IMG/VR virus record: IMGVR_UViG_3300017752_000010 | Location: 1 to 60,069 of that record | Strand: one strand, 5' to 3' | Length of the DNA: 60,069 bases | Source: a virus | Taxonomy: Duplodnaviria; Caudoviricetes | Shown: positions 1 to 60,069 of the stretch, in pieces | How positions within the stretch are numbered: the first letter of the stretch is position 1 | Layout: each line of letters begins with the position of its first letter | Notes under the pieces: generated by a model | What the model was told of the DNA's origin: nothing | Databases searched by the model: none | What the model saw: only the letters and a program-made list of their open reading frames with translations | Program-made: the position numbers and the translations under genes

Positions 1-216
1 GAACGTTTTGGTAAGTTAAGTAACACAAGTACCAAACTAGAAGTATATGAAAAACACTTTCCAAATCTCATGCAAAGATATAAAAAAGATGGTTTTGAAA
101 TGCTTCAACACTTAGACACAGAACTAAGACCTGAATTAATTAAATTATATGGGCAGTACAGTCAAGAATATAAAATTGACTATGAAGATCTAATAAGGAA
201 ACTAAGACATGGCTAA
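1..216 (+). CDS. C-terminal fragment of an upstream protein (possibly asparagine-synthetase-like)
   Basis: Frame 1 is open from base 1 to TAA at 214-216 (ERFGKL...KLEVYEKHFPNLMQRYKKDGFE...RHG*) and overlaps the next start. The family guess is weak. Confidence 0.55.
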   Translation, partial: ERFGKLSNTSTKLEVYEKHFPNLMQRYKKDGFEMLQHLDTELRPELIKLYGQYSQEYKIDYEDLIRKLRHG

Positions 217-925
217 AAAGATGTTAATTACCGGTGCTAGCAGTGGTATTGGTAAATCTATTGCTGATAAATTTGAAAATTCAGAATATGACATTATTAC
301 AGTTGCAAGAACTGGTGATATGACTGAGAATGGTGACTTAATGGATGCAGAATTTAGACAATATCTAATAGACAAATACAATCCTTACATCTTTGTTAAT
401 AATGCTGGTGCATTTATGAGTGACATTACCCAAACTATGACTTTAAATGTAGTTGCTGCTATGCATCTTTTTGAAGGCTTTTATCAAAAAATGATGAGAG
501 GACATATTATTAATATGAATAGCTTTGGCTCTAAACTTGCTGGTTATCCTGATATGGGTAGAGAAAGAGCAAACTATTATGCTAGTAAAAAATCTTTTTT
601 AGAATTTGTAAGAATGCACGCAAGAAACAAAGAAAGACCCATTCATATTTGCAGTATTATTCCTAGTGTAGTTCGTTCAGGCATGAACGATATGGATGAT
701 ATGTATAAAAACATTCCTCACGATTATGATAAAGTAGATTACAATTCTACTTTTCCTATACCACCTGAGTATTTAGCAGATACGGTTGAATGGATTATCA
801 ATCAACCACCATATGTAGACATTGAAGAACTTGTAGTAACAATGCACAATAAAATAACTTCTTTCAATCCAATGGTAAGTACTAACGTTGGACTAAAGCA
901 GAAATATAAAACAACGAGAAAATAA
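209..925 (+). CDS. short-chain dehydrogenase/reductase (SDR)
   Basis: TGASSGIG Rossmann motif, NNAG motif, catalytic YxxxK (YYASK). Confidence 0.9.
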   Translation: MAKKMLITGASSGIGKSIADKFENSEYDIITVARTGDMTENGDLMDAEFRQYLIDKYNPYIFVNNAGAFMSDITQTMTLNVVAAMHLFEGFYQKMMRGHIINMNSFGSKLAGYPDMGRERANYYASKKSFLEFVRMHARNKERPIHICSIIPSVVRSGMNDMDDMYKNIPHDYDKVDYNSTFPIPPEYLADTVEWIINQPPYVDIEELVVTMHNKITSFNPMVSTNVGLKQKYKTTRK

Positions 926-926
926 T

Positions 927-1640
927 ATGAGACCAAATACTGGAGCAAAAATACCTGTTTTAAATTGGAAAGACGCAGAAGAAGTTTTGTCAAATCCTCA
1001 CTTCTATCATGTGTATAAAATCAAAGCAGATATAGACTTAAGTTTGTATAGAGACCTTTATCAAAAAACCATAGACAAATATGAATTCTATGGCAAAGAT
1101 GGTCTTAACACCTATGACGCCATATCTCTACAATATAATAAAAGCGAAGGCAAAGATCCTTATTCAGACGGTGTAGAATACGGTGGTCTAAATAAAAATG
1201 ATGATGGTGAAATCATCTTTAATCCTAATTCTTTTACAGGTCGTTTAGATGGCGCAAAAGATAGAAGTGATAAGAATGATATTGGAGATATGTGGAAAAT
1301 TTGGTTTGATTACTTAGAAGATAAATTTCCTAATATTCACCTATTTAGAACAAGAATTTTAAGAACAAAACCTGGTCATTCAGCTCCTATGCATATCGAC
1401 GAAGAAGCAAGCAGAATACATTTACCGATCTTTACAAACAAATACAATATTATGTGGTTTCAAGAAACACCTTATTATTTGCCAGCTGATGGAAGCATAT
1501 ACTTGTGTAATACAGGAGCAGTTGCTCATCAATTTGCTAATTTATCAGGTTTTTCTCAGTGGATGGGTGAAGAAATAGCTAGAGTGCACTTAGTTACTGT
1601 GGCAAAACCTAAAAGTAGGATGTATACGAATTGGGCATAA
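927..1640 (+). CDS. 2OG-Fe(II) oxygenase, aspartyl/asparaginyl beta-hydroxylase-like
   Basis: HxD (MHID), RIHLPIFTN, distal His (AHQFAN) and R.HLV strand typical of the AspH-like family. Confidence 0.75.
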   Translation: MRPNTGAKIPVLNWKDAEEVLSNPHFYHVYKIKADIDLSLYRDLYQKTIDKYEFYGKDGLNTYDAISLQYNKSEGKDPYSDGVEYGGLNKNDDGEIIFNPNSFTGRLDGAKDRSDKNDIGDMWKIWFDYLEDKFPNIHLFRTRILRTKPGHSAPMHIDEEASRIHLPIFTNKYNIMWFQETPYYLPADGSIYLCNTGAVAHQFANLSGFSQWMGEEIARVHLVTVAKPKSRMYTNWA

Positions 1641-2425
1641 GAGATACATGGCTGCATAAATTAGATATCGATATAGATATTGATAAACTTCGCCATCAGT
1701 TTGTAAACGAAGTCATGCCACTTGGTGATCCAATAATTCAAGGTGAAACGTATGGTAGTAAATTTGGTGGTTGGGGTGTTCTTACTGGTGACGGTGACTG
1801 GAAGAATGGTATGGTTAGCGGTCAACTTGCATTTGGAGATGATGGCTACGATTTTAAAGCAGCACACGATCATAATATTCATCACGAATTTAACTACAAA
1901 CATAAAACAGAAATATGCACTGGATATATCGAAAAGATCATAGATCAAATTGATGATATGGGATTACATCCAAGAAGAGCTAGATTTACTGTGCTTCAAG
2001 CTGGCGGTGAAAGTACTATACACACAGATGCATTACCAGGTAAATACGCATTGAGATTGCATATTCCACTTATAACAAACGAAGATTGTGTTCATATTGT
2101 GTATGATGAAGATGACAATGTTATTGATGAAGTTAATTTAAAAGCTGATGGATCTGCGTATGTTATGTGGGTAAACAACAGACACCAGATTAAAAACAAC
2201 TCCGATAAAGATAGATATCATTTATTGATGAGCGTTTGGGATACAAAACCTGTTCATGGACCTTTTCATTATCCTCAGAAAAGTATTAACAAGCTAAAAA
2301 TAATGGCTGCTGCTCATGAAAATCAGTTAAAAATTGTGCAGTACAGAAGTGAAAAAGAAAAAAATTGGAATGATCCGAAGACTTATTCGTATTCGTCTAG
2401 CACATCTGCCAAACCAGCAAAATAG
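1631..2425 (+). CDS. 2OG-Fe(II) oxygenase, aspartyl/asparaginyl beta-hydroxylase-like
   Basis: IHTD, LRLHIPLITN, RHQIKNNSDKDRYHL motifs; paralogous to the preceding ORF. Confidence 0.8.
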   Translation: MGIRDTWLHKLDIDIDIDKLRHQFVNEVMPLGDPIIQGETYGSKFGGWGVLTGDGDWKNGMVSGQLAFGDDGYDFKAAHDHNIHHEFNYKHKTEICTGYIEKIIDQIDDMGLHPRRARFTVLQAGGESTIHTDALPGKYALRLHIPLITNEDCVHIVYDEDDNVIDEVNLKADGSAYVMWVNNRHQIKNNSDKDRYHLLMSVWDTKPVHGPFHYPQKSINKLKIMAAAHENQLKIVQYRSEKEKNWNDPKTYSYSSSTSAKPAK

Positions 2426-2802
2426 TATTTAGTTCCAGACTGAGTTTGCAAATCAACAAATTCATCATATGTCATTTCTATAATCTCAAAGTCTACACCA
2501 CCCATACCGCTTTCAATACCATTAGTAATGATTGGTGCTACTACTTCTTGCATTTTTAGTGCAGATTTTTTATCTTTCATTACTCTCCAAGTAACCATAA
2601 CAAAATCACCGTTATCGTTACCCACACTATCTAAAGTTCTTAGAAAGAAAAGCAAAGTATTATCATCAACAAAAGGCTGTTGGCAATTTAGAATATCTGC
2701 AAGTTGGTCTTTTGTAAAATGAGAATAGATATGAAGACCAAATCCTGATTCATCAAGACCTTCGCTTTTGTCTACTGTCATTGTTGTTTTAGATGCCCAC
2801 AT
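2383..2802 (-). CDS. hypothetical protein
   Basis: 139-aa ORF with a GAGG SD and an AATAAATA element upstream; no recognised motif. Confidence 0.6.
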   Translation of the reverse strand: MWASKTTMTVDKSEGLDESGFGLHIYSHFTKDQLADILNCQQPFVDDNTLLFFLRTLDSVGNDNGDFVMVTWRVMKDKKSALKMQEVVAPIITNGIESGMGGVDFEIIEMTYDEFVDLQTQSGTKYYFAGLADVLDEYE

Positions 2803-2805
2803 TTA

Positions 2806-3315
2806 TTATACCTCTTTGTTATTTATTATCTCAGTTAGCTGTTCGTAGGAAAGGTCATAAAACGAAAGTTTAAACATATACCTGTCATACGGTCCATTTT
2901 TCACACCATGCGTGTGGGAGACATTAAGTACAGCTTTATGATACTTACACTTTTCCATACCTTCATCATCAAAAAACATTACATTAGCATTGTGTGCTTC
3001 TCTATCGTGTAACAAACAATTTACAGCACATTGAACTTGATCATCAATATGAGGAGTTAAAATAGAATTTGCTAGTAGTTTGTGGTATAATGTTTTAGGA
3101 GTATATTTTTGAAGACCATAATATTCTATGAATCTTTGTGATTCTTTTAAAGCCACTGGCATATCGTGGGTATGGTCGTATACAACTTCAAAAGGAGATT
3201 TATCAGCGTCTGAATATCTATCGTCTACGTACTTGTCCCAATCTACAAATGAAAAACACTCTTTTTGTAGAGCTTTTTCATCAAATTCAAAGGTGATATC
3301 GGTTACGTTTCTCAT
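2806..3315 (-). CDS. 2OG-Fe(II) oxygenase / cupin-fold protein
   Basis: PHID, HTHGVKN, DRYMFKLS match the double-stranded beta-helix facial triad pattern. Confidence 0.65.
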   Translation of the reverse strand: MRNVTDITFEFDEKALQKECFSFVDWDKYVDDRYSDADKSPFEVVYDHTHDMPVALKESQRFIEYYGLQKYTPKTLYHKLLANSILTPHIDDQVQCAVNCLLHDREAHNANVMFFDDEGMEKCKYHKAVLNVSHTHGVKNGPYDRYMFKLSFYDLSYEQLTEIINNKEV

Positions 3316-3318
3316 GAC

Positions 3319-3342
3319 AATAAATAGTATAGAGTATTTATT
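3319..3342. promoter_or_regulatory. crossed divergent T4-type late promoters (AATAAATA on each strand)
   Basis: AATAAATA at 3319-3326 (+) and TATTTATT at 3335-3342 (-), between divergent starts at 3315 and 3343. Confidence 0.6.
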
Positions 3343-3996
3343 ATGAATTTTGTTTGTTTAAAATGGGGAAAGCGTTACTCTGCTGAGTTTGTTAACAAGC
3401 TCTACGGTATGCTCAAGCGCTATCACACAGACTTTATATTACATTGTGTAACAGAAGATTCTACTGGAATTGATAAGAATGTTCGCATTATTGACTTGCC
3501 TGATTTAGGTGTAGAAAAATGGTGGAACAAAATGATTCTATTCAAAGGAGACTTTGAAGTATCTGACGGTATCTTTCTCGATTTAGATCTTATTTTGCAA
3601 AGTAATTTAGAATTGTTTTACAAACCATCTGAAAATATGAAATTCCTATTTACTGATTGGATAGACCTTGAAGCTTTAGGAAAAATAACATTTGGCGATG
3701 GATACAAATATTGCTCTATAAATTCAAGTGTTTTGTCTTGGAACAAAGACACTCAAAAAGATCATATATGGGAAGACTTTATTTCTAACAAAGAAAAAAT
3801 CCTTTACTTATATAAAGGTATTGATAATTATATAGAAAATAGACACACATATGATTTGTATGAAACAGGAAATGCATACTCATATTGGAATTGCAATGAA
3901 GAATACAGAAAAACACCAATTATTTTGTTCGACTATAAGCAAACAAAACAAGATGAAATTGACAAACCATGGATCCATGAGTTATGGTCAAGCTAA
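3343..3996 (+). CDS. glycosyltransferase-like protein (GT-A fold)
   Basis: CLKWGKRY..E.VNKL N-terminus, WWNK, DxD (FLDLD), NSSV and G.D motifs. Confidence 0.75.
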   Translation: MNFVCLKWGKRYSAEFVNKLYGMLKRYHTDFILHCVTEDSTGIDKNVRIIDLPDLGVEKWWNKMILFKGDFEVSDGIFLDLDLILQSNLELFYKPSENMKFLFTDWIDLEALGKITFGDGYKYCSINSSVLSWNKDTQKDHIWEDFISNKEKILYLYKGIDNYIENRHTYDLYETGNAYSYWNCNEEYRKTPIILFDYKQTKQDEIDKPWIHELWSS

Positions 3997-4105
3997 AAAG
4001 ATTATACGCCAAGGCTATACCATGCATGATTCAGAATTAATTAATGAAGCTCATAGGATTTGTAGTGAAAGATACTTTGAGATGATGCGTAGAGGAAAAA
4101 TATGA
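3977..4105 (+). CDS. small hypothetical protein (42 aa)
   Basis: ATG at 3977 fills the gap between two genes; its stop overlaps the next start (ATGA). Confidence 0.4.
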   Translation: MSYGQAKKIIRQGYTMHDSELINEAHRICSERYFEMMRRGKI

Positions 4106-4782
4106 CATTTCACAGCAATGACATTAGAAATGACAAGTTACTAACTAGATATTATCTAGATAAGTTTCCAATACCTGTGTGGGAATGGTCACGTCAAATG
4201 CAAGAAATTTTGTATAGACATCCTCATAGAGCTGAAGATTTTGCAAGATCTTTTTCTCGAAACCAGTTTGTAGCAAAAACTTGGGCGCTTGAAACTATGC
4301 AAACAATTCCTGCACCAGAGTTAGATGATAATCCAGTCTTCACTATTTGCGGTTCTTGGTATGGAACTATCTTTGTTCCTTTGATCAGATATATTTTTGG
4401 TAATAATACTAAAATGAATCTTGTTGATTTTGATAAAGGTGCACTTGAAATGGCTGGACAACTTCATGGTCACAAAACAATAAAACATTTTCATTTAGAT
4501 TTAAATTGGGATCTACACAGAGTGAAAAGAATGTCAACAGATATTCTTATTAACACATCAATGGAACATCTTTATCCATGGACTAATGAAAGTTTTGGCG
4601 GTAAGCTTTGCGTATTTCAATCTAATAACTTTACACAAGACCATGCTCATATTAACTGCTCTGAAACATTAGAGGAATTTGTAGAAAGTATGAACATGGA
4701 TGAAGTGTATTATAGTGGCGAAATACCTTTTCATGATTTTGACGATTTTCACAAGAGATTTATGGTAATTGGTAGAAAATGA
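4102..4782 (+). CDS. class I SAM-dependent methyltransferase-like protein
   Basis: ICGSWYG glycine loop, acidic LVDFD, INTSMEH, FQSNN. Confidence 0.7.
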   Translation: MTFHSNDIRNDKLLTRYYLDKFPIPVWEWSRQMQEILYRHPHRAEDFARSFSRNQFVAKTWALETMQTIPAPELDDNPVFTICGSWYGTIFVPLIRYIFGNNTKMNLVDFDKGALEMAGQLHGHKTIKHFHLDLNWDLHRVKRMSTDILINTSMEHLYPWTNESFGGKLCVFQSNNFTQDHAHINCSETLEEFVESMNMDEVYYSGEIPFHDFDDFHKRFMVIGRK

Positions 4783-5552
4783 TAAACGTATTTTGCACAA
4801 GATGGGGTGAAAAATATCCTGTTGAATATGTTAACAACCTTTACTTTATGGTAAGAAGACACTTGCCTATGGAATTTAGATTCTTTTGTCAGTGCACTAC
4901 CACAAGAGGTCTTCATCCTAAAATTGAACAATTACCTTTCTTAGAAGATCTTCCTAATTCTACGCCTGAAAAGATGTGGGCATCTCCTGATCATGTAAGA
5001 GGTTTGCCAAGACTTTGGGATAGACCTAAAATGAACTATTGGAAACCCAATGGTTGGGGTATTAAAGGTCAAAAGATAGCTTTTGATTTAGACGTAATTA
5101 TTCAAAAAGATCTTACACCTTTGATAGAACTTCATCAAGATAAAATTCTTTTTGGTAGATCTTGGTGGCATGATATGGACTTAGAGAAAAAACCTAGATG
5201 GAAAAAATGTCATAGCGCAAAAATCAATGGTGGTTGTTTTATGTGGAATGACGAACAAAGTAAACCACTATGGAATGATGCGAAAAGAAATGCTGAAAAG
5301 ATTTATCATATCTATACGGGTGGAACAGACAACTGGCTTTCTGAAAAACACATAGACAAATTTGATTTTATTCCTTCTTCTATGTATTATTCATTTAATA
5401 GAGGATGCGAATGGCCAGATGATATTCAAATGCATAAGCTAAGAGAAGATAAAATAGTTTGTGTGTTTAATTGTGACGTTGGCGATCCATTACATTTTGA
5501 ATTACACGAAGCAGCAAAGGTACAACCATGGGTCAGCAAATATTGGCATTAA
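4779..5552 (+). CDS. glycosyltransferase-like protein (GT-A fold)
   Basis: CTRWGEKYPVEYVNNL, DxD (FDLDV), NGG and GGTD motifs; paralogue of 3343. Confidence 0.75.
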   Translation: MINVFCTRWGEKYPVEYVNNLYFMVRRHLPMEFRFFCQCTTTRGLHPKIEQLPFLEDLPNSTPEKMWASPDHVRGLPRLWDRPKMNYWKPNGWGIKGQKIAFDLDVIIQKDLTPLIELHQDKILFGRSWWHDMDLEKKPRWKKCHSAKINGGCFMWNDEQSKPLWNDAKRNAEKIYHIYTGGTDNWLSEKHIDKFDFIPSSMYYSFNRGCEWPDDIQMHKLREDKIVCVFNCDVGDPLHFELHEAAKVQPWVSKYWH

Positions 5553-6193
5553 GAATTGGGGATAAATATGGCCCTGAGTATGAACACTATTTAAAATCTA
5601 AATTTGACAATATAACATTTATCAATAAACCTTTCTTTACAGAAATGAAACTGCAATGGAACAAAATGTGTGGAATGCGCTTTGACACTGATGAACCTTT
5701 AGTAGTTATAGATATTGATATGCTGTTTATGAATGATTATGAAGATATCATTAATTACCCTATCAAGAAAGGTGAATTTCTTGGAATGAAGTCTTGGTGG
5801 AAAGACACAGAAAAACCAGGCTATTCTTTGAACGGTGGTTTTTACAAGTATTATCCAAAAGATTGCAGATACATATTTGATAAATTCTATAGCGATATAG
5901 ACTATTGGCAGGAATATTACATTAAGAATGGAACAACTGTTGGACCAGTAAATGGTGAACAGTATTTTGTAGAAGATTCTGTAAAAGAAAGATTAGAACT
6001 AAAATTTCTTCCTCAAGAATGGTATGGTAAAATGATTCTTCATCCAACTACTAAATGGTTGGAAGAATGCAACAATGCATATCCAGGTGATTACTTTTAT
6101 AAAGATGGAAAATTTAACGAAGACGTTAAGATTGTTCACTTTCAAAGATCACATTCGCTTCATGAATTATTGCAAACAACTCTACAGGAGTAG
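5528..6193 (+). CDS. glycosyltransferase-like protein (GT-A fold)
   Basis: RIGDKYGPEYE, QWNK, DxD (IDID), LNGG, NGEQ, C-terminal IVHF. Confidence 0.75.
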   Translation: MGQQILALRIGDKYGPEYEHYLKSKFDNITFINKPFFTEMKLQWNKMCGMRFDTDEPLVVIDIDMLFMNDYEDIINYPIKKGEFLGMKSWWKDTEKPGYSLNGGFYKYYPKDCRYIFDKFYSDIDYWQEYYIKNGTTVGPVNGEQYFVEDSVKERLELKFLPQEWYGKMILHPTTKWLEECNNAYPGDYFYKDGKFNEDVKIVHFQRSHSLHELLQTTLQE

Positions 6194-6767
6194 TTGCTTT
6201 TCTAATTCTTGATTTTAGCTCTTTAGACGCGTCTCTTACACTTGGAATATCAAAGACTTCGATCTTCATTCTAAATAGATCTTCATGAGAATAATTCGAT
6301 CCAATGTGAGCTACTGAAATAGATGGTACTTCAACAGGAACTTCTTGAACTACTTCAACAACTCTCTCCACTGTAACTGTTTCTGGATCTTGTTCAACAA
6401 TTACTTCTTGAGTATATTGACCACCTTTAGCTTTCCACTCTAGGTATTCAGCAAAGTCTCTTTCAGTTTCTTCTTCATTAGCGCTGTATAGATTAGTCAT
6501 TTCTTGAATTTGATCAATGTCAAATGTTGCAATCAATTTACTAAACATGCTACCAGGAACAATATTTGTAGAAAGATTTTCGATTCTACCCCAACCTTCA
6601 GAATCAAAGTATGCTGTTTGAACAAGTGTTCTAGATGTATCAGCAAACATAGCATAGATGAAGTTTAATTTACCGTTATTAAACTCTTCTCTTTTTCTTT
6701 GGGCCATAGTAACTTGACCTCTTTTTGGGCCTTGTACTGTTGGTTCGGTTGTATCTTCTGTAGTCAT
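6126..6767 (-). CDS. hypothetical late protein
   Basis: 213-aa ORF with a V/E/P-rich segment; AATAAATA 4 nt upstream of the ATG. Confidence 0.65.
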   Translation of the reverse strand: MTTEDTTEPTVQGPKRGQVTMAQRKREEFNNGKLNFIYAMFADTSRTLVQTAYFDSEGWGRIENLSTNIVPGSMFSKLIATFDIDQIQEMTNLYSANEEETERDFAEYLEWKAKGGQYTQEVIVEQDPETVTVERVVEVVQEVPVEVPSISVAHIGSNYSHEDLFRMKIEVFDIPSVRDASKELKSRIRKATTPVELFAIIHEANVIFESEQS

Positions 6768-6780
6768 GATTTATTTATTC

Positions 6781-7752
6781 CTAACCTATTAGATTAAAAT
6801 AGTATGTGTTTATGTTACTAGCTGATCCATTTGGAGTTGCTGTAGTAGAGTATGTTGGATCAGCAAATGAAAACGATGAGGGCTGACCTGTTTGTTTCTT
6901 ATCTACAAAAGATCCTCTATTAATACCTGTTTGAGTAGTTGATACTGTGTAATTTAAATTGCCATCATCTAATCTTCTACGTAAAACTGGAAGTAAAATA
7001 TTATTTACCAAGTTAGCAGTGATTGCATCGTCTTTTTCTCTTAAAACATTTGCTGTAGAATTCCATCCAACTGGATAAGCTGTAAAAGTTGGAATAGTAG
7101 TTAAAGCTGTTTTTAACCAAAGCTTATAAGTTACCGTGCCTGCAGAATATGTTGTATCTTGAAAGATAGTACCTTTATCAGTCCATGTACCTGCACCACC
7201 ACTTGTAGGCGCAGATGTCGAAATTCTATAAGTTCCTACTTCATCACCACTTTTCATATCTGTAATACATTGAGCAACAATTTCATCATAGATATCAGAT
7301 TCAGCTGCGCCAGCTAATTGAAGTTTTCCAGCTCCAGTATTCCAGTAAAAATAACTATCTGAGTTAAAAGTGCTAGCTGAAGGATAAGATGGAACTCTTC
7401 TATCTTGATAGTAATTATACGTAGTTACAGTATTTGTTCCAGTAGAAGCTTGTGCTGGCCAATCACCAGCGGATGGAGCAGCTGTTCCATCATAAGTAGG
7501 AGTGGTATCGTCAGCGGCATCTAGCGTTCTAGCATTATTATTAGTACTTTGAGTTGCAATGGTATTAGCAGCTGACCCAATTAAAGTATAACCAGTTGCA
7601 CTACCACTTTGAACTAAACCATTTGTAATAGTGCCTGCAGACAAAAGCGCGGCATATCGTGCTCTTAGATTATAACAAATCCGATCTAATTCGGCATCTG
7701 TCATTTCTTTCAAGCCATCATTTCCTGATTTTATCTTAAGTGGTCTAGCCAT
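6781..7752 (-). CDS. putative virion structural protein
   Basis: T/A/G/S-rich 323-aa protein within the structural gene run. Confidence 0.6.
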   Translation of the reverse strand: MARPLKIKSGNDGLKEMTDAELDRICYNLRARYAALLSAGTITNGLVQSGSATGYTLIGSAANTIATQSTNNNARTLDAADDTTPTYDGTAAPSAGDWPAQASTGTNTVTTYNYYQDRRVPSYPSASTFNSDSYFYWNTGAGKLQLAGAAESDIYDEIVAQCITDMKSGDEVGTYRISTSAPTSGGAGTWTDKGTIFQDTTYSAGTVTYKLWLKTALTTIPTFTAYPVGWNSTANVLREKDDAITANLVNNILLPVLRRRLDDGNLNYTVSTTQTGINRGSFVDKKQTGQPSSFSFADPTYSTTATPNGSASNINTYYFNLIG

Positions 7753-7762
7753 ATTATAACCT

Positions 7763-9904
7763 TTACTGTAGTAAGGAACCTGTAATTAGAACAGTGCCAT
7801 TTACATCTTCAATATTTAGAGTTTGCGAGTTAGTAAATGTAGCACCACCGACTGTTAATTCCAAAGATTGCGGAGAAAGTACTGATGTTGAAGATACTAG
7901 TCTCCATTCAGCATATCTGTACGCACCATCTGAATCAAGAGTATTATTTCCAACTTTTGCTGAGTGTTGAACAATATTTAAATTTGATCTTTCAGCAGAA
8001 CTCATACTTAAAGCTTTTGCTTGAGCAGTTGGATCATCAATAAGTGTAGCATCTAGATAGTAAAGCTCTGCAGCTTGCCTACCAGCAAATACTCTTCCTT
8101 TTTCTTGTTGTTTATTAGAAATTTCGATTACAATACCATGAAAATCTGCATCCGAATCAGAATCATGTGGTCTTGGAAGACCAATGTATCTATGTCTATT
8201 ATCGCCTTCAGCTAATGTTAGACCAGATCCATCTGAGTCACCAGTCGATTGAAGGTAAATTTGCATTCCAAAAAGGTCTGAATCGTGTTCAGAATCATAA
8301 CTAACTTTTACAGTATTAAATCCTGCATTACCTAAATCTCCGCCTACATGTGTTTCAGTACCAATAGTTACACCACCATTACCAATTAATCCTTCACTAT
8401 CAGAAATAACAGTTTGTAGCCAACCAAATTCAGTTTTGTTATGAAGAAGATTATAAATCTTCTCAGCAATGGTAGCGTTAGTATCACCAGCTACTAGATT
8501 TAACCTTGAGTCGGTGTCGTCTGAATCTCTATTTTTACCTGGTCCGTAAGGAACATTTAAAGTAAGATTTCCAGCAGGAATTGCAGATGGATCAGCAACT
8601 CCACCACGTCCATACATATTCACTGTAATGATATGTGTTTCTGAATCAACAGCATCAAATCTTGGATTTTTGTTAAATCTATCATCAACCCAAAGAGAAC
8701 CATTATCTACATCAAAACTAGGTGGTGTATTACCAACAACAGCAACGGCGTTCAAAGCAATAATTTCTTCTTCACCAGTAAAATCAGCTGGTCTTAATTT
8801 AAATTTATTAACAAAAGATTGATTGAATTGTTCTTGCGAAACTCCACCAATTAAACCAGTCATATTTTTTAGAACTACTGATTTTCTACCAAACAATAAA
8901 CTATTGCTTATTGAATCAATACCATTTGTTGTTGTATTTAAAGTTTCTCCGATGGATGCAACTCTTGGCGTTGTCTGATCTTCACCAACTGCAACAAATG
9001 TTATTTCAATTCTTGATGCTACACTTCCTTGATCTGAGTCTCTTGTAAAGAAGAAAGTATCGCTATCATTTGGAATAAATTTATACAAAGGTGTAATTGC
9101 TTGATCTACATAGCTTGTAAATGCGAAAGAAGCCTCGACTTCTAGAAGTTTATCACCACCATAAATATACACAATAGATTTATCTACAGAGTCAAGTTCA
9201 GCTTTTACTGTAGAGTCAAGAGATGAAAGCGCAGAATTTGTATTGACAGCATCTCTAATAGCTTTTGCAATTCCTTCTTTTTCAAAATCAGAATCAGCGG
9301 AAATACTAAATTGAATATCGACTACACCACCACCGAATGCTCCACCACCTGCTGCATTCACAGGAGAAATATCTGCATCTACTGTACCATCACTATCATG
9401 TAGAACTCGTTTAGATCTATTAGAGATTGCTAAAGAGGCATACGCATCTGAGTCAAGATTGCGGTGACGGGCTGCAATAGGTGAACTGCTTGGATAGGTA
9501 AAAGCAGCATTAGTAAGCGGTCTTTCGCCTGCATCAGAATCAAGTAAATAACTTTGACGAATTCTAAGTGAGATATTGTTACCAGCTTCGTCTGAATCTA
9601 AAAGTCTGCGAGCAATAACTCTAATCTGTGCACCATTTTGAAACTGCTGACCTGAGATTGAAGAACCTACTAGTCTATTTGCAGGAACATCTCCTGTTTT
9701 AGTAACAATCAATACATCAGAAGTACCATCCGAATCTCTTGTAACAGAAGGTCGTTTAGTATACAACTTTCTGTTAGACAAGTTAATCGCAATTTCGCCT
9801 TCTTCGATCTGATCAGTTTGAGGCTGACCTTCAGCATTTAAACCACTTGATTGAGATCTTCTATGTTGGTATACCGGTCTACCGTTACTAAAATTAATTG
9901 CCAT
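7763..9904 (-). CDS. putative tail fibre / baseplate appendage protein, DS(D/E)-rich
   Basis: N-terminal EGEIAINL..RKLY fibre-like motif; about 17 DS[D/E] motifs by hand count. Confidence 0.65.
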   Translation of the reverse strand: MAINFSNGRPVYQHRRSQSSGLNAEGQPQTDQIEEGEIAINLSNRKLYTKRPSVTRDSDGTSDVLIVTKTGDVPANRLVGSSISGQQFQNGAQIRVIARRLLDSDEAGNNISLRIRQSYLLDSDAGERPLTNAAFTYPSSSPIAARHRNLDSDAYASLAISNRSKRVLHDSDGTVDADISPVNAAGGGAFGGGVVDIQFSISADSDFEKEGIAKAIRDAVNTNSALSSLDSTVKAELDSVDKSIVYIYGGDKLLEVEASFAFTSYVDQAITPLYKFIPNDSDTFFFTRDSDQGSVASRIEITFVAVGEDQTTPRVASIGETLNTTTNGIDSISNSLLFGRKSVVLKNMTGLIGGVSQEQFNQSFVNKFKLRPADFTGEEEIIALNAVAVVGNTPPSFDVDNGSLWVDDRFNKNPRFDAVDSETHIITVNMYGRGGVADPSAIPAGNLTLNVPYGPGKNRDSDDTDSRLNLVAGDTNATIAEKIYNLLHNKTEFGWLQTVISDSEGLIGNGGVTIGTETHVGGDLGNAGFNTVKVSYDSEHDSDLFGMQIYLQSTGDSDGSGLTLAEGDNRHRYIGLPRPHDSDSDADFHGIVIEISNKQQEKGRVFAGRQAAELYYLDATLIDDPTAQAKALSMSSAERSNLNIVQHSAKVGNNTLDSDGAYRYAEWRLVSSTSVLSPQSLELTVGGATFTNSQTLNIEDVNGTVLITGSLLQ

Positions 9905-9908
9905 TGTT

Positions 9909-11273
9909 TTATCCTAAGTATTGAATGACTGCTGAGCCAATAAATGGTTTTTCAGAGAAAATCAGAATATTGCCACTATCATCTACTATATTTGTTACTG
10001 TAATTTCTTTATACATATCATCTACATCTGCAAAACCAGTGTAACCATCACCGCTATAACCAGCTGTATTCGATCCGGCTGCAGCACCTTGGCTGCCCCA
10101 AACTGTTTTAAATCTAACTGCTTTTGCAGTTTCTGAATCAGATTCGTTATCAATTGCATTGTACAATTGAGTTCTAATTACATCAAGGAATTCTGTAGTT
10201 ACTGCAGCTGTATTATCTGTTTGATAAGATCTTTTGTAAATTTTAAAATTCATTAATTTGGTTACTGATTCAAAATCTCTTTGGCTACCAGATGTACCTT
10301 TTGTAATAGGTAATACATAATACCCATTAGCAACTTCAGTAGAACCATCAACTGTAAGTGCTGAAGAAAGCTGATGCCACTGTTCTGAATCCCATGAGTC
10401 TTGATAAGTTGTTGTTACAGTCGAAGACGATAATCTTACATCAGATGTGTTAAACACCCAACCAATATCGTGACCGCAGTAAACAAATTCGTATATGGTA
10501 CTGTTTGTTCTTAGTTTTACTGGAGAAGAAGCATATCCTCCTGATACAATAGTTCCACCAAAGTTAATGTTATAATCTAAGAAGCCTTCAGAGTCTACAA
10601 CTTTTTTAGCAGAGCAATTTTGGAAAGAACCATTATAGTCTCTTATTTTTGTATGATTAGAATTAGGATATGTTAGACCATTTCCTGATGTGGCTTGAGA
10701 CCATTCAACTCTTTGATCGCTATCTGCAAATTTATAAGGCGATGTCCAAACATTTATTTCTTTACCATTTGATATCGATTCGCGAGATTCACGAATCCTA
10801 ATAACATCACCAATTTCTGCAAGTGGGAGAACAAGATTAACTCTTCTTACGCTCTCAACACCACTTAGATCAACATCAATTTGTTCACCTCTAGAAAGAA
10901 AATACATTTCAGAATCTAAATAGAGATCTGGAATTCCATCACCATCAGAATCAGCAAAGATCTTAAAACCAGTTTCAGAATCAAAGAATCTAGTGCCAGC
11001 ACCCTGATTATCTGAATCTATACCAGTTGTTCTAAATCCAACTCTTTGAAACTTTCCAGTTCCATGAAGTTCACCTACTCTATATTCGAATTCACCGAAG
11101 TTTCTACGATATCCGTAATAAGGTTGTGTGTTATCTGTACCAACTGGATTATCACCAAAGTTTTGATATACATCAGCAATAAGGTCATTTATCTTTGCAC
11201 CACCTTTACGAGCTGAATCACCAGTGCCAGAGTCTGGCGAAAGGCCGAGGTTAATTAAATCACGAGTTCCCAT
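9909..11273 (-). CDS. baseplate wedge / fibre connector, gp9/gp10-like
   Basis: INLGLSPDSGTGDSARKGGAKIN motif characteristic of T4 gp9/gp10 N-termini. Confidence 0.75.
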   Translation of the reverse strand: MGTRDLINLGLSPDSGTGDSARKGGAKINDLIADVYQNFGDNPVGTDNTQPYYGYRRNFGEFEYRVGELHGTGKFQRVGFRTTGIDSDNQGAGTRFFDSETGFKIFADSDGDGIPDLYLDSEMYFLSRGEQIDVDLSGVESVRRVNLVLPLAEIGDVIRIRESRESISNGKEINVWTSPYKFADSDQRVEWSQATSGNGLTYPNSNHTKIRDYNGSFQNCSAKKVVDSEGFLDYNINFGGTIVSGGYASSPVKLRTNSTIYEFVYCGHDIGWVFNTSDVRLSSSTVTTTYQDSWDSEQWHQLSSALTVDGSTEVANGYYVLPITKGTSGSQRDFESVTKLMNFKIYKRSYQTDNTAAVTTEFLDVIRTQLYNAIDNESDSETAKAVRFKTVWGSQGAAAGSNTAGYSGDGYTGFADVDDMYKEITVTNIVDDSGNILIFSEKPFIGSAVIQYLG

Positions 11274-11290
11274 AGTTTATTTATTCCTTA

Positions 11291-12145
11291 CTATAAATTA
11301 ATATCTCTAATAATCTTAACAATATTTCCATCAGAATCGCTAAGGTTAATAACTCTAGGACTATACTGACTATCTGAATCAAGGATAGCTGATGCATCTT
11401 CTGTAAAAGCAAAACCAACTTCACTTCCTATAAGATCACTATCACCTCTTCGCAAAGCATATAAGTTTTGTCTATCAGAATCTGTAGATCCTGGTGTGGC
11501 AATTGCTGCTCTTGAATCGAAAATTACTGTAGTGTTTGCAACTGGACCAGAAATAAAGACTTTACTATCAAATTCAAGTTGCCATTCAATTGTTCTTCTA
11601 CCTGCAATCTCTCCAACCCAGTCATCTGTCCAAGTAGCTGCTGTAAGAGTAATCGGCATATCAAAATCATTTGTAGGTACCGGTGTATCTGAATCAGCAT
11701 CAGCTGGAAAATGTCTAACTTTTACGGTATACGCTGGCTGAAAGAAAGGTAAAATCTGTTCTATAATCTGCCATCCATCATTTAAGTTTTTTGTTTCAAT
11801 GTATAAAGAGAATGAAAGATTATATGGAACAGGAGTCTTGATGTTTTGTCTTCTGCCTTTAGAATCTGGTGTGCGAATAAAATCTTGCTTACTAGTAAGT
11901 TTTCTATTTACATCATAGTTCATTGCAACTAGTTCATAAGACATTCTTGGAAGAAGTTTTTCAAACATCTCTTCTTCAGGTTTAAATTGTTTTTGAGCTT
12001 CAAGCCATTTTGCTCTTGGTCCATACGCAATAGGAACAGGAACTAATTTCCCATCTCTTCTTTTCAAAACAATATTATTAAAGAGACTACCAAAGACTGC
12101 AGTTGCGTTCTTAATAGTTTCGTGATAAAAGTGACGACCAATCAT
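11291..12145 (-). CDS. gp15: tail sheath stabiliser / tail completion protein gp15
   Basis: HFYHETI..FGSLFNNI, VPIAYGP, LPRMS, PVPYNL, QIIEQILPFFQP. Confidence 0.9.
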   Translation of the reverse strand: MIGRHFYHETIKNATAVFGSLFNNIVLKRRDGKLVPVPIAYGPRAKWLEAQKQFKPEEEMFEKLLPRMSYELVAMNYDVNRKLTSKQDFIRTPDSKGRRQNIKTPVPYNLSFSLYIETKNLNDGWQIIEQILPFFQPAYTVKVRHFPADADSDTPVPTNDFDMPITLTAATWTDDWVGEIAGRRTIEWQLEFDSKVFISGPVANTTVIFDSRAAIATPGSTDSDRQNLYALRRGDSDLIGSEVGFAFTEDASAILDSDSQYSPRVINLSDSDGNIVKIIRDINL

Positions 12146-13194
12146 TAAATATCATCCAAATTTCTAATTCCAGGCACTTTGTGTGCTCTTGCTGTATAGT
12201 CATCAGTTAGATTTTTAGGTCTTTCGACAACATTACCTTCATAATCAGTTACTTCTTGTTCTTCAGCTTGTTGTTCAATTACTGTGTTATCAGCCCAAGA
12301 ATCAAGTATCGCATCACTATCTGTAATATCTATTGCTTTTGTTTCAGAATCAGTAAATGAAATACCTGCTTTGGCTTTTGAAACAATTTCATCAGTTGAT
12401 GTAAGTTCATTTCCAACATTATCGTAAGAAACTGCAGTTGGGTTAAACTCAAGATCTTCACCAGAAAGTTCGAACAGTTTACAGTGTAATTTATACTGAT
12501 AGTTATCGCCTAACTGATAAAATGCCCCATCATGGAAAGTAGTAACACGTAAAATCTCAAACACTTTAGGTACATACTGTTTTTTATTTTGTGCTGATCT
12601 ACCAAATGGTATTACAATTAAATCACCTTCAAGTGGTCTTGAACGAGCATATTTAGAAAGCAAAACTTCGTAACTATCAGAATCAGCAGATCTTTGTTCC
12701 AATGTAACTCTGTAATCAGAATCTATGTTTTCAAAATTATTGATTGCAACGTTCATAATAACTTCTTCACGGAATTCAATACCGTACTGAGTCATTACAT
12801 CGCCTTCACCTTCAAATCCAGCAGCGGCAGCAAGTAACATATCACATTGAAAACCTTGATCAAAAACAGATTCAGGTCTTTCGTTCCAAATATCATCAGT
12901 ATAATCAGATGCTCTTGGCATATACCTTACAGTAATACCATTAACATTAATAGATTCTCTAATGAGGTTTTGAACTAATCTTTGTTCATTAGTTGAAAAT
13001 CTGGCTGAATTACCAAATTGATTAATGTAACCATCAATATATGTATTTTTAATTCCAGCAGAAAGAGCATAGTCTCTATTTACTTTTTGAATAGATCTAT
13101 TTAAGTTTTCGCCAAATTCAGAGTCATTGTCGCTATCGCCATCAAAGCCGCTAGATGCAATAGTAAATCCTGAATAATTGTTTGTTATAGTCAT
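12145..13194 (-). CDS. gp14: neck protein gp14
   Basis: EQRLVQNLIRESI, GFEGEGD.MT.YG, RPLEGDLI, FYQLG..Y.YKL.C.LFE. Confidence 0.85.
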   Translation of the reverse strand: MTITNNYSGFTIASSGFDGDSDNDSEFGENLNRSIQKVNRDYALSAGIKNTYIDGYINQFGNSARFSTNEQRLVQNLIRESINVNGITVRYMPRASDYTDDIWNERPESVFDQGFQCDMLLAAAAGFEGEGDVMTQYGIEFREEVIMNVAINNFENIDSDYRVTLEQRSADSDSYEVLLSKYARSRPLEGDLIVIPFGRSAQNKKQYVPKVFEILRVTTFHDGAFYQLGDNYQYKLHCKLFELSGEDLEFNPTAVSYDNVGNELTSTDEIVSKAKAGISFTDSETKAIDITDSDAILDSWADNTVIEQQAEEQEVTDYEGNVVERPKNLTDDYTARAHKVPGIRNLDDI

Positions 13195-14036
13195 TAACCA
13201 TAATACCCGGCGTCGTACCCTACTCTTACAAGTCTTGCCATAATTTCTGCAAATGCATCTTCTATATTATCAGCATCAATTCTAAAAGAAGAAGCTGTAT
13301 CACCTTCAATGGCGTTAAAATCACTATATAGTAATCTTTGATTTGCAGCAGACAATTTAGATGATTGAGTTCCAGCTTGTAATCTTGCTAATGCTCCATC
13401 AAAGTCAAGTCTAAGATTTTGTGGAGAAAATTCATTTTGAACTTTCAATAAACCATCAGAGCCAACTCTTAAATAGGCAGGAGCAGAAATACCATATTCA
13501 CCGTTTCTAACATTAATAGTATTAATATCAATACGACCAGATGGATTTGATCTAGAGAATTTATCTCTAAAGCTTTGTCTACTTTGGCTTGGAATATTTG
13601 TTGATAGAATTACAACATCACCTTCACTTAGATTTTTAAATGCATCAGAATCAAGACCGCCAGATATACCTCTTTTTGTAAAAGTTGTATCGCTATCCCA
13701 TTGAATTTGATCAGAAGATTTAACACCAAGAATTCTAAAATCACTATCGCCTGTAGGTCTTTCAAGTCTCTGCAAACGTCTGTTTTTATCGGAGTCTGTG
13801 GCATAAACTGCTTCCATAAAATTACCAACTTTAATAAAAGCGGTACGAAGCGGATCTCCAGTGTTTGAGTTTGGAGAATTACCGATATTAATCCTTACGT
13901 TATTTTTTACTCTACGGTCTGCAGCATTAAACGAAACTTCAGTTCCACCGTCATTTAATACAGGAGCTGTACCAACTTCGTCTACACCATCACCATAGTT
14001 TGGTTTTAAAATATCACTTAGATTACGATTTGTCAT
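13194..14036 (-). CDS. baseplate fibre-connector-like protein (gp9-like motif)
   Basis: INIGNSPNSNTGDPLRTAFIKV motif. Confidence 0.65.
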   Translation of the reverse strand: MTNRNLSDILKPNYGDGVDEVGTAPVLNDGGTEVSFNAADRRVKNNVRINIGNSPNSNTGDPLRTAFIKVGNFMEAVYATDSDKNRRLQRLERPTGDSDFRILGVKSSDQIQWDSDTTFTKRGISGGLDSDAFKNLSEGDVVILSTNIPSQSRQSFRDKFSRSNPSGRIDINTINVRNGEYGISAPAYLRVGSDGLLKVQNEFSPQNLRLDFDGALARLQAGTQSSKLSAANQRLLYSDFNAIEGDTASSFRIDADNIEDAFAEIMARLVRVGYDAGYYG

Positions 14037-14226
14037 TTGTAATTCCTAATAGGAGACTTTCAATTCTTTGAAGAGCATCTTGAACTTCTTCTTGTTTTTC
14101 TTCTAGTCTCAAAAGCCTTTCTTCTTTTTGTTTTTCTTGCAGCTTTTTATTTTTTGCTGCTGTATAATCTGCTCTATTAACATTTAATATAGCACCGCTT
14201 TTTTCATTACGAATATAGTTTCTCAT
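14023..14226 (-). CDS. small coiled-coil protein
   Basis: IRNEKSGAILN followed by a coiled-coil; translationally coupled to the large structural gene. Confidence 0.65.
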   Translation of the reverse strand: MRNYIRNEKSGAILNVNRADYTAAKNKKLQEKQKEERLLRLEEKQEEVQDALQRIESLLLGITNDKS

Positions 14227-17200
14227 TATATTACCGCAATAATTCTCAGATCTTTAATTGCAGGTATAAAAGATTCGTTTTGCACTTTAAAGATGATCTT
14301 AATTTTAAAGGCTTCAAACTCTTCAGCAACTTCTTCGATAAGAGAGTACTCTACAAAATCAGAAGAAGATGGGAAACTATCAAAGTTTGTTTCATTTACG
14401 GCTTGATTTCGCGGAAATGTCTGCCAATCAAAATCTTCGAATGGCGTATTATCACCAACTGGTCTGGCTTTATATTGAACAATTAGTTCACTACCAGGTT
14501 CCATATCAGCATCAAAGAGTACTTTTAGCTGATTTGCTGGTACTTCAAGTTCAACTTCATTAGTGATATATTGAGCAAACTCTTTATTATTCTGCACAGC
14601 AGCAATGTAAGAAATAAACTCATTGTGAACGTTTTCACTATCAGCAACTGTAACTTGAGTTGTTGTAAAGCCAGTTTCTAATTCTGAATCAGTAATAAAG
14701 TCTCCAACTACATATTTTTCAGTAAACATGGTTGACATAGCATCTACTCTAACAATTGGTGAAAGATACTCATTAGTATTAGTAAAGGTCAGTTTGTTTT
14801 CAAAATCAGATGTATTGGTTTTGTTCAAAGTGTTTTGAACTATCTGAGGGAAGTTAAAATCTACGAATTCATCAACATCAGCTTCAGCAAAATCTGTTTT
14901 AATATTTGGATTTTGATAATAGATAGAGTTCGTGTTATAACCATACTTGTTAGAAGCTGGTCTCACATCTACAATAGAACCACTTGTTGTTTTAATTTCT
15001 GAAGTAGCATTAGTTCCATCAAAAAGAACAGGTGAAATGTTAGTTTTCACTCTATCAAACTGAATATTAGAAGTAGCTACTGTATTAGTACCACCACCTT
15101 TACCAGCTTTAACACCTTTTCTCCAAGATACATAACTTTGTTCTGAATCAGCTTCACTCAAATCGATAAAGTATGAATCTTTAGTAGCATATTTCACATT
15201 GTGAGTTTTACCAGAAGCTGTACTTGTAAGATTTGATATTCCATCTACATTGTTAATCAAAGTAACTGGTATACCGTTTAAGTTTGACGCAGAATTAAAT
15301 CTAGCGTCTTCTGAATCATTAGATGATGGGAAAAGATTATTTCCTTGAGCACCTAGAATTCTTACTTGGTGTGTATCATTAGGACCATACATACCATGGT
15401 TTTCGTGATATACTTTTACAAAGTGAGAATTTTCAAATGTTTCTAGTGCAAGACCATCATAAGTTTGACCAATTGGATTTGCATAGAAGTTATTTGTATC
15501 TTTAAACGTAATACTAGCATCTTCAGTACCAAAGTTTGCTCTATATACTTTAAACTTCATATCTCTATTTTGATCTGCAGTCCATGTCGAATTGTTTTGC
15601 GACTTAAAGAAAGAACCATAATAACCACCAACGTTTGGTTGTTGATCAATTTTACCGCCAGTGATTACATCATTTTGACCTTGTACAGCTGTCCATGCAG
15701 TTGTTTTATCAGAAGGAGTAAGTAGAACAATACAATATTCTTTGTATGCTTCAATGTAGCATGGAGCATCAAATCTAAAGTTAGTTTCAACTGTTGGTGT
15801 AGTTAAGTTTTCATTTGATTTAGACACTGTAACTCGAGAATTAGCAATAATTTCTGGTCCAGGATAGCCATTAATCATGTTTCTAATTTGACACTGTACT
15901 TGATTTTGAAGATCTCTTGTATCCACAAATCCAAGCCATACATCAACTGAAGTAATGAATGAGCCAGTTCTTCTTGGAGCATCTATGTTTGGATCAAAGT
16001 TATTTGGATTAGAACCAGCATCTAAAGGAAGAGTGAATGCTTGTGCAATCGGATCTTCATACTTAGCAGTAGTGCTTTCTACTCTGGAAACATTAGTTGA
16101 ATTTCTAGCAATTGTAACATTGTTTCGAATAGTTTGTGCTCTAACTGATACCATTTCACCTACATCGAAATATCCTCTTGATGTGAATGAGCCGGCTGCA
16201 AAAGTTGTATTTGCTCCATCTAAATCAGTAATAATAAATCTTTTCACACCAGTCTTAAATGTATTAGCTGGAATAGTAAATCTTCCACGAAGTTCACCAA
16301 TATTATCTGAAGTCAAAGATCCAAGAGCTCCATATTCTCTTGTAGTTGCTGTTGGATCAAAAGGAGTCTGCTGTACAAATCTAGTAACATCAACACCATC
16401 AAATTCTACTTTCAAGGGAACATTTGGTCTCATTCCTTGCACATCAAATTTTACAGTAATTGAACGCATGAAAGCATCATCAATTGCTCTTACTTCTTTT
16501 GTTCTAAACTCTGTTTTGATAGTTCTTTCATCAGCAAAGCTAGCTCTTGTAGTGTTAATCTTTTTACCAGCTCTAATTTTTTGAGTGATTTTAACACGTT
16601 GACGACTACCTTGAGAATTTGTAAATTTAACAACTCCAAATTTTCTTCTAACAGCAGCTCTTGAAATATCTTCGCGGGACCTAAACATATAAGATGTTGA
16701 AGTTTTTGTAGTTCCAGCCCACTGATAAGATGTAGATTCTTTAGCAGAACCAGCAACTTGAGTTGAAGTAGAGCGCAAATTGTTAAACACTGATTCTGGA
16801 ACAGATTCAATACCACCACCAAAGGATGTTCTATCAACTACGTGACCACTAACTACTCTACGACTATCATCTTTCCAATAATCTTGAGGAGGATCTAAAT
16901 TTAAATCGCCTGCATAAATCCATGTGTTATACGGATTAATTCGAATAGTTTCAGAAGCAAACGTTTGAGATAAGACTTCTTCTTGATCATATGATTTAAC
17001 AATATAACCAGGAGTTTGATTCAAGTAATACTCATCAATATTTGTACCATTATCTACTTTTTGAACATTAAAGAATGAATCTACTGAAAGAGGATATAAA
17101 GTTTTCTGTTGCGAATCAATAGATGCTCTAAAGTTTGGATCTCCAAAGTCTGATCTTGCGTTCTCATCAGAAAAATCATCAACAATAAATCCGGATTTTG

Positions 17201-20200
17201 TTCTACCATCTGAGTTATCATGCAAGGCTTGAGATTCAAGCAAAGATAGAGAAAGAACATCTTCAACTCTATCCACGCGTTGCTTAATTTTTAGAATGTC
17301 TTGCATGGTAAATCTTGAATTGTCTTTACTTTCAATACTCACTTCTTGCTCTGCATACCTTACAGCAGGTGGAACAATCATAGTAGATATAAGCATGGAA
17401 TCTTTAGGAATTTCTGGTTCGTTACTTGTTACGCTTGCATTTCCAGGAATAGCTTTAAACTCATTCTTTTCTGTAAGAATAATATTGATTGTTTGACCAC
17501 GGAAAATATCAAAGTCACTACTAAATGTAGTATCTGGTATTACTCTTACGCCCGTGTTTTCAAATTCTCTAAATGTAAATGATAGAGGATTAGAAGCAGT
17601 TGTTGTTACTAACTTTTGTCTCAGTCTAAAATCTACTGTGTTTCTTAAATTAATGCCTGCAAGAGGTTCGCTATTTTTAATAGGCTGAGGTGTATCAAAA
17701 TATCTTGGATCGACATCAAAGAAACCAGCACCTTTATAGGAATCTACATTAAAGTAGAACGATGAATTAGCGTCTGCTTCAAAGTATGAGAAGAAGACTA
17801 CTAAGTCACCATTTGCTGGAGCTGCTACATCAGGTTTTCTAATGATAGAAGAAACATTGTAAGAATTTAATCTTTGTCCATTATCAAAGATATAATTTTC
17901 TGTAACATCAGAACCTTGTACTTTTGAATCAAGTCCAGTATAAGTAACACTTTGAGTAAATGCATCATTTCCTGCTGGGACTTTTACAGTTAAGATTTCA
18001 TTAGCAGTAAATTCATTACCTGTAAGATAAATAACTTCAAGTTTACCAGAATCTCCAGTACCACTTTTTGTGTTGTGATAACCGGTTTGAGAAACTAAAC
18101 TGGAAACTTCATTTTCATCTGGTGTATTTTGTAAAGCAATAATTGCTTTTGTGCCACTGTTCTTACCAGTTAGAATTGTACCTACTGGAATAGCACCACC
18201 ACCTGAGATTGTAACATCAATTTTAGAGAATGAAGCATTTGGAACTGTAGTGCTAGTACCCCATGTATTGTTTGTTGTACCTTGACGAACTCCATAAACT
18301 TTGTAAACATCTGGATAGTAAAGATTGATAATTCTATCAACGGCTGACCAACTAGTATTAATAACGTTTGATCTTGTAATATCGCTAGTATTTCTAATTT
18401 TTAGTGCAGCAAATTTGAGATTTTTCGTGATTTCAGTAGCATCATCAATAATTGCTCTATCGAAAAGACCATTTCTAGCCATTCCACCATTGTTTGAACT
18501 CCACTGCGTATCATTTAGTTGCGGAGTAACAGCAAGGCCACCAGCACCAGACTCGATTGTTGGAGCATTTTTGTAGAGAACTTCAAAGTTGTTATCATAT
18601 GGTTGTACGCTTTCACCACGTCCAGATGAAAGCTCTTGATCTGTAGTACCAAAGAGTGCAGAACCTACATTTTTCAGTGTAGTGATTCCATCAGGACTAT
18701 CTACTGTTGCTGTAAATGCTGCATCTGAATCGCCAGCTGCTAGACCTACAATTTTATTTACTTGAGAGAATTTAAACTGATATGCGCTTTGAATTTTGAC
18801 TTCAGAATCAGCTGATGTAATACCACCAATTTCACCAGTTAATGTAGTACCAGCATCAAAGGTTTTTGATGCATTCACTACTAAGAAACCTTTGCTTCTA
18901 GATAGTCCAGCTACTTTAGCACCTTCAGGTGATTGTGCTGTAGTCCAATCTGAGTCAGCATTGTTTGTACCATTTAGTTTTACAACATAACCTTTTGAAT
19001 TACCAGAACGAACTTCTTGACCTTCAATTAAGCTAGCAGCAATATCCGAGTCAGATGCACCACCAGAAAGATTCACATGCATAAACATTCTAACATCATG
19101 TAGATAAAGATCACCTTTGTTAGAACCTTTATCTCTAAATGCATATGCTCTTGCATAACCAATTGTATTACTTTCTGAATCTTCTAAAGCTAATCTATTT
19201 AGATAAGAGTCAGGACCATTACCAGCTGCACCATCAAAACCAGGCAAAGCTCTATGATTTGCCGATTTTACTTCTACGTACGGTACACCAGTGACTGGAA
19301 TTTTAAAATTATTTACACGTTCTGTTTTTAGCTGTCGAGAAATAGGAACATGTACATCAGTAAGAGATGAAACACGGTAACCATTTACATAACCAATGCC
19401 ATCAGAAAGAACAAGATCAAATGTTTCAGAATCTTCTAAGTTATCTAAAATTTTTGGTGTAAACGGATTTACAACATAACTACCAGATTCTTCTTTTGTT
19501 CTAAGAGCAAGTTGATCATTTAAAGATGCATAAATTGGATTTGGCGAACCGTTTGGATTCGAAGCAGCACCTTTGATTACACCATTTTCTACTTCAATTT
19601 GTTTGTAAAACTGTGGATCAGAACCTTGATCAAGGGTATTTTTAATAACAACTGAAAGAGAATTCTGAAGTCTGTTTGCACCAGGTGCACCTTCATTTGT
19701 GGATCCTCTAGCATTATCAAACAAAGTTGCATCATCATTAGCTGTAATAGCTTGAGATTGAACACTAAATCCAATTGCTGCTGTTGGTTTATGACTCGTG
19801 TTAGAAATTACAACATTTTGTTCTGCAATTCTAGAAAAGAAACCATCAATATAATATACGCCATCTTGAACAATTGCCATAGTAGCATCAGTCACAGAAC
19901 TAAATACATTTACATATGTTTGCGTAAGAGCTGGATTATCTTCGTTTCGTGCATAGACAAAACCCTGATCTGAATCAGTAAATCTCTTTTTGGAAATATA
20001 AGAAAGATAAATTCTACCAGCTTTTGCTGTTCCTGTAATACCTTTAGGTGTTCTAAATACTTTCGCCTTCACATCACCAGCAGCATTAGAAACAATCATT
20101 TCTGAAAAGTCTTCTAACGCACCTTCAATTGAACCAGTAATAGAGTCTGAAAGAGGGAAGTTTACGTTTCCAGTTCCAGATACTAGAGTCATTGCATAAG

Positions 20201-20417
20201 CATCAAAATTCAAAGCAATGTTACCATCAGTAACTTGCGATCCATCTTTGAATACATGGTTACCAAATCTAGTAACTTGCTTTTGTAAGAGAGTTTGTAG
20301 TTGAGTTAATTCTCTTGCTTGTACAGCAAATCCTGGACGAAATAAGACTCTTAAATAGTCTTTTGCTTCATCATAATCATCGAAGTAGGGAGCTACATTT
20401 AGGTTAATAGTTGCCAT
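14226..20417 (-). CDS. large virion structural protein (DUF4815 / VrlC-like)
   Basis: NLNVAPYFDDYD, RVLFRPGFAVQARELTQLQ, APGANRL, GFIVDDFS, INPYN, DPIAQAF, FKSQN.STW, IKDLRIIA C-terminus. Confidence 0.85.
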   Translation of the reverse strand: MATINLNVAPYFDDYDEAKDYLRVLFRPGFAVQARELTQLQTLLQKQVTRFGNHVFKDGSQVTDGNIALNFDAYAMTLVSGTGNVNFPLSDSITGSIEGALEDFSEMIVSNAAGDVKAKVFRTPKGITGTAKAGRIYLSYISKKRFTDSDQGFVYARNEDNPALTQTYVNVFSSVTDATMAIVQDGVYYIDGFFSRIAEQNVVISNTSHKPTAAIGFSVQSQAITANDDATLFDNARGSTNEGAPGANRLQNSLSVVIKNTLDQGSDPQFYKQIEVENGVIKGAASNPNGSPNPIYASLNDQLALRTKEESGSYVVNPFTPKILDNLEDSETFDLVLSDGIGYVNGYRVSSLTDVHVPISRQLKTERVNNFKIPVTGVPYVEVKSANHRALPGFDGAAGNGPDSYLNRLALEDSESNTIGYARAYAFRDKGSNKGDLYLHDVRMFMHVNLSGGASDSDIAASLIEGQEVRSGNSKGYVVKLNGTNNADSDWTTAQSPEGAKVAGLSRSKGFLVVNASKTFDAGTTLTGEIGGITSADSEVKIQSAYQFKFSQVNKIVGLAAGDSDAAFTATVDSPDGITTLKNVGSALFGTTDQELSSGRGESVQPYDNNFEVLYKNAPTIESGAGGLAVTPQLNDTQWSSNNGGMARNGLFDRAIIDDATEITKNLKFAALKIRNTSDITRSNVINTSWSAVDRIINLYYPDVYKVYGVRQGTTNNTWGTSTTVPNASFSKIDVTISGGGAIPVGTILTGKNSGTKAIIALQNTPDENEVSSLVSQTGYHNTKSGTGDSGKLEVIYLTGNEFTANEILTVKVPAGNDAFTQSVTYTGLDSKVQGSDVTENYIFDNGQRLNSYNVSSIIRKPDVAAPANGDLVVFFSYFEADANSSFYFNVDSYKGAGFFDVDPRYFDTPQPIKNSEPLAGINLRNTVDFRLRQKLVTTTASNPLSFTFREFENTGVRVIPDTTFSSDFDIFRGQTINIILTEKNEFKAIPGNASVTSNEPEIPKDSMLISTMIVPPAVRYAEQEVSIESKDNSRFTMQDILKIKQRVDRVEDVLSLSLLESQALHDNSDGRTKSGFIVDDFSDENARSDFGDPNFRASIDSQQKTLYPLSVDSFFNVQKVDNGTNIDEYYLNQTPGYIVKSYDQEEVLSQTFASETIRINPYNTWIYAGDLNLDPPQDYWKDDSRRVVSGHVVDRTSFGGGIESVPESVFNNLRSTSTQVAGSAKESTSYQWAGTTKTSTSYMFRSREDISRAAVRRKFGVVKFTNSQGSRQRVKITQKIRAGKKINTTRASFADERTIKTEFRTKEVRAIDDAFMRSITVKFDVQGMRPNVPLKVEFDGVDVTRFVQQTPFDPTATTREYGALGSLTSDNIGELRGRFTIPANTFKTGVKRFIITDLDGANTTFAAGSFTSRGYFDVGEMVSVRAQTIRNNVTIARNSTNVSRVESTTAKYEDPIAQAFTLPLDAGSNPNNFDPNIDAPRRTGSFITSVDVWLGFVDTRDLQNQVQCQIRNMINGYPGPEIIANSRVTVSKSNENLTTPTVETNFRFDAPCYIEAYKEYCIVLLTPSDKTTAWTAVQGQNDVITGGKIDQQPNVGGYYGSFFKSQNNSTWTADQNRDMKFKVYRANFGTEDASITFKDTNNFYANPIGQTYDGLALETFENSHFVKVYHENHGMYGPNDTHQVRILGAQGNNLFPSSNDSEDARFNSASNLNGIPVTLINNVDGISNLTSTASGKTHNVKYATKDSYFIDLSEADSEQSYVSWRKGVKAGKGGGTNTVATSNIQFDRVKTNISPVLFDGTNATSEIKTTSGSIVDVRPASNKYGYNTNSIYYQNPNIKTDFAEADVDEFVDFNFPQIVQNTLNKTNTSDFENKLTFTNTNEYLSPIVRVDAMSTMFTEKYVVGDFITDSELETGFTTTQVTVADSENVHNEFISYIAAVQNNKEFAQYITNEVELEVPANQLKVLFDADMEPGSELIVQYKARPVGDNTPFEDFDWQTFPRNQAVNETNFDSFPSSSDFVEYSLIEEVAEEFEAFKIKIIFKVQNESFIPAIKDLRIIAVI

Positions 20418-20448
20418 TGTTATCCATCTTTATATTTTTTATATTTAT

Positions 20449-21849
20449 TTAGAATTTTAGGATGATATTCAAAGATTCAATCTGATCATCATCTCTTGAT
20501 AAAGCATTTTCTAAATAATCAACAGTAAGAACTTGACCACTGTTAAATCTTATTTCTTGTGCAAATTTCTTTGAAATCGTATTATCGTGACTCGTGCTTG
20601 TCAATAAGTCACTATCGTTAAAGTTTTTCTCTAGTTTACCTACATTTAAATAGTAAAGAGTATTACCTGAAGAAGCTACTGGTTTTCCAGCAAAGTCACT
20701 ATCGCCTGACTTATAGAAAATACTATTGTCATCAAAAAGTGATTGACTATTTAAAGTCACTTTATTAGCAATAGTGTAATATTCTTCAGAAGCAATTTTT
20801 TGTGTGTTTTTATCTACAGGATTTTTAATAACACCAATCATTGAGAAATCATTTTGAGCAATGTTTTTAAAATCACCAGACTCAGGAATAGCTCTTGATG
20901 TAAGCATTACATTAAATGCTTTAAGTTCATCAGGAGCATTACTAGCATGACCTTCACTAGGAGCGATATCAGCTTTGAATATTGTGTATGCTGTTTGATC
21001 TGAATCAGAGTCATCATAAGCTACAGGAATAGCTGTGTAACCCTTACCTGGTTGATCTACTTGAAACTGCCATTTTAAATCGCTATCATTATTTCTAGTC
21101 GCAGTTCCTAAAAATTCTTGTGTAACGCTACTTCCAGTACCATCTCTTAAACGAAGCGGTATAGAAGTCTTATTAGTAAAGTTTCTAATATCTGAATCAT
21201 TTGCAACAGGGTTAATTCTAATATTCCAAACTCCGCCTACAACAGCACTATTTTGAGCTTGGAGTTGATCGTATTTTGCCGTACCACTTGTTGTGCTTTG
21301 AGCATCAGTAGTAGTAATTTTTTCTGGAACAGGCATATATGTATTATTCAAGAAAAGAATCGATTCTGAATTTGTAATAGTGTACATATACTGCCACCAG
21401 TGATTATCAACTGTTTTGAAAGCAGTGGAAGAAATACCAGTTGGTGGAACAGTAGAAACAGCGTTTGGCGCGAATAAACATTTATAAACATTTTGACGTG
21501 GTACACCCTGAACAACTTCAGTTGACAATACATAGAAGTCGCTATCAGTAGTTACAGTATCATACCAACCAATATACTTTTTATTCTTAGACCAATTCTT
21601 TCTTGGTATAACTCTTGATACGCCACCAGGTAAAACACGGTGCATAGTAACAATATTTCTATATACTTGCACAAGATCTGAATCAGTAATTTCTTCAGAC
21701 AAATCACTATCAGCAAATGGATATGCGGTTTGATCTGAATACGCTACATAGATGTAAAAAGTATCATCGTTTGTCGTATCACGAATTAAATCACGGATGC
21801 CGCCTGAAAGTGCGGATTTTATAGATGTTGTAAATTTACCAATAGACAT
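20449..21849 (-). CDS. gp8: baseplate wedge subunit gp8
   Basis: VIPR.NW, FYV, NVYKCL, STVPPTG, D.HWWQYMYTI, YMPVP, IESLNIILKF. Confidence 0.8.
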   Translation of the reverse strand: MSIGKFTTSIKSALSGGIRDLIRDTTNDDTFYIYVAYSDQTAYPFADSDLSEEITDSDLVQVYRNIVTMHRVLPGGVSRVIPRKNWSKNKKYIGWYDTVTTDSDFYVLSTEVVQGVPRQNVYKCLFAPNAVSTVPPTGISSTAFKTVDNHWWQYMYTITNSESILFLNNTYMPVPEKITTTDAQSTTSGTAKYDQLQAQNSAVVGGVWNIRINPVANDSDIRNFTNKTSIPLRLRDGTGSSVTQEFLGTATRNNDSDLKWQFQVDQPGKGYTAIPVAYDDSDSDQTAYTIFKADIAPSEGHASNAPDELKAFNVMLTSRAIPESGDFKNIAQNDFSMIGVIKNPVDKNTQKIASEEYYTIANKVTLNSQSLFDDNSIFYKSGDSDFAGKPVASSGNTLYYLNVGKLEKNFNDSDLLTSTSHDNTISKKFAQEIRFNSGQVLTVDYLENALSRDDDQIESLNIILKF

Positions 21850-21852
21850 TAA

Positions 21853-24800
21853 TTATTTTCTCTTCTTATCCAAAGGATACCGAATCACAGAGTCACTATC
21901 TAAGATTTGAACTGTAGTATTTATTCCAGTCAGGTAATATGGCTGAATTACTGGCATAGAAGTGGTGTTTTCTGAATCACCATAAATGCCAAAAGCTTTC
22001 TTAGAATGAGGTGCTTTTCTAGTTACAAATTTTGTAACTCTTCTTTGTTCATCTAATCTATACTTATTACGAATTCTAGATTCAGGAGCTAACTTGTCCG
22101 AATCATAATCTGAATCAGAATAATCATTAGAAATATTCATTCTAGAAGCATAGTCGCCTACAATTTGCCAACCTGTAGAAATGTCTGAATCTCGATTACT
22201 ATTAAAATTATTATACTTTGCTTCGTAAGCTTCAAGATCATAAAGTGTTTCACGACCATCTATAAACGACAGTCTTTTTTCAAGATAAAGAGCTTCATTT
22301 AGTTCTTTAGCTTTTTTCTGCTGCAATTCAACTTTTCTATTTTTAGCTGAATCAAAAGTAATAGAATCACTATCGCTATCTTTGACTTTATCATATTTTA
22401 CTTTACTAAATGGATTCTTAACAGCATCCCATCTAATAAAAGTTTCGTTAGTAAGATCAGAATCGTATGCTCTAATAAAACTTAAATCTTCATATGCAGT
22501 TTTTACAAGAACAATTGCATTTCTATTTTCATAACGGCTTGTGCTATAAAGACTTGGCTTATAATAAGTTTTAGAATTTGTTGAAATATAAGTTGGATCA
22601 GTATCATAGCTTTGAGTTGAAATCGACCGCATAAAGAAATCAGAATCAATTCCAGATCTTAAAGCCCAACCATTAGAATTTGCTTGGTTGTCTTTTGAAT
22701 TTCTATAAAAATACATAGTGTAATTGTCGTATTCTGAATCACTATCAAAGTTATTTACAATATCACTATAATGACCTTCACTATCGAATACTGTCCATTC
22801 ACTATGTATCAAACCAACTGGCTCATAATCAAACCAAGCATTACCATGTTGACCAATCTCTACACTGCTAGCAGCTTGTCTTGTGTAGTCAGCAGTCAAA
22901 AGAGTACCTGTTGCGTCATTAGTTAAAGAAACTAAATTGTATGGATTTGATTCAAATGTAACACTATCAGAAAGTACAACTTGTCCAAGTCGTGATGCAT
23001 CATCGTAAAAATCATCATCAGCATCAAAGGTAAATGATAGTTCTTCAATATCAGTTTGACCTTGTACTACATCAGTTGACAAACTGATATTTTGATTAGA
23101 GTTAACATTTAACTCTCCAAACAACTGTAAACCAGCCGGATGAAGTGTAGTTTTTACTTTACCTTTCCAATCTTTAATTGGCAAGCTAGACTGAATAATG
23201 TAAGAAAATTCAGAAATTGTAAAGTTGTCTCTAATTACTCCACCAGAAACAGAACTTAAAAAACCAGATTCATCTAGATATCTTTTTTGTGTAAGAGAAA
23301 CTGTATTGAATGTCGTCTTCAGCTCTGGCGAAGAATATCTTGTTACAACGTTAGATATTGGAAAAGTTTCTGGAGTTAGAACTTGACCATTTTCAGGACT
23401 AATTCTTGCTATTCTAAGGATAGAAAATTGTTTATTATCATAGAATGAGATATCAGAAATATTTGGAAAAAGTAAATCACTATCACCACTTGATCCATTG
23501 GATTTAGCATTTTGAACGCGCGAGATAGTGTAAGATCTTGAATCAGCAGATTTAGAACTAATTACACCGCCATATCCTGTTCCAGTAAACTTACCAATGC
23601 TATAATTACCAGCATTTTCTGAATCTGCTTCTCTAGGCGAAACAATAACTTCAGTGCTATACTGAACTGAAAGATCTGAATCATTAAAAGATTTTAATCC
23701 TAACTGATCAAAGTGAAAATCATCTAATCTATAAAGACTTGGCTGATCAATAGTAACAGTAAATACATAATGTTTTTTAAGACCAGTTAAATCACTATCA
23801 GAATCGACTGTAACTACTGCTCCAGCCCCAAGATTATTAACAAAATCTGAATCAGCCAAATATCTTTGAATAATAATCGGATTTCTAGATTCAGTATCTA
23901 GACCATCAATATCAGAATCTGAAAAAGTTTTAAATTGGAATTGAAAGTTTTCCGAATCCCATTTAACAGGTAATTGAATGTTACCAATTGTTGTTCTAGA
24001 ACCTGAATTGCCAAAGGCATAATCACTATCATAGAAAAATTTAATTTTTACTAGTTCACTATCATTTTCGAAACTTTGCGTTTGAGCATCAGGTTCAAAG
24101 TACTGAAACTCAACAATTGAACCAACGGTGATGTCTTCATTTTGAGCAATATCAAAAGAGATAGGTGCAAAGATTTGTGGAACACCTAATTCATCTGAAT
24201 CAAAAAAGCCTGAATTTGTAATTGATAGATTTTGAATTGCGCCAACACTTTCAGACCAACCAGCAACACTAGCACCAGAACCAGTAGCAGTTCTAACAAA
24301 TGCTTGAGGTACAGTAGTATATGCTCCACCTTGGTTAATTGGAATAGAAGTATCTACAAAATCATCTGATAAATAACCATTGTTATTTGCACCAGTTCTA
24401 GCATTAACACCATCAATTTGAGTAATAGCACCTTGTAAATCTACTGCAGTAATAACAGCAATAGCTCCAGCACCAAGTCTGGAATCTTCATTTATGAATT
24501 CAATTGTATCATTTACACGGTAATTAAGACCTCTATTTCTAATAAAGATTCTTTCGATAGCACCAGTAGAAATTTGGTCAACAGATACATTAATATCTTC
24601 TTTGTCATCAGTAACTGAGATTAAATCTCCAACTCTCATTCCTGAAGATTTACCTACAACCTCCATAGAACTTACGTGACTAAGAATTTTTATGCCTACA
24701 TTTTTTGTATTGTCAATAGGATCTCTTAAGATATATTCAGAACCTCTTGAAAGACTATTCATAATTGTTGTAGAATCAGGCAATTGACTTAGAATTAAAG

Positions 24801-25443
24801 TTAAAACTGGTTGAAATTCGTTTTCAGATCCAGAAAAATTTGTTCTTCTAATAACACCTTCATAAGTACCATCAACAACAACAAGCGATTGAGAACCTTC
24901 ACTATCAACAGCATCAGAATCTAGTCTAATTGTAGCAAGTTCATACGTAAAATCTTCTAGTTTTTCAGCGTTATTGGTGATTGAAACTTTGATTTGCGCA
25001 AAGTTAACATACAATCCTTCGGAAGCTTGAATAATTTGATCTTTAGGTTCAAAGACATCAATTTTTTCGCCATACAATAAAGCAAAAAGCAATTCATAAG
25101 ATTTAGGTGTACCTTTTGACAGGTAAATATCTCTTACCTTATTTAGCAAAAATGCATCTGTTACAGCATTACCAGCAATATCAATTGGAATTAACTGTCT
25201 TTGAAAGTGAACTACAAAATCATCTAGTGTTGTGTAAACATCGATGTGTTTTTCAGCTTCAGCAATAAGAGTACCAGCATTTGGATTTCTTTTATATCTG
25301 TTTTTTACACTAGATGAATCACTATCACTGGAAGCTTCCAAATATTCGTAATACGCTTCAAAGAATGTTTGAAACATCGGATGATCTGAACGAATAAAGT
25401 CAGGAAGTAAATCCTTGACTAATGGAAGTATATTTTTTGCCAT
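21853..25443 (-). CDS. gp7: baseplate wedge initiator gp7-like, DS(D/E)-rich
   Basis: LPDFIRSDHP.F..F.EAYYEY, Y.SKGT..SY..LF..LYG, FSYII.S, LHPAGLQLFGE; about 26 DS[D/E] by hand count. Confidence 0.8.
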   Translation of the reverse strand: MAKNILPLVKDLLPDFIRSDHPMFQTFFEAYYEYLEASSDSDSSSVKNRYKRNPNAGTLIAEAEKHIDVYTTLDDFVVHFQRQLIPIDIAGNAVTDAFLLNKVRDIYLSKGTPKSYELLFALLYGEKIDVFEPKDQIIQASEGLYVNFAQIKVSITNNAEKLEDFTYELATIRLDSDAVDSEGSQSLVVVDGTYEGVIRRTNFSGSENEFQPVLTLILSQLPDSTTIMNSLSRGSEYILRDPIDNTKNVGIKILSHVSSMEVVGKSSGMRVGDLISVTDDKEDINVSVDQISTGAIERIFIRNRGLNYRVNDTIEFINEDSRLGAGAIAVITAVDLQGAITQIDGVNARTGANNNGYLSDDFVDTSIPINQGGAYTTVPQAFVRTATGSGASVAGWSESVGAIQNLSITNSGFFDSDELGVPQIFAPISFDIAQNEDITVGSIVEFQYFEPDAQTQSFENDSELVKIKFFYDSDYAFGNSGSRTTIGNIQLPVKWDSENFQFQFKTFSDSDIDGLDTESRNPIIIQRYLADSDFVNNLGAGAVVTVDSDSDLTGLKKHYVFTVTIDQPSLYRLDDFHFDQLGLKSFNDSDLSVQYSTEVIVSPREADSENAGNYSIGKFTGTGYGGVISSKSADSRSYTISRVQNAKSNGSSGDSDLLFPNISDISFYDNKQFSILRIARISPENGQVLTPETFPISNVVTRYSSPELKTTFNTVSLTQKRYLDESGFLSSVSGGVIRDNFTISEFSYIIQSSLPIKDWKGKVKTTLHPAGLQLFGELNVNSNQNISLSTDVVQGQTDIEELSFTFDADDDFYDDASRLGQVVLSDSVTFESNPYNLVSLTNDATGTLLTADYTRQAASSVEIGQHGNAWFDYEPVGLIHSEWTVFDSEGHYSDIVNNFDSDSEYDNYTMYFYRNSKDNQANSNGWALRSGIDSDFFMRSISTQSYDTDPTYISTNSKTYYKPSLYSTSRYENRNAIVLVKTAYEDLSFIRAYDSDLTNETFIRWDAVKNPFSKVKYDKVKDSDSDSITFDSAKNRKVELQQKKAKELNEALYLEKRLSFIDGRETLYDLEAYEAKYNNFNSNRDSDISTGWQIVGDYASRMNISNDYSDSDYDSDKLAPESRIRNKYRLDEQRRVTKFVTRKAPHSKKAFGIYGDSENTTSMPVIQPYYLTGINTTVQILDSDSVIRYPLDKKRK

Positions 25444-25445
25444 TA

Positions 25446-27287
25446 TTATTTAGCTCTACTTACGTTATATGTTGCCAAGGCTTCTTTATCATCTTGGCTA
25501 ATTGCTCTTGCTGTAGAATCACCAATAGACATTTGAAGTAAATAGTTATCTTTTGCTTCTACATCAAAAGACTCTGGAATTACTATAATACCAATTTTAC
25601 CATCTTGCGGGTCAAAGTCACTGATTTCAACTTCACCAGTAGTGTAGTTAATAGATCCTGCACTTGAATTTACTACAATTTTATCACCTTCAACTATATC
25701 AACTAAAAGCAAAGTACCTCTACCATCATCTAATAATTGAGATTGATTAGCTCTACCCTGTCTCTTAAATAAAGTGCTTGCAAGTACTGCACCTTGAGAA
25801 GCTTCTCCAGCATAAGTTACTTCGTGTAATCTATTACCAAAAGAAAATTCTGGAACATCTAAAATTCCATCTTTAGCAACTACATCAAATCTTAAATTAA
25901 TTCTTGGGTTTGCTGAAGTGATAGCAGTGTCAAGATTTAAAATTTCAGTAGTTAGTTTGGAAACTTGAAAACTTTTTAAGAAATCGCCGATGTAAGTAGT
26001 ATTCAATGTGTTATAAAGTGCGTTAACTTGAGCTACTAAATTTTCAGGTGTGCCATTCAAATTAGATGGATCATATTGAATTACAGTTTTAGCAATAACC
26101 TTAATAATATTTGGATCAACAATTTCAGGTCTAACTGTAACGAGATTAAACTTAGATAAAATATCTCGGGTAATGGTCAACTTTGCTTGTTCTGTTAGTT
26201 TATCTGCATTTTTAGGTTTAATTGAAAAGAAAACCTTGCCTGGTTTTCCAACTTTTTCTCCACCATAAACACTGATTGTCTGAATATCTGAATAGTTTTG
26301 TTTTAAAATAGTTTCATAATCTTTTTCTGTAACAGCTCTAAACTGCGATTGAAACCAATTTGGAGCGTTATCTTTAATTTCTCTAATAGATTCAGGTTCA
26401 GATCCACCTTCAGCAATGGTTGAAGAAGCAATAGTGAAATCACCAGTAGTAGGTGCGACACCGTTTGCGGCTGAACCACTTGTTACAAGATACGAAACCA
26501 AAATCTCTTCACCAACTTGTAGTTTCTTACCAATAACGCCATTACCAAATCTCAGTCTGTAGTTTCCATCACTAACTTCTTCTAAAAAGTAGATAGTACT
26601 CTCATCGTTTATCGATGTGATGCCTTGTTCTGATGGGCTTACTTGTGTATACTTTACAGCGTTTGAATAAGTACTAGCAGATCCACTCGTAAAAGTGTCT
26701 TCTTGAGGATTTACAAGAACAGTAAGTGTGCTAGTATCTACATTTGCATTATTGATTTCAAATACAGGAAATTCTTCTCTAACATTATCTACAATAAATC
26801 TCTGAGTAATTGGCGTGCCTTCATAAACTGAAACTTTAATAGTCTTTTCAGTTCCTACTGGATCAGTATCATCAAACTGAAGAGTGTTACTATCTAAAGG
26901 AAAGAATCTAAATGTTGTAGTTCCAGAAGATGCCGTAAATGTAGAATATGCTGGAATCGTAACAAAGTTAGAAGAAGCTTTTTGAACTGACAAACTAAGA
27001 GTAGAAGTAGCAGAAGTTGCACTGCGTGGTGTGTAGTTCAGCATTCTTGCAATTGATACTACATTTTTTCGAAGCAATGCGCTATCAAGGAACATCTCAT
27101 TTACCAAGAAATTTGCTGTAAGATTATTATAGTGGGTGTTGTAAGCAAGAACATCCATCAACAAATTTAAACTTGATCCAGTGAATTCATAATCTTGGAA
27201 TTCTGGTCTATTTTTAAAATATCTTACTAGATCAGATTTAATATCATCAAAATCTAGGTTTGCGATTACAGGTCTGTTATCAGCCAT
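25446..27287 (-). CDS. gp6: baseplate wedge subunit gp6
   Basis: LDFDDIK..L, DYEF.GS.L..L.DVLAYNTHY, NEMFLDSA, FGNG..GK, RAVT..DY. Confidence 0.92.
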   Translation of the reverse strand: MADNRPVIANLDFDDIKSDLVRYFKNRPEFQDYEFTGSSLNLLMDVLAYNTHYNNLTANFLVNEMFLDSALLRKNVVSIARMLNYTPRSATSATSTLSLSVQKASSNFVTIPAYSTFTASSGTTTFRFFPLDSNTLQFDDTDPVGTEKTIKVSVYEGTPITQRFIVDNVREEFPVFEINNANVDTSTLTVLVNPQEDTFTSGSASTYSNAVKYTQVSPSEQGITSINDESTIYFLEEVSDGNYRLRFGNGVIGKKLQVGEEILVSYLVTSGSAANGVAPTTGDFTIASSTIAEGGSEPESIREIKDNAPNWFQSQFRAVTEKDYETILKQNYSDIQTISVYGGEKVGKPGKVFFSIKPKNADKLTEQAKLTITRDILSKFNLVTVRPEIVDPNIIKVIAKTVIQYDPSNLNGTPENLVAQVNALYNTLNTTYIGDFLKSFQVSKLTTEILNLDTAITSANPRINLRFDVVAKDGILDVPEFSFGNRLHEVTYAGEASQGAVLASTLFKRQGRANQSQLLDDGRGTLLLVDIVEGDKIVVNSSAGSINYTTGEVEISDFDPQDGKIGIIVIPESFDVEAKDNYLLQMSIGDSTARAISQDDKEALATYNVSRAK

Positions 27288-27293
27288 TTTTAT

Positions 27294-27701
27294 TTACCTT
27301 AGTCTTTCAAGAACAATATTTGCGTCAGCTATTTCTTTGACGTCATTCATACTATATCTAATCGAAATTGCATATGCATTTGCATCAGAATTATCTTGAA
27401 CAATTACATCCAATACGTTAACTCTTGGTTCGTAATTAGCAATTGTCATCTCAATGATGTTTTTTAAATCCGCAATCGTCAATGGATCAGCAGGTTCAAA
27501 GAGAAGTGCTCTCGCATTTGAACCTACATCAGGCTGAAACGGCCTTTCGAAAAAGTTTGTAAGAATTAAAGTTTTCAAAGACTGATTAATAGCTGCTGCA
27601 TCTGTTTTTACACCAATATCACCAGTTAGAGCATTTCTTGTAAAGCTCAGGTCAAAGTCTTTGTAAATATTTTTTCTTTGAAAGGAGGGTTGTCTCGCCA
27701 T
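27294..27701 (-). CDS. gp25: baseplate wedge subunit gp25
   Basis: YKDFDLSF, AINQSLK.LILT..FERPFQP..GS, YEPRV, LERLR. Confidence 0.9.
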   Translation of the reverse strand: MARQPSFQRKNIYKDFDLSFTRNALTGDIGVKTDAAAINQSLKTLILTNFFERPFQPDVGSNARALLFEPADPLTIADLKNIIEMTIANYEPRVNVLDVIVQDNSDANAYAISIRYSMNDVKEIADANIVLERLR

Positions 27702-27728
27702 AAGTTATTTATTATAGCGGTCGCAATA

Positions 27729-28265
27729 TTAGGGATGATAGAAAATATGCCTATCAATTACTACTTTCTTTTTAAATTGAAAGGACCATGTGGGTGTTAC
27801 ATAATCTGCATGATAAAAAAGAGCACCATCAGTCATATCAATTATTGAATCTGATTTTGCAACAATTTGTTTTGATAGCTCGTAAATTTCCCAAAAAACT
27901 TTTTTAGATTTGATTACGTCAGGTTGACCATCGCAGTACCAACTAAATTGGCAACGATTTTTGTATGCATATAATTTTCCTGTCAACTTACTTTCGTAAT
28001 GAGGTCCTTCATATACTACTTCACAAATAGTATCAGGAAAATCTTTTGACTTTAACCTATTCATTGTAACGTTACCAACCGCTACTTTGCCTGCAGTTGA
28101 TTCATTTCTTGATTCCATATAAATGTTTTGAGCCATACAAAACGTTTGCGGATCAAGATTTAAAGTAATTTCTAACTTTTCTTCTGCAGTTTCAGTTTTG
28201 TGTGGAACTTCATTCATCCCTGAGAGAGAAATGACAGTTGCGAGCATGCTATCTAATAATTTCAT
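27729..28265 (-). CDS. cell wall hydrolase (SleB / Hydrolase_2 family)
   Basis: CMAQNIY.E.R, V.NV..NR, FP.TIC.VV, CQFSW.CDG, GALFYHA.YV.P.W, I..HIFY. Confidence 0.88.
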   Translation of the reverse strand: MKLLDSMLATVISLSGMNEVPHKTETAEEKLEITLNLDPQTFCMAQNIYMESRNESTAGKVAVGNVTMNRLKSKDFPDTICEVVYEGPHYESKLTGKLYAYKNRCQFSWYCDGQPDVIKSKKVFWEIYELSKQIVAKSDSIIDMTDGALFYHADYVTPTWSFQFKKKVVIDRHIFYHP

Positions 28266-28333
28266 ATCTTATTACTTATACCAGATTATAACGATTTTTA
28301 GAAATAAATAATCAGTATACACAAAGGTAATTG

Positions 28334-30283
28334 ATGGCTATTAACGACTCAGATATTGGCAATTTTGAAATTGATGCCAATGGCATACGTACTTCACGTG
28401 CACGTATCAAGAAACTCTTAGACAGAAGAAACTATACTGGTCAATCTGACAAAAGAATAGCTTCTGATGCCAAACTCTACTCTTATTATCTACAGCGCAA
28501 TGTTGATAGTGATAAAGCAGAAGTTCAATACAATTACTTTGATTCAGAAAAATATGGTGCTCCAGCTGCATGGAATAGAAACAACCTAAATGTAGGTTGG
28601 ACTTCTTCTGACAGTGAAGGTACCTGGACAAGATTAAGAGAATTTTTAGGAACACAAAATAATTCCGCATATGTTGCTGGTGATTCTTTTGCTGGTGCTC
28701 CTTATGTAATTGCTACAATCGATTCGGATAATACTGTTCGTCACACAGCTTTTCAATTACTTCTAAAAGCTCACCTTACAGATTGGCTTAAATTTGATAC
28801 TGCTGAAAGTAGATCTATAGTAAAAGCTATCAATGCGATGTCTGATGATAGTGAAGGTAGAAAGAAACTAGTAAAAGCCGTAGCAAAAGGTCTAGACTCA
28901 GATTTTGCAGCTAACAACGATATCTTCTCAAGACTTATTGACTCAGTTTCTACAGATACAAATACTAGTATTTTTAATTACTTCAATTCTTATGGTTTGA
29001 TTCCAAATGACTCTGATGACGATTTGCTGACTGGACCAAGTGATGGTCGAGGAATTAAATGGAATAATAGAAGAAGACTAGGTGCTGCTGTAATCGATGC
29101 TATTCAATATGATAGCGAGTATAGAGGTGGCTTTAGTTACAATTTTGGTAATAACACTCTTGTTACGAAATTAGCTGGTTTATTAAATGAAGCATCTGCT
29201 GCAAATGGTATTTTGCAATTCCAAACTTACAATTCTGCTATACCAAGGTATTTAAGATTTGATTGGATTGAGCGTGATTCTGATGGAAGTGGAAACCTTA
29301 CAGCTTCTGATAGCGAAGGTTACTCTTTAGATTATAGAACTCATGTAAATCACGGTTTTGGTGATGCGAAAAACATTAAAGATTCAGATTATATTTCTCT
29401 ATTGACATTTAGAAATGAACAATTCTTTAACCTAATTGCTGCGCACGTTAGTGCTGTTGATTCTGAAAAAATGGACCTTCTTACTGGTTCTGCATTTAGA
29501 GGTCAACGTGATCCTTTAGGTAAAGGTCAAACAAATTACTTTAATTATCATCCTGGTTTTAAGGAAAGATTTAAGTCAATCAATAAACGTTTCTTTGAAC
29601 AAACTCTAATTGAAGCGTATTTATCTAGAGGTACTTCTGAAACTGATAGTGATAGATTACTGCATCGTAGTAAACTTTGGAATACTATGTATCGCTATCT
29701 TGAAAATGTAGATTCAGATGCTCTAGCTTTAACTAGCTTAATTCTAACACGTATCGAAGATGATTCTGATAGTACAAAACGTGTAACTAATTTAGTTCTA
29801 AACTCTATTGATAGCGATTCAGATAATCAGCACACAATAGCTAAAATGGTTCTTGAAGCTTTTGATTTTGATTCAGACTTGCAAAATACAGTAACACGAG
29901 ATGTTGTAGATACAATTAAAGCAGATTCTGATATTAGAGAAGATTTAAAAACATCTTTGAATACTAATCGCAATACAATTACTCATGAACATATTGTTAA
30001 TGATTCAGAAGCTTCTTATGCATCTTTCACCTTTATTGTTCCAGATGGATTTAATCTACCAAATTCAAATATCAACGTGAAGGTTTACATTAACGGCGTA
30101 AAAATGTCGCAGAATCTTTCATACAATAAAGCGGGTACAGCTGTTGTAAATCACTCAACAGATGTTTCATCAGTGATAGTATCTTCTGATGATTCAAACC
30201 CTTTCATAACAGTTAATTTTAGTTCCAATTTACAAATTGGTGAACTTTTAACTGTTGAATACATAACAACATCTGACAGTTAG
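28334..30283 (+). CDS. putative virion protein, DS(D/E)-rich
   Basis: AATAAATA at 28303-28310 and an AAGG SD upstream; about 21 DS[D/E]; C-terminal VYINGV beta-domain. Confidence 0.7.
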   Translation: MAINDSDIGNFEIDANGIRTSRARIKKLLDRRNYTGQSDKRIASDAKLYSYYLQRNVDSDKAEVQYNYFDSEKYGAPAAWNRNNLNVGWTSSDSEGTWTRLREFLGTQNNSAYVAGDSFAGAPYVIATIDSDNTVRHTAFQLLLKAHLTDWLKFDTAESRSIVKAINAMSDDSEGRKKLVKAVAKGLDSDFAANNDIFSRLIDSVSTDTNTSIFNYFNSYGLIPNDSDDDLLTGPSDGRGIKWNNRRRLGAAVIDAIQYDSEYRGGFSYNFGNNTLVTKLAGLLNEASAANGILQFQTYNSAIPRYLRFDWIERDSDGSGNLTASDSEGYSLDYRTHVNHGFGDAKNIKDSDYISLLTFRNEQFFNLIAAHVSAVDSEKMDLLTGSAFRGQRDPLGKGQTNYFNYHPGFKERFKSINKRFFEQTLIEAYLSRGTSETDSDRLLHRSKLWNTMYRYLENVDSDALALTSLILTRIEDDSDSTKRVTNLVLNSIDSDSDNQHTIAKMVLEAFDFDSDLQNTVTRDVVDTIKADSDIREDLKTSLNTNRNTITHEHIVNDSEASYASFTFIVPDGFNLPNSNINVKVYINGVKMSQNLSYNKAGTAVVNHSTDVSSVIVSSDDSNPFITVNFSSNLQIGELLTVEYITTSDS

Positions 30284-30295
30284 GATAAATAATAT

Positions 30296-32431
30296 ATGTC
30301 TAAGTCGCGCGATATATCAAAACTAAATAGAGGTTTTACCATTGACGGTACTGACCAATCAAGAATTGACTCTGATTTTGTATTATCAGTTTTTAAGAAA
30401 ATTGTCGTAAAAAGAGATGATGCAAATTATGCTGGTGGTAAAGACTCAGAAGTATTTGTTGTAGATGTAGATACTGCTAACCCTGTAGTTCGTATACGTC
30501 ACGATCTTGATTTAAAAGGTAGTCTGAAACTAAATTCTACTCAAAAAGATTCTGATAGAGAGCGTGCATATAATACTTCAAAAGATTATGAAATTCGTAC
30601 TGGTAAGCACTTTGATAGTGACTTTGCTAATCTAGTTATCGATACGCTTATTGGACATGGTAAAGAAGGTGTAGACTACACATCTAATAGATACAATCCT
30701 ATTACTAGGCGTCTCTTAAATGAATTCGCAATTGCTCATATGCATGACGTCAACAATGATAAAGCTCCAGTTGTTGGTCAATATCTTAGATGGAATGGTG
30801 ATGCTTGGGAATCACAAGATCCTGCAGCTGAGGGATCTTTCACTGTTGACTTTCAAGAAGCTGTAATTGCTGCTGCAGCAATTACCGATGGTCAAGATAC
30901 GACCATTGGCTTTTCAAAAGAAATTTCAAACGCGAATGCAATCGTGTTTATCAATGGTGTAGGACCTTTAGTTGACAGTGAATCTTATGGTGATGCTCCA
31001 ACTAACACACAAGATTCTGATAGCGACAAATATTTATCAGTTGAATATACAATTTTGCAAAATGTAACTACTCAAGACGTAGATCAAATTGTTTCTGGTC
31101 CGTCTGACGCTATTACGTTTTATCAAGATGTTAGCACTTTACGTCATGGTGATGAAGTTATTGTGATATCCCCAATTGATGAAACTATTGCTCACTTCTA
31201 TAAAAACTTTAAATTTGCTGATGATGACTTTAAAGTAATGAGACAAGCACGAAATTATTGGGATAGCGATGCTGGAACTTGGTTAGATACTGTTGGTCCA
31301 GCAGCGAAGCACACTCATCAAACATTTAGAATGATCGACTCAGATATCTATGATGATTCTGAAATGGTTATTGCTCGTGTTGGTGGTAGTCCTCTGATTT
31401 TCTTAAATGGTATAAATCTAAATCAAAGAAATGGTGATTTTTACTATTACGATTCTGATTCTGATCAAATTGCCAAGTATTCTGCATCTAGAATGATTGC
31501 ATTTGATTCTGATAATTTTGTATTAGATTCTGATGTTTTAACAGCTCTTTGGGTTAGAAACGTTGGTAATCTTGCATCGCAAAACTTTGAGACTGTAGAA
31601 CATACATTTAGAGTAGATTCTGATAATCATCCTGGTATTACAACGGGTGTCGTAAGAATTGCTGAAATTACCCAAAACTCAAACGATGCTTTGAACAGCT
31701 TGGTGTTTATTAATGGTAGAATTCAGACTAATGTTCCAGTGCTAACATATCAAATTAGAAATGATGATATTGTGTTTCCTGGTAAACTTGATAGCGATGA
31801 CTTTGTATCAATATACTCATTCAGCGGTCCAACTGCTGGTGCTGGAACGATTGGTGGCTTATCAAATGTCGATAGACAAGTAGATTCTGCATTAACTACA
31901 AATGTTGGTGAAGCTCTGGTATTTGATGGCTCTCAATGGACCCATCAGTTCTCTAACACAATTGCTGAATCACCTCAAACAGCTGCTTGGTTGAGAGTTA
32001 CATTTGACTCAGATACTGGTCCAAATCCTAACAAGATTATTGAACGTGCTACTTATGGTTTTGACAGTGATCAGCTGAAATATTCAAGACATGCTGAAGG
32101 CATTTATTACTTCTTGCTTGATTCAGATGTAGTTCCAGTTACGCAAAGTAGTGGAGCATTTATGTCTTTGTCTGTTTCAGTTTGTGCACCACAAGGACAA
32201 CCAATCTTTGCATCGGTTGATGCTCAATCAAACGCTAGTGAGTTATATAGTGCACCTGGTCCAGCACCTGATAGTGATACAGGATTAACAATAGATGTAT
32301 TTGGTGGACAACCACTAATTGCAAATCCAAACGGCAGAGCTATTCGAGTAAGAACATGGGATGCTAACTCTAACCCAATCGACCCAATTCAAGTTAATGT
32401 ACAGTTATGGTTAAAACGTGAAGTTGGCTAA
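30296..32431 (+). CDS. putative tail fibre / virion appendage protein, DS(D/E)-rich
   Basis: Three (V/I)F(I/L)NG beta-domain repeats, two G..L.(W/F).G..W fibre motifs, about 20 DS[D/E]. Confidence 0.7.
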   Translation: MSKSRDISKLNRGFTIDGTDQSRIDSDFVLSVFKKIVVKRDDANYAGGKDSEVFVVDVDTANPVVRIRHDLDLKGSLKLNSTQKDSDRERAYNTSKDYEIRTGKHFDSDFANLVIDTLIGHGKEGVDYTSNRYNPITRRLLNEFAIAHMHDVNNDKAPVVGQYLRWNGDAWESQDPAAEGSFTVDFQEAVIAAAAITDGQDTTIGFSKEISNANAIVFINGVGPLVDSESYGDAPTNTQDSDSDKYLSVEYTILQNVTTQDVDQIVSGPSDAITFYQDVSTLRHGDEVIVISPIDETIAHFYKNFKFADDDFKVMRQARNYWDSDAGTWLDTVGPAAKHTHQTFRMIDSDIYDDSEMVIARVGGSPLIFLNGINLNQRNGDFYYYDSDSDQIAKYSASRMIAFDSDNFVLDSDVLTALWVRNVGNLASQNFETVEHTFRVDSDNHPGITTGVVRIAEITQNSNDALNSLVFINGRIQTNVPVLTYQIRNDDIVFPGKLDSDDFVSIYSFSGPTAGAGTIGGLSNVDRQVDSALTTNVGEALVFDGSQWTHQFSNTIAESPQTAAWLRVTFDSDTGPNPNKIIERATYGFDSDQLKYSRHAEGIYYFLLDSDVVPVTQSSGAFMSLSVSVCAPQGQPIFASVDAQSNASELYSAPGPAPDSDTGLTIDVFGGQPLIANPNGRAIRVRTWDANSNPIDPIQVNVQLWLKREVG

Positions 32432-32455
32432 TAAATATATTCAGGAGAATATGAA

Positions 32456-32899
32456 ATGAAATCGAAGACAAGAAGACTTGCCGAACTAGGCAGTAGAATT
32501 CAGCAAGACAGATATGGTAATATTACTAGTATCAAATCTAAAGGATTAACTACAGAAACTGCTGATTTTACGAGTAGTTTAAATGGAGTCGATGGAACAT
32601 TTTCTGGAAATGTAGATGTACAAGGTTCTTTTGGTAGTGTCCAAGATTTAACTGGCACGGGTTCAGTAGTAGCTCAGAGCTTTGTAACAACTGTAATCCA
32701 CAATGGTACAGGAACAATCACTGTTCCAACTGATGGATTTGCAAAAGGATCACAAATTAGTATCGTTACTAATGGAACTATTAACAATATCGATTGGGGT
32801 GATAGCTCTAAAGGTATTTCATTAGGTGGAGCCACAAAGATGGCTTCTGGAACTTTTGATGGTGTTAAATGGTTCTATTCAGAAGCTGCGACGAACTAA
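32456..32899 (+). CDS. putative virion / fibre protein
   Basis: AGGAG SD and AATAAATA upstream; G/T/S-rich beta-strand composition. Confidence 0.65.
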   Translation: MKSKTRRLAELGSRIQQDRYGNITSIKSKGLTTETADFTSSLNGVDGTFSGNVDVQGSFGSVQDLTGTGSVVAQSFVTTVIHNGTGTITVPTDGFAKGSQISIVTNGTINNIDWGDSSKGISLGGATKMASGTFDGVKWFYSEAATN

Positions 32900-32903
32900 T
32901 GAT

Positions 32904-33299
32904 ATGCATGTACATAACACACTCTACATCAAACTCGATTCAGACTACGTAAATCACAAACTCACATTTGCTGATAGCGAAAGTGTTACATCAATTGTTG
33001 TTGAAGTTCCTGAAGGAATTAATATTACAAGCACTTTTGGTAATTATGCTCTTGATATTCCTAAACTTCCTAATATAGCTTTTATCAAGATTATAGTTGA
33101 TGGAACTATTATTGGTGAAGGCGGAAATAATTGGGGTGGTGGAATCATAAACAGAAATCCTACGTGTTATGCTCTTTGCACTTCAAACACAGGACAAGGC
33201 ATTGTAAGAGGTGGCGGTGGCACTAGTGGATATATTAGATATGCATTAGCTGGAAAATTCAACGCTTTGAAAAACCCTCCACGCCTTTTTAACTTCTAA
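32904..33299 (+). CDS. putative fibre-tip / glycine-rich adhesin-like protein
   Basis: Start re-assigned to ATG 32904; GTIIGEGG and GIVRGGGG motifs reminiscent of gp38-type adhesins. Confidence 0.55.
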   Translation: MHVHNTLYIKLDSDYVNHKLTFADSESVTSIVVEVPEGINITSTFGNYALDIPKLPNIAFIKIIVDGTIIGEGGNNWGGGIINRNPTCYALCTSNTGQGIVRGGGGTSGYIRYALAGKFNALKNPPRLFNF

Positions 33300-34042
33300 T
33301 GGCATTACGCACCCCACCTCAAAGATCTATTGGCAAGACTTACGCTCGTAAAGCTTCAAAAATGATTAGAACATTTTTCATTACAAATGATAGTGATTCT
33401 ATTGTAATGAAATTTGATCATGAGACCCATCCTTTTTCTACAAAGTTACATAAACTACAAGTTGATTCAGGTGGAGCATTTACATCTTCTGTACCTACCA
33501 CATTTAATGGTACTGTTAATTTTAACTTTGATCAGAATAATATTTTTGATGTTGAATATCCAACGGTAAAAATTGGTGCTGATAATGGATCATCTACAAA
33601 ATTTAATTTTGGATCATCTGTATCAGAAGATTCAGATACCACTATGATTATAGATGGCACTACTGATATTCATGGTGCTGTCTATTTTAGACCTCTTTCA
33701 GAAGTTTTTATTTCAGCTGACTCTTTAAATACGCCTTTTAATAATGAAGTTGCCTTTAACGCTGCAATTTCTATCGACTCTGATTTAAGTGGTGGAAGTG
33801 TATTTGATAGTGAAATTACAGGTACTACGCTGAATGTAATTAATTTAAGAGGCGGAGATGCTGAAGGAGATAATGAGCATTTCGGAGATTCTACTTCCGG
33901 GCATGGTCTCTTTTTAGGAAGTCAAGAAATTGTTTTTAACGCTGCAAAGAATCTTACAATTTGCGGTGTAACTGGAACATATGATTCAGATATTTTGTTA
34001 CCAAATGGTTTGGCAACTCAGTTCTTCGATATAAGGAATTAA
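33299..34042 (+). CDS. putative fibre protein
   Basis: Beta-helix-like composition, 5 DS[D/E], coupled to the previous ORF. Confidence 0.6.
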   Translation: MALRTPPQRSIGKTYARKASKMIRTFFITNDSDSIVMKFDHETHPFSTKLHKLQVDSGGAFTSSVPTTFNGTVNFNFDQNNIFDVEYPTVKIGADNGSSTKFNFGSSVSEDSDTTMIIDGTTDIHGAVYFRPLSEVFISADSLNTPFNNEVAFNAAISIDSDLSGGSVFDSEITGTTLNVINLRGGDAEGDNEHFGDSTSGHGLFLGSQEIVFNAAKNLTICGVTGTYDSDILLPNGLATQFFDIRN

Positions 34043-34049
34043 ATAGAGT

Positions 34050-34634
34050 ATGGCACGTCAAAAATCAAAAGCCCGTCTTCACGCAGATTTGGTTCATCAG
34101 ATCAAAACTAATGAAGATGGTGAAATTGTAGAACTAAATCTAAACGAAGCTATTAATTTCAAAAGTGTTGAAATTGATGGTGATCATCCTGATGATTTTT
34201 TTATTGTAAATTCAGCCGCAACATTCAATAATGATATTACTTTTTCTAGTTCAACAGGAACTTTAACGATTGATGCTGGAGTAGTTAACTTTGGTGTTGA
34301 CTCAGATGTTGCTGAAACTTTAACATTTGGTTATGATTCTGATGATAAGTGGGAAGTATTTGGTACTCTTGATATCAAAGGTAGAGCTTACTTGCGCAAT
34401 GGTACTGTTTTTGATGGTCCAGTCACAGTAAATAGTACAACATCGTTTGGTAGAAGAATTAGTGGTACTGCTGCAACATTTTCTGGAGCTTTAACTGCTG
34501 GAACTGTAACAGCTACGACAGCAAATGTTACAAATCTTAACTTTGGTTCGAGTACCTATACAGGCACTAATAATTTTGTAATTCAAAACTTATCTGGCAC
34601 TGAAGTCTTCAGTGCTCATGGATTCACTACTTAA
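34050..34634 (+). CDS. putative fibre protein
   Basis: KSKARLHADL N-terminus, beta-helix-like T/G-rich body, ATTAAATA 4 nt before the ATG. Confidence 0.6.
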   Translation: MARQKSKARLHADLVHQIKTNEDGEIVELNLNEAINFKSVEIDGDHPDDFFIVNSAATFNNDITFSSSTGTLTIDAGVVNFGVDSDVAETLTFGYDSDDKWEVFGTLDIKGRAYLRNGTVFDGPVTVNSTTSFGRRISGTAATFSGALTAGTVTATTANVTNLNFGSSTYTGTNNFVIQNLSGTEVFSAHGFTT

Positions 34635-34747
34635 CTAGCTGCTTCGGTATCTCTGTTGTATGAATACTAATCTCTTCATGAATCGGTGCACGCGGTGATT
34701 GATCTTCAGACTTATCACACTTACAAGTTTTACATTTACATATATCG

Positions 34748-34939
34748 TTATTCAGGTTGAGCTCCAGTTGCTTCATTAGACTTTTCCTCTGCTTGATTTG
34801 TTGCATGTTCAACAAACTTAACTATTTTCATTCGTAAAGAACCAACAGGTAAAAGTTCTTCTCCTGTAAAAGCTCCACGCTCTGAACAAGCATCAATTAC
34901 TTTGACGATGTCTATCATATCTTGTACTGAAATTTTCAT
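34748..34939 (-). CDS. small hypothetical protein
   Basis: AAGGA SD; IDACSERGAF.GEEL..VG.LR motif recalled from T4-like phages. Confidence 0.65.
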   Translation of the reverse strand: MKISVQDMIDIVKVIDACSERGAFTGEELLPVGSLRMKIVKFVEHATNQAEEKSNEATGAQPE

Positions 34940-34954
34940 AATATAAATCCTTTT

Positions 34955-35416
34955 TTACTTTTTGCGACCTTTGTCTATTGCTCTTGAACCGAACCAAAAT
35001 GAGATGATAGCCGCAAATATTGCTTTTGTATCTTCATCCCAAAGAACATTAAGAGATTCTGAAATCGATTTGCCTTGACCTAATGCTTCTCTTAAAAGAG
35101 TTACTTCAATAACTACAAACAATCCGAAAAAACAATAAGTGATTACTGGTCTTACTGATTTTTGTAAGCTTGCGACAAATCCAGTTCCTTGATTAATGCT
35201 AATATCGTGTTGCACTAATCGTGAATGTTCTGCATCATCTGCTTTAGTTTCATACATCCGATACTCTTGGTCAAATCCAGCAGCTCTTAGCTCTGCCATC
35301 TTTTCCATCTTTTTGAGTTCAAACTTTTGTTCATTTTTTGCTTTGAAGTGATCAGTAATGGCTGGAACGATTGAACCACCAAAACCTAATGCACTACCTA
35401 AAATTCCACTTAACAT
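34955..35416 (-). CDS. holin-like membrane protein (3TM family)
   Basis: Hydrophobic N-terminus, SVRPVITY, two C-terminal TM segments, FWFGSR, basic tail; adjacent to a peptidase. Confidence 0.7.
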   Translation of the reverse strand: MLSGILGSALGFGGSIVPAITDHFKAKNEQKFELKKMEKMAELRAAGFDQEYRMYETKADDAEHSRLVQHDISINQGTGFVASLQKSVRPVITYCFFGLFVVIEVTLLREALGQGKSISESLNVLWDEDTKAIFAAIISFWFGSRAIDKGRKK

Positions 35417-35425
35417 AATAGATCC

Positions 35426-35887
35426 TTATTCAATAAGACCAGTTTTGTAAACTGTCTTTCCATCTTCTTTCATGGCAGTTAATACTGATTTGCGATTTTC
35501 TGCATTAGCTACTGATACATGTACCCAACCTGAATCTGGTATTCCTGGAGTATAAAATTCTAAAATTAGCTGATCAAAATCAAGGTTTTCTTCTATGAAC
35601 TTAGCAACTTCATAATTAGAAGTTCCAGGACATTCAATATCTACTGCTTCACCTTTACAGTGTTGTGATCTGGAAGAACCGCCGACAGCTTCATTTAATT
35701 CTGGTCCACGATATCCTGAATTAATTGTGGTAACACCAAACTTATCTCGTACTGGTTGTACTACAGTTTCAAACAAGAGCTTTGCAGCATCTAGATGTTC
35801 TGGAGATGGTGTGTTATCAATTCCTTGTCTAAGGGCAGTTTGTGATTTGATAAATTCTTGCAATGTAAAGTTTTTTGAAAGTCTCAT
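35426..35887 (-). CDS. peptidase M15A family endolysin
   Basis: LSKNF.L.E, SGYR...N..VGG..SQH..G.AVD, FDQLILE, WVHVS. Confidence 0.88.
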   Translation of the reverse strand: MRLSKNFTLQEFIKSQTALRQGIDNTPSPEHLDAAKLLFETVVQPVRDKFGVTTINSGYRGPELNEAVGGSSRSQHCKGEAVDIECPGTSNYEVAKFIEENLDFDQLILEFYTPGIPDSGWVHVSVANAENRKSVLTAMKEDGKTVYKTGLIE

Positions 35888-35902
35888 TATATACTCCTAC
35901 TT

Positions 35903-35910
35903 TATTTATA
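35903..35910 (-). promoter_or_regulatory. T4-type late promoter TATAAATA for the lysis genes
   Basis: Exact TATAAATA, followed by an AGGAG SD and the ATG at 35887. Confidence 0.7.
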
Positions 35911-36958
35911 GATCTTGCCAAGTACCTTCTTTTGTGCCGATTATTTTGTAATATGGTTTTGATTTATGAATAGCAATGACATCTTTTAACCACTCAGTAA
36001 CTGATTCAGATTTAGGATGCTCTTTTGCAAACTTCCAATACTTTTGTAATGGTGAATTTAAGGTATTTTCATCATAAAAAGAATCTGGCTGTTTTGATCT
36101 TTGTTCTGCTGTTTTGATAATGGTGTAAACATTGCACCACTCATTATTAAGATTTTGTGCTGTGCGTTTTAAATTTTGAATTTCGAGATACGCGTTAAGT
36201 TGCTCTTCCTTAAAACGAGATTTAGATTTTTTAAATTCTTGAGAGTTTAAAATGTATTTTCTAATAGACATTTTTAATGCTCTTGTTGTTTTTACTAAAT
36301 CTTTCCATGCATCAGTCTGTTCTATTTCTCTAATACTATCACCAGTATTATCAAATTTCCATTGATTAGTTCTTTGTGCACCAGCGGTGTGATCACTAGT
36401 CCTTGCCTGTAGAGCTTCTGTATAAGTTGTTATTGAAGGTTTTTCAGACTGTTCCGGTTCTGGCGCTTTTACTTCTGTTTCATCAGGTTCATCTTGAGTA
36501 GGAGCAACAGATGGCGTAGTGGCGGGTTTTGCTAATTTTTCAATGTTGCCATCAGGATCAAGTTCTAAATTTTCTATTTCACAAACATCAGGCTTGTTCT
36601 TAAAAAAGTCTGGTAAATCAGGAAAGTCTATATCAAAACTAAAATCAGGTAGACTTGGTACCGCTGAATCTACTATACTATCAATCTTGTCGCCAAGCGC
36701 ACCAAATTTCTCTTTCAAAGCTAATTTAGCTGCTTCAAGTTTTGGACCTTGACCCATTGATTGAAGTTTTCTTAATTCATCTTGTAAGCTAATTTTTGGA
36801 ATTTTTGAAGCTACTGCATTTTCGAAATCAGCAAGCGCTTGATCTGCACTTGCTGCAAGAGCATCTAGTCCAGCTGCTCCGCTGTCTGCTGCTGCTTTGA
36901 TTGAATCTCCTAAACTAGTAAGAGCTTCAATACCTTTATTTTCTCCACACTTTGCCAT
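35906..36958 (-). CDS. hypothetical protein
   Basis: 350-aa ORF with an Ala-rich helical N-terminus and P/E-rich linker; downstream of gp5. Confidence 0.65.
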   Translation of the reverse strand: MAKCGENKGIEALTSLGDSIKAAADSGAAGLDALAASADQALADFENAVASKIPKISLQDELRKLQSMGQGPKLEAAKLALKEKFGALGDKIDSIVDSAVPSLPDFSFDIDFPDLPDFFKNKPDVCEIENLELDPDGNIEKLAKPATTPSVAPTQDEPDETEVKAPEPEQSEKPSITTYTEALQARTSDHTAGAQRTNQWKFDNTGDSIREIEQTDAWKDLVKTTRALKMSIRKYILNSQEFKKSKSRFKEEQLNAYLEIQNLKRTAQNLNNEWCNVYTIIKTAEQRSKQPDSFYDENTLNSPLQKYWKFAKEHPKSESVTEWLKDVIAIHKSKPYYKIIGTKEGTWQDL

Positions 36959-37494
36959 TATGCTACTTTCACTATGCTAATATTTCCATTGTCAATGCTA
37001 AAAGCCGAAGTATCTACATTTGCTGCTTTTAAACGCAATGTATCACCAACACTAATATCAATTAAAACATTTGAAATAGTATAATGATATTCTTCGCCGC
37101 TCACTGTACCAGTTGATGTATACCCATATAAGCTTTCATCCTCATAAATAGAATCATTCAAATGTAATGGAAAAGCAATTCCATCGTTCACTGAAATGCC
37201 AGCGCTTTGAGAACCTGAAATAGTGTAACTAACTGAATAAACACCCTTTTGAGTAAATGTAAAAGTATCTGAGTCATACGTTATTCCACGATTGAAACTA
37301 GATTGATTTGCGAAAGCAATGGAATCGCCAGTTACGGCAGGGCTAATACTAGTCGGATTCCAGCACATTGCAAGGGGTTGTTGAGGCGTAGAAATGATTC
37401 CACCACTAGTAATGTTTAAAATTTCAGAATCGCCATTAGTATCCGTAAAGATTACTTCATCACCGGCATTATTAATTTTAGCATCGATAGTCAT
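36958..37494 (-). CDS. C1q/TNF-like jelly-roll virion protein
   Basis: GITYD..TFTF..KG.Y.V.Y, L.VGDTL.L pattern. Confidence 0.55.
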   Translation of the reverse strand: MTIDAKINNAGDEVIFTDTNGDSEILNITSGGIISTPQQPLAMCWNPTSISPAVTGDSIAFANQSSFNRGITYDSDTFTFTQKGVYSVSYTISGSQSAGISVNDGIAFPLHLNDSIYEDESLYGYTSTGTVSGEEYHYTISNVLIDISVGDTLRLKAANVDTSAFSIDNGNISIVKVA

Positions 37495-37503
37495 CTATAT
37501 CTC

Positions 37504-38847
37504 CTAGTTTGGCGGCGTTGTTGTACCAGCACCCAAGCCGGCAGAATCTGTGTGTGTATGCGATGACAATGCTATACCATTACCAGTTACTTCACCAGTT
37601 GAAGTTGTGGTACCAGAAACTGTAGCATTTCCAGTAATATTTGTATCTCCTACAATATCTGTAGGATTTTGAATAGTTGTCAGATCAGCTTTTATAGTTT
37701 GATTACCACTTACAGAAATTTTCATATCTTTCAAAGAAGATACATTCATCTTCTTGCCGCTAAATATAGTTGTTTCACCAGTTGCACTTATTAAAAGATC
37801 ATCTTTGATGATAAGGTTTTCATTAGCTCCGATAGTTGTGGTTCTATCACCCTCTACAGATCTAATTTCAGCAACTCCTACCCGCAAATTCTTATTGTTG
37901 GTAATATTTGTAGAAACGTCTTGACCTACTTCTAACAAATCATTAAATTTAATTTTGGTTTGACGATTGCCCAATATCTTTTCGTGTTTATCACCCTCTA
38001 CTTCGAGAAAGTAATTACCTTTTACTAATTGCTTATAATCGCCTTCAACAGTCATGTTTACTGAACCTTTGACATATATATTTTCACTGCCAAAAACAAC
38101 GCTATATTTATCACCAACAATTGTAATAGTTTCATCACCATTATCTTGAATTTCCCAATTAGAACCACTAGCATGAAATTGAGAGATTCTATTATTACCG
38201 GGTGTATCATCTACCTCAAGGACATGACCACTTTCAGTTTCAGTTACTTTGTTGAATGGATATACTGGTTCTTTACCTTGCTGAACTTCAGGCATATTCC
38301 AAGTTGTTCTTTCATAGAAAGAATCTGCTTCAGGTGGGCCTACAGTATCTACTTTTGGTGCAATTGCAATTGGTATATTTAGCTGTCTTAGTTCATCCTT
38401 AAGTTGATATGAAATATGCTTTTTGTATTCTTCACGTCTTGCTGAATGCGGTGTATCTACTTGATCATCACCATATCGTACAGGATGAATATTCTCAGGA
38501 TCATTAAAACCTTTTTCAAAGTTTGGTATGTATGGTCTAGATGGAAGTGTACCCATAACAAAAGGCTTTTGCATGCTTTCTGCATCAAGAAAATATCCAA
38601 ACACCCAAGAGCCTTGAACAATACCAGTAGCTGATTGACCTACACCACCTAAACTTGCAGATGTTATTGGCATCATGACCATAGACCATGGCAAACTTTC
38701 TGTAGGAATTAAGGTTTTGTCATCAGAATGCAAACCATATATGCGCACTTTAACACGACCCATTTCTTCAGGATCATTTCTATCTTCTACTACGCCTACA
38801 AACCAATAAAATTGGCCATGACCTACATCGCCTTTATCGCCTATCAT
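37504..38847 (-). CDS. gp5: baseplate hub / tail spike gp5 (no lysozyme domain)
   Basis: WFVGVVEDRNDP..GRV.VR..G.H, LPW, GSWVFG.FLD, YP.NKV..TESGH..E.DDTPG, beta-helix repeats, C-terminal HTH. Confidence 0.9.
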   Translation of the reverse strand: MIGDKGDVGHGQFYWFVGVVEDRNDPEEMGRVKVRIYGLHSDDKTLIPTESLPWSMVMMPITSASLGGVGQSATGIVQGSWVFGYFLDAESMQKPFVMGTLPSRPYIPNFEKGFNDPENIHPVRYGDDQVDTPHSARREEYKKHISYQLKDELRQLNIPIAIAPKVDTVGPPEADSFYERTTWNMPEVQQGKEPVYPFNKVTETESGHVLEVDDTPGNNRISQFHASGSNWEIQDNGDETITIVGDKYSVVFGSENIYVKGSVNMTVEGDYKQLVKGNYFLEVEGDKHEKILGNRQTKIKFNDLLEVGQDVSTNITNNKNLRVGVAEIRSVEGDRTTTIGANENLIIKDDLLISATGETTIFSGKKMNVSSLKDMKISVSGNQTIKADLTTIQNPTDIVGDTNITGNATVSGTTTSTGEVTGNGIALSSHTHTDSAGLGAGTTTPPN

Positions 38848-40034
38848 TATAAGCCATCCTTTACTAGATCAAGAGAAGTCATAAATTGCTTATCTTTAAA
38901 AGTATCTCTTTTACCAACTACAAAATATTTCCCACTCCATACTTTATCAAGATTTCCTTGTTTGTTTTCAGGAGCTGGTTCAGGAATTTTAATACTCAGC
39001 ACTTGACCAATATCGATATCTTGATTTCCGTGAATATTAATAGAAATAGCTTGGTTATAACCATTTACTGAACTTCTTTTGATTTGTGATATATCAATAT
39101 CAGCATTATCAGTATTTACGCGAATAATTCCAGGCTTATACTCGTTGTATGGATAAAAGTAACCTTCATTTAGATACGAATCTTTTTCGTGATTCTTATA
39201 ATAATCATAGTCTATAATTTCAGTATTTTTATTTTCAATATCAATATTGTAGTTTCTGCCAAAAAGATACCCATCTCTCAAAGCTCTAGTAATGTCAAAT
39301 GTTTCTTTGTAATCTATTGATAAAATAGTTTTCATATCCTTAGCGGTATCCGGCATATCATTTGCTGAATTTTGCTTTCTTTGTATTGATTGATTGAGTG
39401 TAAAAGTATCTGCTGGTTTGTCTTTATATAGATCAATAGATCTTTCAATTGGCATAAAATTATAAAGACCTTTACTATCTTGATAAAATCTAAATCTTAC
39501 ATCTTTATGTTCATCACGAGCTTTTGATGCCAGCCATTTTAAAGCTTTGATAGGACTCCAATTAGGTATAACAATATTTTTGTTACCTAAGGAACCATCA
39601 AAAATGCCAAATTTCTCTGTAGTAGTTTCTTTAAATATTTTCAAAGCAATTTCTCCATAAGTTCCAGAGTATGACTTTGATATTTTTGCAAACTGAGATA
39701 TAAAAGCAAGTTCAGAAATTGCTTCTAAGATATACGCTCTTTGAGTTGTTAAATTTTGAATTGCAGAAACTTTTGTTACTACGAGTTTATAATTTCTTTT
39801 TGTGCCATTGATTGTTATTTGCGTATCAATAGGTAATCCACCTTGTACAGGCATTTTACCCAAAAGATTCACTGCATCGATGATTACGAAACGCATCACA
39901 TTAGTAGAATCCATAACACTAGCAAATACGTTTATTTCGTTTACTAAACCTGTAATATCTGTTGAATTGTCATCAGTGCCAAGTTTTACGTATTCGAGCT
40001 TAAAACTCCCTGGTAGAGTTTGTTTAGCCATCAA
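38847..40034 (-). CDS. baseplate hub / tail protein (gp27-like)
   Basis: Between gp53 and gp5; IPNWSP..A..WL, GQV..I, SGKY.V motifs. Confidence 0.7.
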   Translation of the reverse strand: MMAKQTLPGSFKLEYVKLGTDDNSTDITGLVNEINVFASVMDSTNVMRFVIIDAVNLLGKMPVQGGLPIDTQITINGTKRNYKLVVTKVSAIQNLTTQRAYILEAISELAFISQFAKISKSYSGTYGEIALKIFKETTTEKFGIFDGSLGNKNIVIPNWSPIKALKWLASKARDEHKDVRFRFYQDSKGLYNFMPIERSIDLYKDKPADTFTLNQSIQRKQNSANDMPDTAKDMKTILSIDYKETFDITRALRDGYLFGRNYNIDIENKNTEIIDYDYYKNHEKDSYLNEGYFYPYNEYKPGIIRVNTDNADIDISQIKRSSVNGYNQAISINIHGNQDIDIGQVLSIKIPEPAPENKQGNLDKVWSGKYFVVGKRDTFKDKQFMTSLDLVKDGL

Positions 40035-40728
40035 TTAAACCTTCTAATTCATTTTTTACTTTATTCAAAATAGTTCGCTTTGGAAGAACGATCTTTCTTT
40101 TAAGATCGTTTTGTTCAATTTCCCATTGTTCAATAGAAACAGGAGTAAGAGTTTCTGTACCTTTAGAACCGCCCCATGCATCTTCAGTAGAAATATTCGT
40201 ATCAATCGAATAATCAAAAATAGTATTTGAATCGATAGCACCATAAGTAGAAAGATTTGCTTTAGCTCTTAAAAGCTTTGGCTGTTTTCTCACACCAGTT
40301 CCAGTGACAAAACCTCTATATGTAAGGTTTCCAAAGTTATCACTATCTGATAATCCTTTAAATTGTACAAATTCAGTTACTTGAATTCTTGTTAACGTAA
40401 CATTAGTTCCTGTATCGCTATCATACTGAACTTTATATTTTTGATAGATGTATTCTTCAAATTGGCTACTTGTTTTTGGCCATTGTTCATAAATATTTAC
40501 AATTTCATTTGCAAGCATAATGCCCCAATGCATATTGACGTCATCATAAGTAAGTTTAGCCAAAGATTCAGGCGTATCACCATCTCTTACTTCATAAAAC
40601 TCAAAGTTGCTAGCATTTTCTAAAACTTTTTCGCGAAATTTAGGACGTATAGAAAGGTCAGTCATCACGCGACGAACATTATCTGGAAATTGATATTGGA
40701 TTCTTCTAAAATCTTCAAAATATGCCAT
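40024..40728 (-). CDS. gp53: baseplate wedge subunit gp53
   Basis: YF..F..I.Y, YEVRDGDTPESLA..Y....HW.I.LAN, WP, E...N..KR.I. Confidence 0.85.
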   Translation of the reverse strand: MAYFEDFRRIQYQFPDNVRRVMTDLSIRPKFREKVLENASNFEFYEVRDGDTPESLAKLTYDDVNMHWGIMLANEIVNIYEQWPKTSSQFEEYIYQKYKVQYDSDTGTNVTLTRIQVTEFVQFKGLSDSDNFGNLTYRGFVTGTGVRKQPKLLRAKANLSTYGAIDSNTIFDYSIDTNISTEDAWGGSKGTETLTPVSIEQWEIEQNDLKRKIVLPKRTILNKVKNELEGLIDG

Positions 40729-40734
40729 TATGAT

Positions 40735-41844
40735 TTATTCCTTGCCATCTTTTTCATCTTGACCGACTGCAGTAAAAAAGTCTTTTGCTTTTTTGTAAAA
40801 GTCGTTATTACCTGAAAGAGTGTCGCGATATCTTGGAGTAATTTCTACATATCCTAATTCTAGACCTACATTAATAGGAGAACCATCTGCGTGCAATTGC
40901 TGATTTGCTCCATCATTATAGCTAATATTCACACTTTGCAAGAAACATGCGGCTGGCTGATCAAAAAATTCTAGTTTAGTACCTTGTTTATAATAATCGA
41001 TTTGCCATTGAACTGGAATTTCTAAAAAATTAGCTCCGCCTGGATCATTAGTTCTGCCTGGTAAAGAATAAAAGATAAACGCGTCACAAACTTCTTTAAT
41101 TCTTTTTGATTCACTTGGGCTTCTTGCAACAAGATTAAACTTATAGCTAAATGTTCTATGTTGAACACCATTAAAAATTTGATATGAAAAAGGATTTAAA
41201 ACAGCGCCAGTTTCTTTTGCTGATACGTTTTGCACCAATTGCGAGTTTCTTGCCAAATCAGATATTACAGCGGAAGCAATATCAACACCATTTTCTTTAG
41301 CAAATCCTAAAAGACTATCAGCGCTTTTTTGACCTATCTGATTTGCAATTTCACTTTGAACTGCACCCATATTTGCTTGATTATAATCTACCTGAACTTG
41401 TGATTGAAGATTTTCAGGCAAGTATAAAGATATTGAACCTTGCGGAAAAGCATTATCTTTATCAGTTGTTACACCTGAAGAAAGAAGGAAATCACCAATT
41501 TGAATTTTTCCTTTTACTACTTTACCAAGTGAACCAATAGCAGCGCTGAAACTGTCTTGTTTAAAGATGTCGTTGATAGCATCTAAAGAATTTTTTGCTT
41601 CATCTCCGATACTAGTAATTGAACCACCAATTTGATCTGATATTTGTGAAAAGAAACCTTTGCCTACGTTTGATTTGTTTTTACCATTACTCTTATTGTA
41701 CTTAAATCCAGCCTGATTCTGGTGCACCTTCGTGCTACCATAATTTACTTTTTGAGGCCGAAAAGTAATATAATGTGGATCTTCATCACCACCTAGGGTT
41801 TCTGGGAAACGTATTACATTATAAAACAGTGGATTGTTCATCAT
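40735..41844 (-). CDS. gp48: baseplate tail tube cap gp48
   Basis: I.LY.P, LNP....F.G...RTF.Y.F.L.ARS..ES, P..W.I.Y, C.L.S....Y, DGSP. Confidence 0.8.
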   Translation of the reverse strand: MMNNPLFYNVIRFPETLGGDEDPHYITFRPQKVNYGSTKVHQNQAGFKYNKSNGKNKSNVGKGFFSQISDQIGGSITSIGDEAKNSLDAINDIFKQDSFSAAIGSLGKVVKGKIQIGDFLLSSGVTTDKDNAFPQGSISLYLPENLQSQVQVDYNQANMGAVQSEIANQIGQKSADSLLGFAKENGVDIASAVISDLARNSQLVQNVSAKETGAVLNPFSYQIFNGVQHRTFSYKFNLVARSPSESKRIKEVCDAFIFYSLPGRTNDPGGANFLEIPVQWQIDYYKQGTKLEFFDQPAACFLQSVNISYNDGANQQLHADGSPINVGLELGYVEITPRYRDTLSGNNDFYKKAKDFFTAVGQDEKDGKE

Positions 41845-41849
41845 TGGAT

Positions 41850-41878
41850 TAAATACCTTAGTTGTTAAGGTATTTATA
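41850..41878. promoter_or_regulatory. 11-bp inverted repeat carrying crossed late promoters between gp48 and gp4
   Basis: TAAATACCTTA-gttgt-TAAGGTATTTA; TATAAATA on the - strand at 41871-41878. Confidence 0.65.
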
Positions 41879-42442
41879 TTGGCTACATATAAAGGAAAAT
41901 TTACAAAACTAAAAAACCCTTCAAAGTATGTTGGTGATGCGTCTAAGATTGTGTACCGATCTCTTTGGGAACGTAATGTTATGAGATGGTGTGATCAAAG
42001 CGATACAGTTGCTGAATGGGCAAGTGAAGAAATTGCTATACCATACATACACCCTGTAACCTTAAAAAGAGCAAGGTATTTTCCTGATTTTTATATCAAA
42101 ATGACAGATGGTAGAATTATTGTTGTTGAAGTAAAACCAGCAAAAGAAACTAAGCCACCTATTCCTCCTAAAAAAGGATCTTCAAAAAGATATATTCAAG
42201 AACAATCTACTTATGTAATAAATGCTGAAAAATGGGCTAATGCTGAATTAGCTTGTAGAAAAAATAACATCGGTTTTGAGGTTTGGACTGAAGATACTTT
42301 AAAGAAAATGGGTATTTTGAATTGGGAAGCTGATAAAACTGTTTTAGCGGCTGAAAGACGTTCTATGTCAAAATCTAAACATTCTTTAAAACCTATTGGT
42401 AGAACGAAACCAAAAGTTGGACCGCCTAAAAGAAGATCTTAA
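41879..42442 (+). CDS. gp4: head completion nuclease gp4 (TnsA-like)
   Basis: Probable TTG start; YKGKF...NP.KY.GD...I.YRSLWE, WASEE..IPY, RYFPDF, EVKP, N..KW. Confidence 0.88.
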   Translation: MATYKGKFTKLKNPSKYVGDASKIVYRSLWERNVMRWCDQSDTVAEWASEEIAIPYIHPVTLKRARYFPDFYIKMTDGRIIVVEVKPAKETKPPIPPKKGSSKRYIQEQSTYVINAEKWANAELACRKNNIGFEVWTEDTLKKMGILNWEADKTVLAAERRSMSKSKHSLKPIGRTKPKVGPPKRRS

Positions 42443-43869
42443 TTGCTGTACTCATCAGATGCGCCTGGTTTAGTTCCACCGCCTCCAAAGTTAGTATTCG
42501 AATATTGTCTATTGTCAATTTGAGCACTTGCTGACATCGCCATTATAGCTTCATTATTTCCAGCAGCTCTTGCTGCAGCAAAATCTTCTTTCATCACTTG
42601 TCTTTGTTTTTCACTGCGATATAACTCATCAATCTTTTTATTATAGTCTTTTTGCAAGCGATCGAAATCGTATCTTTCGTTTAAATTAGAATCTCTTTTT
42701 AGTTTATCTTCTTCTTGTCTTTTTCTAAGTTTATCGCCAAAAAGACCATCTTCTTTAATTCTTGCAAGATCTTCTTTTAAAAATTTATCATAAATAGTGT
42801 AACCAATACCAGCAACAGCAATTGCTCCTAAAAATGCAGGATTTAAGAGAACTGGAATTAAAGCACTAGCTAACATTTTTGGACCAACTGCTGCCATAGC
42901 CACAGCTCTTGCTAGTTTACTTACATTAGCAGCTTTTACGAATTGACCAGTAGTTTTGGACTGAAATCTTTTTGTTGTTGGATTGTAACGAACTTTATCT
43001 TTTCCAGTACCCGTAGGAACAGCTCCAGATGCCGCTCCAGCAGCTACATCACCAGCAGTCATGGCAGCCATACTAGCACTTCGAGCTGCAAGAGATTTTG
43101 TAGCGATCATACTTGCAAGTTTAAACGGTGCTAAGACCAAACTTCTAATAGTGCTGCTGAACACGGCACCTAAGGCAATTGTTGTTAGACCTGCTTTAAC
43201 ACTACCAAAAAGAGTATCAGTAATTAAAGTTTTTAATCCACCAAGAAAACCTTCATCTTCAAAAGATTTAGCAATTGATATGATTTTATTTCTGAATTTA
43301 TCATATGAAGCAGCAAGCTTTTTAATTGTATCATCTTCTAATCCAAGAAAACCTTTAGCAACATTTAAAATACCAGAAATAATTTTTTGATCTAAAGCAG
43401 CTCCAGGTCCAAAAAGCTTTTCGAAGTCTTGAAATCCTCTTACAAACTTTTTAAAAGCAAAAATTCCACCAAGTATAAGAGTGCCAGTTTTTAAGACATC
43501 AAAAATAGTTTCAGCGCCTTTTTGAACGCCTCTTCCAACAGAAGATACTGCATTTTTTACAGGATCAGTTAATTTTTTTACAAATTGTCTAAAATCGCCA
43601 GGTGTTCCAAAATAATCGTCAAAAGTATTTCTAAAACCATCAACAAACCCAGTTTTAAGTTTTGTAAAAGATTCTGCTAGAGTGGCTCTTTGCCTTTGCT
43701 GAATAGTTGCATTTTTATCAGCTTGCTCGTCAAGCTTGTTAACAATATCATCACTATTACGGCCGGTTATAGCTTGTGTTAATTCCTTTACCACAGAATT
43801 TGCTTTATCTGCTTTCTTGCCATTGTCTACAAGAGATTGTTTTATATCTTCAAATACTGCTTCAGCCAT
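42439..43869 (-). CDS. tape-measure-like / baseplate hub protein (gp29 position)
   Basis: Helical A/G/K-rich 476-aa protein with hydrophobic segments, directly after gp26/gp51. Confidence 0.55.
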   Translation of the reverse strand: MAEAVFEDIKQSLVDNGKKADKANSVVKELTQAITGRNSDDIVNKLDEQADKNATIQQRQRATLAESFTKLKTGFVDGFRNTFDDYFGTPGDFRQFVKKLTDPVKNAVSSVGRGVQKGAETIFDVLKTGTLILGGIFAFKKFVRGFQDFEKLFGPGAALDQKIISGILNVAKGFLGLEDDTIKKLAASYDKFRNKIISIAKSFEDEGFLGGLKTLITDTLFGSVKAGLTTIALGAVFSSTIRSLVLAPFKLASMIATKSLAARSASMAAMTAGDVAAGAASGAVPTGTGKDKVRYNPTTKRFQSKTTGQFVKAANVSKLARAVAMAAVGPKMLASALIPVLLNPAFLGAIAVAGIGYTIYDKFLKEDLARIKEDGLFGDKLRKRQEEDKLKRDSNLNERYDFDRLQKDYNKKIDELYRSEKQRQVMKEDFAAARAAGNNEAIMAMSASAQIDNRQYSNTNFGGGGTKPGASDEYSN

Positions 43870-44056
43870 ATTTCTTGCTCTCAGATTCTAATCTTTGGTT
43901 CTCTTCATCAATGTGATTCTTTAACATTGCTGAGTAAATATCCCTTTCCCATGGATACATATTTTCGATTTCATCAACACTCCATCCGTGGTGTTGTTTC
44001 ATAGCAAAGATAAGTCTATAATAGGACGTCAAATCAATATGAGAAAGGGCGATTAA
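43862..44056 (-). CDS. gp51-like baseplate hub assembly domain, in the -1 frame relative to gp26
   Basis: Not in the ORF track; hand translation LIALSHIDLTSYYRLIFAMKQHHGWSVDEIENMYPWERDIYSAMLKNHIDEENQRLESESKKYG*. Confidence 0.75.
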   Translation of the reverse strand, partial: LIALSHIDLTSYYRLIFAMKQHHGWSVDEIENMYPWERDIYSAMLKNHIDEENQRLESESKKYG

Positions 44057-44751
44057 AAAAAACTTTGCATTCCTTCAACCGTGATCTCATTTTGATGTCC
44101 ACATTTAGAGCACGCAAAGTCAATAGTTTCAGAAAGTTTAGGCATTGTATCGAAAAAGTTTGTAATTTTTTCAAAATCGCCAGAAGTTAATTCGCTAATA
44201 ATTTCTTCTAGATCTTTTCTATTAGTACTATCGACTGTAATAGTTTCATCACCCCAAAATACTGTTTTTACTGAAGATGCCACCATAGCAAATATTTCTT
44301 CATCAGTACCATCAAAAGATAAAGATTCTTTCAATGTCATATATTTCATTTCAAAACCCAGTTCTTTATTAATTTTAATAATTGGGTTATGATCAGGTGA
44401 TTCTTTAATTTTAATTTCTTTTAGATCAACATTTACTTCAGTGGTTTCTTTGCATTCAGAACATTTCAGTCCTAAGTCAGTTGACTCACCAACAGAAACA
44501 GATCTAAGCTTTAGAAAAAGATATTCAATATCAAAAGGTGCAAGTTCGTCTACTTCTACACCTGTAATGCAGTTCTCTACTACGTTTTCGATAGCATTGG
44601 CGAGATCAGCACTGTTTTCGCTATTTGCAGCAACCATTAAGTTTTTTTCGTCAGCAACTCTAAACGGTGAAATTTTAACTTCTCTTTTATTGGAAGGAAT
44701 AACTTCAACATATTCAGGTCTGTTAACCTTAATGCTTTTTAGTTGACTCAT
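44053..44751 (-). CDS. gp26: baseplate hub assembly chaperone gp26
   Basis: P.Y....PS, PF.V..EK.L, FDIEYLFLKLRS.SVGE, two CxxC, FF.TMPKL, EG..SFF end. Confidence 0.85.
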   Translation of the reverse strand: MSQLKSIKVNRPEYVEVIPSNKREVKISPFRVADEKNLMVAANSENSADLANAIENVVENCITGVEVDELAPFDIEYLFLKLRSVSVGESTDLGLKCSECKETTEVNVDLKEIKIKESPDHNPIIKINKELGFEMKYMTLKESLSFDGTDEEIFAMVASSVKTVFWGDETITVDSTNRKDLEEIISELTSGDFEKITNFFDTMPKLSETIDFACSKCGHQNEITVEGMQSFF

Positions 44752-45452
44752 TATTTGATTCTCTCATAATTACGATATTTCATCTGCACAGATAATTTTA
44801 ATAGTGCAGTTTCGCTATTTAGCTCAAAAGATCCAATATTGGTTGGAAATACCTCATTGAATCTATATCTTGCCGTCACTTCACTCATTGAAGCATTATA
44901 TTTAATCACTTCGACACGACTAATATAATCATTGTAATAACCAGTGGCTACAGAATCTCTATTGTAAATGATATCTTGCCAATTTTCGAAAAATGCTCTT
45001 TCTCTTAAGTCTTCAGAGCAGTAAAATTCCATATCTAAATTTCCGTGGTTGTGTAGATATCCAATACTTCTTGGCTCACCATCAGTTTTGTATTCGAATT
45101 CAGAAATGTCTCTAGCAGGAATTTGAATATCACTGCAAAAAAGACTAACACCTCTTGTATCTTTGCTTTCATTTGTTAAAGCATAACCTAAAGGTGGAAG
45201 ATCAGGGTTAAAAGATAGGTTTGATCCGCCAACATTAACATTAAGATTGTTTAAAGCATCTGTTGCACTGTCTAAAGCATCAAAGATAGGTAAATTGATA
45301 TTTACTCTATTACTGCCGCTACTTAGTGTATTACTAATTGCTTGACCAAGAGCTGTTGCTCCTCTTGGTGGAAATATTTGCATTACCCATTTACTAGATC
45401 TTGCTAAACCTTTATCAGAAAACATTTCTGCTTTTAGTTCTTGTATGTTCAT
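44751..45452 (-). CDS. tail tube initiator / tube-like protein (gp54-like)
   Basis: GLAR...(W/F), C....IP, F....D..ER.FFE.WQ, Y..DY, FP..I. Confidence 0.7.
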   Translation of the reverse strand: MNIQELKAEMFSDKGLARSSKWVMQIFPPRGATALGQAISNTLSSGSNRVNINLPIFDALDSATDALNNLNVNVGGSNLSFNPDLPPLGYALTNESKDTRGVSLFCSDIQIPARDISEFEYKTDGEPRSIGYLHNHGNLDMEFYCSEDLRERAFFENWQDIIYNRDSVATGYYNDYISRVEVIKYNASMSEVTARYRFNEVFPTNIGSFELNSETALLKLSVQMKYRNYERIK

Positions 45453-45988
45453 CTTCCTCTCCAGACTATTTTGTTACTTGCTTTCTTGAAGTTTTCAAAT
45501 GGTAGAGATATTGCAATTTCGAAATCTGCCTTTGGCACCTTTGCAAGTTTACTTCTAACATTTGATGCTGAATATCTTTTCAAAGCATATTTGCCCATAC
45601 TTGATCTACCAAATCTTTCAGCAATTTCTTTTCCAGAAGTAGATTTGACACTTGTTTCAGCTAAAATTCGAGCTCTTACAGCTGGTGGCATATAATGAAG
45701 ATTTAAACCGTACCACCCATCTCTTGTTATTTCTAAAATAAAAACAAGAGGAAATTTATCATAGAAGTCTAAACGATCTTTATTTTTTGGATCATATTGA
45801 TATATGAAAAGACCACCAGGTGTAGGTCTTGCAGACTTTAAACCTTGCTGAGCTTTATCAATAGATTTAATTGAACTATCTTTTCTCAGATTACGACGAA
45901 ACCAGTCAATACTTTCTTTAGTATTTCTTGTCACATTGGCTTTTTTAGCCTTCTCGTCGTATCTTCTATAAATATCTTGTACAGCCAT
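45449..45988 (-). CDS. gp2: DNA end protector gp2
   Basis: S..WF, Y.YDPK.K..L.FYD.FPLV, GLNLHY.PP..R, KRY, LP.E.F. Confidence 0.88.
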   Translation of the reverse strand: MAVQDIYRRYDEKAKKANVTRNTKESIDWFRRNLRKDSSIKSIDKAQQGLKSARPTPGGLFIYQYDPKNKDRLDFYDKFPLVFILEITRDGWYGLNLHYMPPAVRARILAETSVKSTSGKEIAERFGRSSMGKYALKRYSASNVRSKLAKVPKADFEIAISLPFENFKKASNKIVWRGR

Positions 45989-45992
45989 AAAG

Positions 45993-46000
45993 TATTTATA
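45993..46000 (-). promoter_or_regulatory. T4-type late promoter TATAAATA
   Basis: Exact consensus 4 nt upstream of the gp2 ATG. Confidence 0.7.
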
Positions 46001-46031
46001 CGGAATGGTATAACTTATTTAGGAGATGAAT

Positions 46032-46202
46032 ATGTACTCAACAAATGTTTTAGTTGCTTCAAAAAGAGCTTGGGAAAAACTTAGCTTAATTATTGACGGT
46101 GAAAACGCAACAAAGTTTGAATCTTTAGATGATTTTGATAAGTTTTATTCAGTCTTAATAGATAAAATACATGTTGATCCGAAAAATAGCGAGAATTCAT
46201 AA
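46032..46202 (+). CDS. small hypothetical protein (56 aa)
   Basis: AGGAG SD at 46021; MYSTNVLVASKRAWEKL...ENS*; stop overlaps the next ATG; TGGTATAAC upstream. Confidence 0.6.
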   Translation: MYSTNVLVASKRAWEKLSLIIDGENATKFESLDDFDKFYSVLIDKIHVDPKNSENS

Positions 46203-46438
46203 TGCCTACATATACAATGACAAATAAAAAAACCGAGAAGACCGAAGATATGATCTTATCTTATGACGATATGAAAGAAATGGTCAGTTCTGGTAAATGG
46301 ACTCGTGAGATAACGGCTCCAAAAATCATCGGTGGTACATCAACCGATTCTGGTAAACTTCCTGAAGGATTCAAAGATACTTTACGAGAAATGAAAAAAA
46401 TTCACCCTCATGGCAAAGGCGCAGACCATTTAGTTTAA
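46202..46438 (+). CDS. FmdB-like small protein
   Basis: MPTYT start and GFKD.L..(M/I)KK.HP ending; lacks cysteines. Confidence 0.6.
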   Translation: MPTYTMTNKKTEKTEDMILSYDDMKEMVSSGKWTREITAPKIIGGTSTDSGKLPEGFKDTLREMKKIHPHGKGADHLV

Positions 46439-46671
46439 TGACACCACAAGAAATTTTTTATTATAAACTCAACTGGAAATCTAAATCATACAAAACACGC
46501 CTTCATAGCGACATTCGTGGAGAAGGTAAAGCCTTTTGTCGTGAAAATTTTTCACAAGAAAATTGGAACTTTGTAGAATACAGTGATGTTTACGAAGATA
46601 CTTATGAATTTAAAAATGAAGAAGATGCTAAGAAATTTGCGTTGATGCGACCGGAGTTTACTAATTTATGA
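46438..46671 (+). CDS. hypothetical protein
   Basis: 77-aa ORF coupled to both neighbours. Confidence 0.6.
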   Translation: MTPQEIFYYKLNWKSKSYKTRLHSDIRGEGKAFCRENFSQENWNFVEYSDVYEDTYEFKNEEDAKKFALMRPEFTNL

Positions 46672-47798
46672 CACATGTACTAAAAAAAGATGATAGAGAA
46701 TTTTTACGTTCTACTATTGAAGCAATCAGAGATAAAGTTAACCTAGATTCAGCTGATAAATCTATTGAATTTACCTTGCCAACACCTGTAGAAATCTACG
46801 ATTATTTAAACAAATGGGTTGTTGGTCAAGAAAAAGCAAAAAAGATTTTGTCTGTAGGTGCTCACAATCATTACAAACGTCTATTGATTTATAAAGATGG
46901 CGAATTTGGTGAAGATTCACGTTTAGACAAAACCAATCTAATGTTAATCGGACCTACTGGTTCAGGTAAAACATACATGGTAAAGAAGCTAGCTGAATTT
47001 TTAAAAGTACCTTACTACATAGCAGATGCTAATGCATTTACTGCAGCAGGTTATGTTGGTAAAGATGTTGATGCAATGGTAGATGGTCTTGTACAAAATG
47101 CTGGATCTAATATCGAAGCGTCAGTAACTGGTATTATCTTTATTGATGAATTCGACAAATTGGCTAGAAACGGTGCTGATGCTTCAGGTCGTAAAGATGT
47201 AGGTGGTGAATCTGTTCAGCAAGCATTACTTAAACTTCTAGAAGGTACTGAGATTGAAATAGAAAAAACAACTGGACTTTCTAAATATAGATTTACAATA
47301 GACACTCAGAACATCTTGTTTATTGTTGGTGGTGCATTCGTTGGCTTAGATCATATCATCAATAAAAGAACTGAAGAAGATCAAACAAGTATCGGATTTG
47401 GTAAGAAAATCGATAAGAAAGAAGTTGAAAAGAATATAATTCATAAAATTACAACTGAAGATCTAGAAAGATACGGTTTTATTCCAGAGATTCTAGGTCG
47501 TATTCCACTTGTTGCTACAATGAATGAACTTACAGTAGAAGATTTGGTTTTCATTCTTACAAAAGTAGAAAAAAATCTTATGGCACAATATAAAACATTG
47601 TTTGATTATTCAGATATCGATTTAAAAATAGATGATGAAGCCATTAGATTCATAGCTGAAGAAGCAATGAAAAGAAAAATTGGAGCAAGAGGTCTGAAGA
47701 CTTTGCTAGAAACTATATTGTTAGAATATATGTTTGAGTTAGAAAGCGCTGAAATTAATTTAGAAGAAGCCAAAAGAATTTTGGAAAAAGATGTATAA
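46668..47798 (+). CDS. clpX: ClpX-family AAA+ unfoldase
   Basis: VVGQEKAKK, Walker A GPTGSGKT, GYVG pore loop, Walker B IFIDEFDK, VQQALLKLLEG, IGF loop, PE..GR.P, GARGL. Confidence 0.92.
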   Translation: MTHVLKKDDREFLRSTIEAIRDKVNLDSADKSIEFTLPTPVEIYDYLNKWVVGQEKAKKILSVGAHNHYKRLLIYKDGEFGEDSRLDKTNLMLIGPTGSGKTYMVKKLAEFLKVPYYIADANAFTAAGYVGKDVDAMVDGLVQNAGSNIEASVTGIIFIDEFDKLARNGADASGRKDVGGESVQQALLKLLEGTEIEIEKTTGLSKYRFTIDTQNILFIVGGAFVGLDHIINKRTEEDQTSIGFGKKIDKKEVEKNIIHKITTEDLERYGFIPEILGRIPLVATMNELTVEDLVFILTKVEKNLMAQYKTLFDYSDIDLKIDDEAIRFIAEEAMKRKIGARGLKTLLETILLEYMFELESAEINLEEAKRILEKDV

Positions 47799-47806
47799 TA
47801 TCTATT

Positions 47807-48484
47807 ATGTTCAAACATATAGAAATGCAAAAACTAACTTTAAATCGAATCGATGCAGAAGATGGTAGAAAATATGAAACGCCTAATGGTCAAAAGTACC
47901 CAAGTATTACGACAGTTCTTGGAGATACTGCAGACAAGTCTGCGCTATTTGCTTGGAAAAAGCGTGTTGGTGAAGAAAAAGCTGCAGCCATTTCTCTTGC
48001 TGCTACTACGCGTGGCACGGCAATGCATCAATTATGTGAAGACTACTTATCAAACGAACCCTTATCTGATGATCACGTGGCTGGTAACTTTATGTTCCTT
48101 GGAATTCGTCCTGCTCTTGATCGTATTAATAATGTAAGAATGCTTGAAGCATCGCTTTACAGTGATGCTTTAAAAGTTGCTGGTACAGTAGACTGTATCG
48201 CTGAAATTGATGGAAAACTTTCTGTAATCGATTTCAAAACATCTAAATCACCTAAAAAAGAAGAATGGATTTCTGATTACTTTATGCAGGCAGCATTTTA
48301 TTGTGTTGCGTATCATGAAATTTATGACGAACTTCCAAAGCAATTAGCAATTTTAATATCTGTACAAAATGGTACATATCAAGAATTTATGGTTGAAGGC
48401 AAAGACATGATTTATTGGGTTGAACGTTTAAAAACTCGTATAGAAATGTATTATAATAAAGTAGAGGAAAGTATTAAAGGATGA
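47807..48484 (+). CDS. PD-(D/E)XK exonuclease
   Basis: YPSITTVL, RGT..H, AGTVD, IDFKTS, YF.Q...Y. Confidence 0.85.
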   Translation: MFKHIEMQKLTLNRIDAEDGRKYETPNGQKYPSITTVLGDTADKSALFAWKKRVGEEKAAAISLAATTRGTAMHQLCEDYLSNEPLSDDHVAGNFMFLGIRPALDRINNVRMLEASLYSDALKVAGTVDCIAEIDGKLSVIDFKTSKSPKKEEWISDYFMQAAFYCVAYHEIYDELPKQLAILISVQNGTYQEFMVEGKDMIYWVERLKTRIEMYYNKVEESIKG

Positions 48485-48711
48485 ATGAACTTATTGGACC
48501 TGTAGCTATTGAAAAGCTATTACGCGAAATTACTGAATATTGGGGCGAATCAAAAGCTCCACAAAAAGAGAAAGAACGTATTTTAGAATTAGTTCAAGAA
48601 TACTATGAATCTCGTAACCTTACTGAATTTGATGGAGTAGTCGCCAATCTTACTAGAGGCGTACTATCTCAGAAAAAACAATTGGAGCTTTTTGATGAAG
48701 AAGATAAGTGA
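48481..48711 (+). CDS. hypothetical protein
   Basis: 76-aa ORF coupled by an ATGA overlap. Confidence 0.55.
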   Translation: MNELIGPVAIEKLLREITEYWGESKAPQKEKERILELVQEYYESRNLTEFDGVVANLTRGVLSQKKQLELFDEEDK

Positions 48712-48934
48712 TAGCGACTTTGCAGCTAAAGTAAAAAAATTACCAGCTGAAATCGAAGAACTTGTCATGAAAACTGGTAGTAATTATATTGAAGCAGTTT
48801 TACACATCTGCGAAAAATATGATCTTGAAATCGAAGGCATGAAACCTCTTTTACCAAAAGCAATAAAAGAAAAAATCGAAGCGGATGCATTAGACCTTAA
48901 CCTATTAAACTATAAAATTAACAAGGTAATATGA
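48695..48934 (+). CDS. gp33: late transcription coactivator gp33
   Basis: IEELV....NYIEAV..ICE....E.E....L....KEKIEADA..LNLL; position before gp59. Confidence 0.8.
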   Translation: MKKISDSDFAAKVKKLPAEIEELVMKTGSNYIEAVLHICEKYDLEIEGMKPLLPKAIKEKIEADALDLNLLNYKINKVI

Positions 48935-49515
48935 CTAGAGCAGGATACGACGCTTACATCTTATATTTAGCGTTGCAAAAACATTTTTCAAGCGACTATG
49001 ACTTTTTCAAATATAATGGCAAAGTCAAAGCATCGGTGAAAGCTTATGAAGATAGGAAAGATGTATTTGCATTTGAAAAGCTAGTAAAGATTATAGATGT
49101 AAAAGAAGATCTAACAGACTTCTTTGTATCACATTTTCTAGATGACTCTAAAGCATATATTCGGTCTATGCAAAAAGGTACAATGGATAAATGGCGTGCT
49201 ACTCTTCGTCAAATGCCATCTCAATTTAGAGAAGATATGTATGCCATCAAAAGATCTGGTCCTGGTAAATGCATGGAAGTAAAAAATGATATTCCAATCA
49301 TTCATAAAAAAGTTATAGATGGCGAAATAAAAATGGAAAGCGTGGTATTACTTAATCAGTTGTGGCCTTTGATGGACAAACACGAAGCTGAAGTAGATGT
49401 TCCATTTGTATGGCCTGACTATGTTAAGAAAATAAGGAATTATAGTCCATTTGTGTTACAGAAACTTGACTATAAATACTACGAAGAGATCGCTCGCGAT
49501 GTTCTTCTGTCTTAG
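48931..49515 (+). CDS. gp59: helicase loader gp59
   Basis: Y..YLAL..HF...YDFFKYNGK, RKD...F.KL, I..E, W......I..Y.PF. Confidence 0.85.
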   Translation: MTRAGYDAYILYLALQKHFSSDYDFFKYNGKVKASVKAYEDRKDVFAFEKLVKIIDVKEDLTDFFVSHFLDDSKAYIRSMQKGTMDKWRATLRQMPSQFREDMYAIKRSGPGKCMEVKNDIPIIHKKVIDGEIKMESVVLLNQLWPLMDKHEAEVDVPFVWPDYVKKIRNYSPFVLQKLDYKYYEEIARDVLLS

Positions 49516-49565
49516 GCAGACATTAAACTCAACTGAATCGAAACTATGAAATGGAGAAACAAAAT

Positions 49566-50501
49566 ATGTCATTCGATGATTATCTAAAAAACCGAAACTC
49601 TCAATTCGAGAAGCTTTCACAATCCCTAAAACAAAATACTGAAACCAAGTCATATGATGATGACCGTATCTGGAAACCTCGTATGGGTAAAGATGGTACT
49701 GGTTATGCAGTAGTTCGTTTTCTTCCTGGCAAAGATCCAAACAAAACACCGTTTGTTACAATTTATGACCATGGCTTCCAAGGTCCTAGTGGTAAATGGT
49801 ATATTGAAAACTCTTTGACTACTCTAAGTCAAAATGATCCAGTATCAGAGTACAACTCTAAGCTTTGGAATTCGGGCATCGAGGCAAATAAAGAACTTGC
49901 ACGTAAACAAAAACGTCGTACTTCTTATTATGCAAATGCGCTAGTCCTTCAAGATCCTAATAATCCGGAAAATGAAGGCAAAGTTAAAATCTTCAAATTT
50001 GGCCAAAAAATTTATGAAAAAGTCATGAATGCTATGCAACCAGAATTTGCAGATGAAGATCCAATTAATCCTTTTGATCTAATTGAAGGTGCTAATTTCC
50101 GCATCAAAATTAAAATGGTCGGTGGTTATTGGAACTATGACAGTTCTTCCTTTGAAAAAGCAAGTCCAATGAGTGAAGCAGAAGATAAGCTTCGTGCAGT
50201 CTATGAATCTCAGCATGATGTTCATGGTCTTGTTGGAGAAGATAAATTCAAAGGTTATGACGAACTGAAACAAAAACTTATGGATGTTCTTGGTGAAACC
50301 TATATGGGTGATACACCAGCTCAGCAAGCAGCCATTCCAGTAAGTAATCCAACACCAACGCCTACTGCTGAAACTTCTTCTAGCAGTGGTGATGATTTTG
50401 CTCAAGTGTTTGAAACTAAGGATGATGGTAATACAACATCAGCCTCAAATAACGATGATGAAGATCTAGAAGATTACTTTAAAAGCCTAGCTGCTGACTA
50501 A
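49566..50501 (+). CDS. gp32: single-stranded DNA-binding protein gp32
   Basis: DDRIWKP, GYAV.RFLP, H.FQGP.GKWYIENSLTT, ARKQKR, NPFD..EGANF, acidic tail YFKSLA; start after a GGAG SD. Confidence 0.95.
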   Translation: MSFDDYLKNRNSQFEKLSQSLKQNTETKSYDDDRIWKPRMGKDGTGYAVVRFLPGKDPNKTPFVTIYDHGFQGPSGKWYIENSLTTLSQNDPVSEYNSKLWNSGIEANKELARKQKRRTSYYANALVLQDPNNPENEGKVKIFKFGQKIYEKVMNAMQPEFADEDPINPFDLIEGANFRIKIKMVGGYWNYDSSSFEKASPMSEAEDKLRAVYESQHDVHGLVGEDKFKGYDELKQKLMDVLGETYMGDTPAQQAAIPVSNPTPTPTAETSSSSGDDFAQVFETKDDGNTTSASNNDDEDLEDYFKSLAAD

Positions 50502-50542
50502 AAGTATTTAGTAAATAATAGAAGGTTGTGAAACCTGCTAGG

Positions 50543-50584
50543 AAAACCCACCAGTTAATCATTTATTGACTGAGTGGGTTTTTT
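50543..50584. terminator. probable bidirectional intrinsic terminator
   Basis: AAAACCCAC-CAGTTAAT / ATTGACTG-A-GTGGGTTTTTT stem between convergent genes; small AGGTT-GTGA-AACCT hairpin at 50523-50536. Confidence 0.65.
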
Positions 50585-50973
50585 AGTGCTTCTTCGATTT
50601 GTTCTCTAATAGATTTTCTAATATCAAGTAAATCTTTTTGTGTAGCAGTTTCTAGAACGTATAGACGTTTTTGTTCGTCTCTTACATCGAGTTTGACATC
50701 TCTTAAATCGCCAGTAATCATATTCAGTTCTTGCATTACAATACCAACTTCATTTTGAATAGAATCCATTTTTTCGTTTTGTACAGCTAGACTTTTTTCT
50801 ATATGAGAAAGATCAGGTGTTTGGAATGCAGCAATTTTTTCTTCCATTGCTTTATAACGGGAATATGCTTCGAAGCCACCCCACATAGCACCACCTAAAG
50901 TTGAAAGTGCTGTTATTACCACCATCATTTTACCACCAGTGAACTTTACTCCACCAAATTCTATTTCAGCCAT
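50563..50973 (-). CDS. membrane-anchored coiled-coil protein
   Basis: N-terminal TM segment followed by a heptad coiled-coil. Confidence 0.65.
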   Translation of the reverse strand: MAEIEFGGVKFTGGKMMVVITALSTLGGAMWGGFEAYSRYKAMEEKIAAFQTPDLSHIEKSLAVQNEKMDSIQNEVGIVMQELNMITGDLRDVKLDVRDEQKRLYVLETATQKDLLDIRKSIREQIEEALKNPLSQ

Positions 50974-52874
50974 TAGTATTGACTCCTAATAATTTCTTGC
51001 ATAAGACCATAGTTTGCACTTTGCATTCTGTACAAAGAGTCGGCCTTATCTCGAAGAGTTACATCTTCGTATATCTTACGGTCATTATAAAAGGAAGTCG
51101 CATCCGTCAAAGCTTCTGCATAGTATTTATTTAAATTGTTTCCATTAGCAATGTTTTCTAATTGGGTTATTTGTTTATTGAAAATACCAGATTGATTATC
51201 TAAATTCTTTTTTCTTACACTTTCAGCCATTTTTTCGGCTAGTGATTGTTCTTTAATTTCAAATTTAAAGTTATCTACCTGTAACGATCCACTGAGTGAA
51301 AATGATTGTAGATCTATATTAACACCACTGCTCTGTGCACCCTGTGTATCGTTAGCAAATCCATTTTTCATTTCAGTGAAAGATACTCCTGTTCCAGCAA
51401 TTGCAGATATCCCTCCCTGCCCACTTTCAAAGTATCCTCCGCTTCCTGTACCTTGTGCAGCCGCGGATTGTCCCGATTCGATACTATTTGATATGATCCC
51501 AGCAACAAGACTACTAGCAGTGCCGAGGCCAACACTAAGGCCGATACGAGATCCTGACCGCCTTGTTGTTTTTCCTGATTCTGTTTCTTCGGTTGGAGTT
51601 GTTTCGGTAATAACCACCACATCTTCTTCTATCTCCTTATTAGCTTCTTCAATTTCTTTTCTTTCTTCTTGCTCTTCAGCGAGCACTTCTAAATCTTCAA
51701 TGGCTTCTTTAATATCTTCAGGTATGAACTCATCGAGTTCTGGTTCAATACTAAAACTTTCTTCAAATATAATTTCGTCTTCAAAGACTCTATCAAATTG
51801 TGGTTCAAAGTCATTGTATTCATTAATCATAGAGATGTCATCAATAGGTTCAGAGTACATTTCGTTTTCTTCTGTCTTTACGTTACCAAATGCGTCATAC
51901 TCTTCACCAGTATCTCCTAAACTAAAGTCTTCAAAGGAAGAACTACTCGATGATTCAAACGAGAATGTTTCAAACTTATAGCCTGGACATGTAGATGACC
52001 ATTGAGAATCTGTCTTACATTGTTCTTCTTCATATGCCATTTGGTAGCCGGGACATTTAGGTGACCACAATGGATCGGCTGAACATTGCTGGTCTTCATA
52101 AGCTTTTTCATAGCCTGAACATGATGGGTCATACAATGGATCATAAGAACATTGTTGATCTGTATAAGCCTGTTCATATCCTGGACATTGCTGATTATAG
52201 AGAGGGTCTGAAGAACATTGTTGATTGAAGTACGCTTCTTCGTAACCACTACAACTTGGATCATTTAAAGGATTAGAGCAGTCAACATAACCAGAATCAT
52301 TCCACGTGAAATCTAATTCAGAACCACCTGTAAACAAGCCATCTTGCCTATCGTGAAAAAAGTTCTCAACAACTTCGTCTTCTGATATATCACCAGTAAG
52401 ACCAGACCATATATCGTGATTGCGAATATCTAATTCATCATACCAAAAATCTATCAAAGCACCGCCAGTTGACGCTTTAATATCCAAGCCAAAAGTATTG
52501 TTTGTTTGCTGGTTATAATACTCAAACTGATTATCCCAACTGATAGAAAAAGAATCAATATTATCGGATTGATATGTAATAGAACCACCAATTATGTCTG
52601 TCCAAAAAGGAAACAGACCATAATCATGCATTTCTTCTGTAGGTGAATATCCATTACAACAATTCTGAGCATATCCATTATTGTTGCCAAATAATGTCAT
52701 GCCATTTGTGTAGATTGTAATTTTATCGAATGTTTCGCCAAAATAAGTGAGATCAAAACCTAAGTTAACGGATGTATAAGCATCATCACCTAGATTGATT
52801 GTTGTCTGTGCGTTTGCTTTAAAGAAGAACGAGCAACAAAAGACCGCCAATAGTGTATAAAACTTTATTGCCAC
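50973..52874 (-). CDS. secreted protein with Cys-rich repeats
   Basis: Signal peptide (ANA|Q), NIDO-like N-domain (LGF..TYFG.TF....I.TNG, PFWTD), five Cys repeats, acidic linker. Confidence 0.7.
   Translation of the reverse strand: MAIKFYTLLAVFCCSFFFKANAQTTINLGDDAYTSVNLGFDLTYFGETFDKITIYTNGMTLFGNNNGYAQNCCNGYSPTEEMHDYGLFPFWTDIIGGSITYQSDNIDSFSISWDNQFEYYNQQTNNTFGLDIKASTGGALIDFWYDELDIRNHDIWSGLTGDISEDEVVENFFHDRQDGLFTGGSELDFTWNDSGYVDCSNPLNDPSCSGYEEAYFNQQCSSDPLYNQQCPGYEQAYTDQQCSYDPLYDPSCSGYEKAYEDQQCSADPLWSPKCPGYQMAYEEEQCKTDSQWSSTCPGYKFETFSFESSSSSSFEDFSLGDTGEEYDAFGNVKTEENEMYSEPIDDISMINEYNDFEPQFDRVFEDEIIFEESFSIEPELDEFIPEDIKEAIEDLEVLAEEQEERKEIEEANKEIEEDVVVITETTPTEETESGKTTRRSGSRIGLSVGLGTASSLVAGIISNSIESGQSAAAQGTGSGGYFESGQGGISAIAGTGVSFTEMKNGFANDTQGAQSSGVNIDLQSFSLSGSLQVDNFKFEIKEQSLAEKMAESVRKKNLDNQSGIFNKQITQLENIANGNNLNKYYAEALTDATSFYNDRKIYEDVTLRDKADSLYRMQSANYGLMQEIIRSQY
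51978..52280 (-). repeat. five tandem approximately 22-aa Cys repeats (C..DPL....C.GYE.AY..QQ)
   Basis: Directly visible in the translation; about 66-nt period in the DNA. Confidence 0.85.
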
Positions 52875-53676
52875 CTTCTAAGTCCTCTTTAATCTTCACT
52901 TCATCTAGAGCATTATCAGGAACTAGTTCTGGATATGCCTTCCAAAGTTTAGCGGCTTCTTCGCCAATCTTACCTTCGAAAGGACATGGAGTTCCTGCCA
53001 TTTTCATGGCTTTCCATACACGTTCATCTTGACACATTGTAGATACTGCAGCAACTTTCATGCCCATATCATACATTGTCTTAGAGAGTTTAATACGTTC
53101 ACAATTCATATCACGAACTGCTTTACCACCCGAGATACCAAGAATCTGCGTTTGTACCGCAGCAGATATACCAGTTGTACAAAGATCTTGTGAATAAGAT
53201 GAACCAATATTAGGTGAAATAGCACTAGGTGGTGGAGACTTAACAGTAGTCTCACTTTCATTCTTATTGTTATTGGTGTTATTTGTTGTTACGCCAGATG
53301 TGCTTGTCGATGATGAAGTCGATGTATTATTATTTGTATTTGTATTAGTCTGGTTAACTGTTTGGTCAACACTTGATTCTGATGTGCTGTTCACTGTAGA
53401 ACTTGAAGTGTTTGTATTTGTATTCGAATTCGTGTTAGTTGAAGTCGAAGTGTTATTATTTGTATTAGAGTTCGTGTTAGTATTCGTGTTGGTATTACTA
53501 TTTGTATTCGAATTTGTTGAATTTACCGTAGAACTCGTGGTGGTATCATTGTCAATAATAGTATACGTACTATTAGTTCCATCTTGATATGTGTAATCAG
53601 GTTCTGCTTTTGCTATTGTTGTTAACGCAAACGTACATACTAAAGAAACAACGACAGCATTAATCGACTGTCTCAT
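52819..53676 (-). CDS. secreted / membrane-anchored protein with Asn/Thr/Ser low-complexity tract
   Basis: Signal peptide (AKA|E), NT-dipeptide tract, four-Cys C-domain, C-terminal hydrophobic anchor. Confidence 0.7.
   Translation of the reverse strand: MRQSINAVVVSLVCTFALTTIAKAEPDYTYQDGTNSTYTIIDNDTTTSSTVNSTNSNTNSNTNTNTNTNSNTNNNTSTSTNTNSNTNTNTSSSTVNSTSESSVDQTVNQTNTNTNNNTSTSSSTSTSGVTTNNTNNNKNESETTVKSPPPSAISPNIGSSYSQDLCTTGISAAVQTQILGISGGKAVRDMNCERIKLSKTMYDMGMKVAAVSTMCQDERVWKAMKMAGTPCPFEGKIGEEAAKLWKAYPELVPDNALDEVKIKEDLEGGNKVLYTIGGLLLLVLL
53260..53545 (-). repeat. Asn/Thr/Ser low-complexity repeat
   Basis: NSTNSNTNSNTNTNTNTNSNTNNNTSTST... encoded by degenerate hexamer repeats. Confidence 0.8.
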
Positions 53677-53691
53677 CTTTGTTTCCTTTTT

Positions 53692-53719
53692 TATTTACTG
53701 GGCACTATTTACTGGGCAC
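53692..53719. repeat. 14-bp tandem duplication TATTTACTGGGCAC x2
   Basis: Exact copies at 53692-53705 and 53706-53719. Confidence 0.9.
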
Positions 53720-54569
53720 CAGTCTTTTTCTTTTTCTTTCGCCAAGTACCGTCAGGTAGCTGTTCCATATCATCAGTCGGTATTTCAATGTTAATACCCT
53801 CATGACTAGTGTGTTGAGGTTCTTTTTTTCTTTCGCGATTAACAATATCATTCCATGCAATCAACAATGCGACTGCTAATGGGTCAAATACAATTACCAA
53901 TAATATAATTACCCATCTTACTGCATCTTCTAATACAGTGCGACTCGTTTCGCCATAAATTAATTCTGCAATGTACTTAATTGGACCAACTTCAGCTTCT
54001 ATTAGAATTTGATCTTTACTTAGTACTAGTTTTTCTTCTTCAAGTGAATCAATAGCCTTTTCAGCATTTCTAATTACTAAGGCGAGTTGATCCCTCTCAG
54101 GCTTTTGATTAGCTCGCGTAGAAATACTCCCCGAACGGCCTCTGATGCGGTCGTTGTCGATGAGGACTTGCACGGCTTGATCAAGCTGTCCGATGACTTG
54201 TTCTGCGTCTCTAATTGCTCTTTGTTCTCTTCCGATTCTGGAGTCGAGTCGTGTGATTTGCACGCTGTTGTCTCCACCGGTAATTCCTTGTTCAATGTGG
54301 GCTTTGGAGAGGAATCCAAAGATTCCCATTGAGGTGATGAACATGAGGAAAGCAACAGCAAAAGTAAGATAAGCCCTAAGCAATTTAGGAGCTTCATGCC
54401 AAAACCTGTGTAAATATGTAACTGCAACCAGTTTACCGGTTTCAAGAACGCCTCCCATTATGATTACAGGAATTGCTGCTGCTGCAAATATTGCAGCCAA
54501 CCCTGCGATTGAATACCATGCTGCAACTGCAGACACTGATAATGCTGTTAATAAAAGTAACCATTTCAT
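53709..54569 (-). CDS. multi-pass membrane protein with coiled-coil domain
   Basis: Three N-terminal TM helices, a coiled-coil, a C-terminal TM (IVFDPLAV); TATAAATA at 54574-54581. Confidence 0.7.
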   Translation of the reverse strand: MKWLLLLTALSVSAVAAWYSIAGLAAIFAAAAIPVIIMGGVLETGKLVAVTYLHRFWHEAPKLLRAYLTFAVAFLMFITSMGIFGFLSKAHIEQGITGGDNSVQITRLDSRIGREQRAIRDAEQVIGQLDQAVQVLIDNDRIRGRSGSISTRANQKPERDQLALVIRNAEKAIDSLEEEKLVLSKDQILIEAEVGPIKYIAELIYGETSRTVLEDAVRWVIILLVIVFDPLAVALLIAWNDIVNRERKKEPQHTSHEGINIEIPTDDMEQLPDGTWRKKKKKTGAQ

Positions 54570-54576
54570 ACCCTAT

Positions 54577-55701
54577 TTATACGATTGGAGGAGGCGGTGG
54601 CAATCCTGAATTCTGTTTCTTAGATTTTGGTGGTGGTGGCGGTGTAAGATTAATTGCAGCTTGAGGTTGTGGTCTTGTTTTTAATTCTTCTGCATAAGCC
54701 ATCTTCATCATATCTTCTGTTGGCCATTTGACATGTCCATTTTCGATATAATGCATTCCTGGAACTGTTATAACATGATCACCAATCTCGAGATTTAAGG
54801 AAACATTTGCACCATCATCTCCATGCTTTTTCTGTTCTCTTAGTGCAGCAATTCTAATTTCTATTACTTGTTTTGGATCTAACAAATCTGGAAAGATGAT
54901 GTTTTCTTGACCAGAAATTTGACGCTCTAAAGAAGCACGTTCATCATCTGGATTCTTACCATACGCTAATTGTTTATCTTCATCAGTAATTTGTTTGATG
55001 TCTTTTAAATCAGCATCGTTTTCTAAGTGATCAATAAGATTATCAAAAGTAATTTGATGCCAATTATCAAAGCCAACAAGACGTGGAGGAGACTTATCTA
55101 GAAAAGGATTTACGTGATAAAACTCTGTATCTGGAAATTGTTTAATGATCCATTGAAAACGACGTTGCCAATTCCTAAATGTTGGTGCACCATTCTTAAC
55201 ATCATCATCTTCATGGAGCTTCGCATAATGCTTTTCACCTTCATATAGATTGTTCATAATACCATTGTTATCAGGAACATTTACATCTACAGGAGAATCA
55301 AGACCAAAAAAGTCGTTACCAATTAAAAATATCTTTTCACATTTATGAGTATGAGCAGCAATATATGTAGCTGATGGACCAGCTGCAAATTTTTCAGGTG
55401 TAGGAATTTTCTTTGCACCTGAACCAGGCTTTGAAAACCATGTATAGAACCAATTAATTCTAGAGTATCTTTCGAACCTTTTAAAAATTGTTTTAGTCAT
55501 AGGTTCATCAGAAGCTACTAGTACATGTGGTCTAAACTCTTTTTGAAAGAACCAGTTACAGGCATAGATTTTACCCCAATCAGCAAGTTGTTTGATATCA
55601 AGTCCTTTGCGACTTGTACCATTGCCAATGACAAAACCATAGCCACCAAGAGGCAGTTGAGGCTTTTGTCCAGGAGGTTTTTTGATTTTAATTTTACGCA
55701 T
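54577..55701 (-). CDS. putative glycosyl/nonulosonyl transferase-like protein (Maf/Cst-II/DUF115-like) with polyproline tail
   Basis: VIGNGTSR, IYACN, LVASD, GPSA, IFLIG.DF motif series; CATAAATA at 55725-55732. Confidence 0.55.
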   Translation of the reverse strand: MRKIKIKKPPGQKPQLPLGGYGFVIGNGTSRKGLDIKQLADWGKIYACNWFFQKEFRPHVLVASDEPMTKTIFKRFERYSRINWFYTWFSKPGSGAKKIPTPEKFAAGPSATYIAAHTHKCEKIFLIGNDFFGLDSPVDVNVPDNNGIMNNLYEGEKHYAKLHEDDDVKNGAPTFRNWQRRFQWIIKQFPDTEFYHVNPFLDKSPPRLVGFDNWHQITFDNLIDHLENDADLKDIKQITDEDKQLAYGKNPDDERASLERQISGQENIIFPDLLDPKQVIEIRIAALREQKKHGDDGANVSLNLEIGDHVITVPGMHYIENGHVKWPTEDMMKMAYAEELKTRPQPQAAINLTPPPPPKSKKQNSGLPPPPPIV

Positions 55702-55727
55702 TGGTTACCTCATGATATAGATTATAT

Positions 55728-55943
55728 TTATGCTCTTTGTTTTTGTGGTTTACGGAACTTGTCACTAGTTCCAAGCATAACTCTTTCCATGATTTTAGTA
55801 ATTTCATTCTTATCAAGATGACGTAAGTGAGAAACTGTAGTCATGTACTTAATGCATTCATCTACATTTTTGACTTGATGAATGTAAATTGCTTCTTCAA
55901 TTAGTTCTACAAGAAGTTTGTAGATAGATACTTTTTTAGCCAT
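55728..55943 (-). CDS. hypothetical protein
   Basis: GGAG SD; coupled to the upstream gene. Confidence 0.55.
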   Translation of the reverse strand: MAKKVSIYKLLVELIEEAIYIHQVKNVDECIKYMTTVSHLRHLDKNEITKIMERVMLGTSDKFRKPQKQRA

Positions 55944-56554
55944 TATTCTTCTCCAATTTCATTAAGAATATAGTTATAGATATGTTTCCATTTCCAGAGT
56001 CGAGGAATACCATCTGTTACGTCTAGATCGTTATTGTAATCATGAGCGATAATAATCGGATCAAGTCCTACTTTTAAACCATCCATAGCGTTTTCGATTT
56101 TATCTTCAATCCAAAAACATTTAGTATCAGAATATTCTGCAAGATCTTTTAGCTTTGACCTACCAGTATCTTGGTAGATAAATTTTGTAAAGATATTTTT
56201 ACCAAACAGATATTCTAAGTTTTTCTCTCTAAGCATTTGCGGATGCCTATGATTCGAGAGAGCGGTAATACAGTGAAATTGAAAACCATGGCGTTCATGA
56301 AGACGCTTAAGGTAATACACTGCATCTCTCAGCGGTGGCAGAAATCCAATCACTGCAGAGTTGTTGAACTCTATGACATAACTTTCAAAGTCTTCTGCAG
56401 ACATATCATAGCTTCCAGCAATTTCGTATTGATCTGAGTCATTGCAAGTCAGATTGTGATGTGTTTCCATCCATGTTTGAAATGCAAATTTCCAATCTAA
56501 GAGGACGCCATCGCAATCGACTAAGATAATCTTTTCTCTCATTAAGTTCTTCAT
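55943..56554 (-). CDS. HAD-family 5'(3')-deoxyribonucleotidase-like protein
   Basis: DxDGV (DCDGVL), IT motif II, K, WIEDK..NA. Confidence 0.8.
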   Translation of the reverse strand: MKNLMREKIILVDCDGVLLDWKFAFQTWMETHHNLTCNDSDQYEIAGSYDMSAEDFESYVIEFNNSAVIGFLPPLRDAVYYLKRLHERHGFQFHCITALSNHRHPQMLREKNLEYLFGKNIFTKFIYQDTGRSKLKDLAEYSDTKCFWIEDKIENAMDGLKVGLDPIIIAHDYNNDLDVTDGIPRLWKWKHIYNYILNEIGEE

Positions 56555-56560
56555 ATTAGG

Positions 56561-56590
56561 GTTATACTCTAAAAGAGAATTAATTTACAA
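56561..56590 (-). promoter_or_regulatory. sigma70-like promoter
   Basis: TTGTAA-N18-TATAAC, 6 nt upstream of the ATG at 56554. Confidence 0.45.
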
Positions 56591-57242
56591 GGTGAAAGTG
56601 ACGATCATAAACGTGAAGATTAGCAACTTGCCATACGATTTGCCCAGGATCAACACCTAAGTCTTTGGCTAGCTGAACCTGTACGTATTTTTGCCAAGCA
56701 TAATCATTCTTATATCCAAATACAACGTCATTAGAACGCATCTGAACATTAGCATGCAATTGACCGTTGCGAATATAATAACCAACAGCATTTGTACAAA
56801 TAAAATCATTTTTGCCATTGTCATTAAATTCTGTCCAGATAGAAGGACGATTATAAATCATTTGACCTCGACGCGAATCAGGATTCTGTGTTAGTTCATC
56901 AAGAACACGGTCATATTGATTGTAGAATTTATCATCAAAGATAAGGTAACCATAGTTAGAATTGATTTCACCATGCTGATTAGCAGTTGCTGTCCAAGCT
57001 GATGGTGGTTGCTTACCTTCTTCTTCATAGATATCATAAATGTTTGTTGATTGACTTAGATACCAATCGATTTCTGAATTGATATAAGTTTGATTGGGTT
57101 CTCCAAAAATAGATTGCTCATCAGCTACAAAACATGCTCCAATCATCTCAATGGTCTTACCACCATTACGATCTTTGGTATAGTTTTCATGAAGTAACTC
57201 ATTAATAAAATGAGCTCGAACATCACGAACTGTGGGTAACAT
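56580..57242 (-). CDS. gp42: dCMP hydroxymethylase (thymidylate synthase family, T4 gp42-like)
   Basis: E..WY, INSNYG, DSRR, DFICTN catalytic Cys, MRSNDVVFG.KNDYAWQKYV with the dCMP-specifying Asp, LHVY.RHF; start re-assigned to ATG 57242. Confidence 0.88.
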   Translation of the reverse strand: MLPTVRDVRAHFINELLHENYTKDRNGGKTIEMIGACFVADEQSIFGEPNQTYINSEIDWYLSQSTNIYDIYEEEGKQPPSAWTATANQHGEINSNYGYLIFDDKFYNQYDRVLDELTQNPDSRRGQMIYNRPSIWTEFNDNGKNDFICTNAVGYYIRNGQLHANVQMRSNDVVFGYKNDYAWQKYVQVQLAKDLGVDPGQIVWQVANLHVYDRHFHLVN

Positions 57243-57243
57243 G

Positions 57244-57663
57244 CTATTGTTTCCGAGTCGTGGCTTGGGAGAGAATTCCAGTATTTCCGCCATGGTTTGG
57301 TGCTTTCCATCCCGCAGGTTTAATAAGATCCGGAAGGCCCAGCGGGTTTGGACGTTCTGGTTTGATACCAACTTCTTTAGTTACATTTGCTCGAAGTACT
57401 TCATTCCATGCTTTTGTAGCATCTACTTTAAACAAGTCAAGTGTACCAATTGCTACAACACAAAGGTCAATAAGACCATCTACAATTTCTTCTTCATCTT
57501 TTTCTTTAAATGCTTTGAATGTTTCATCTAGTTCTTCTTTAAGAAAAGCTAGGCGAAAAATAAGAAACTGATGAAGTTGTTCTTCATCTAAATAAGATAC
57601 AGCTTGTCTCACACCATGATGGTTGTGAAAGTTTTCCATATCTTGTACCCAATTATCTGACAT
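57244..57663 (-). CDS. MazG-like / all-alpha dNTP pyrophosphatase
   Basis: EELDE...EEIVDGLIDL acidic motif; AN..K; KP.GW..P. Confidence 0.8.
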   Translation of the reverse strand: MSDNWVQDMENFHNHHGVRQAVSYLDEEQLHQFLIFRLAFLKEELDETFKAFKEKDEEEIVDGLIDLCVVAIGTLDLFKVDATKAWNEVLRANVTKEVGIKPERPNPLGLPDLIKPAGWKAPNHGGNTGILSQATTRKQ

Positions 57664-57720
57664 CTACATCTCCAATATATATCATTACTACTAACAATAG
57701 GATTATACCAAAATACCAAA

Positions 57721-57801
57721 TCATTTTTTGGATTCCCAAATTGCACCCAATACTACGATCACACCTACAATACCAACTGCCCAAATAAAATTATTAATCA
57801 T
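57721..57801 (-). CDS. 26-aa single-TM microprotein
   Basis: Hand translation MINNFIWAVGIVGVIVVLGAIWESKK*; ATGA overlap with the upstream stop; AGGA SD. Confidence 0.55.
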   Translation of the reverse strand: MINNFIWAVGIVGVIVVLGAIWESKK

Positions 57802-58133
57802 TTGCAGTATCCTACACATTTCTGTAGTTTAAGAAAGAGTTGGTTCTTATAGTACTCATCATCAGGATGAAAAGTATCACTGACATGTGATAAACCAGCA
57901 TCCATCTCAAGTGTGTCGCTAAACTTCCACTTACCATAAATCATGCTATTGGTTGACATGTCTTTAATGAAGTGAACGTCTGTGTTACTATCACGTCGAC
58001 TGATACCATCGGCATCTTCTTCAAACTTAAATCCCATAATCAAACCACTGTAAAGGCCTTGAAACTCTGCTGCTTTGGTTTCATACACAACGCATGATGC
58101 CAATAGTAAACTTAATGCTAATACTCTAATCAT
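57798..58133 (-). CDS. secreted / outer-membrane beta-strand protein
   Basis: Signal peptide, alternating beta-strands, H.SD motif. Confidence 0.55.
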   Translation of the reverse strand: MIRVLALSLLLASCVVYETKAAEFQGLYSGLIMGFKFEEDADGISRRDSNTDVHFIKDMSTNSMIYGKWKFSDTLEMDAGLSHVSDTFHPDDEYYKNQLFLKLQKCVGYCK

Positions 58134-58246
58134 TAATCAATCCACTTATCAATTTTCTTTTTACCAATATACAATATCGCTAACCAGATGGTAAACAATA
58201 TACCATCAAGGTAACTAAGTTCGTTCCACGCATTAACTAAATCCAT
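58133..58246 (-). CDS. 37-aa single-TM microprotein
   Basis: Hand translation MDLVNAWNELSYLDGILFTIWLAILYIGKKKIDKWID*; TAATG overlaps at both ends. Confidence 0.6.
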   Translation of the reverse strand: MDLVNAWNELSYLDGILFTIWLAILYIGKKKIDKWID

Positions 58247-58929
58247 TAGAATTTATACCCCAATGTAATGTATGATACGCTATATTCTTCTTCAGCATCA
58301 TCAGTGATATACAAATCTCTTACTTTGAAAGTTGTATTTGTAGACAACTGATAGCTGATAATCATTTCGTTCTTTGTAAGTTCATGGACATTCGATCCAT
58401 TCTCAAATAAGTACTTGTTAGTAAATGACCACTTACTATCTGGATGTTGGTATCTTACCCAAGTAGAATTACGCCATACAATCTCACTATATTCTTCAGT
58501 TCCCATTTGAGTCAATGTAACTTCGTGAGACATTTTCCATCTATCATTACGAAAGAACTTCCAACCCCAACCAACACCAGTGTGTGGACGGAACTCACCA
58601 ATATCACGATTAGCATTGTGATTGAAACCAAAGTTTGCGATACCATAATGTGTGGGTGTGAAGTTTAGAATAAATTCATACTCACCATCAGCACGATTAG
58701 TAAGGTCTTCACCACCTACTTGTGTCTTGTATAGATTGGTTTCTGTCTCAATCTGAAAGTCTTTACCTTCTGGTTCCCAGTTCCATTTCTGATGAACATT
58801 CAAGTTCTTAGTATTACTGTCTTCCACTTTGTATCCAATATCAATAGAACCTTTGTTTTTAGCAGGTGCTTCTGTAGTACCTAAACCTAGAATAGCTAAA
58901 CCAATTAAAGGTGTAGTGATGTATTTCAT
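58246..58929 (-). CDS. outer-membrane beta-barrel protein (DUF481-like)
   Basis: Signal peptide, amphipathic beta-strands, G.GWK, C-terminal BAM signal ITLGYKF. Confidence 0.7.
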   Translation of the reverse strand: MKYITTPLIGLAILGLGTTEAPAKNKGSIDIGYKVEDSNTKNLNVHQKWNWEPEGKDFQIETETNLYKTQVGGEDLTNRADGEYEFILNFTPTHYGIANFGFNHNANRDIGEFRPHTGVGWGWKFFRNDRWKMSHEVTLTQMGTEEYSEIVWRNSTWVRYQHPDSKWSFTNKYLFENGSNVHELTKNEMIISYQLSTNTTFKVRDLYITDDAEEEYSVSYITLGYKF

Positions 58930-59274
58930 CTATTTACTTTCTTTCTCTAAATCGTGAACATATAATGCAATTAGACCATAATGAAGTACTTTCATAAGGT
59001 CTTTGCGGTTGTAACCGTCTTTTTTACCATAACGCTGAGCATACTTCATAATATTACCAATTGTAAAGCCTTCACCATGCCCACCATCGATGATAAACTC
59101 TGTTGCTTGAAATTTATTTACTGCGTAATGCTCACCATATGTATCATTAACATACTTAGTAAGCTGACCAAGAAGTTCACCTTCGTTATATTTGTAATCG
59201 ATCATTCCATATTCCTCAGGTGTAATTGACATAGTTTCTGATGGTTTACTCATTTGAGAACCTATCATCTGCAT
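58930..59274 (-). CDS. DUF3310-like protein (putative nucleotide-metabolism enzyme)
   Basis: HY, GF.IGNI.KYA.RYGKK.G...DL.K..HY; true start may lie further downstream. Confidence 0.7.
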   Translation of the reverse strand: MQMIGSQMSKPSETMSITPEEYGMIDYKYNEGELLGQLTKYVNDTYGEHYAVNKFQATEFIIDGGHGEGFTIGNIMKYAQRYGKKDGYNRKDLMKVLHYGLIALYVHDLEKESK

Positions 59275-59554
59275 CTTTACCTTCTTGCATTTGTACTAAC
59301 AAGATCATAATTTGGGTGGCTGCATGAGCAACATGAGACATGCCAGATTCTGGATCAATATCTTCACCTTGCCAAAATAGCATAAGATGTCTTTGAATAG
59401 AAGAATAGGTGCGAGACCAATCAGTGTTATTAGCATCTCTACGCCAGTCATTTACTGCATACTTTTCTGCACCAAAAGCAAATACATTAGCAATTTCTGT
59501 AAGAGCTTCAGGTGGAATGAGTGAAATTGGGGCTTTGTTTTTATCGAACTTCAT
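59246..59554 (-). CDS. dATP/dGTP diphosphohydrolase-like protein (DUF5664)
   Basis: K.D..K....LIP, FGA.KY...W, S..RH, D.ESG..H..HA. Confidence 0.75.
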   Translation of the reverse strand: MKFDKNKAPISLIPPEALTEIANVFAFGAEKYAVNDWRRDANNTDWSRTYSSIQRHLMLFWQGEDIDPESGMSHVAHAATQIMILLVQMQEGKDADDRFSNE

Positions 59555-60011
59555 GATATTTCCTATGCAGATTTAACAGTACTTCTAGATTATACTTTTT
59601 CAATTTGATTTTTTTAGATCTAAGTTGATTAGTCCAATTGACATGACTTGGATATTGATCGATGTAAAACAGTTTTGTGAGTGTTTCACTGTCACATCGA
59701 TTAACAATACGATCAAGGTCAAAGAGTGTTGGCTGATTTTCTTTTACATTTGCACGTTTAAGGTTCTCGTATGCATGTGCATGAAAATCTCTTACATACA
59801 TTCTAAATGGTGCTGAATAACCACAATTAAAGCAATGACATACTAAGCTATTATTCTTAGCATCTACCCAGAATCTTGCTTTACGCTGATTTGTTGTACT
59901 ATCACCGCATACTTGACAAGACCAGTTCCAAGAGTACTGATTTTTCTTGCGATAATTACGAACTTCGTATTGAAGTCCATCAGCAACAATCATTTCTTCA
60001 TGTTGACTCAT
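59541..60011 (-). CDS. primase (gp61-type) Zn-finger domain-only protein
   Basis: SCQVCGDS...KARF and HCFNCG; only 156 aa, no TOPRIM domain. Confidence 0.7.
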   Translation of the reverse strand: MSQHEEMIVADGLQYEVRNYRKKNQYSWNWSCQVCGDSTTNQRKARFWVDAKNNSLVCHCFNCGYSAPFRMYVRDFHAHAYENLKRANVKENQPTLFDLDRIVNRCDSETLTKLFYIDQYPSHVNWTNQLRSKKIKLKKYNLEVLLNLHRKYHEVR

Positions 60012-60069
60012 GATAAATCCTCTTCTGGAACATTCCTTCTTGTTGACTCATGATAAGTCCTCTTCTGGA
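60001..60069. repeat. direct repeat, 40-bp period, 28/29 identity
   Basis: TGTTGACTCATGATAAATCCTCTTCTGGA (60001-60029) vs TGTTGACTCATGATAAGTCCTCTTCTGGA (60041-60069). Confidence 0.9.

What the first reader, a model, noticed from the sequence alone, without database searches (positions are those of the whole stretch)
7763..40728. Asp-Ser-(Asp/Glu) tag scattered across peripheral virion proteins and absent from the inner tail core
SEEN: hand counts of DS[D/E] give about 17 in 7763-9904 (713 aa), 8 in the gp9/10-like protein, 5 in gp15, 6 in gp14, 4 in 13194, 11 in the DUF4815 protein, 9 in gp8, 26 in gp7, 21 in 28334, 20 in 30296 and 5 in 33299. There are none in gp6, gp25, gp5, gp27-like, gp48, gp54-like, gp26, the tape-measure-like protein, ClpX, gp32 or gp42. 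Chance expectation is roughly one or fewer per 700 aa. The motif occurs mostly as dispersed single tripeptides with mixed codons (GAT-TCA-GAT, GAT-TCT-GAT, GAT-AGC-GAT, GAT-AGT-GAA, GAC-TCA-GAT), in unrelated folds and on both strands. Selection therefore acts on the peptide, not on a DNA repeat. KNOWN: Ser-Asp repeats of staphylococcal Clf/Sdr proteins are O-glycosylated by SdgA/SdgB, and Bacteroidota use a D-(S/T)-x O-glycosylation sequon. INFERENCE: DS[D/E] is a sequon or metal-binding tag that has spread into solvent-exposed loops over the whole virion surface.
Basis: partly seen in the sequence, partly recalled or inferred. Interest (0 to 1): 0.92.

Follow-up and report, generated by a model that had tools for sequence, protein, structure and literature searches.

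The report
Asp-Ser-Asp/Glu tag on phage tail proteins
An uncultured marine T4-like phage carries about 140 copies of the tripeptide Asp-Ser-(Asp/Glu) scattered through its outer baseplate, neck and fibre proteins, kept in place by selection, which looks like the address label for a protein modification such as sugar attachment that nobody has described for these viruses.

Summary
Fifteen virion proteins (8176 aa) hold 103 DSD (5.7 expected) and 37 DSE (3.1 expected). Forty-one other ORFs hold 3 (7.2 expected). The motif is strict: DTD, ESD, DSN, DGD and DAD are not enriched, and Pro never follows it. Ser codons mirror background usage, so selection acts on the peptide.

Relatives with gp8 31-100% identical all carry the tag, at 7-19 times expectation. 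HTVC008M, S-RSM4 and P-HM2 do not. Orthologues keep 75% of motif sites, against 16% of other tripeptides. In a gp8 model the motifs lie in coil or at the first residue of a helix or strand.

A second, sparser variant, DS[DA], marks the structural region of another marine T4-like clade.

Next to the structural module lie three GT-A (GT8-like) glycosyltransferase paralogues, a class I methyltransferase, AspH-like oxygenases and an SDR. The same GT trio, methyltransferase and oxygenases recur in a distant tagged relative. The GT family also occurs in untagged phages, so it is not diagnostic.

Best reading (about 0.4): a Ser O-glycosylation sequon written by phage enzymes. No modification has been shown. 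Metal binding is less likely.

The parts
7763..9904 (-). 713-aa virion protein of no known family (fibre-like), 17 DS[DE]
   Evidence: 17 observed vs 0.85 expected. No PHROG hit. The orthologue in L005/L006 is 78% identical and has 20 motifs.
9909..11273 (-). gp9/gp10-like baseplate wedge / tail-fibre connector, 8 DS[DE]
   Evidence: phrog_967 (E 3.6e-8) and phrog_677; 8 vs 0.53.
11291..12145 (-). gp15-like tail sheath stabiliser, 5 DS[DE]
   Evidence: phrog_227, E 1.5e-57; 5 vs 0.22.
12145..13194 (-). gp14-like neck/head-closure protein, 6 DS[DE]
   Evidence: phrog_460, E 5e-38; 6 vs 0.44.
13194..14036 (-). 280-aa protein next to gp14 (probably a neck protein), 4 DS[DE]
   Evidence: 4 vs 0.35. 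The G007 orthologue has 0.
14226..20417 (-). VrlC/DUF4815-like giant structural protein, 11 DS[DE], all within residues 148-563 and 1701-1926
   Evidence: phrog_358, E 8e-285; 11 vs 1.57. Positions.
20449..21849 (-). gp8 baseplate wedge protein, 9 DS[DE]
   Evidence: phrog_438, E 1.7e-38. Homologues carry PF09215. Model m27a7578e7e46 has pLDDT 83. 26 of 26 homologues at 31% identity or more carry 4-10 motifs.
21853..25443 (-). gp7-like baseplate wedge protein, 26 DS[DE]
   Evidence: phrog_26741 and phrog_17744; 26 vs 1.87. 16-19 of the 26 motif columns are shared with L002-L004.
28331..30283 (+). 650-aa protein of no known family (fibre-like), 21 DS[DE]
   Evidence: 21 vs 0.94. No PHROG hit. 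It has only 7 homologues among 1.84 billion representatives, and all 7 carry 10-46 motifs. 19 of 21 motif columns are shared at 40% identity.
30296..32431 (+). 711-aa protein of no known family (fibre-like), 20 DS[DE]
   Evidence: 20 vs 0.99. 16 of 20 motif columns are shared with L004.
32826..34634 (+). three small ORFs (157, 247 and 194 aa) with 2, 5 and 2 DS[DE]
36958..37494 (-). 178-aa ORF with 2 DS[DE] (borderline)
   Evidence: shuffle fraction 0.016.
40024..40728 (-). gp53-like baseplate wedge subunit, 2 DS[DE] (borderline)
   Evidence: phrog_232; shuffle fraction 0.01.
25446..28265 (-). untagged contrast set: gp6, gp25 and a lysozyme-like ORF, 0 motifs
   Evidence: gp6 has 0 motifs in the window, L002-L004 and G006.
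37504..45988 (-). untagged hub/tube block: gp5, gp27, gp48, a 476-aa ORF, gp26, the tube-like protein and gp2. Only gp53 (listed separately) has motifs.
3343..3996 (+). GT-A (GT8-like) glycosyltransferase paralogue 1, candidate writer
   Evidence: phrog_1962 glycosyltransferase, E 3.8e-8. Paralogous to 4779-5552 (27% identity, E 1e-16).
4102..4782 (+). class I SAM-methyltransferase-like protein
   Evidence: an Atlas lead only: feature score 0.97 and structure TM 0.74-0.77 to class I SAM methyltransferase clusters. Adjacent to a GT in clade-B loci and in G007.
4779..5552 (+). GT-A (GT8-like) glycosyltransferase paralogue 2, candidate writer
   Evidence: Model m02b422430b48 (pLDDT 74, pTM 0.79). 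Foldseek against PDB: LgtC 1.8e-8, UGGT catalytic domain, XXYLT1, LARGE1, glycogenin, GlyE. Invariant D103-x-D105.
5528..6193 (+). GT-A paralogue 3 (more distant)
   Evidence: Joined to the family by jackhmmer (E 1.3e-23). 49% identical orthologue in G007.
209..3315 (.). other enzyme-like ORFs: SDR (209-925), two AspH/cupin-like ORFs (927-1640, 1631-2425), and unknowns 2383-2802 and 2806-3315
   Evidence: adh_short E 4e-15; PF05118 E 6.3e-10 for 1631-2425. The HxD...H pattern of 927-1640 and 2806-3315 was read by eye. 2806-like ORFs occur three times in G007.

Best explanation
D-S-[D/E], not followed by Pro, is a sequon: a minimal recognition site for an enzyme that modifies the central Ser of phage structural proteins in the infected cell's cytoplasm. 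The most likely modification is O-glycosylation. The GT-A (GT8-like, retaining-type fold) glycosyltransferases encoded at the end of the structural module would start and extend it, and the adjacent methyltransferase would perhaps cap it. Sites were acquired by point substitution in loops of the proteins that end up on the outside of the tail: the gp7/gp8/gp9-10 wedge periphery, the VrlC-like giant protein, the gp13/14/15 neck and the fibre-like proteins. They are then held by purifying selection. Proteins buried in the hub, the tube and the inner wedge stay free of them. The result would be a tail periphery coated with small glycans. Shown here: the motif, its strictness, its site-wise conservation, its clade restriction, its restriction to certain virion proteins, and the presence and fold of the neighbouring enzymes. 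Inferred: that the Ser is modified at all, that the modification is a sugar, and that these GTs write it.
For: The motif is strict and asymmetric. DSD is 103 vs 5.7 and DSE 37 vs 3.1, whereas DTD, ESD, ESE, DSN, NSD, DGD and DAD are at or below expectation. Pro follows the motif 0 of 140 times against 4.6 expected (P=0.01), and D/E precede it 7 times against 18.5 expected. Across 864 distinct clade-A sites, Pro after the motif is at 0.1 times background and the other flanking positions are near background. Selection acts on the residue: Ser codon usage is like background, and in 19 of 83 conserved sites the Ser codon class switched between TCN and AGY among orthologues. Sites are conserved: 83 of 111 motif sites against 733 of 4562 other tripeptides, and 19 of 21 sites in the 28331 protein at 40% identity, with D/E interchange at the third position. 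The tag is clade-specific in proteins of the same fold: 26 of 26 gp8 homologues at 31% identity or more have 4-10 motifs, and 39 of 39 at 29% or less have 0-1. HTVC008M, S-RSM4 and P-HM2 show no excess. In the gp8 model, 6 of 9 motifs are in coil, 2 start a helix and 1 starts a strand. There is an enzymatic precedent: SdgB O-GlcNAcylates the minimal peptide DSD (PMC8561734, passages read). Three GT-A paralogues plus a methyltransferase abut the structural module. The same GT trio, methyltransferase, AspH-like and 2806-like genes recur in G007, a tagged relative whose gp8 is only 32% identical. GT8 or GT8-like genes were found in the 3 tagged records large enough to search (window, G007, G003) and in 0 of 4 complete untagged genomes. 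A second clade carries a variant, DS[DA], confined to its structural region, as expected if a reader enzyme's specificity drifted.
Against: There is no direct evidence of any modification. The GT family is not specific to tagged phages. In the family tree each window paralogue has nearer relatives in loci L224-L264, which carry 3-4 paralogues but show no DS[DE] excess, even where gp6/gp7/gp8/VrlC-sized ORFs are present, as in L241. L142 has the GT next to its structural module with 3 motifs against 5.0 expected. G003 is tagged but has no GT of the window's subfamily at E<=0.001, only a remote member found by iteration and Pfam GT8 hits elsewhere in the genome. On the gp8 tree the tagged phages form only two clades, so the co-occurrence of GT and tag rests on one or two evolutionary events. 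The known DSD-specific enzyme, SdgB, has a GT-B fold and is unrelated to these GT-A proteins. The authors of the pelagimyophage survey attribute such GT8 genes to host O-chain modification (PMC7029224, passages read). Solvent exposure was not computed. Only 60 kb of the genome is available, so other candidate writers, such as kinases, may lie elsewhere.
Confidence: 0.4

Rival explanations
1. The motif is a sequon for a different covalent modification. Candidates are Ser phosphorylation by an acidophilic kinase, beta-hydroxylation of the flanking Asp by the AspH-like 2OG oxygenases, carboxyl methylation by the class I methyltransferase, or a radical-SAM modification.
For: All the sequon-like features listed for the best explanation apply equally. 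PF05118 AspH-like ORFs sit in the same cluster in the window (E 6.3e-10) and in G007 (E 2.4e-9). G007 also has 7 radical SAM ORFs between its structural genes and its GTs. A methyltransferase is conserved next to the GTs.
Against: PF05118 genes are present in untagged P-HM2 (2 hits, best E 4.9e-20) and weakly in untagged HTVC008M. They are said to be core to all pelagimyophages (PMC7029224, passage). They are therefore not specific to the tag. No radical SAM gene and no kinase was found in the 60-kb window. The absolute requirement for Ser, and not Thr, points to the Ser rather than the Asp as the modified residue.
Confidence: 0.2
2. There is no covalent modification. The carboxylate-hydroxyl-carboxylate triad binds Ca2+ or Mg2+ from seawater, or simply supplies surface charge, and so stabilises or hydrates the tail periphery.
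For: Two acidic side chains spaced i, i+2 form a classic metal-ligand geometry (established knowledge). The phages are marine (Tara and marine metagenome sources). The motif lies in loops.
Against: General DxD is not enriched: DGD 4/4.3, DAD 6/4.0, DND 1/4.3, DTD 2/4.7. The first position never accepts Glu (ESD 1/3.1), whereas the third does. Pro is excluded after the motif. The clade-B variant DSA lacks the second carboxylate. A lone tripeptide cannot fill a coordination sphere, and the motifs are dispersed with no partner motif in the flanks.
Confidence: 0.15
3. The tripeptide is a non-covalent recognition tag. It would be read by a phage assembly chaperone or a decoration protein, or it would take part in adhesion to the host surface.
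For: The tag is restricted to a subset of virion proteins, with site conservation. Several tagged proteins are fibre-like and of unknown family.
Against: No candidate reader was identified. Three residues give very little binding energy. About 140 sites in 15 proteins of unrelated folds is hard to reconcile with a specific partner.
Confidence: 0.1
4. It is an artefact of composition, a DNA repeat, or a DNA-level signal such as GANTC created by GAY-TCN.
For: The tagged proteins are rich in D (7-11%) and S (7-13.5%). D followed by Ser(TCN) creates GANTC.
Against: The shuffle and composition controls fail to explain the counts. A third of the motif Ser codons are AGY. Codon classes switch at conserved sites. 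Flanks are unrelated.
Confidence: 0.02

Closest known systems
SdgB/SdgA glycosylation of staphylococcal Ser-Asp repeat (SDR) adhesins
   Same: The acceptor is Ser flanked by Asp. SdgB GlcNAcylates the free tripeptide DSD (PMC8561734, passages read).
   Different: SDR regions are long tandem SD repeats in one disordered stalk. Here the motif occurs as single tripeptides (only 8 DSDS[DE] doublets) dispersed in folded proteins. SdgB has a GT-B fold (PMC8561734, section heading read); its GT4 family assignment is recalled. The phage GTs have a GT-A, GT8-like fold. DSE is also accepted here.
General O-glycosylation of Bacteroidota, sequon D-(S/T)-(A/I/L/V/M/T)
   Same: It is a three-residue sequon starting with Asp-Ser, scattered over many unrelated proteins. 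The clade-B variant DSA formally fits it.
   Different: In the window the third residue is D/E, and A/I/L/V/M/T are not enriched. Thr is not used. That system acts in the periplasm, whereas phage tails assemble in the cytoplasm (established knowledge).
Virus-encoded glycosylation of chlorovirus PBCV-1 capsid protein Vp54
   Same: The virus supplies its own cytoplasmic glycosylation machinery and uses non-canonical sites. A064R combines a retaining GT-A domain with an O-methyltransferase domain, and the glycans carry O-methyl groups (PMC4691112, passages read). This parallels the GT8-like plus methyltransferase gene pair here.
   Different: It is N-linked, in a eukaryotic virus, on the capsid, and no common sequence pattern was recognised for its sites.
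Mycobacteriophage virion glycosylation (Freeman et al. 2023)
   Same: Phage virion proteins are reported as extensively glycosylated.
   Different: I saw only a one-line mention and the reference in PMC12582341; the paper itself is not held. From recall, the sites are Ser/Thr-rich C-terminal tails of capsid and tail-tube subunits and not a strict tripeptide.
GT8 glycosyltransferases of the pelagimyophage 'host recognition cluster' (Zaragoza-Solas et al. 2020, PMC7029224)
   Same: The genomic setting is the same: GT8 genes, radical SAM cassettes and AspH-like genes among fibre genes downstream of VrlC in marine T4-like phages (passages read).
   Different: The authors propose modification of the host O-chain. 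The passages I read mention no tripeptide tag on virion proteins. Their supplementary tables were not available to me.

Membership tests
SdgB/SdgA-type SD-repeat O-GlcNAcylation | Acceptor contains Ser flanked by Asp (minimal DSD) | tested here: met
   DSD 103 vs 5.7 expected. Minimal acceptor DSD from PMC8561734.
SdgB/SdgA-type SD-repeat O-GlcNAcylation | Acceptor is a long tandem SD-repeat region | tested here: not met
   The motifs are dispersed singles. Only 8 DSDS[DE] doublets occur and nothing longer was seen.
SdgB/SdgA-type SD-repeat O-GlcNAcylation | Writer is a GT-B (GT4) enzyme | tested here: not met
   No GT-B or GT4 hit among the window ORFs scanned: Pfam and PHROGs for 209-6767, PHROGs for 6781-45988 and part of 50563-60011, Pfam for 46668-56554. 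Not every ORF was run against Pfam. The GTs present have a GT-A fold. Only 60 kb of the genome is known.
SdgB/SdgA-type SD-repeat O-GlcNAcylation | Ser carries GlcNAc | not testable with these tools
   Needs mass spectrometry.
Bacteroidota O-glycosylation sequon D-(S/T)-(A/I/L/V/M/T) | Third residue is A/I/L/V/M/T | tested here: not met
   DSA 3/4.4, DSI 6/4.5, DSL 1/4.3, DSV 4/4.7, DSM 1/0.7, DST 4/5.2. The sequon definition is recalled.
Bacteroidota O-glycosylation sequon D-(S/T)-(A/I/L/V/M/T) | Thr is accepted as well as Ser | tested here: not met
   DTD 2/4.7 and DTE 1/2.5.
GT8-like GT-A retaining glycosyltransferases (ORFs 3343, 4779, 5528) | GT-A fold | tested here: met
   The model of 4779-5552 gave Foldseek E 1.8e-8 to LgtC and TMq 0.53-0.59 to UGGT, LARGE1 and glycogenin. 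Only this paralogue was modelled.
GT8-like GT-A retaining glycosyltransferases (ORFs 3343, 4779, 5528) | DxD metal/nucleotide-sugar motif | tested here: met
   D103 and D105 are invariant in 11 of 11 aligned family members.
GT8-like GT-A retaining glycosyltransferases (ORFs 3343, 4779, 5528) | Match to Pfam PF01501 above threshold | tested here: not met
   No Pfam hit for 4779 at E<=0.01, and none for 3343 or 5528 at E<=1. The profile search against PDB gave GT8 chains only at E 0.1 and 0.95.
GT8-like GT-A retaining glycosyltransferases (ORFs 3343, 4779, 5528) | Transfers sugar to protein Ser | not testable with these tools
   Needs an enzyme assay.
DxD-type Ca2+/Mg2+ binding loops | Two carboxylates at i, i+2 with a variable middle residue | tested here: not met
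   Only Ser is enriched in the middle position. DGD, DAD, DND, DTD and DVD are near expectation.
T4-type gp8 baseplate wedge protein (ORF 20449-21849) | Sequence match to the gp8 family | tested here: met
   phrog_438, E 1.7e-38. Homologues carry PF09215.

The most novel reading that the evidence does not exclude
Marine T4-like phages run their own sequon-directed protein O-glycosylation system. A three-residue sequon on Ser has been sown by point mutation into more than 100 exposed loops of the outer tail, neck and fibre proteins. It is written in the cytoplasm by phage GT8-like transferases. Its third-position specificity has diverged between lineages: DS[DE] in one clade and DS[DA] in another. 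If so, the GT8 genes of the 'host recognition cluster' would be virion-coating enzymes and not host LPS modifiers.
Probability: 0.3. Interest if true: 0.88.

Novelty: new variant of a known kind. Interest (0 to 1): 0.8.

Why it matters
If the tag marks a modification, an abundant group of ocean phages decorates the outside of its tail with a chemistry not visible in gene annotations. That would affect host recognition, particle stability, stickiness to marine particles and protease resistance. It would also give a function to the many glycosyltransferase, methyltransferase, oxygenase and radical-SAM genes that sit among fibre genes in marine T4-like phages and are currently read as host-surface modifiers. 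A strict three-residue O-linked sequon with a small soluble writer would also be a useful tool for site-directed protein glycosylation. Even without the mechanism, the motif is a simple sequence marker. It separates two uncultured phage clades from their relatives, and it flags which proteins, and which domains of giant proteins such as the VrlC-like one, are probably exposed.

Tried and rejected
DNA-level explanations were rejected: codon usage, codon-class switching and unrelated flanks all argue against them.

Nucleotide search of the phage collection with 35906-38847 found nothing. Protein search shows the nearest cultured phages are only about 33% identical in gp6.

Pfam gave no family for the three GTs, for 927-1640 or for 2806-3315, even at E<=1. 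A profile of the GT family against PDB sequences gave only non-significant GT8 hits. The fold search was what placed the family.

I tried to make the GT family a specific marker of the tag and had to give that up. A GT-centred scan returned 80 loci. Of the 33 listed first (the best tblastn matches), 26 have a DS[DE] ratio of 2 or more; of the remaining 47, only 7 do. This tracks phage lineage and is not independent evidence. The family tree puts the window's paralogues next to GTs of untagged loci. L142 is a counter-example.

I tested whether the AspH-like genes track the tag; they do not.

G003 ORFs between the fibre genes gave no Pfam family, and the 251-aa ORF does not match the GT profile (hhalign probability 1.3%).

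I looked for other dispersed tripeptide tags in untagged GT-rich loci. The [YF][TS]G excess there turned out to be period-4 tandem repeats and not a dispersed tag.

Capsid, sheath and portal proteins of the heavily tagged clade could not be reached. The largest clade-A record, L099 (89 kb), is not held for whole-record search.

Supplementary files of PMC7029224, which may list the GT families per genome, were not available.

Full report
**What the window is.** The 60,069-base record is the whole of what is held for this genome. It is a fragment of a T4-like myovirus at about 34% G+C.

PHROG and Pfam scans identify these genes:
- gp9/10-like, gp15, gp14, a VrlC/DUF4815-like giant protein, gp8, gp7 and gp6;
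- gp25 and lysozyme-like proteins;
- gp5, gp27, gp53, gp48, gp26, a tube-like protein and gp2;
- a ClpX-like AAA+ protein, gp59 and gp32;
- a thymidylate-synthase-like ORF.

The nearest cultured phages are Pelagibacter phage HTVC008M, the Methylophilales phages of the Melnitz group and cyanomyoviruses. All are only about 33% identical in gp6. Relatives come from marine metagenomes, Tara among them. The host is unknown.

**The observation.** Every count in the finding was reproduced exactly. Fifteen ORFs carry 140 DS[DE], counting overlapping matches, in 8176 residues.
- Expected from composition: 5.7 DSD and 3.1 DSE. Observed: 103 and 37.
For the eleventh the fraction was 0.002.
- An unbiased scan of all tripeptides ranks DSD first. 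DSE is the next by z among tripeptides seen more than once.
- All one-residue neighbours are at or below expectation: DTD 2/4.7, DTE 1/2.5, ESD 1/3.1, ESE 0/1.7, DSN 2/4.9, NSD 1/4.9, DGD 4/4.3, DAD 6/4.0, DSA 3/4.4.
- The flanks show no consensus, with two exceptions. Pro never follows the motif (0 of 140 against 4.6 expected, P=0.01). Asp and Glu are depleted just before it (7 against 18.5).
- Pooling 864 distinct sites from 96 proteins of the tagged clade, Pro after the motif is at 0.1 times background. These sites are partly orthologous and so not independent.
- The 41 remaining ORFs hold 3 motifs against 7.2 expected. That is a weak depletion and not significant.

**Peptide, not DNA.** Ser codons inside the motif are 32% AGY and 68% TCN, against 25% and 75% elsewhere in the same proteins. 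In 19 of 83 motif sites conserved between orthologues, the Ser codon class differs between TCN and AGY. That switch needs at least two substitutions while Ser is retained.

**Who has the tag.**
- Three IMG/VR contigs with gp6 57-62% identical show the same pattern: gp6 and gp25 have 0, gp7 has 32-36 and gp8 has 9-10. HTVC008M has 1, 0 and 0 in its gp7-like, gp8 and VrlC proteins.
- Among 65 gp8 homologues, all 26 with 31% identity or more carry 4-10 motifs. All 39 with 29% or less carry 0-1.
- All 7 homologues of the 28331 protein found among 1.84 billion representatives carry 10-46 motifs.
- Over 160 fetched loci, those of this clade ('clade A') have 7-19 times the expected number.
- S-RSM4 and P-HM2 have none in excess.

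**Sites are conserved.**
- In the 28331 protein, 19 of 21 motif columns are shared with orthologues that are 40% identical overall. The flanks differ and Asp and Glu interchange at the third position.
- The corresponding figures are 16-19 of 26 for gp7, 6-7 of 9 for gp8 and 16 of 20 for the 30296 protein.
- None is shared with HTVC008M, where the aligned positions mostly hold other residues rather than gaps. At 24-27% identity that last alignment is only indicative.
- Overall, 83 of 111 motif sites are kept in pairwise comparisons, against 733 of 4562 (16%) of all other tripeptides.

**Where the sites sit.**
- A gp8 model built on 23 sequences has mean pLDDT 83. Six motifs (residues 47, 102, 255, 280, 282, 412) are in coil. 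Two (56, 218) are the first residues of helices. One (383) is the first residue of a strand.
- I had no coordinates, so accessibility was not computed.
- Within the giant protein the 11 motifs lie in residues 148-563 and 1701-1926 only. gp7 has none between residues 655 and 886.
- From established knowledge of the T4 tail, the tagged proteins correspond to the wedge periphery, the neck and the fibres. The untagged ones correspond to the inner wedge, hub and tube. Capsid, portal and sheath genes are not in the window.

**A second, sparser variant.**
- A gp8 tree of 156 sequences (FastTree, midpoint-rooted) shows clade A as one long-branched group of 19 leaves.
- It also shows a second monophyletic group of about 60 leaves ('clade B'), whose loci mostly have 2-9 times the expected DS[DE], nearly all of it DSD.
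- G003 is a 144-kb clade-B record whose ends split the capsid gene, so it is probably complete. Its structural region has DSD 47/6.6, DSA 45/6.6, DSS 22/8.1 and DSE 5/5.0. The rest of the genome has DSD 6/9.3 and DSA 4/7.4.
- The tag in clade B is therefore DS[DA], again confined to structural proteins. DSA is not enriched in the window.

**Neighbouring enzymes.**
- On the + strand, directly beyond the last structural genes, the window encodes an SDR (209-925) and an AspH-like ORF (1631-2425; PF05118, E 6.3e-10).
- ORFs 927-1640 and 2806-3315 have an HxD...H pattern that I read by eye from the translations.
- Three paralogous ORFs (3343, 4779, 5528) share an N-terminal G-x-x-Y motif and an invariant DxD.
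- ORF 3343 matches a PHROG glycosyltransferase family (E 3.8e-8).
- A model of 4779 (pLDDT 74, pTM 0.79) matches LgtC, the UGGT catalytic domain, XXYLT1, LARGE1, glycogenin and GlyE in the PDB (E 1.8e-8 to 5e-6, TMq 0.45-0.59). That places it in the GT-A retaining GT8/GT24 fold group.
- ORF 4102 resembles class I SAM methyltransferases (an Atlas lead).
- G007 is a tagged contig whose gp8 is 32% identical. It has three GTs of this family, the methyltransferase, an AspH-like ORF, three 2806-like ORFs and, in addition, seven radical SAM ORFs, all between its structural genes and the contig end.
- In clade B, one or two GTs and the methyltransferase follow the last structural gene in 13 of the loci examined.

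**How far the enzyme link holds.**
- In favour: the window's GT family or Pfam GT8 was found in the window, G007 and G003. It was found in none of four complete untagged genomes: HTVC008M, S-RSM4, P-HM2 and G002.
- Against: G003 has no member of the window's subfamily at E<=0.001. It has only a remote one, plus Pfam GT8 hits elsewhere in the genome.
- Against: L142 has the GT beside an untagged structural module.
- Against: a scan centred on the GT family shows that its more distant members sit in phages without the tag.
- Against: in the family tree each window paralogue is nearer to GTs of such untagged loci than to clade-B GTs.
- The tag arose in only one or two lineages, so any co-occurrence is weak statistics.
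- The AspH-like family is present in untagged P-HM2. A survey of pelagimyophages calls it core (PMC7029224, passages). That survey also records GT8 genes and radical SAM cassettes among fibre genes and attributes the GTs to host O-chain modification.

**Interpretation.** Several features together are what a modification sequon looks like:
- a three-residue motif with an absolute central Ser;
- an asymmetric requirement, with Asp only before the Ser and Asp or Glu after it;
- Pro excluded after it;
- no other context;
- site-wise purifying selection;
- restriction to the exposed subset of virion proteins;
- absence from homologues of the same fold in sister lineages;
- a lineage-specific change at the third position.

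An enzyme that O-GlcNAcylates exactly DSD is known: SdgB (PMC8561734). It belongs to an unrelated fold class. Virus-encoded cytoplasmic glycosylation with a retaining GT-A domain coupled to an O-methyltransferase is known from chloroviruses (PMC4691112). Phage virion glycosylation is reported for mycobacteriophages, which I saw only as a citation.

I therefore rank Ser O-glycosylation by the phage's own GT-A enzymes first (about 0.4). Another covalent modification of the same sequon comes second (about 0.2), metal binding third (about 0.15) and a non-covalent recognition tag fourth (about 0.1).

**Literature.** I found no paper describing this motif in phage proteins. The searches were: 'DSD motif'+glycosylation+serine; bacteriophage+virion+O-glycosylation+sequon; phage+virion proteins+glycosylated+glycosyltransferase+capsid; 'Asp-Ser-Asp'+phage; and T4-like+marine+myovirus+glycosyltransferase+radical SAM+structural proteins. 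The library lacks most subscription journals.

**Verdict.** The finding is a real, strong and unusual sequence feature with a coherent but unproven mechanism. The metal alternative fits less well. The assignment of the writer is tentative. I file it as a new variant of a known kind, sequon-directed protein glycosylation encoded by a virus, and rate it of high interest.

Noticed in passing
L182-L189 (G003), structural region 1-40300: A second marine T4-like clade carries a different tag, DS[DA]. In the structural region DSD is 47 vs 6.6 and DSA 45 vs 6.6, while DSE is not enriched. The rest of the genome is at expectation. In the 1752-aa fibre-like ORF, some sites sit in internally repeated modules.
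   Followed up: partly
L178 9434-18956 (G007): Seven consecutive radical SAM ORFs (PF04055, E 1e-16 to 5e-8) lie between the structural genes and the GT/methyltransferase cluster of a tagged relative. None is present in the window.
   Followed up: partly
L229 16774-20510 and L240 12580-17934: Fibre-sized ORFs are built from period-4 repeats of [YF]-[TS/AV]-G-x: 71 [YF][TS]G in 792 aa and 99 in 1150 aa. They lie next to clusters of 3-4 GTs of the same family, in phages without the DS[DE] tag. Whether these Tyr/Thr/Ser-rich repeats are GT substrates is open.
   Followed up: partly
window 14226-20417: The 11 motifs of the VrlC-like giant protein lie only in residues 148-563 and 1701-1926. The central ~1100 residues have none, which suggests a domain-level difference in exposure.
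   Followed up: no
window 6781-7752: This 323-aa Thr/Ser/Gly/Ala/Asn-rich ORF lies between tagged p7763 and the end of the module and has no DS[DE]. It is conserved in L005/L006 (78% identity) and G007 (30% identity), and is likewise untagged there.
   Followed up: no
window 6126-6767: This acidic 213-aa ORF (12.7% Glu) is conserved as the last gene of the structural module in many marine T4-like lineages. A GT and/or the methyltransferase nearly always follows it.
   Followed up: partly
window 46668-47798: A phage-encoded ClpX-like AAA+ protein (AAA_2 E 1e-25, ClpB_D2-small E 3e-10) is conserved at 56% identity in G006.
   Followed up: no
window 50973-52874: This 633-aa ORF is rich in Ser, Glu and Asp (10.3, 10.1 and 7.9%). 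It has no family match and no DS[DE] (0.92 expected).
   Followed up: no
L142 19965-20660: A GT of the same family lies beside the structural module of a phage whose gp7, gp8 and VrlC-like ORFs carry no tag (3 motifs vs 5.0 expected over the locus).
   Followed up: partly
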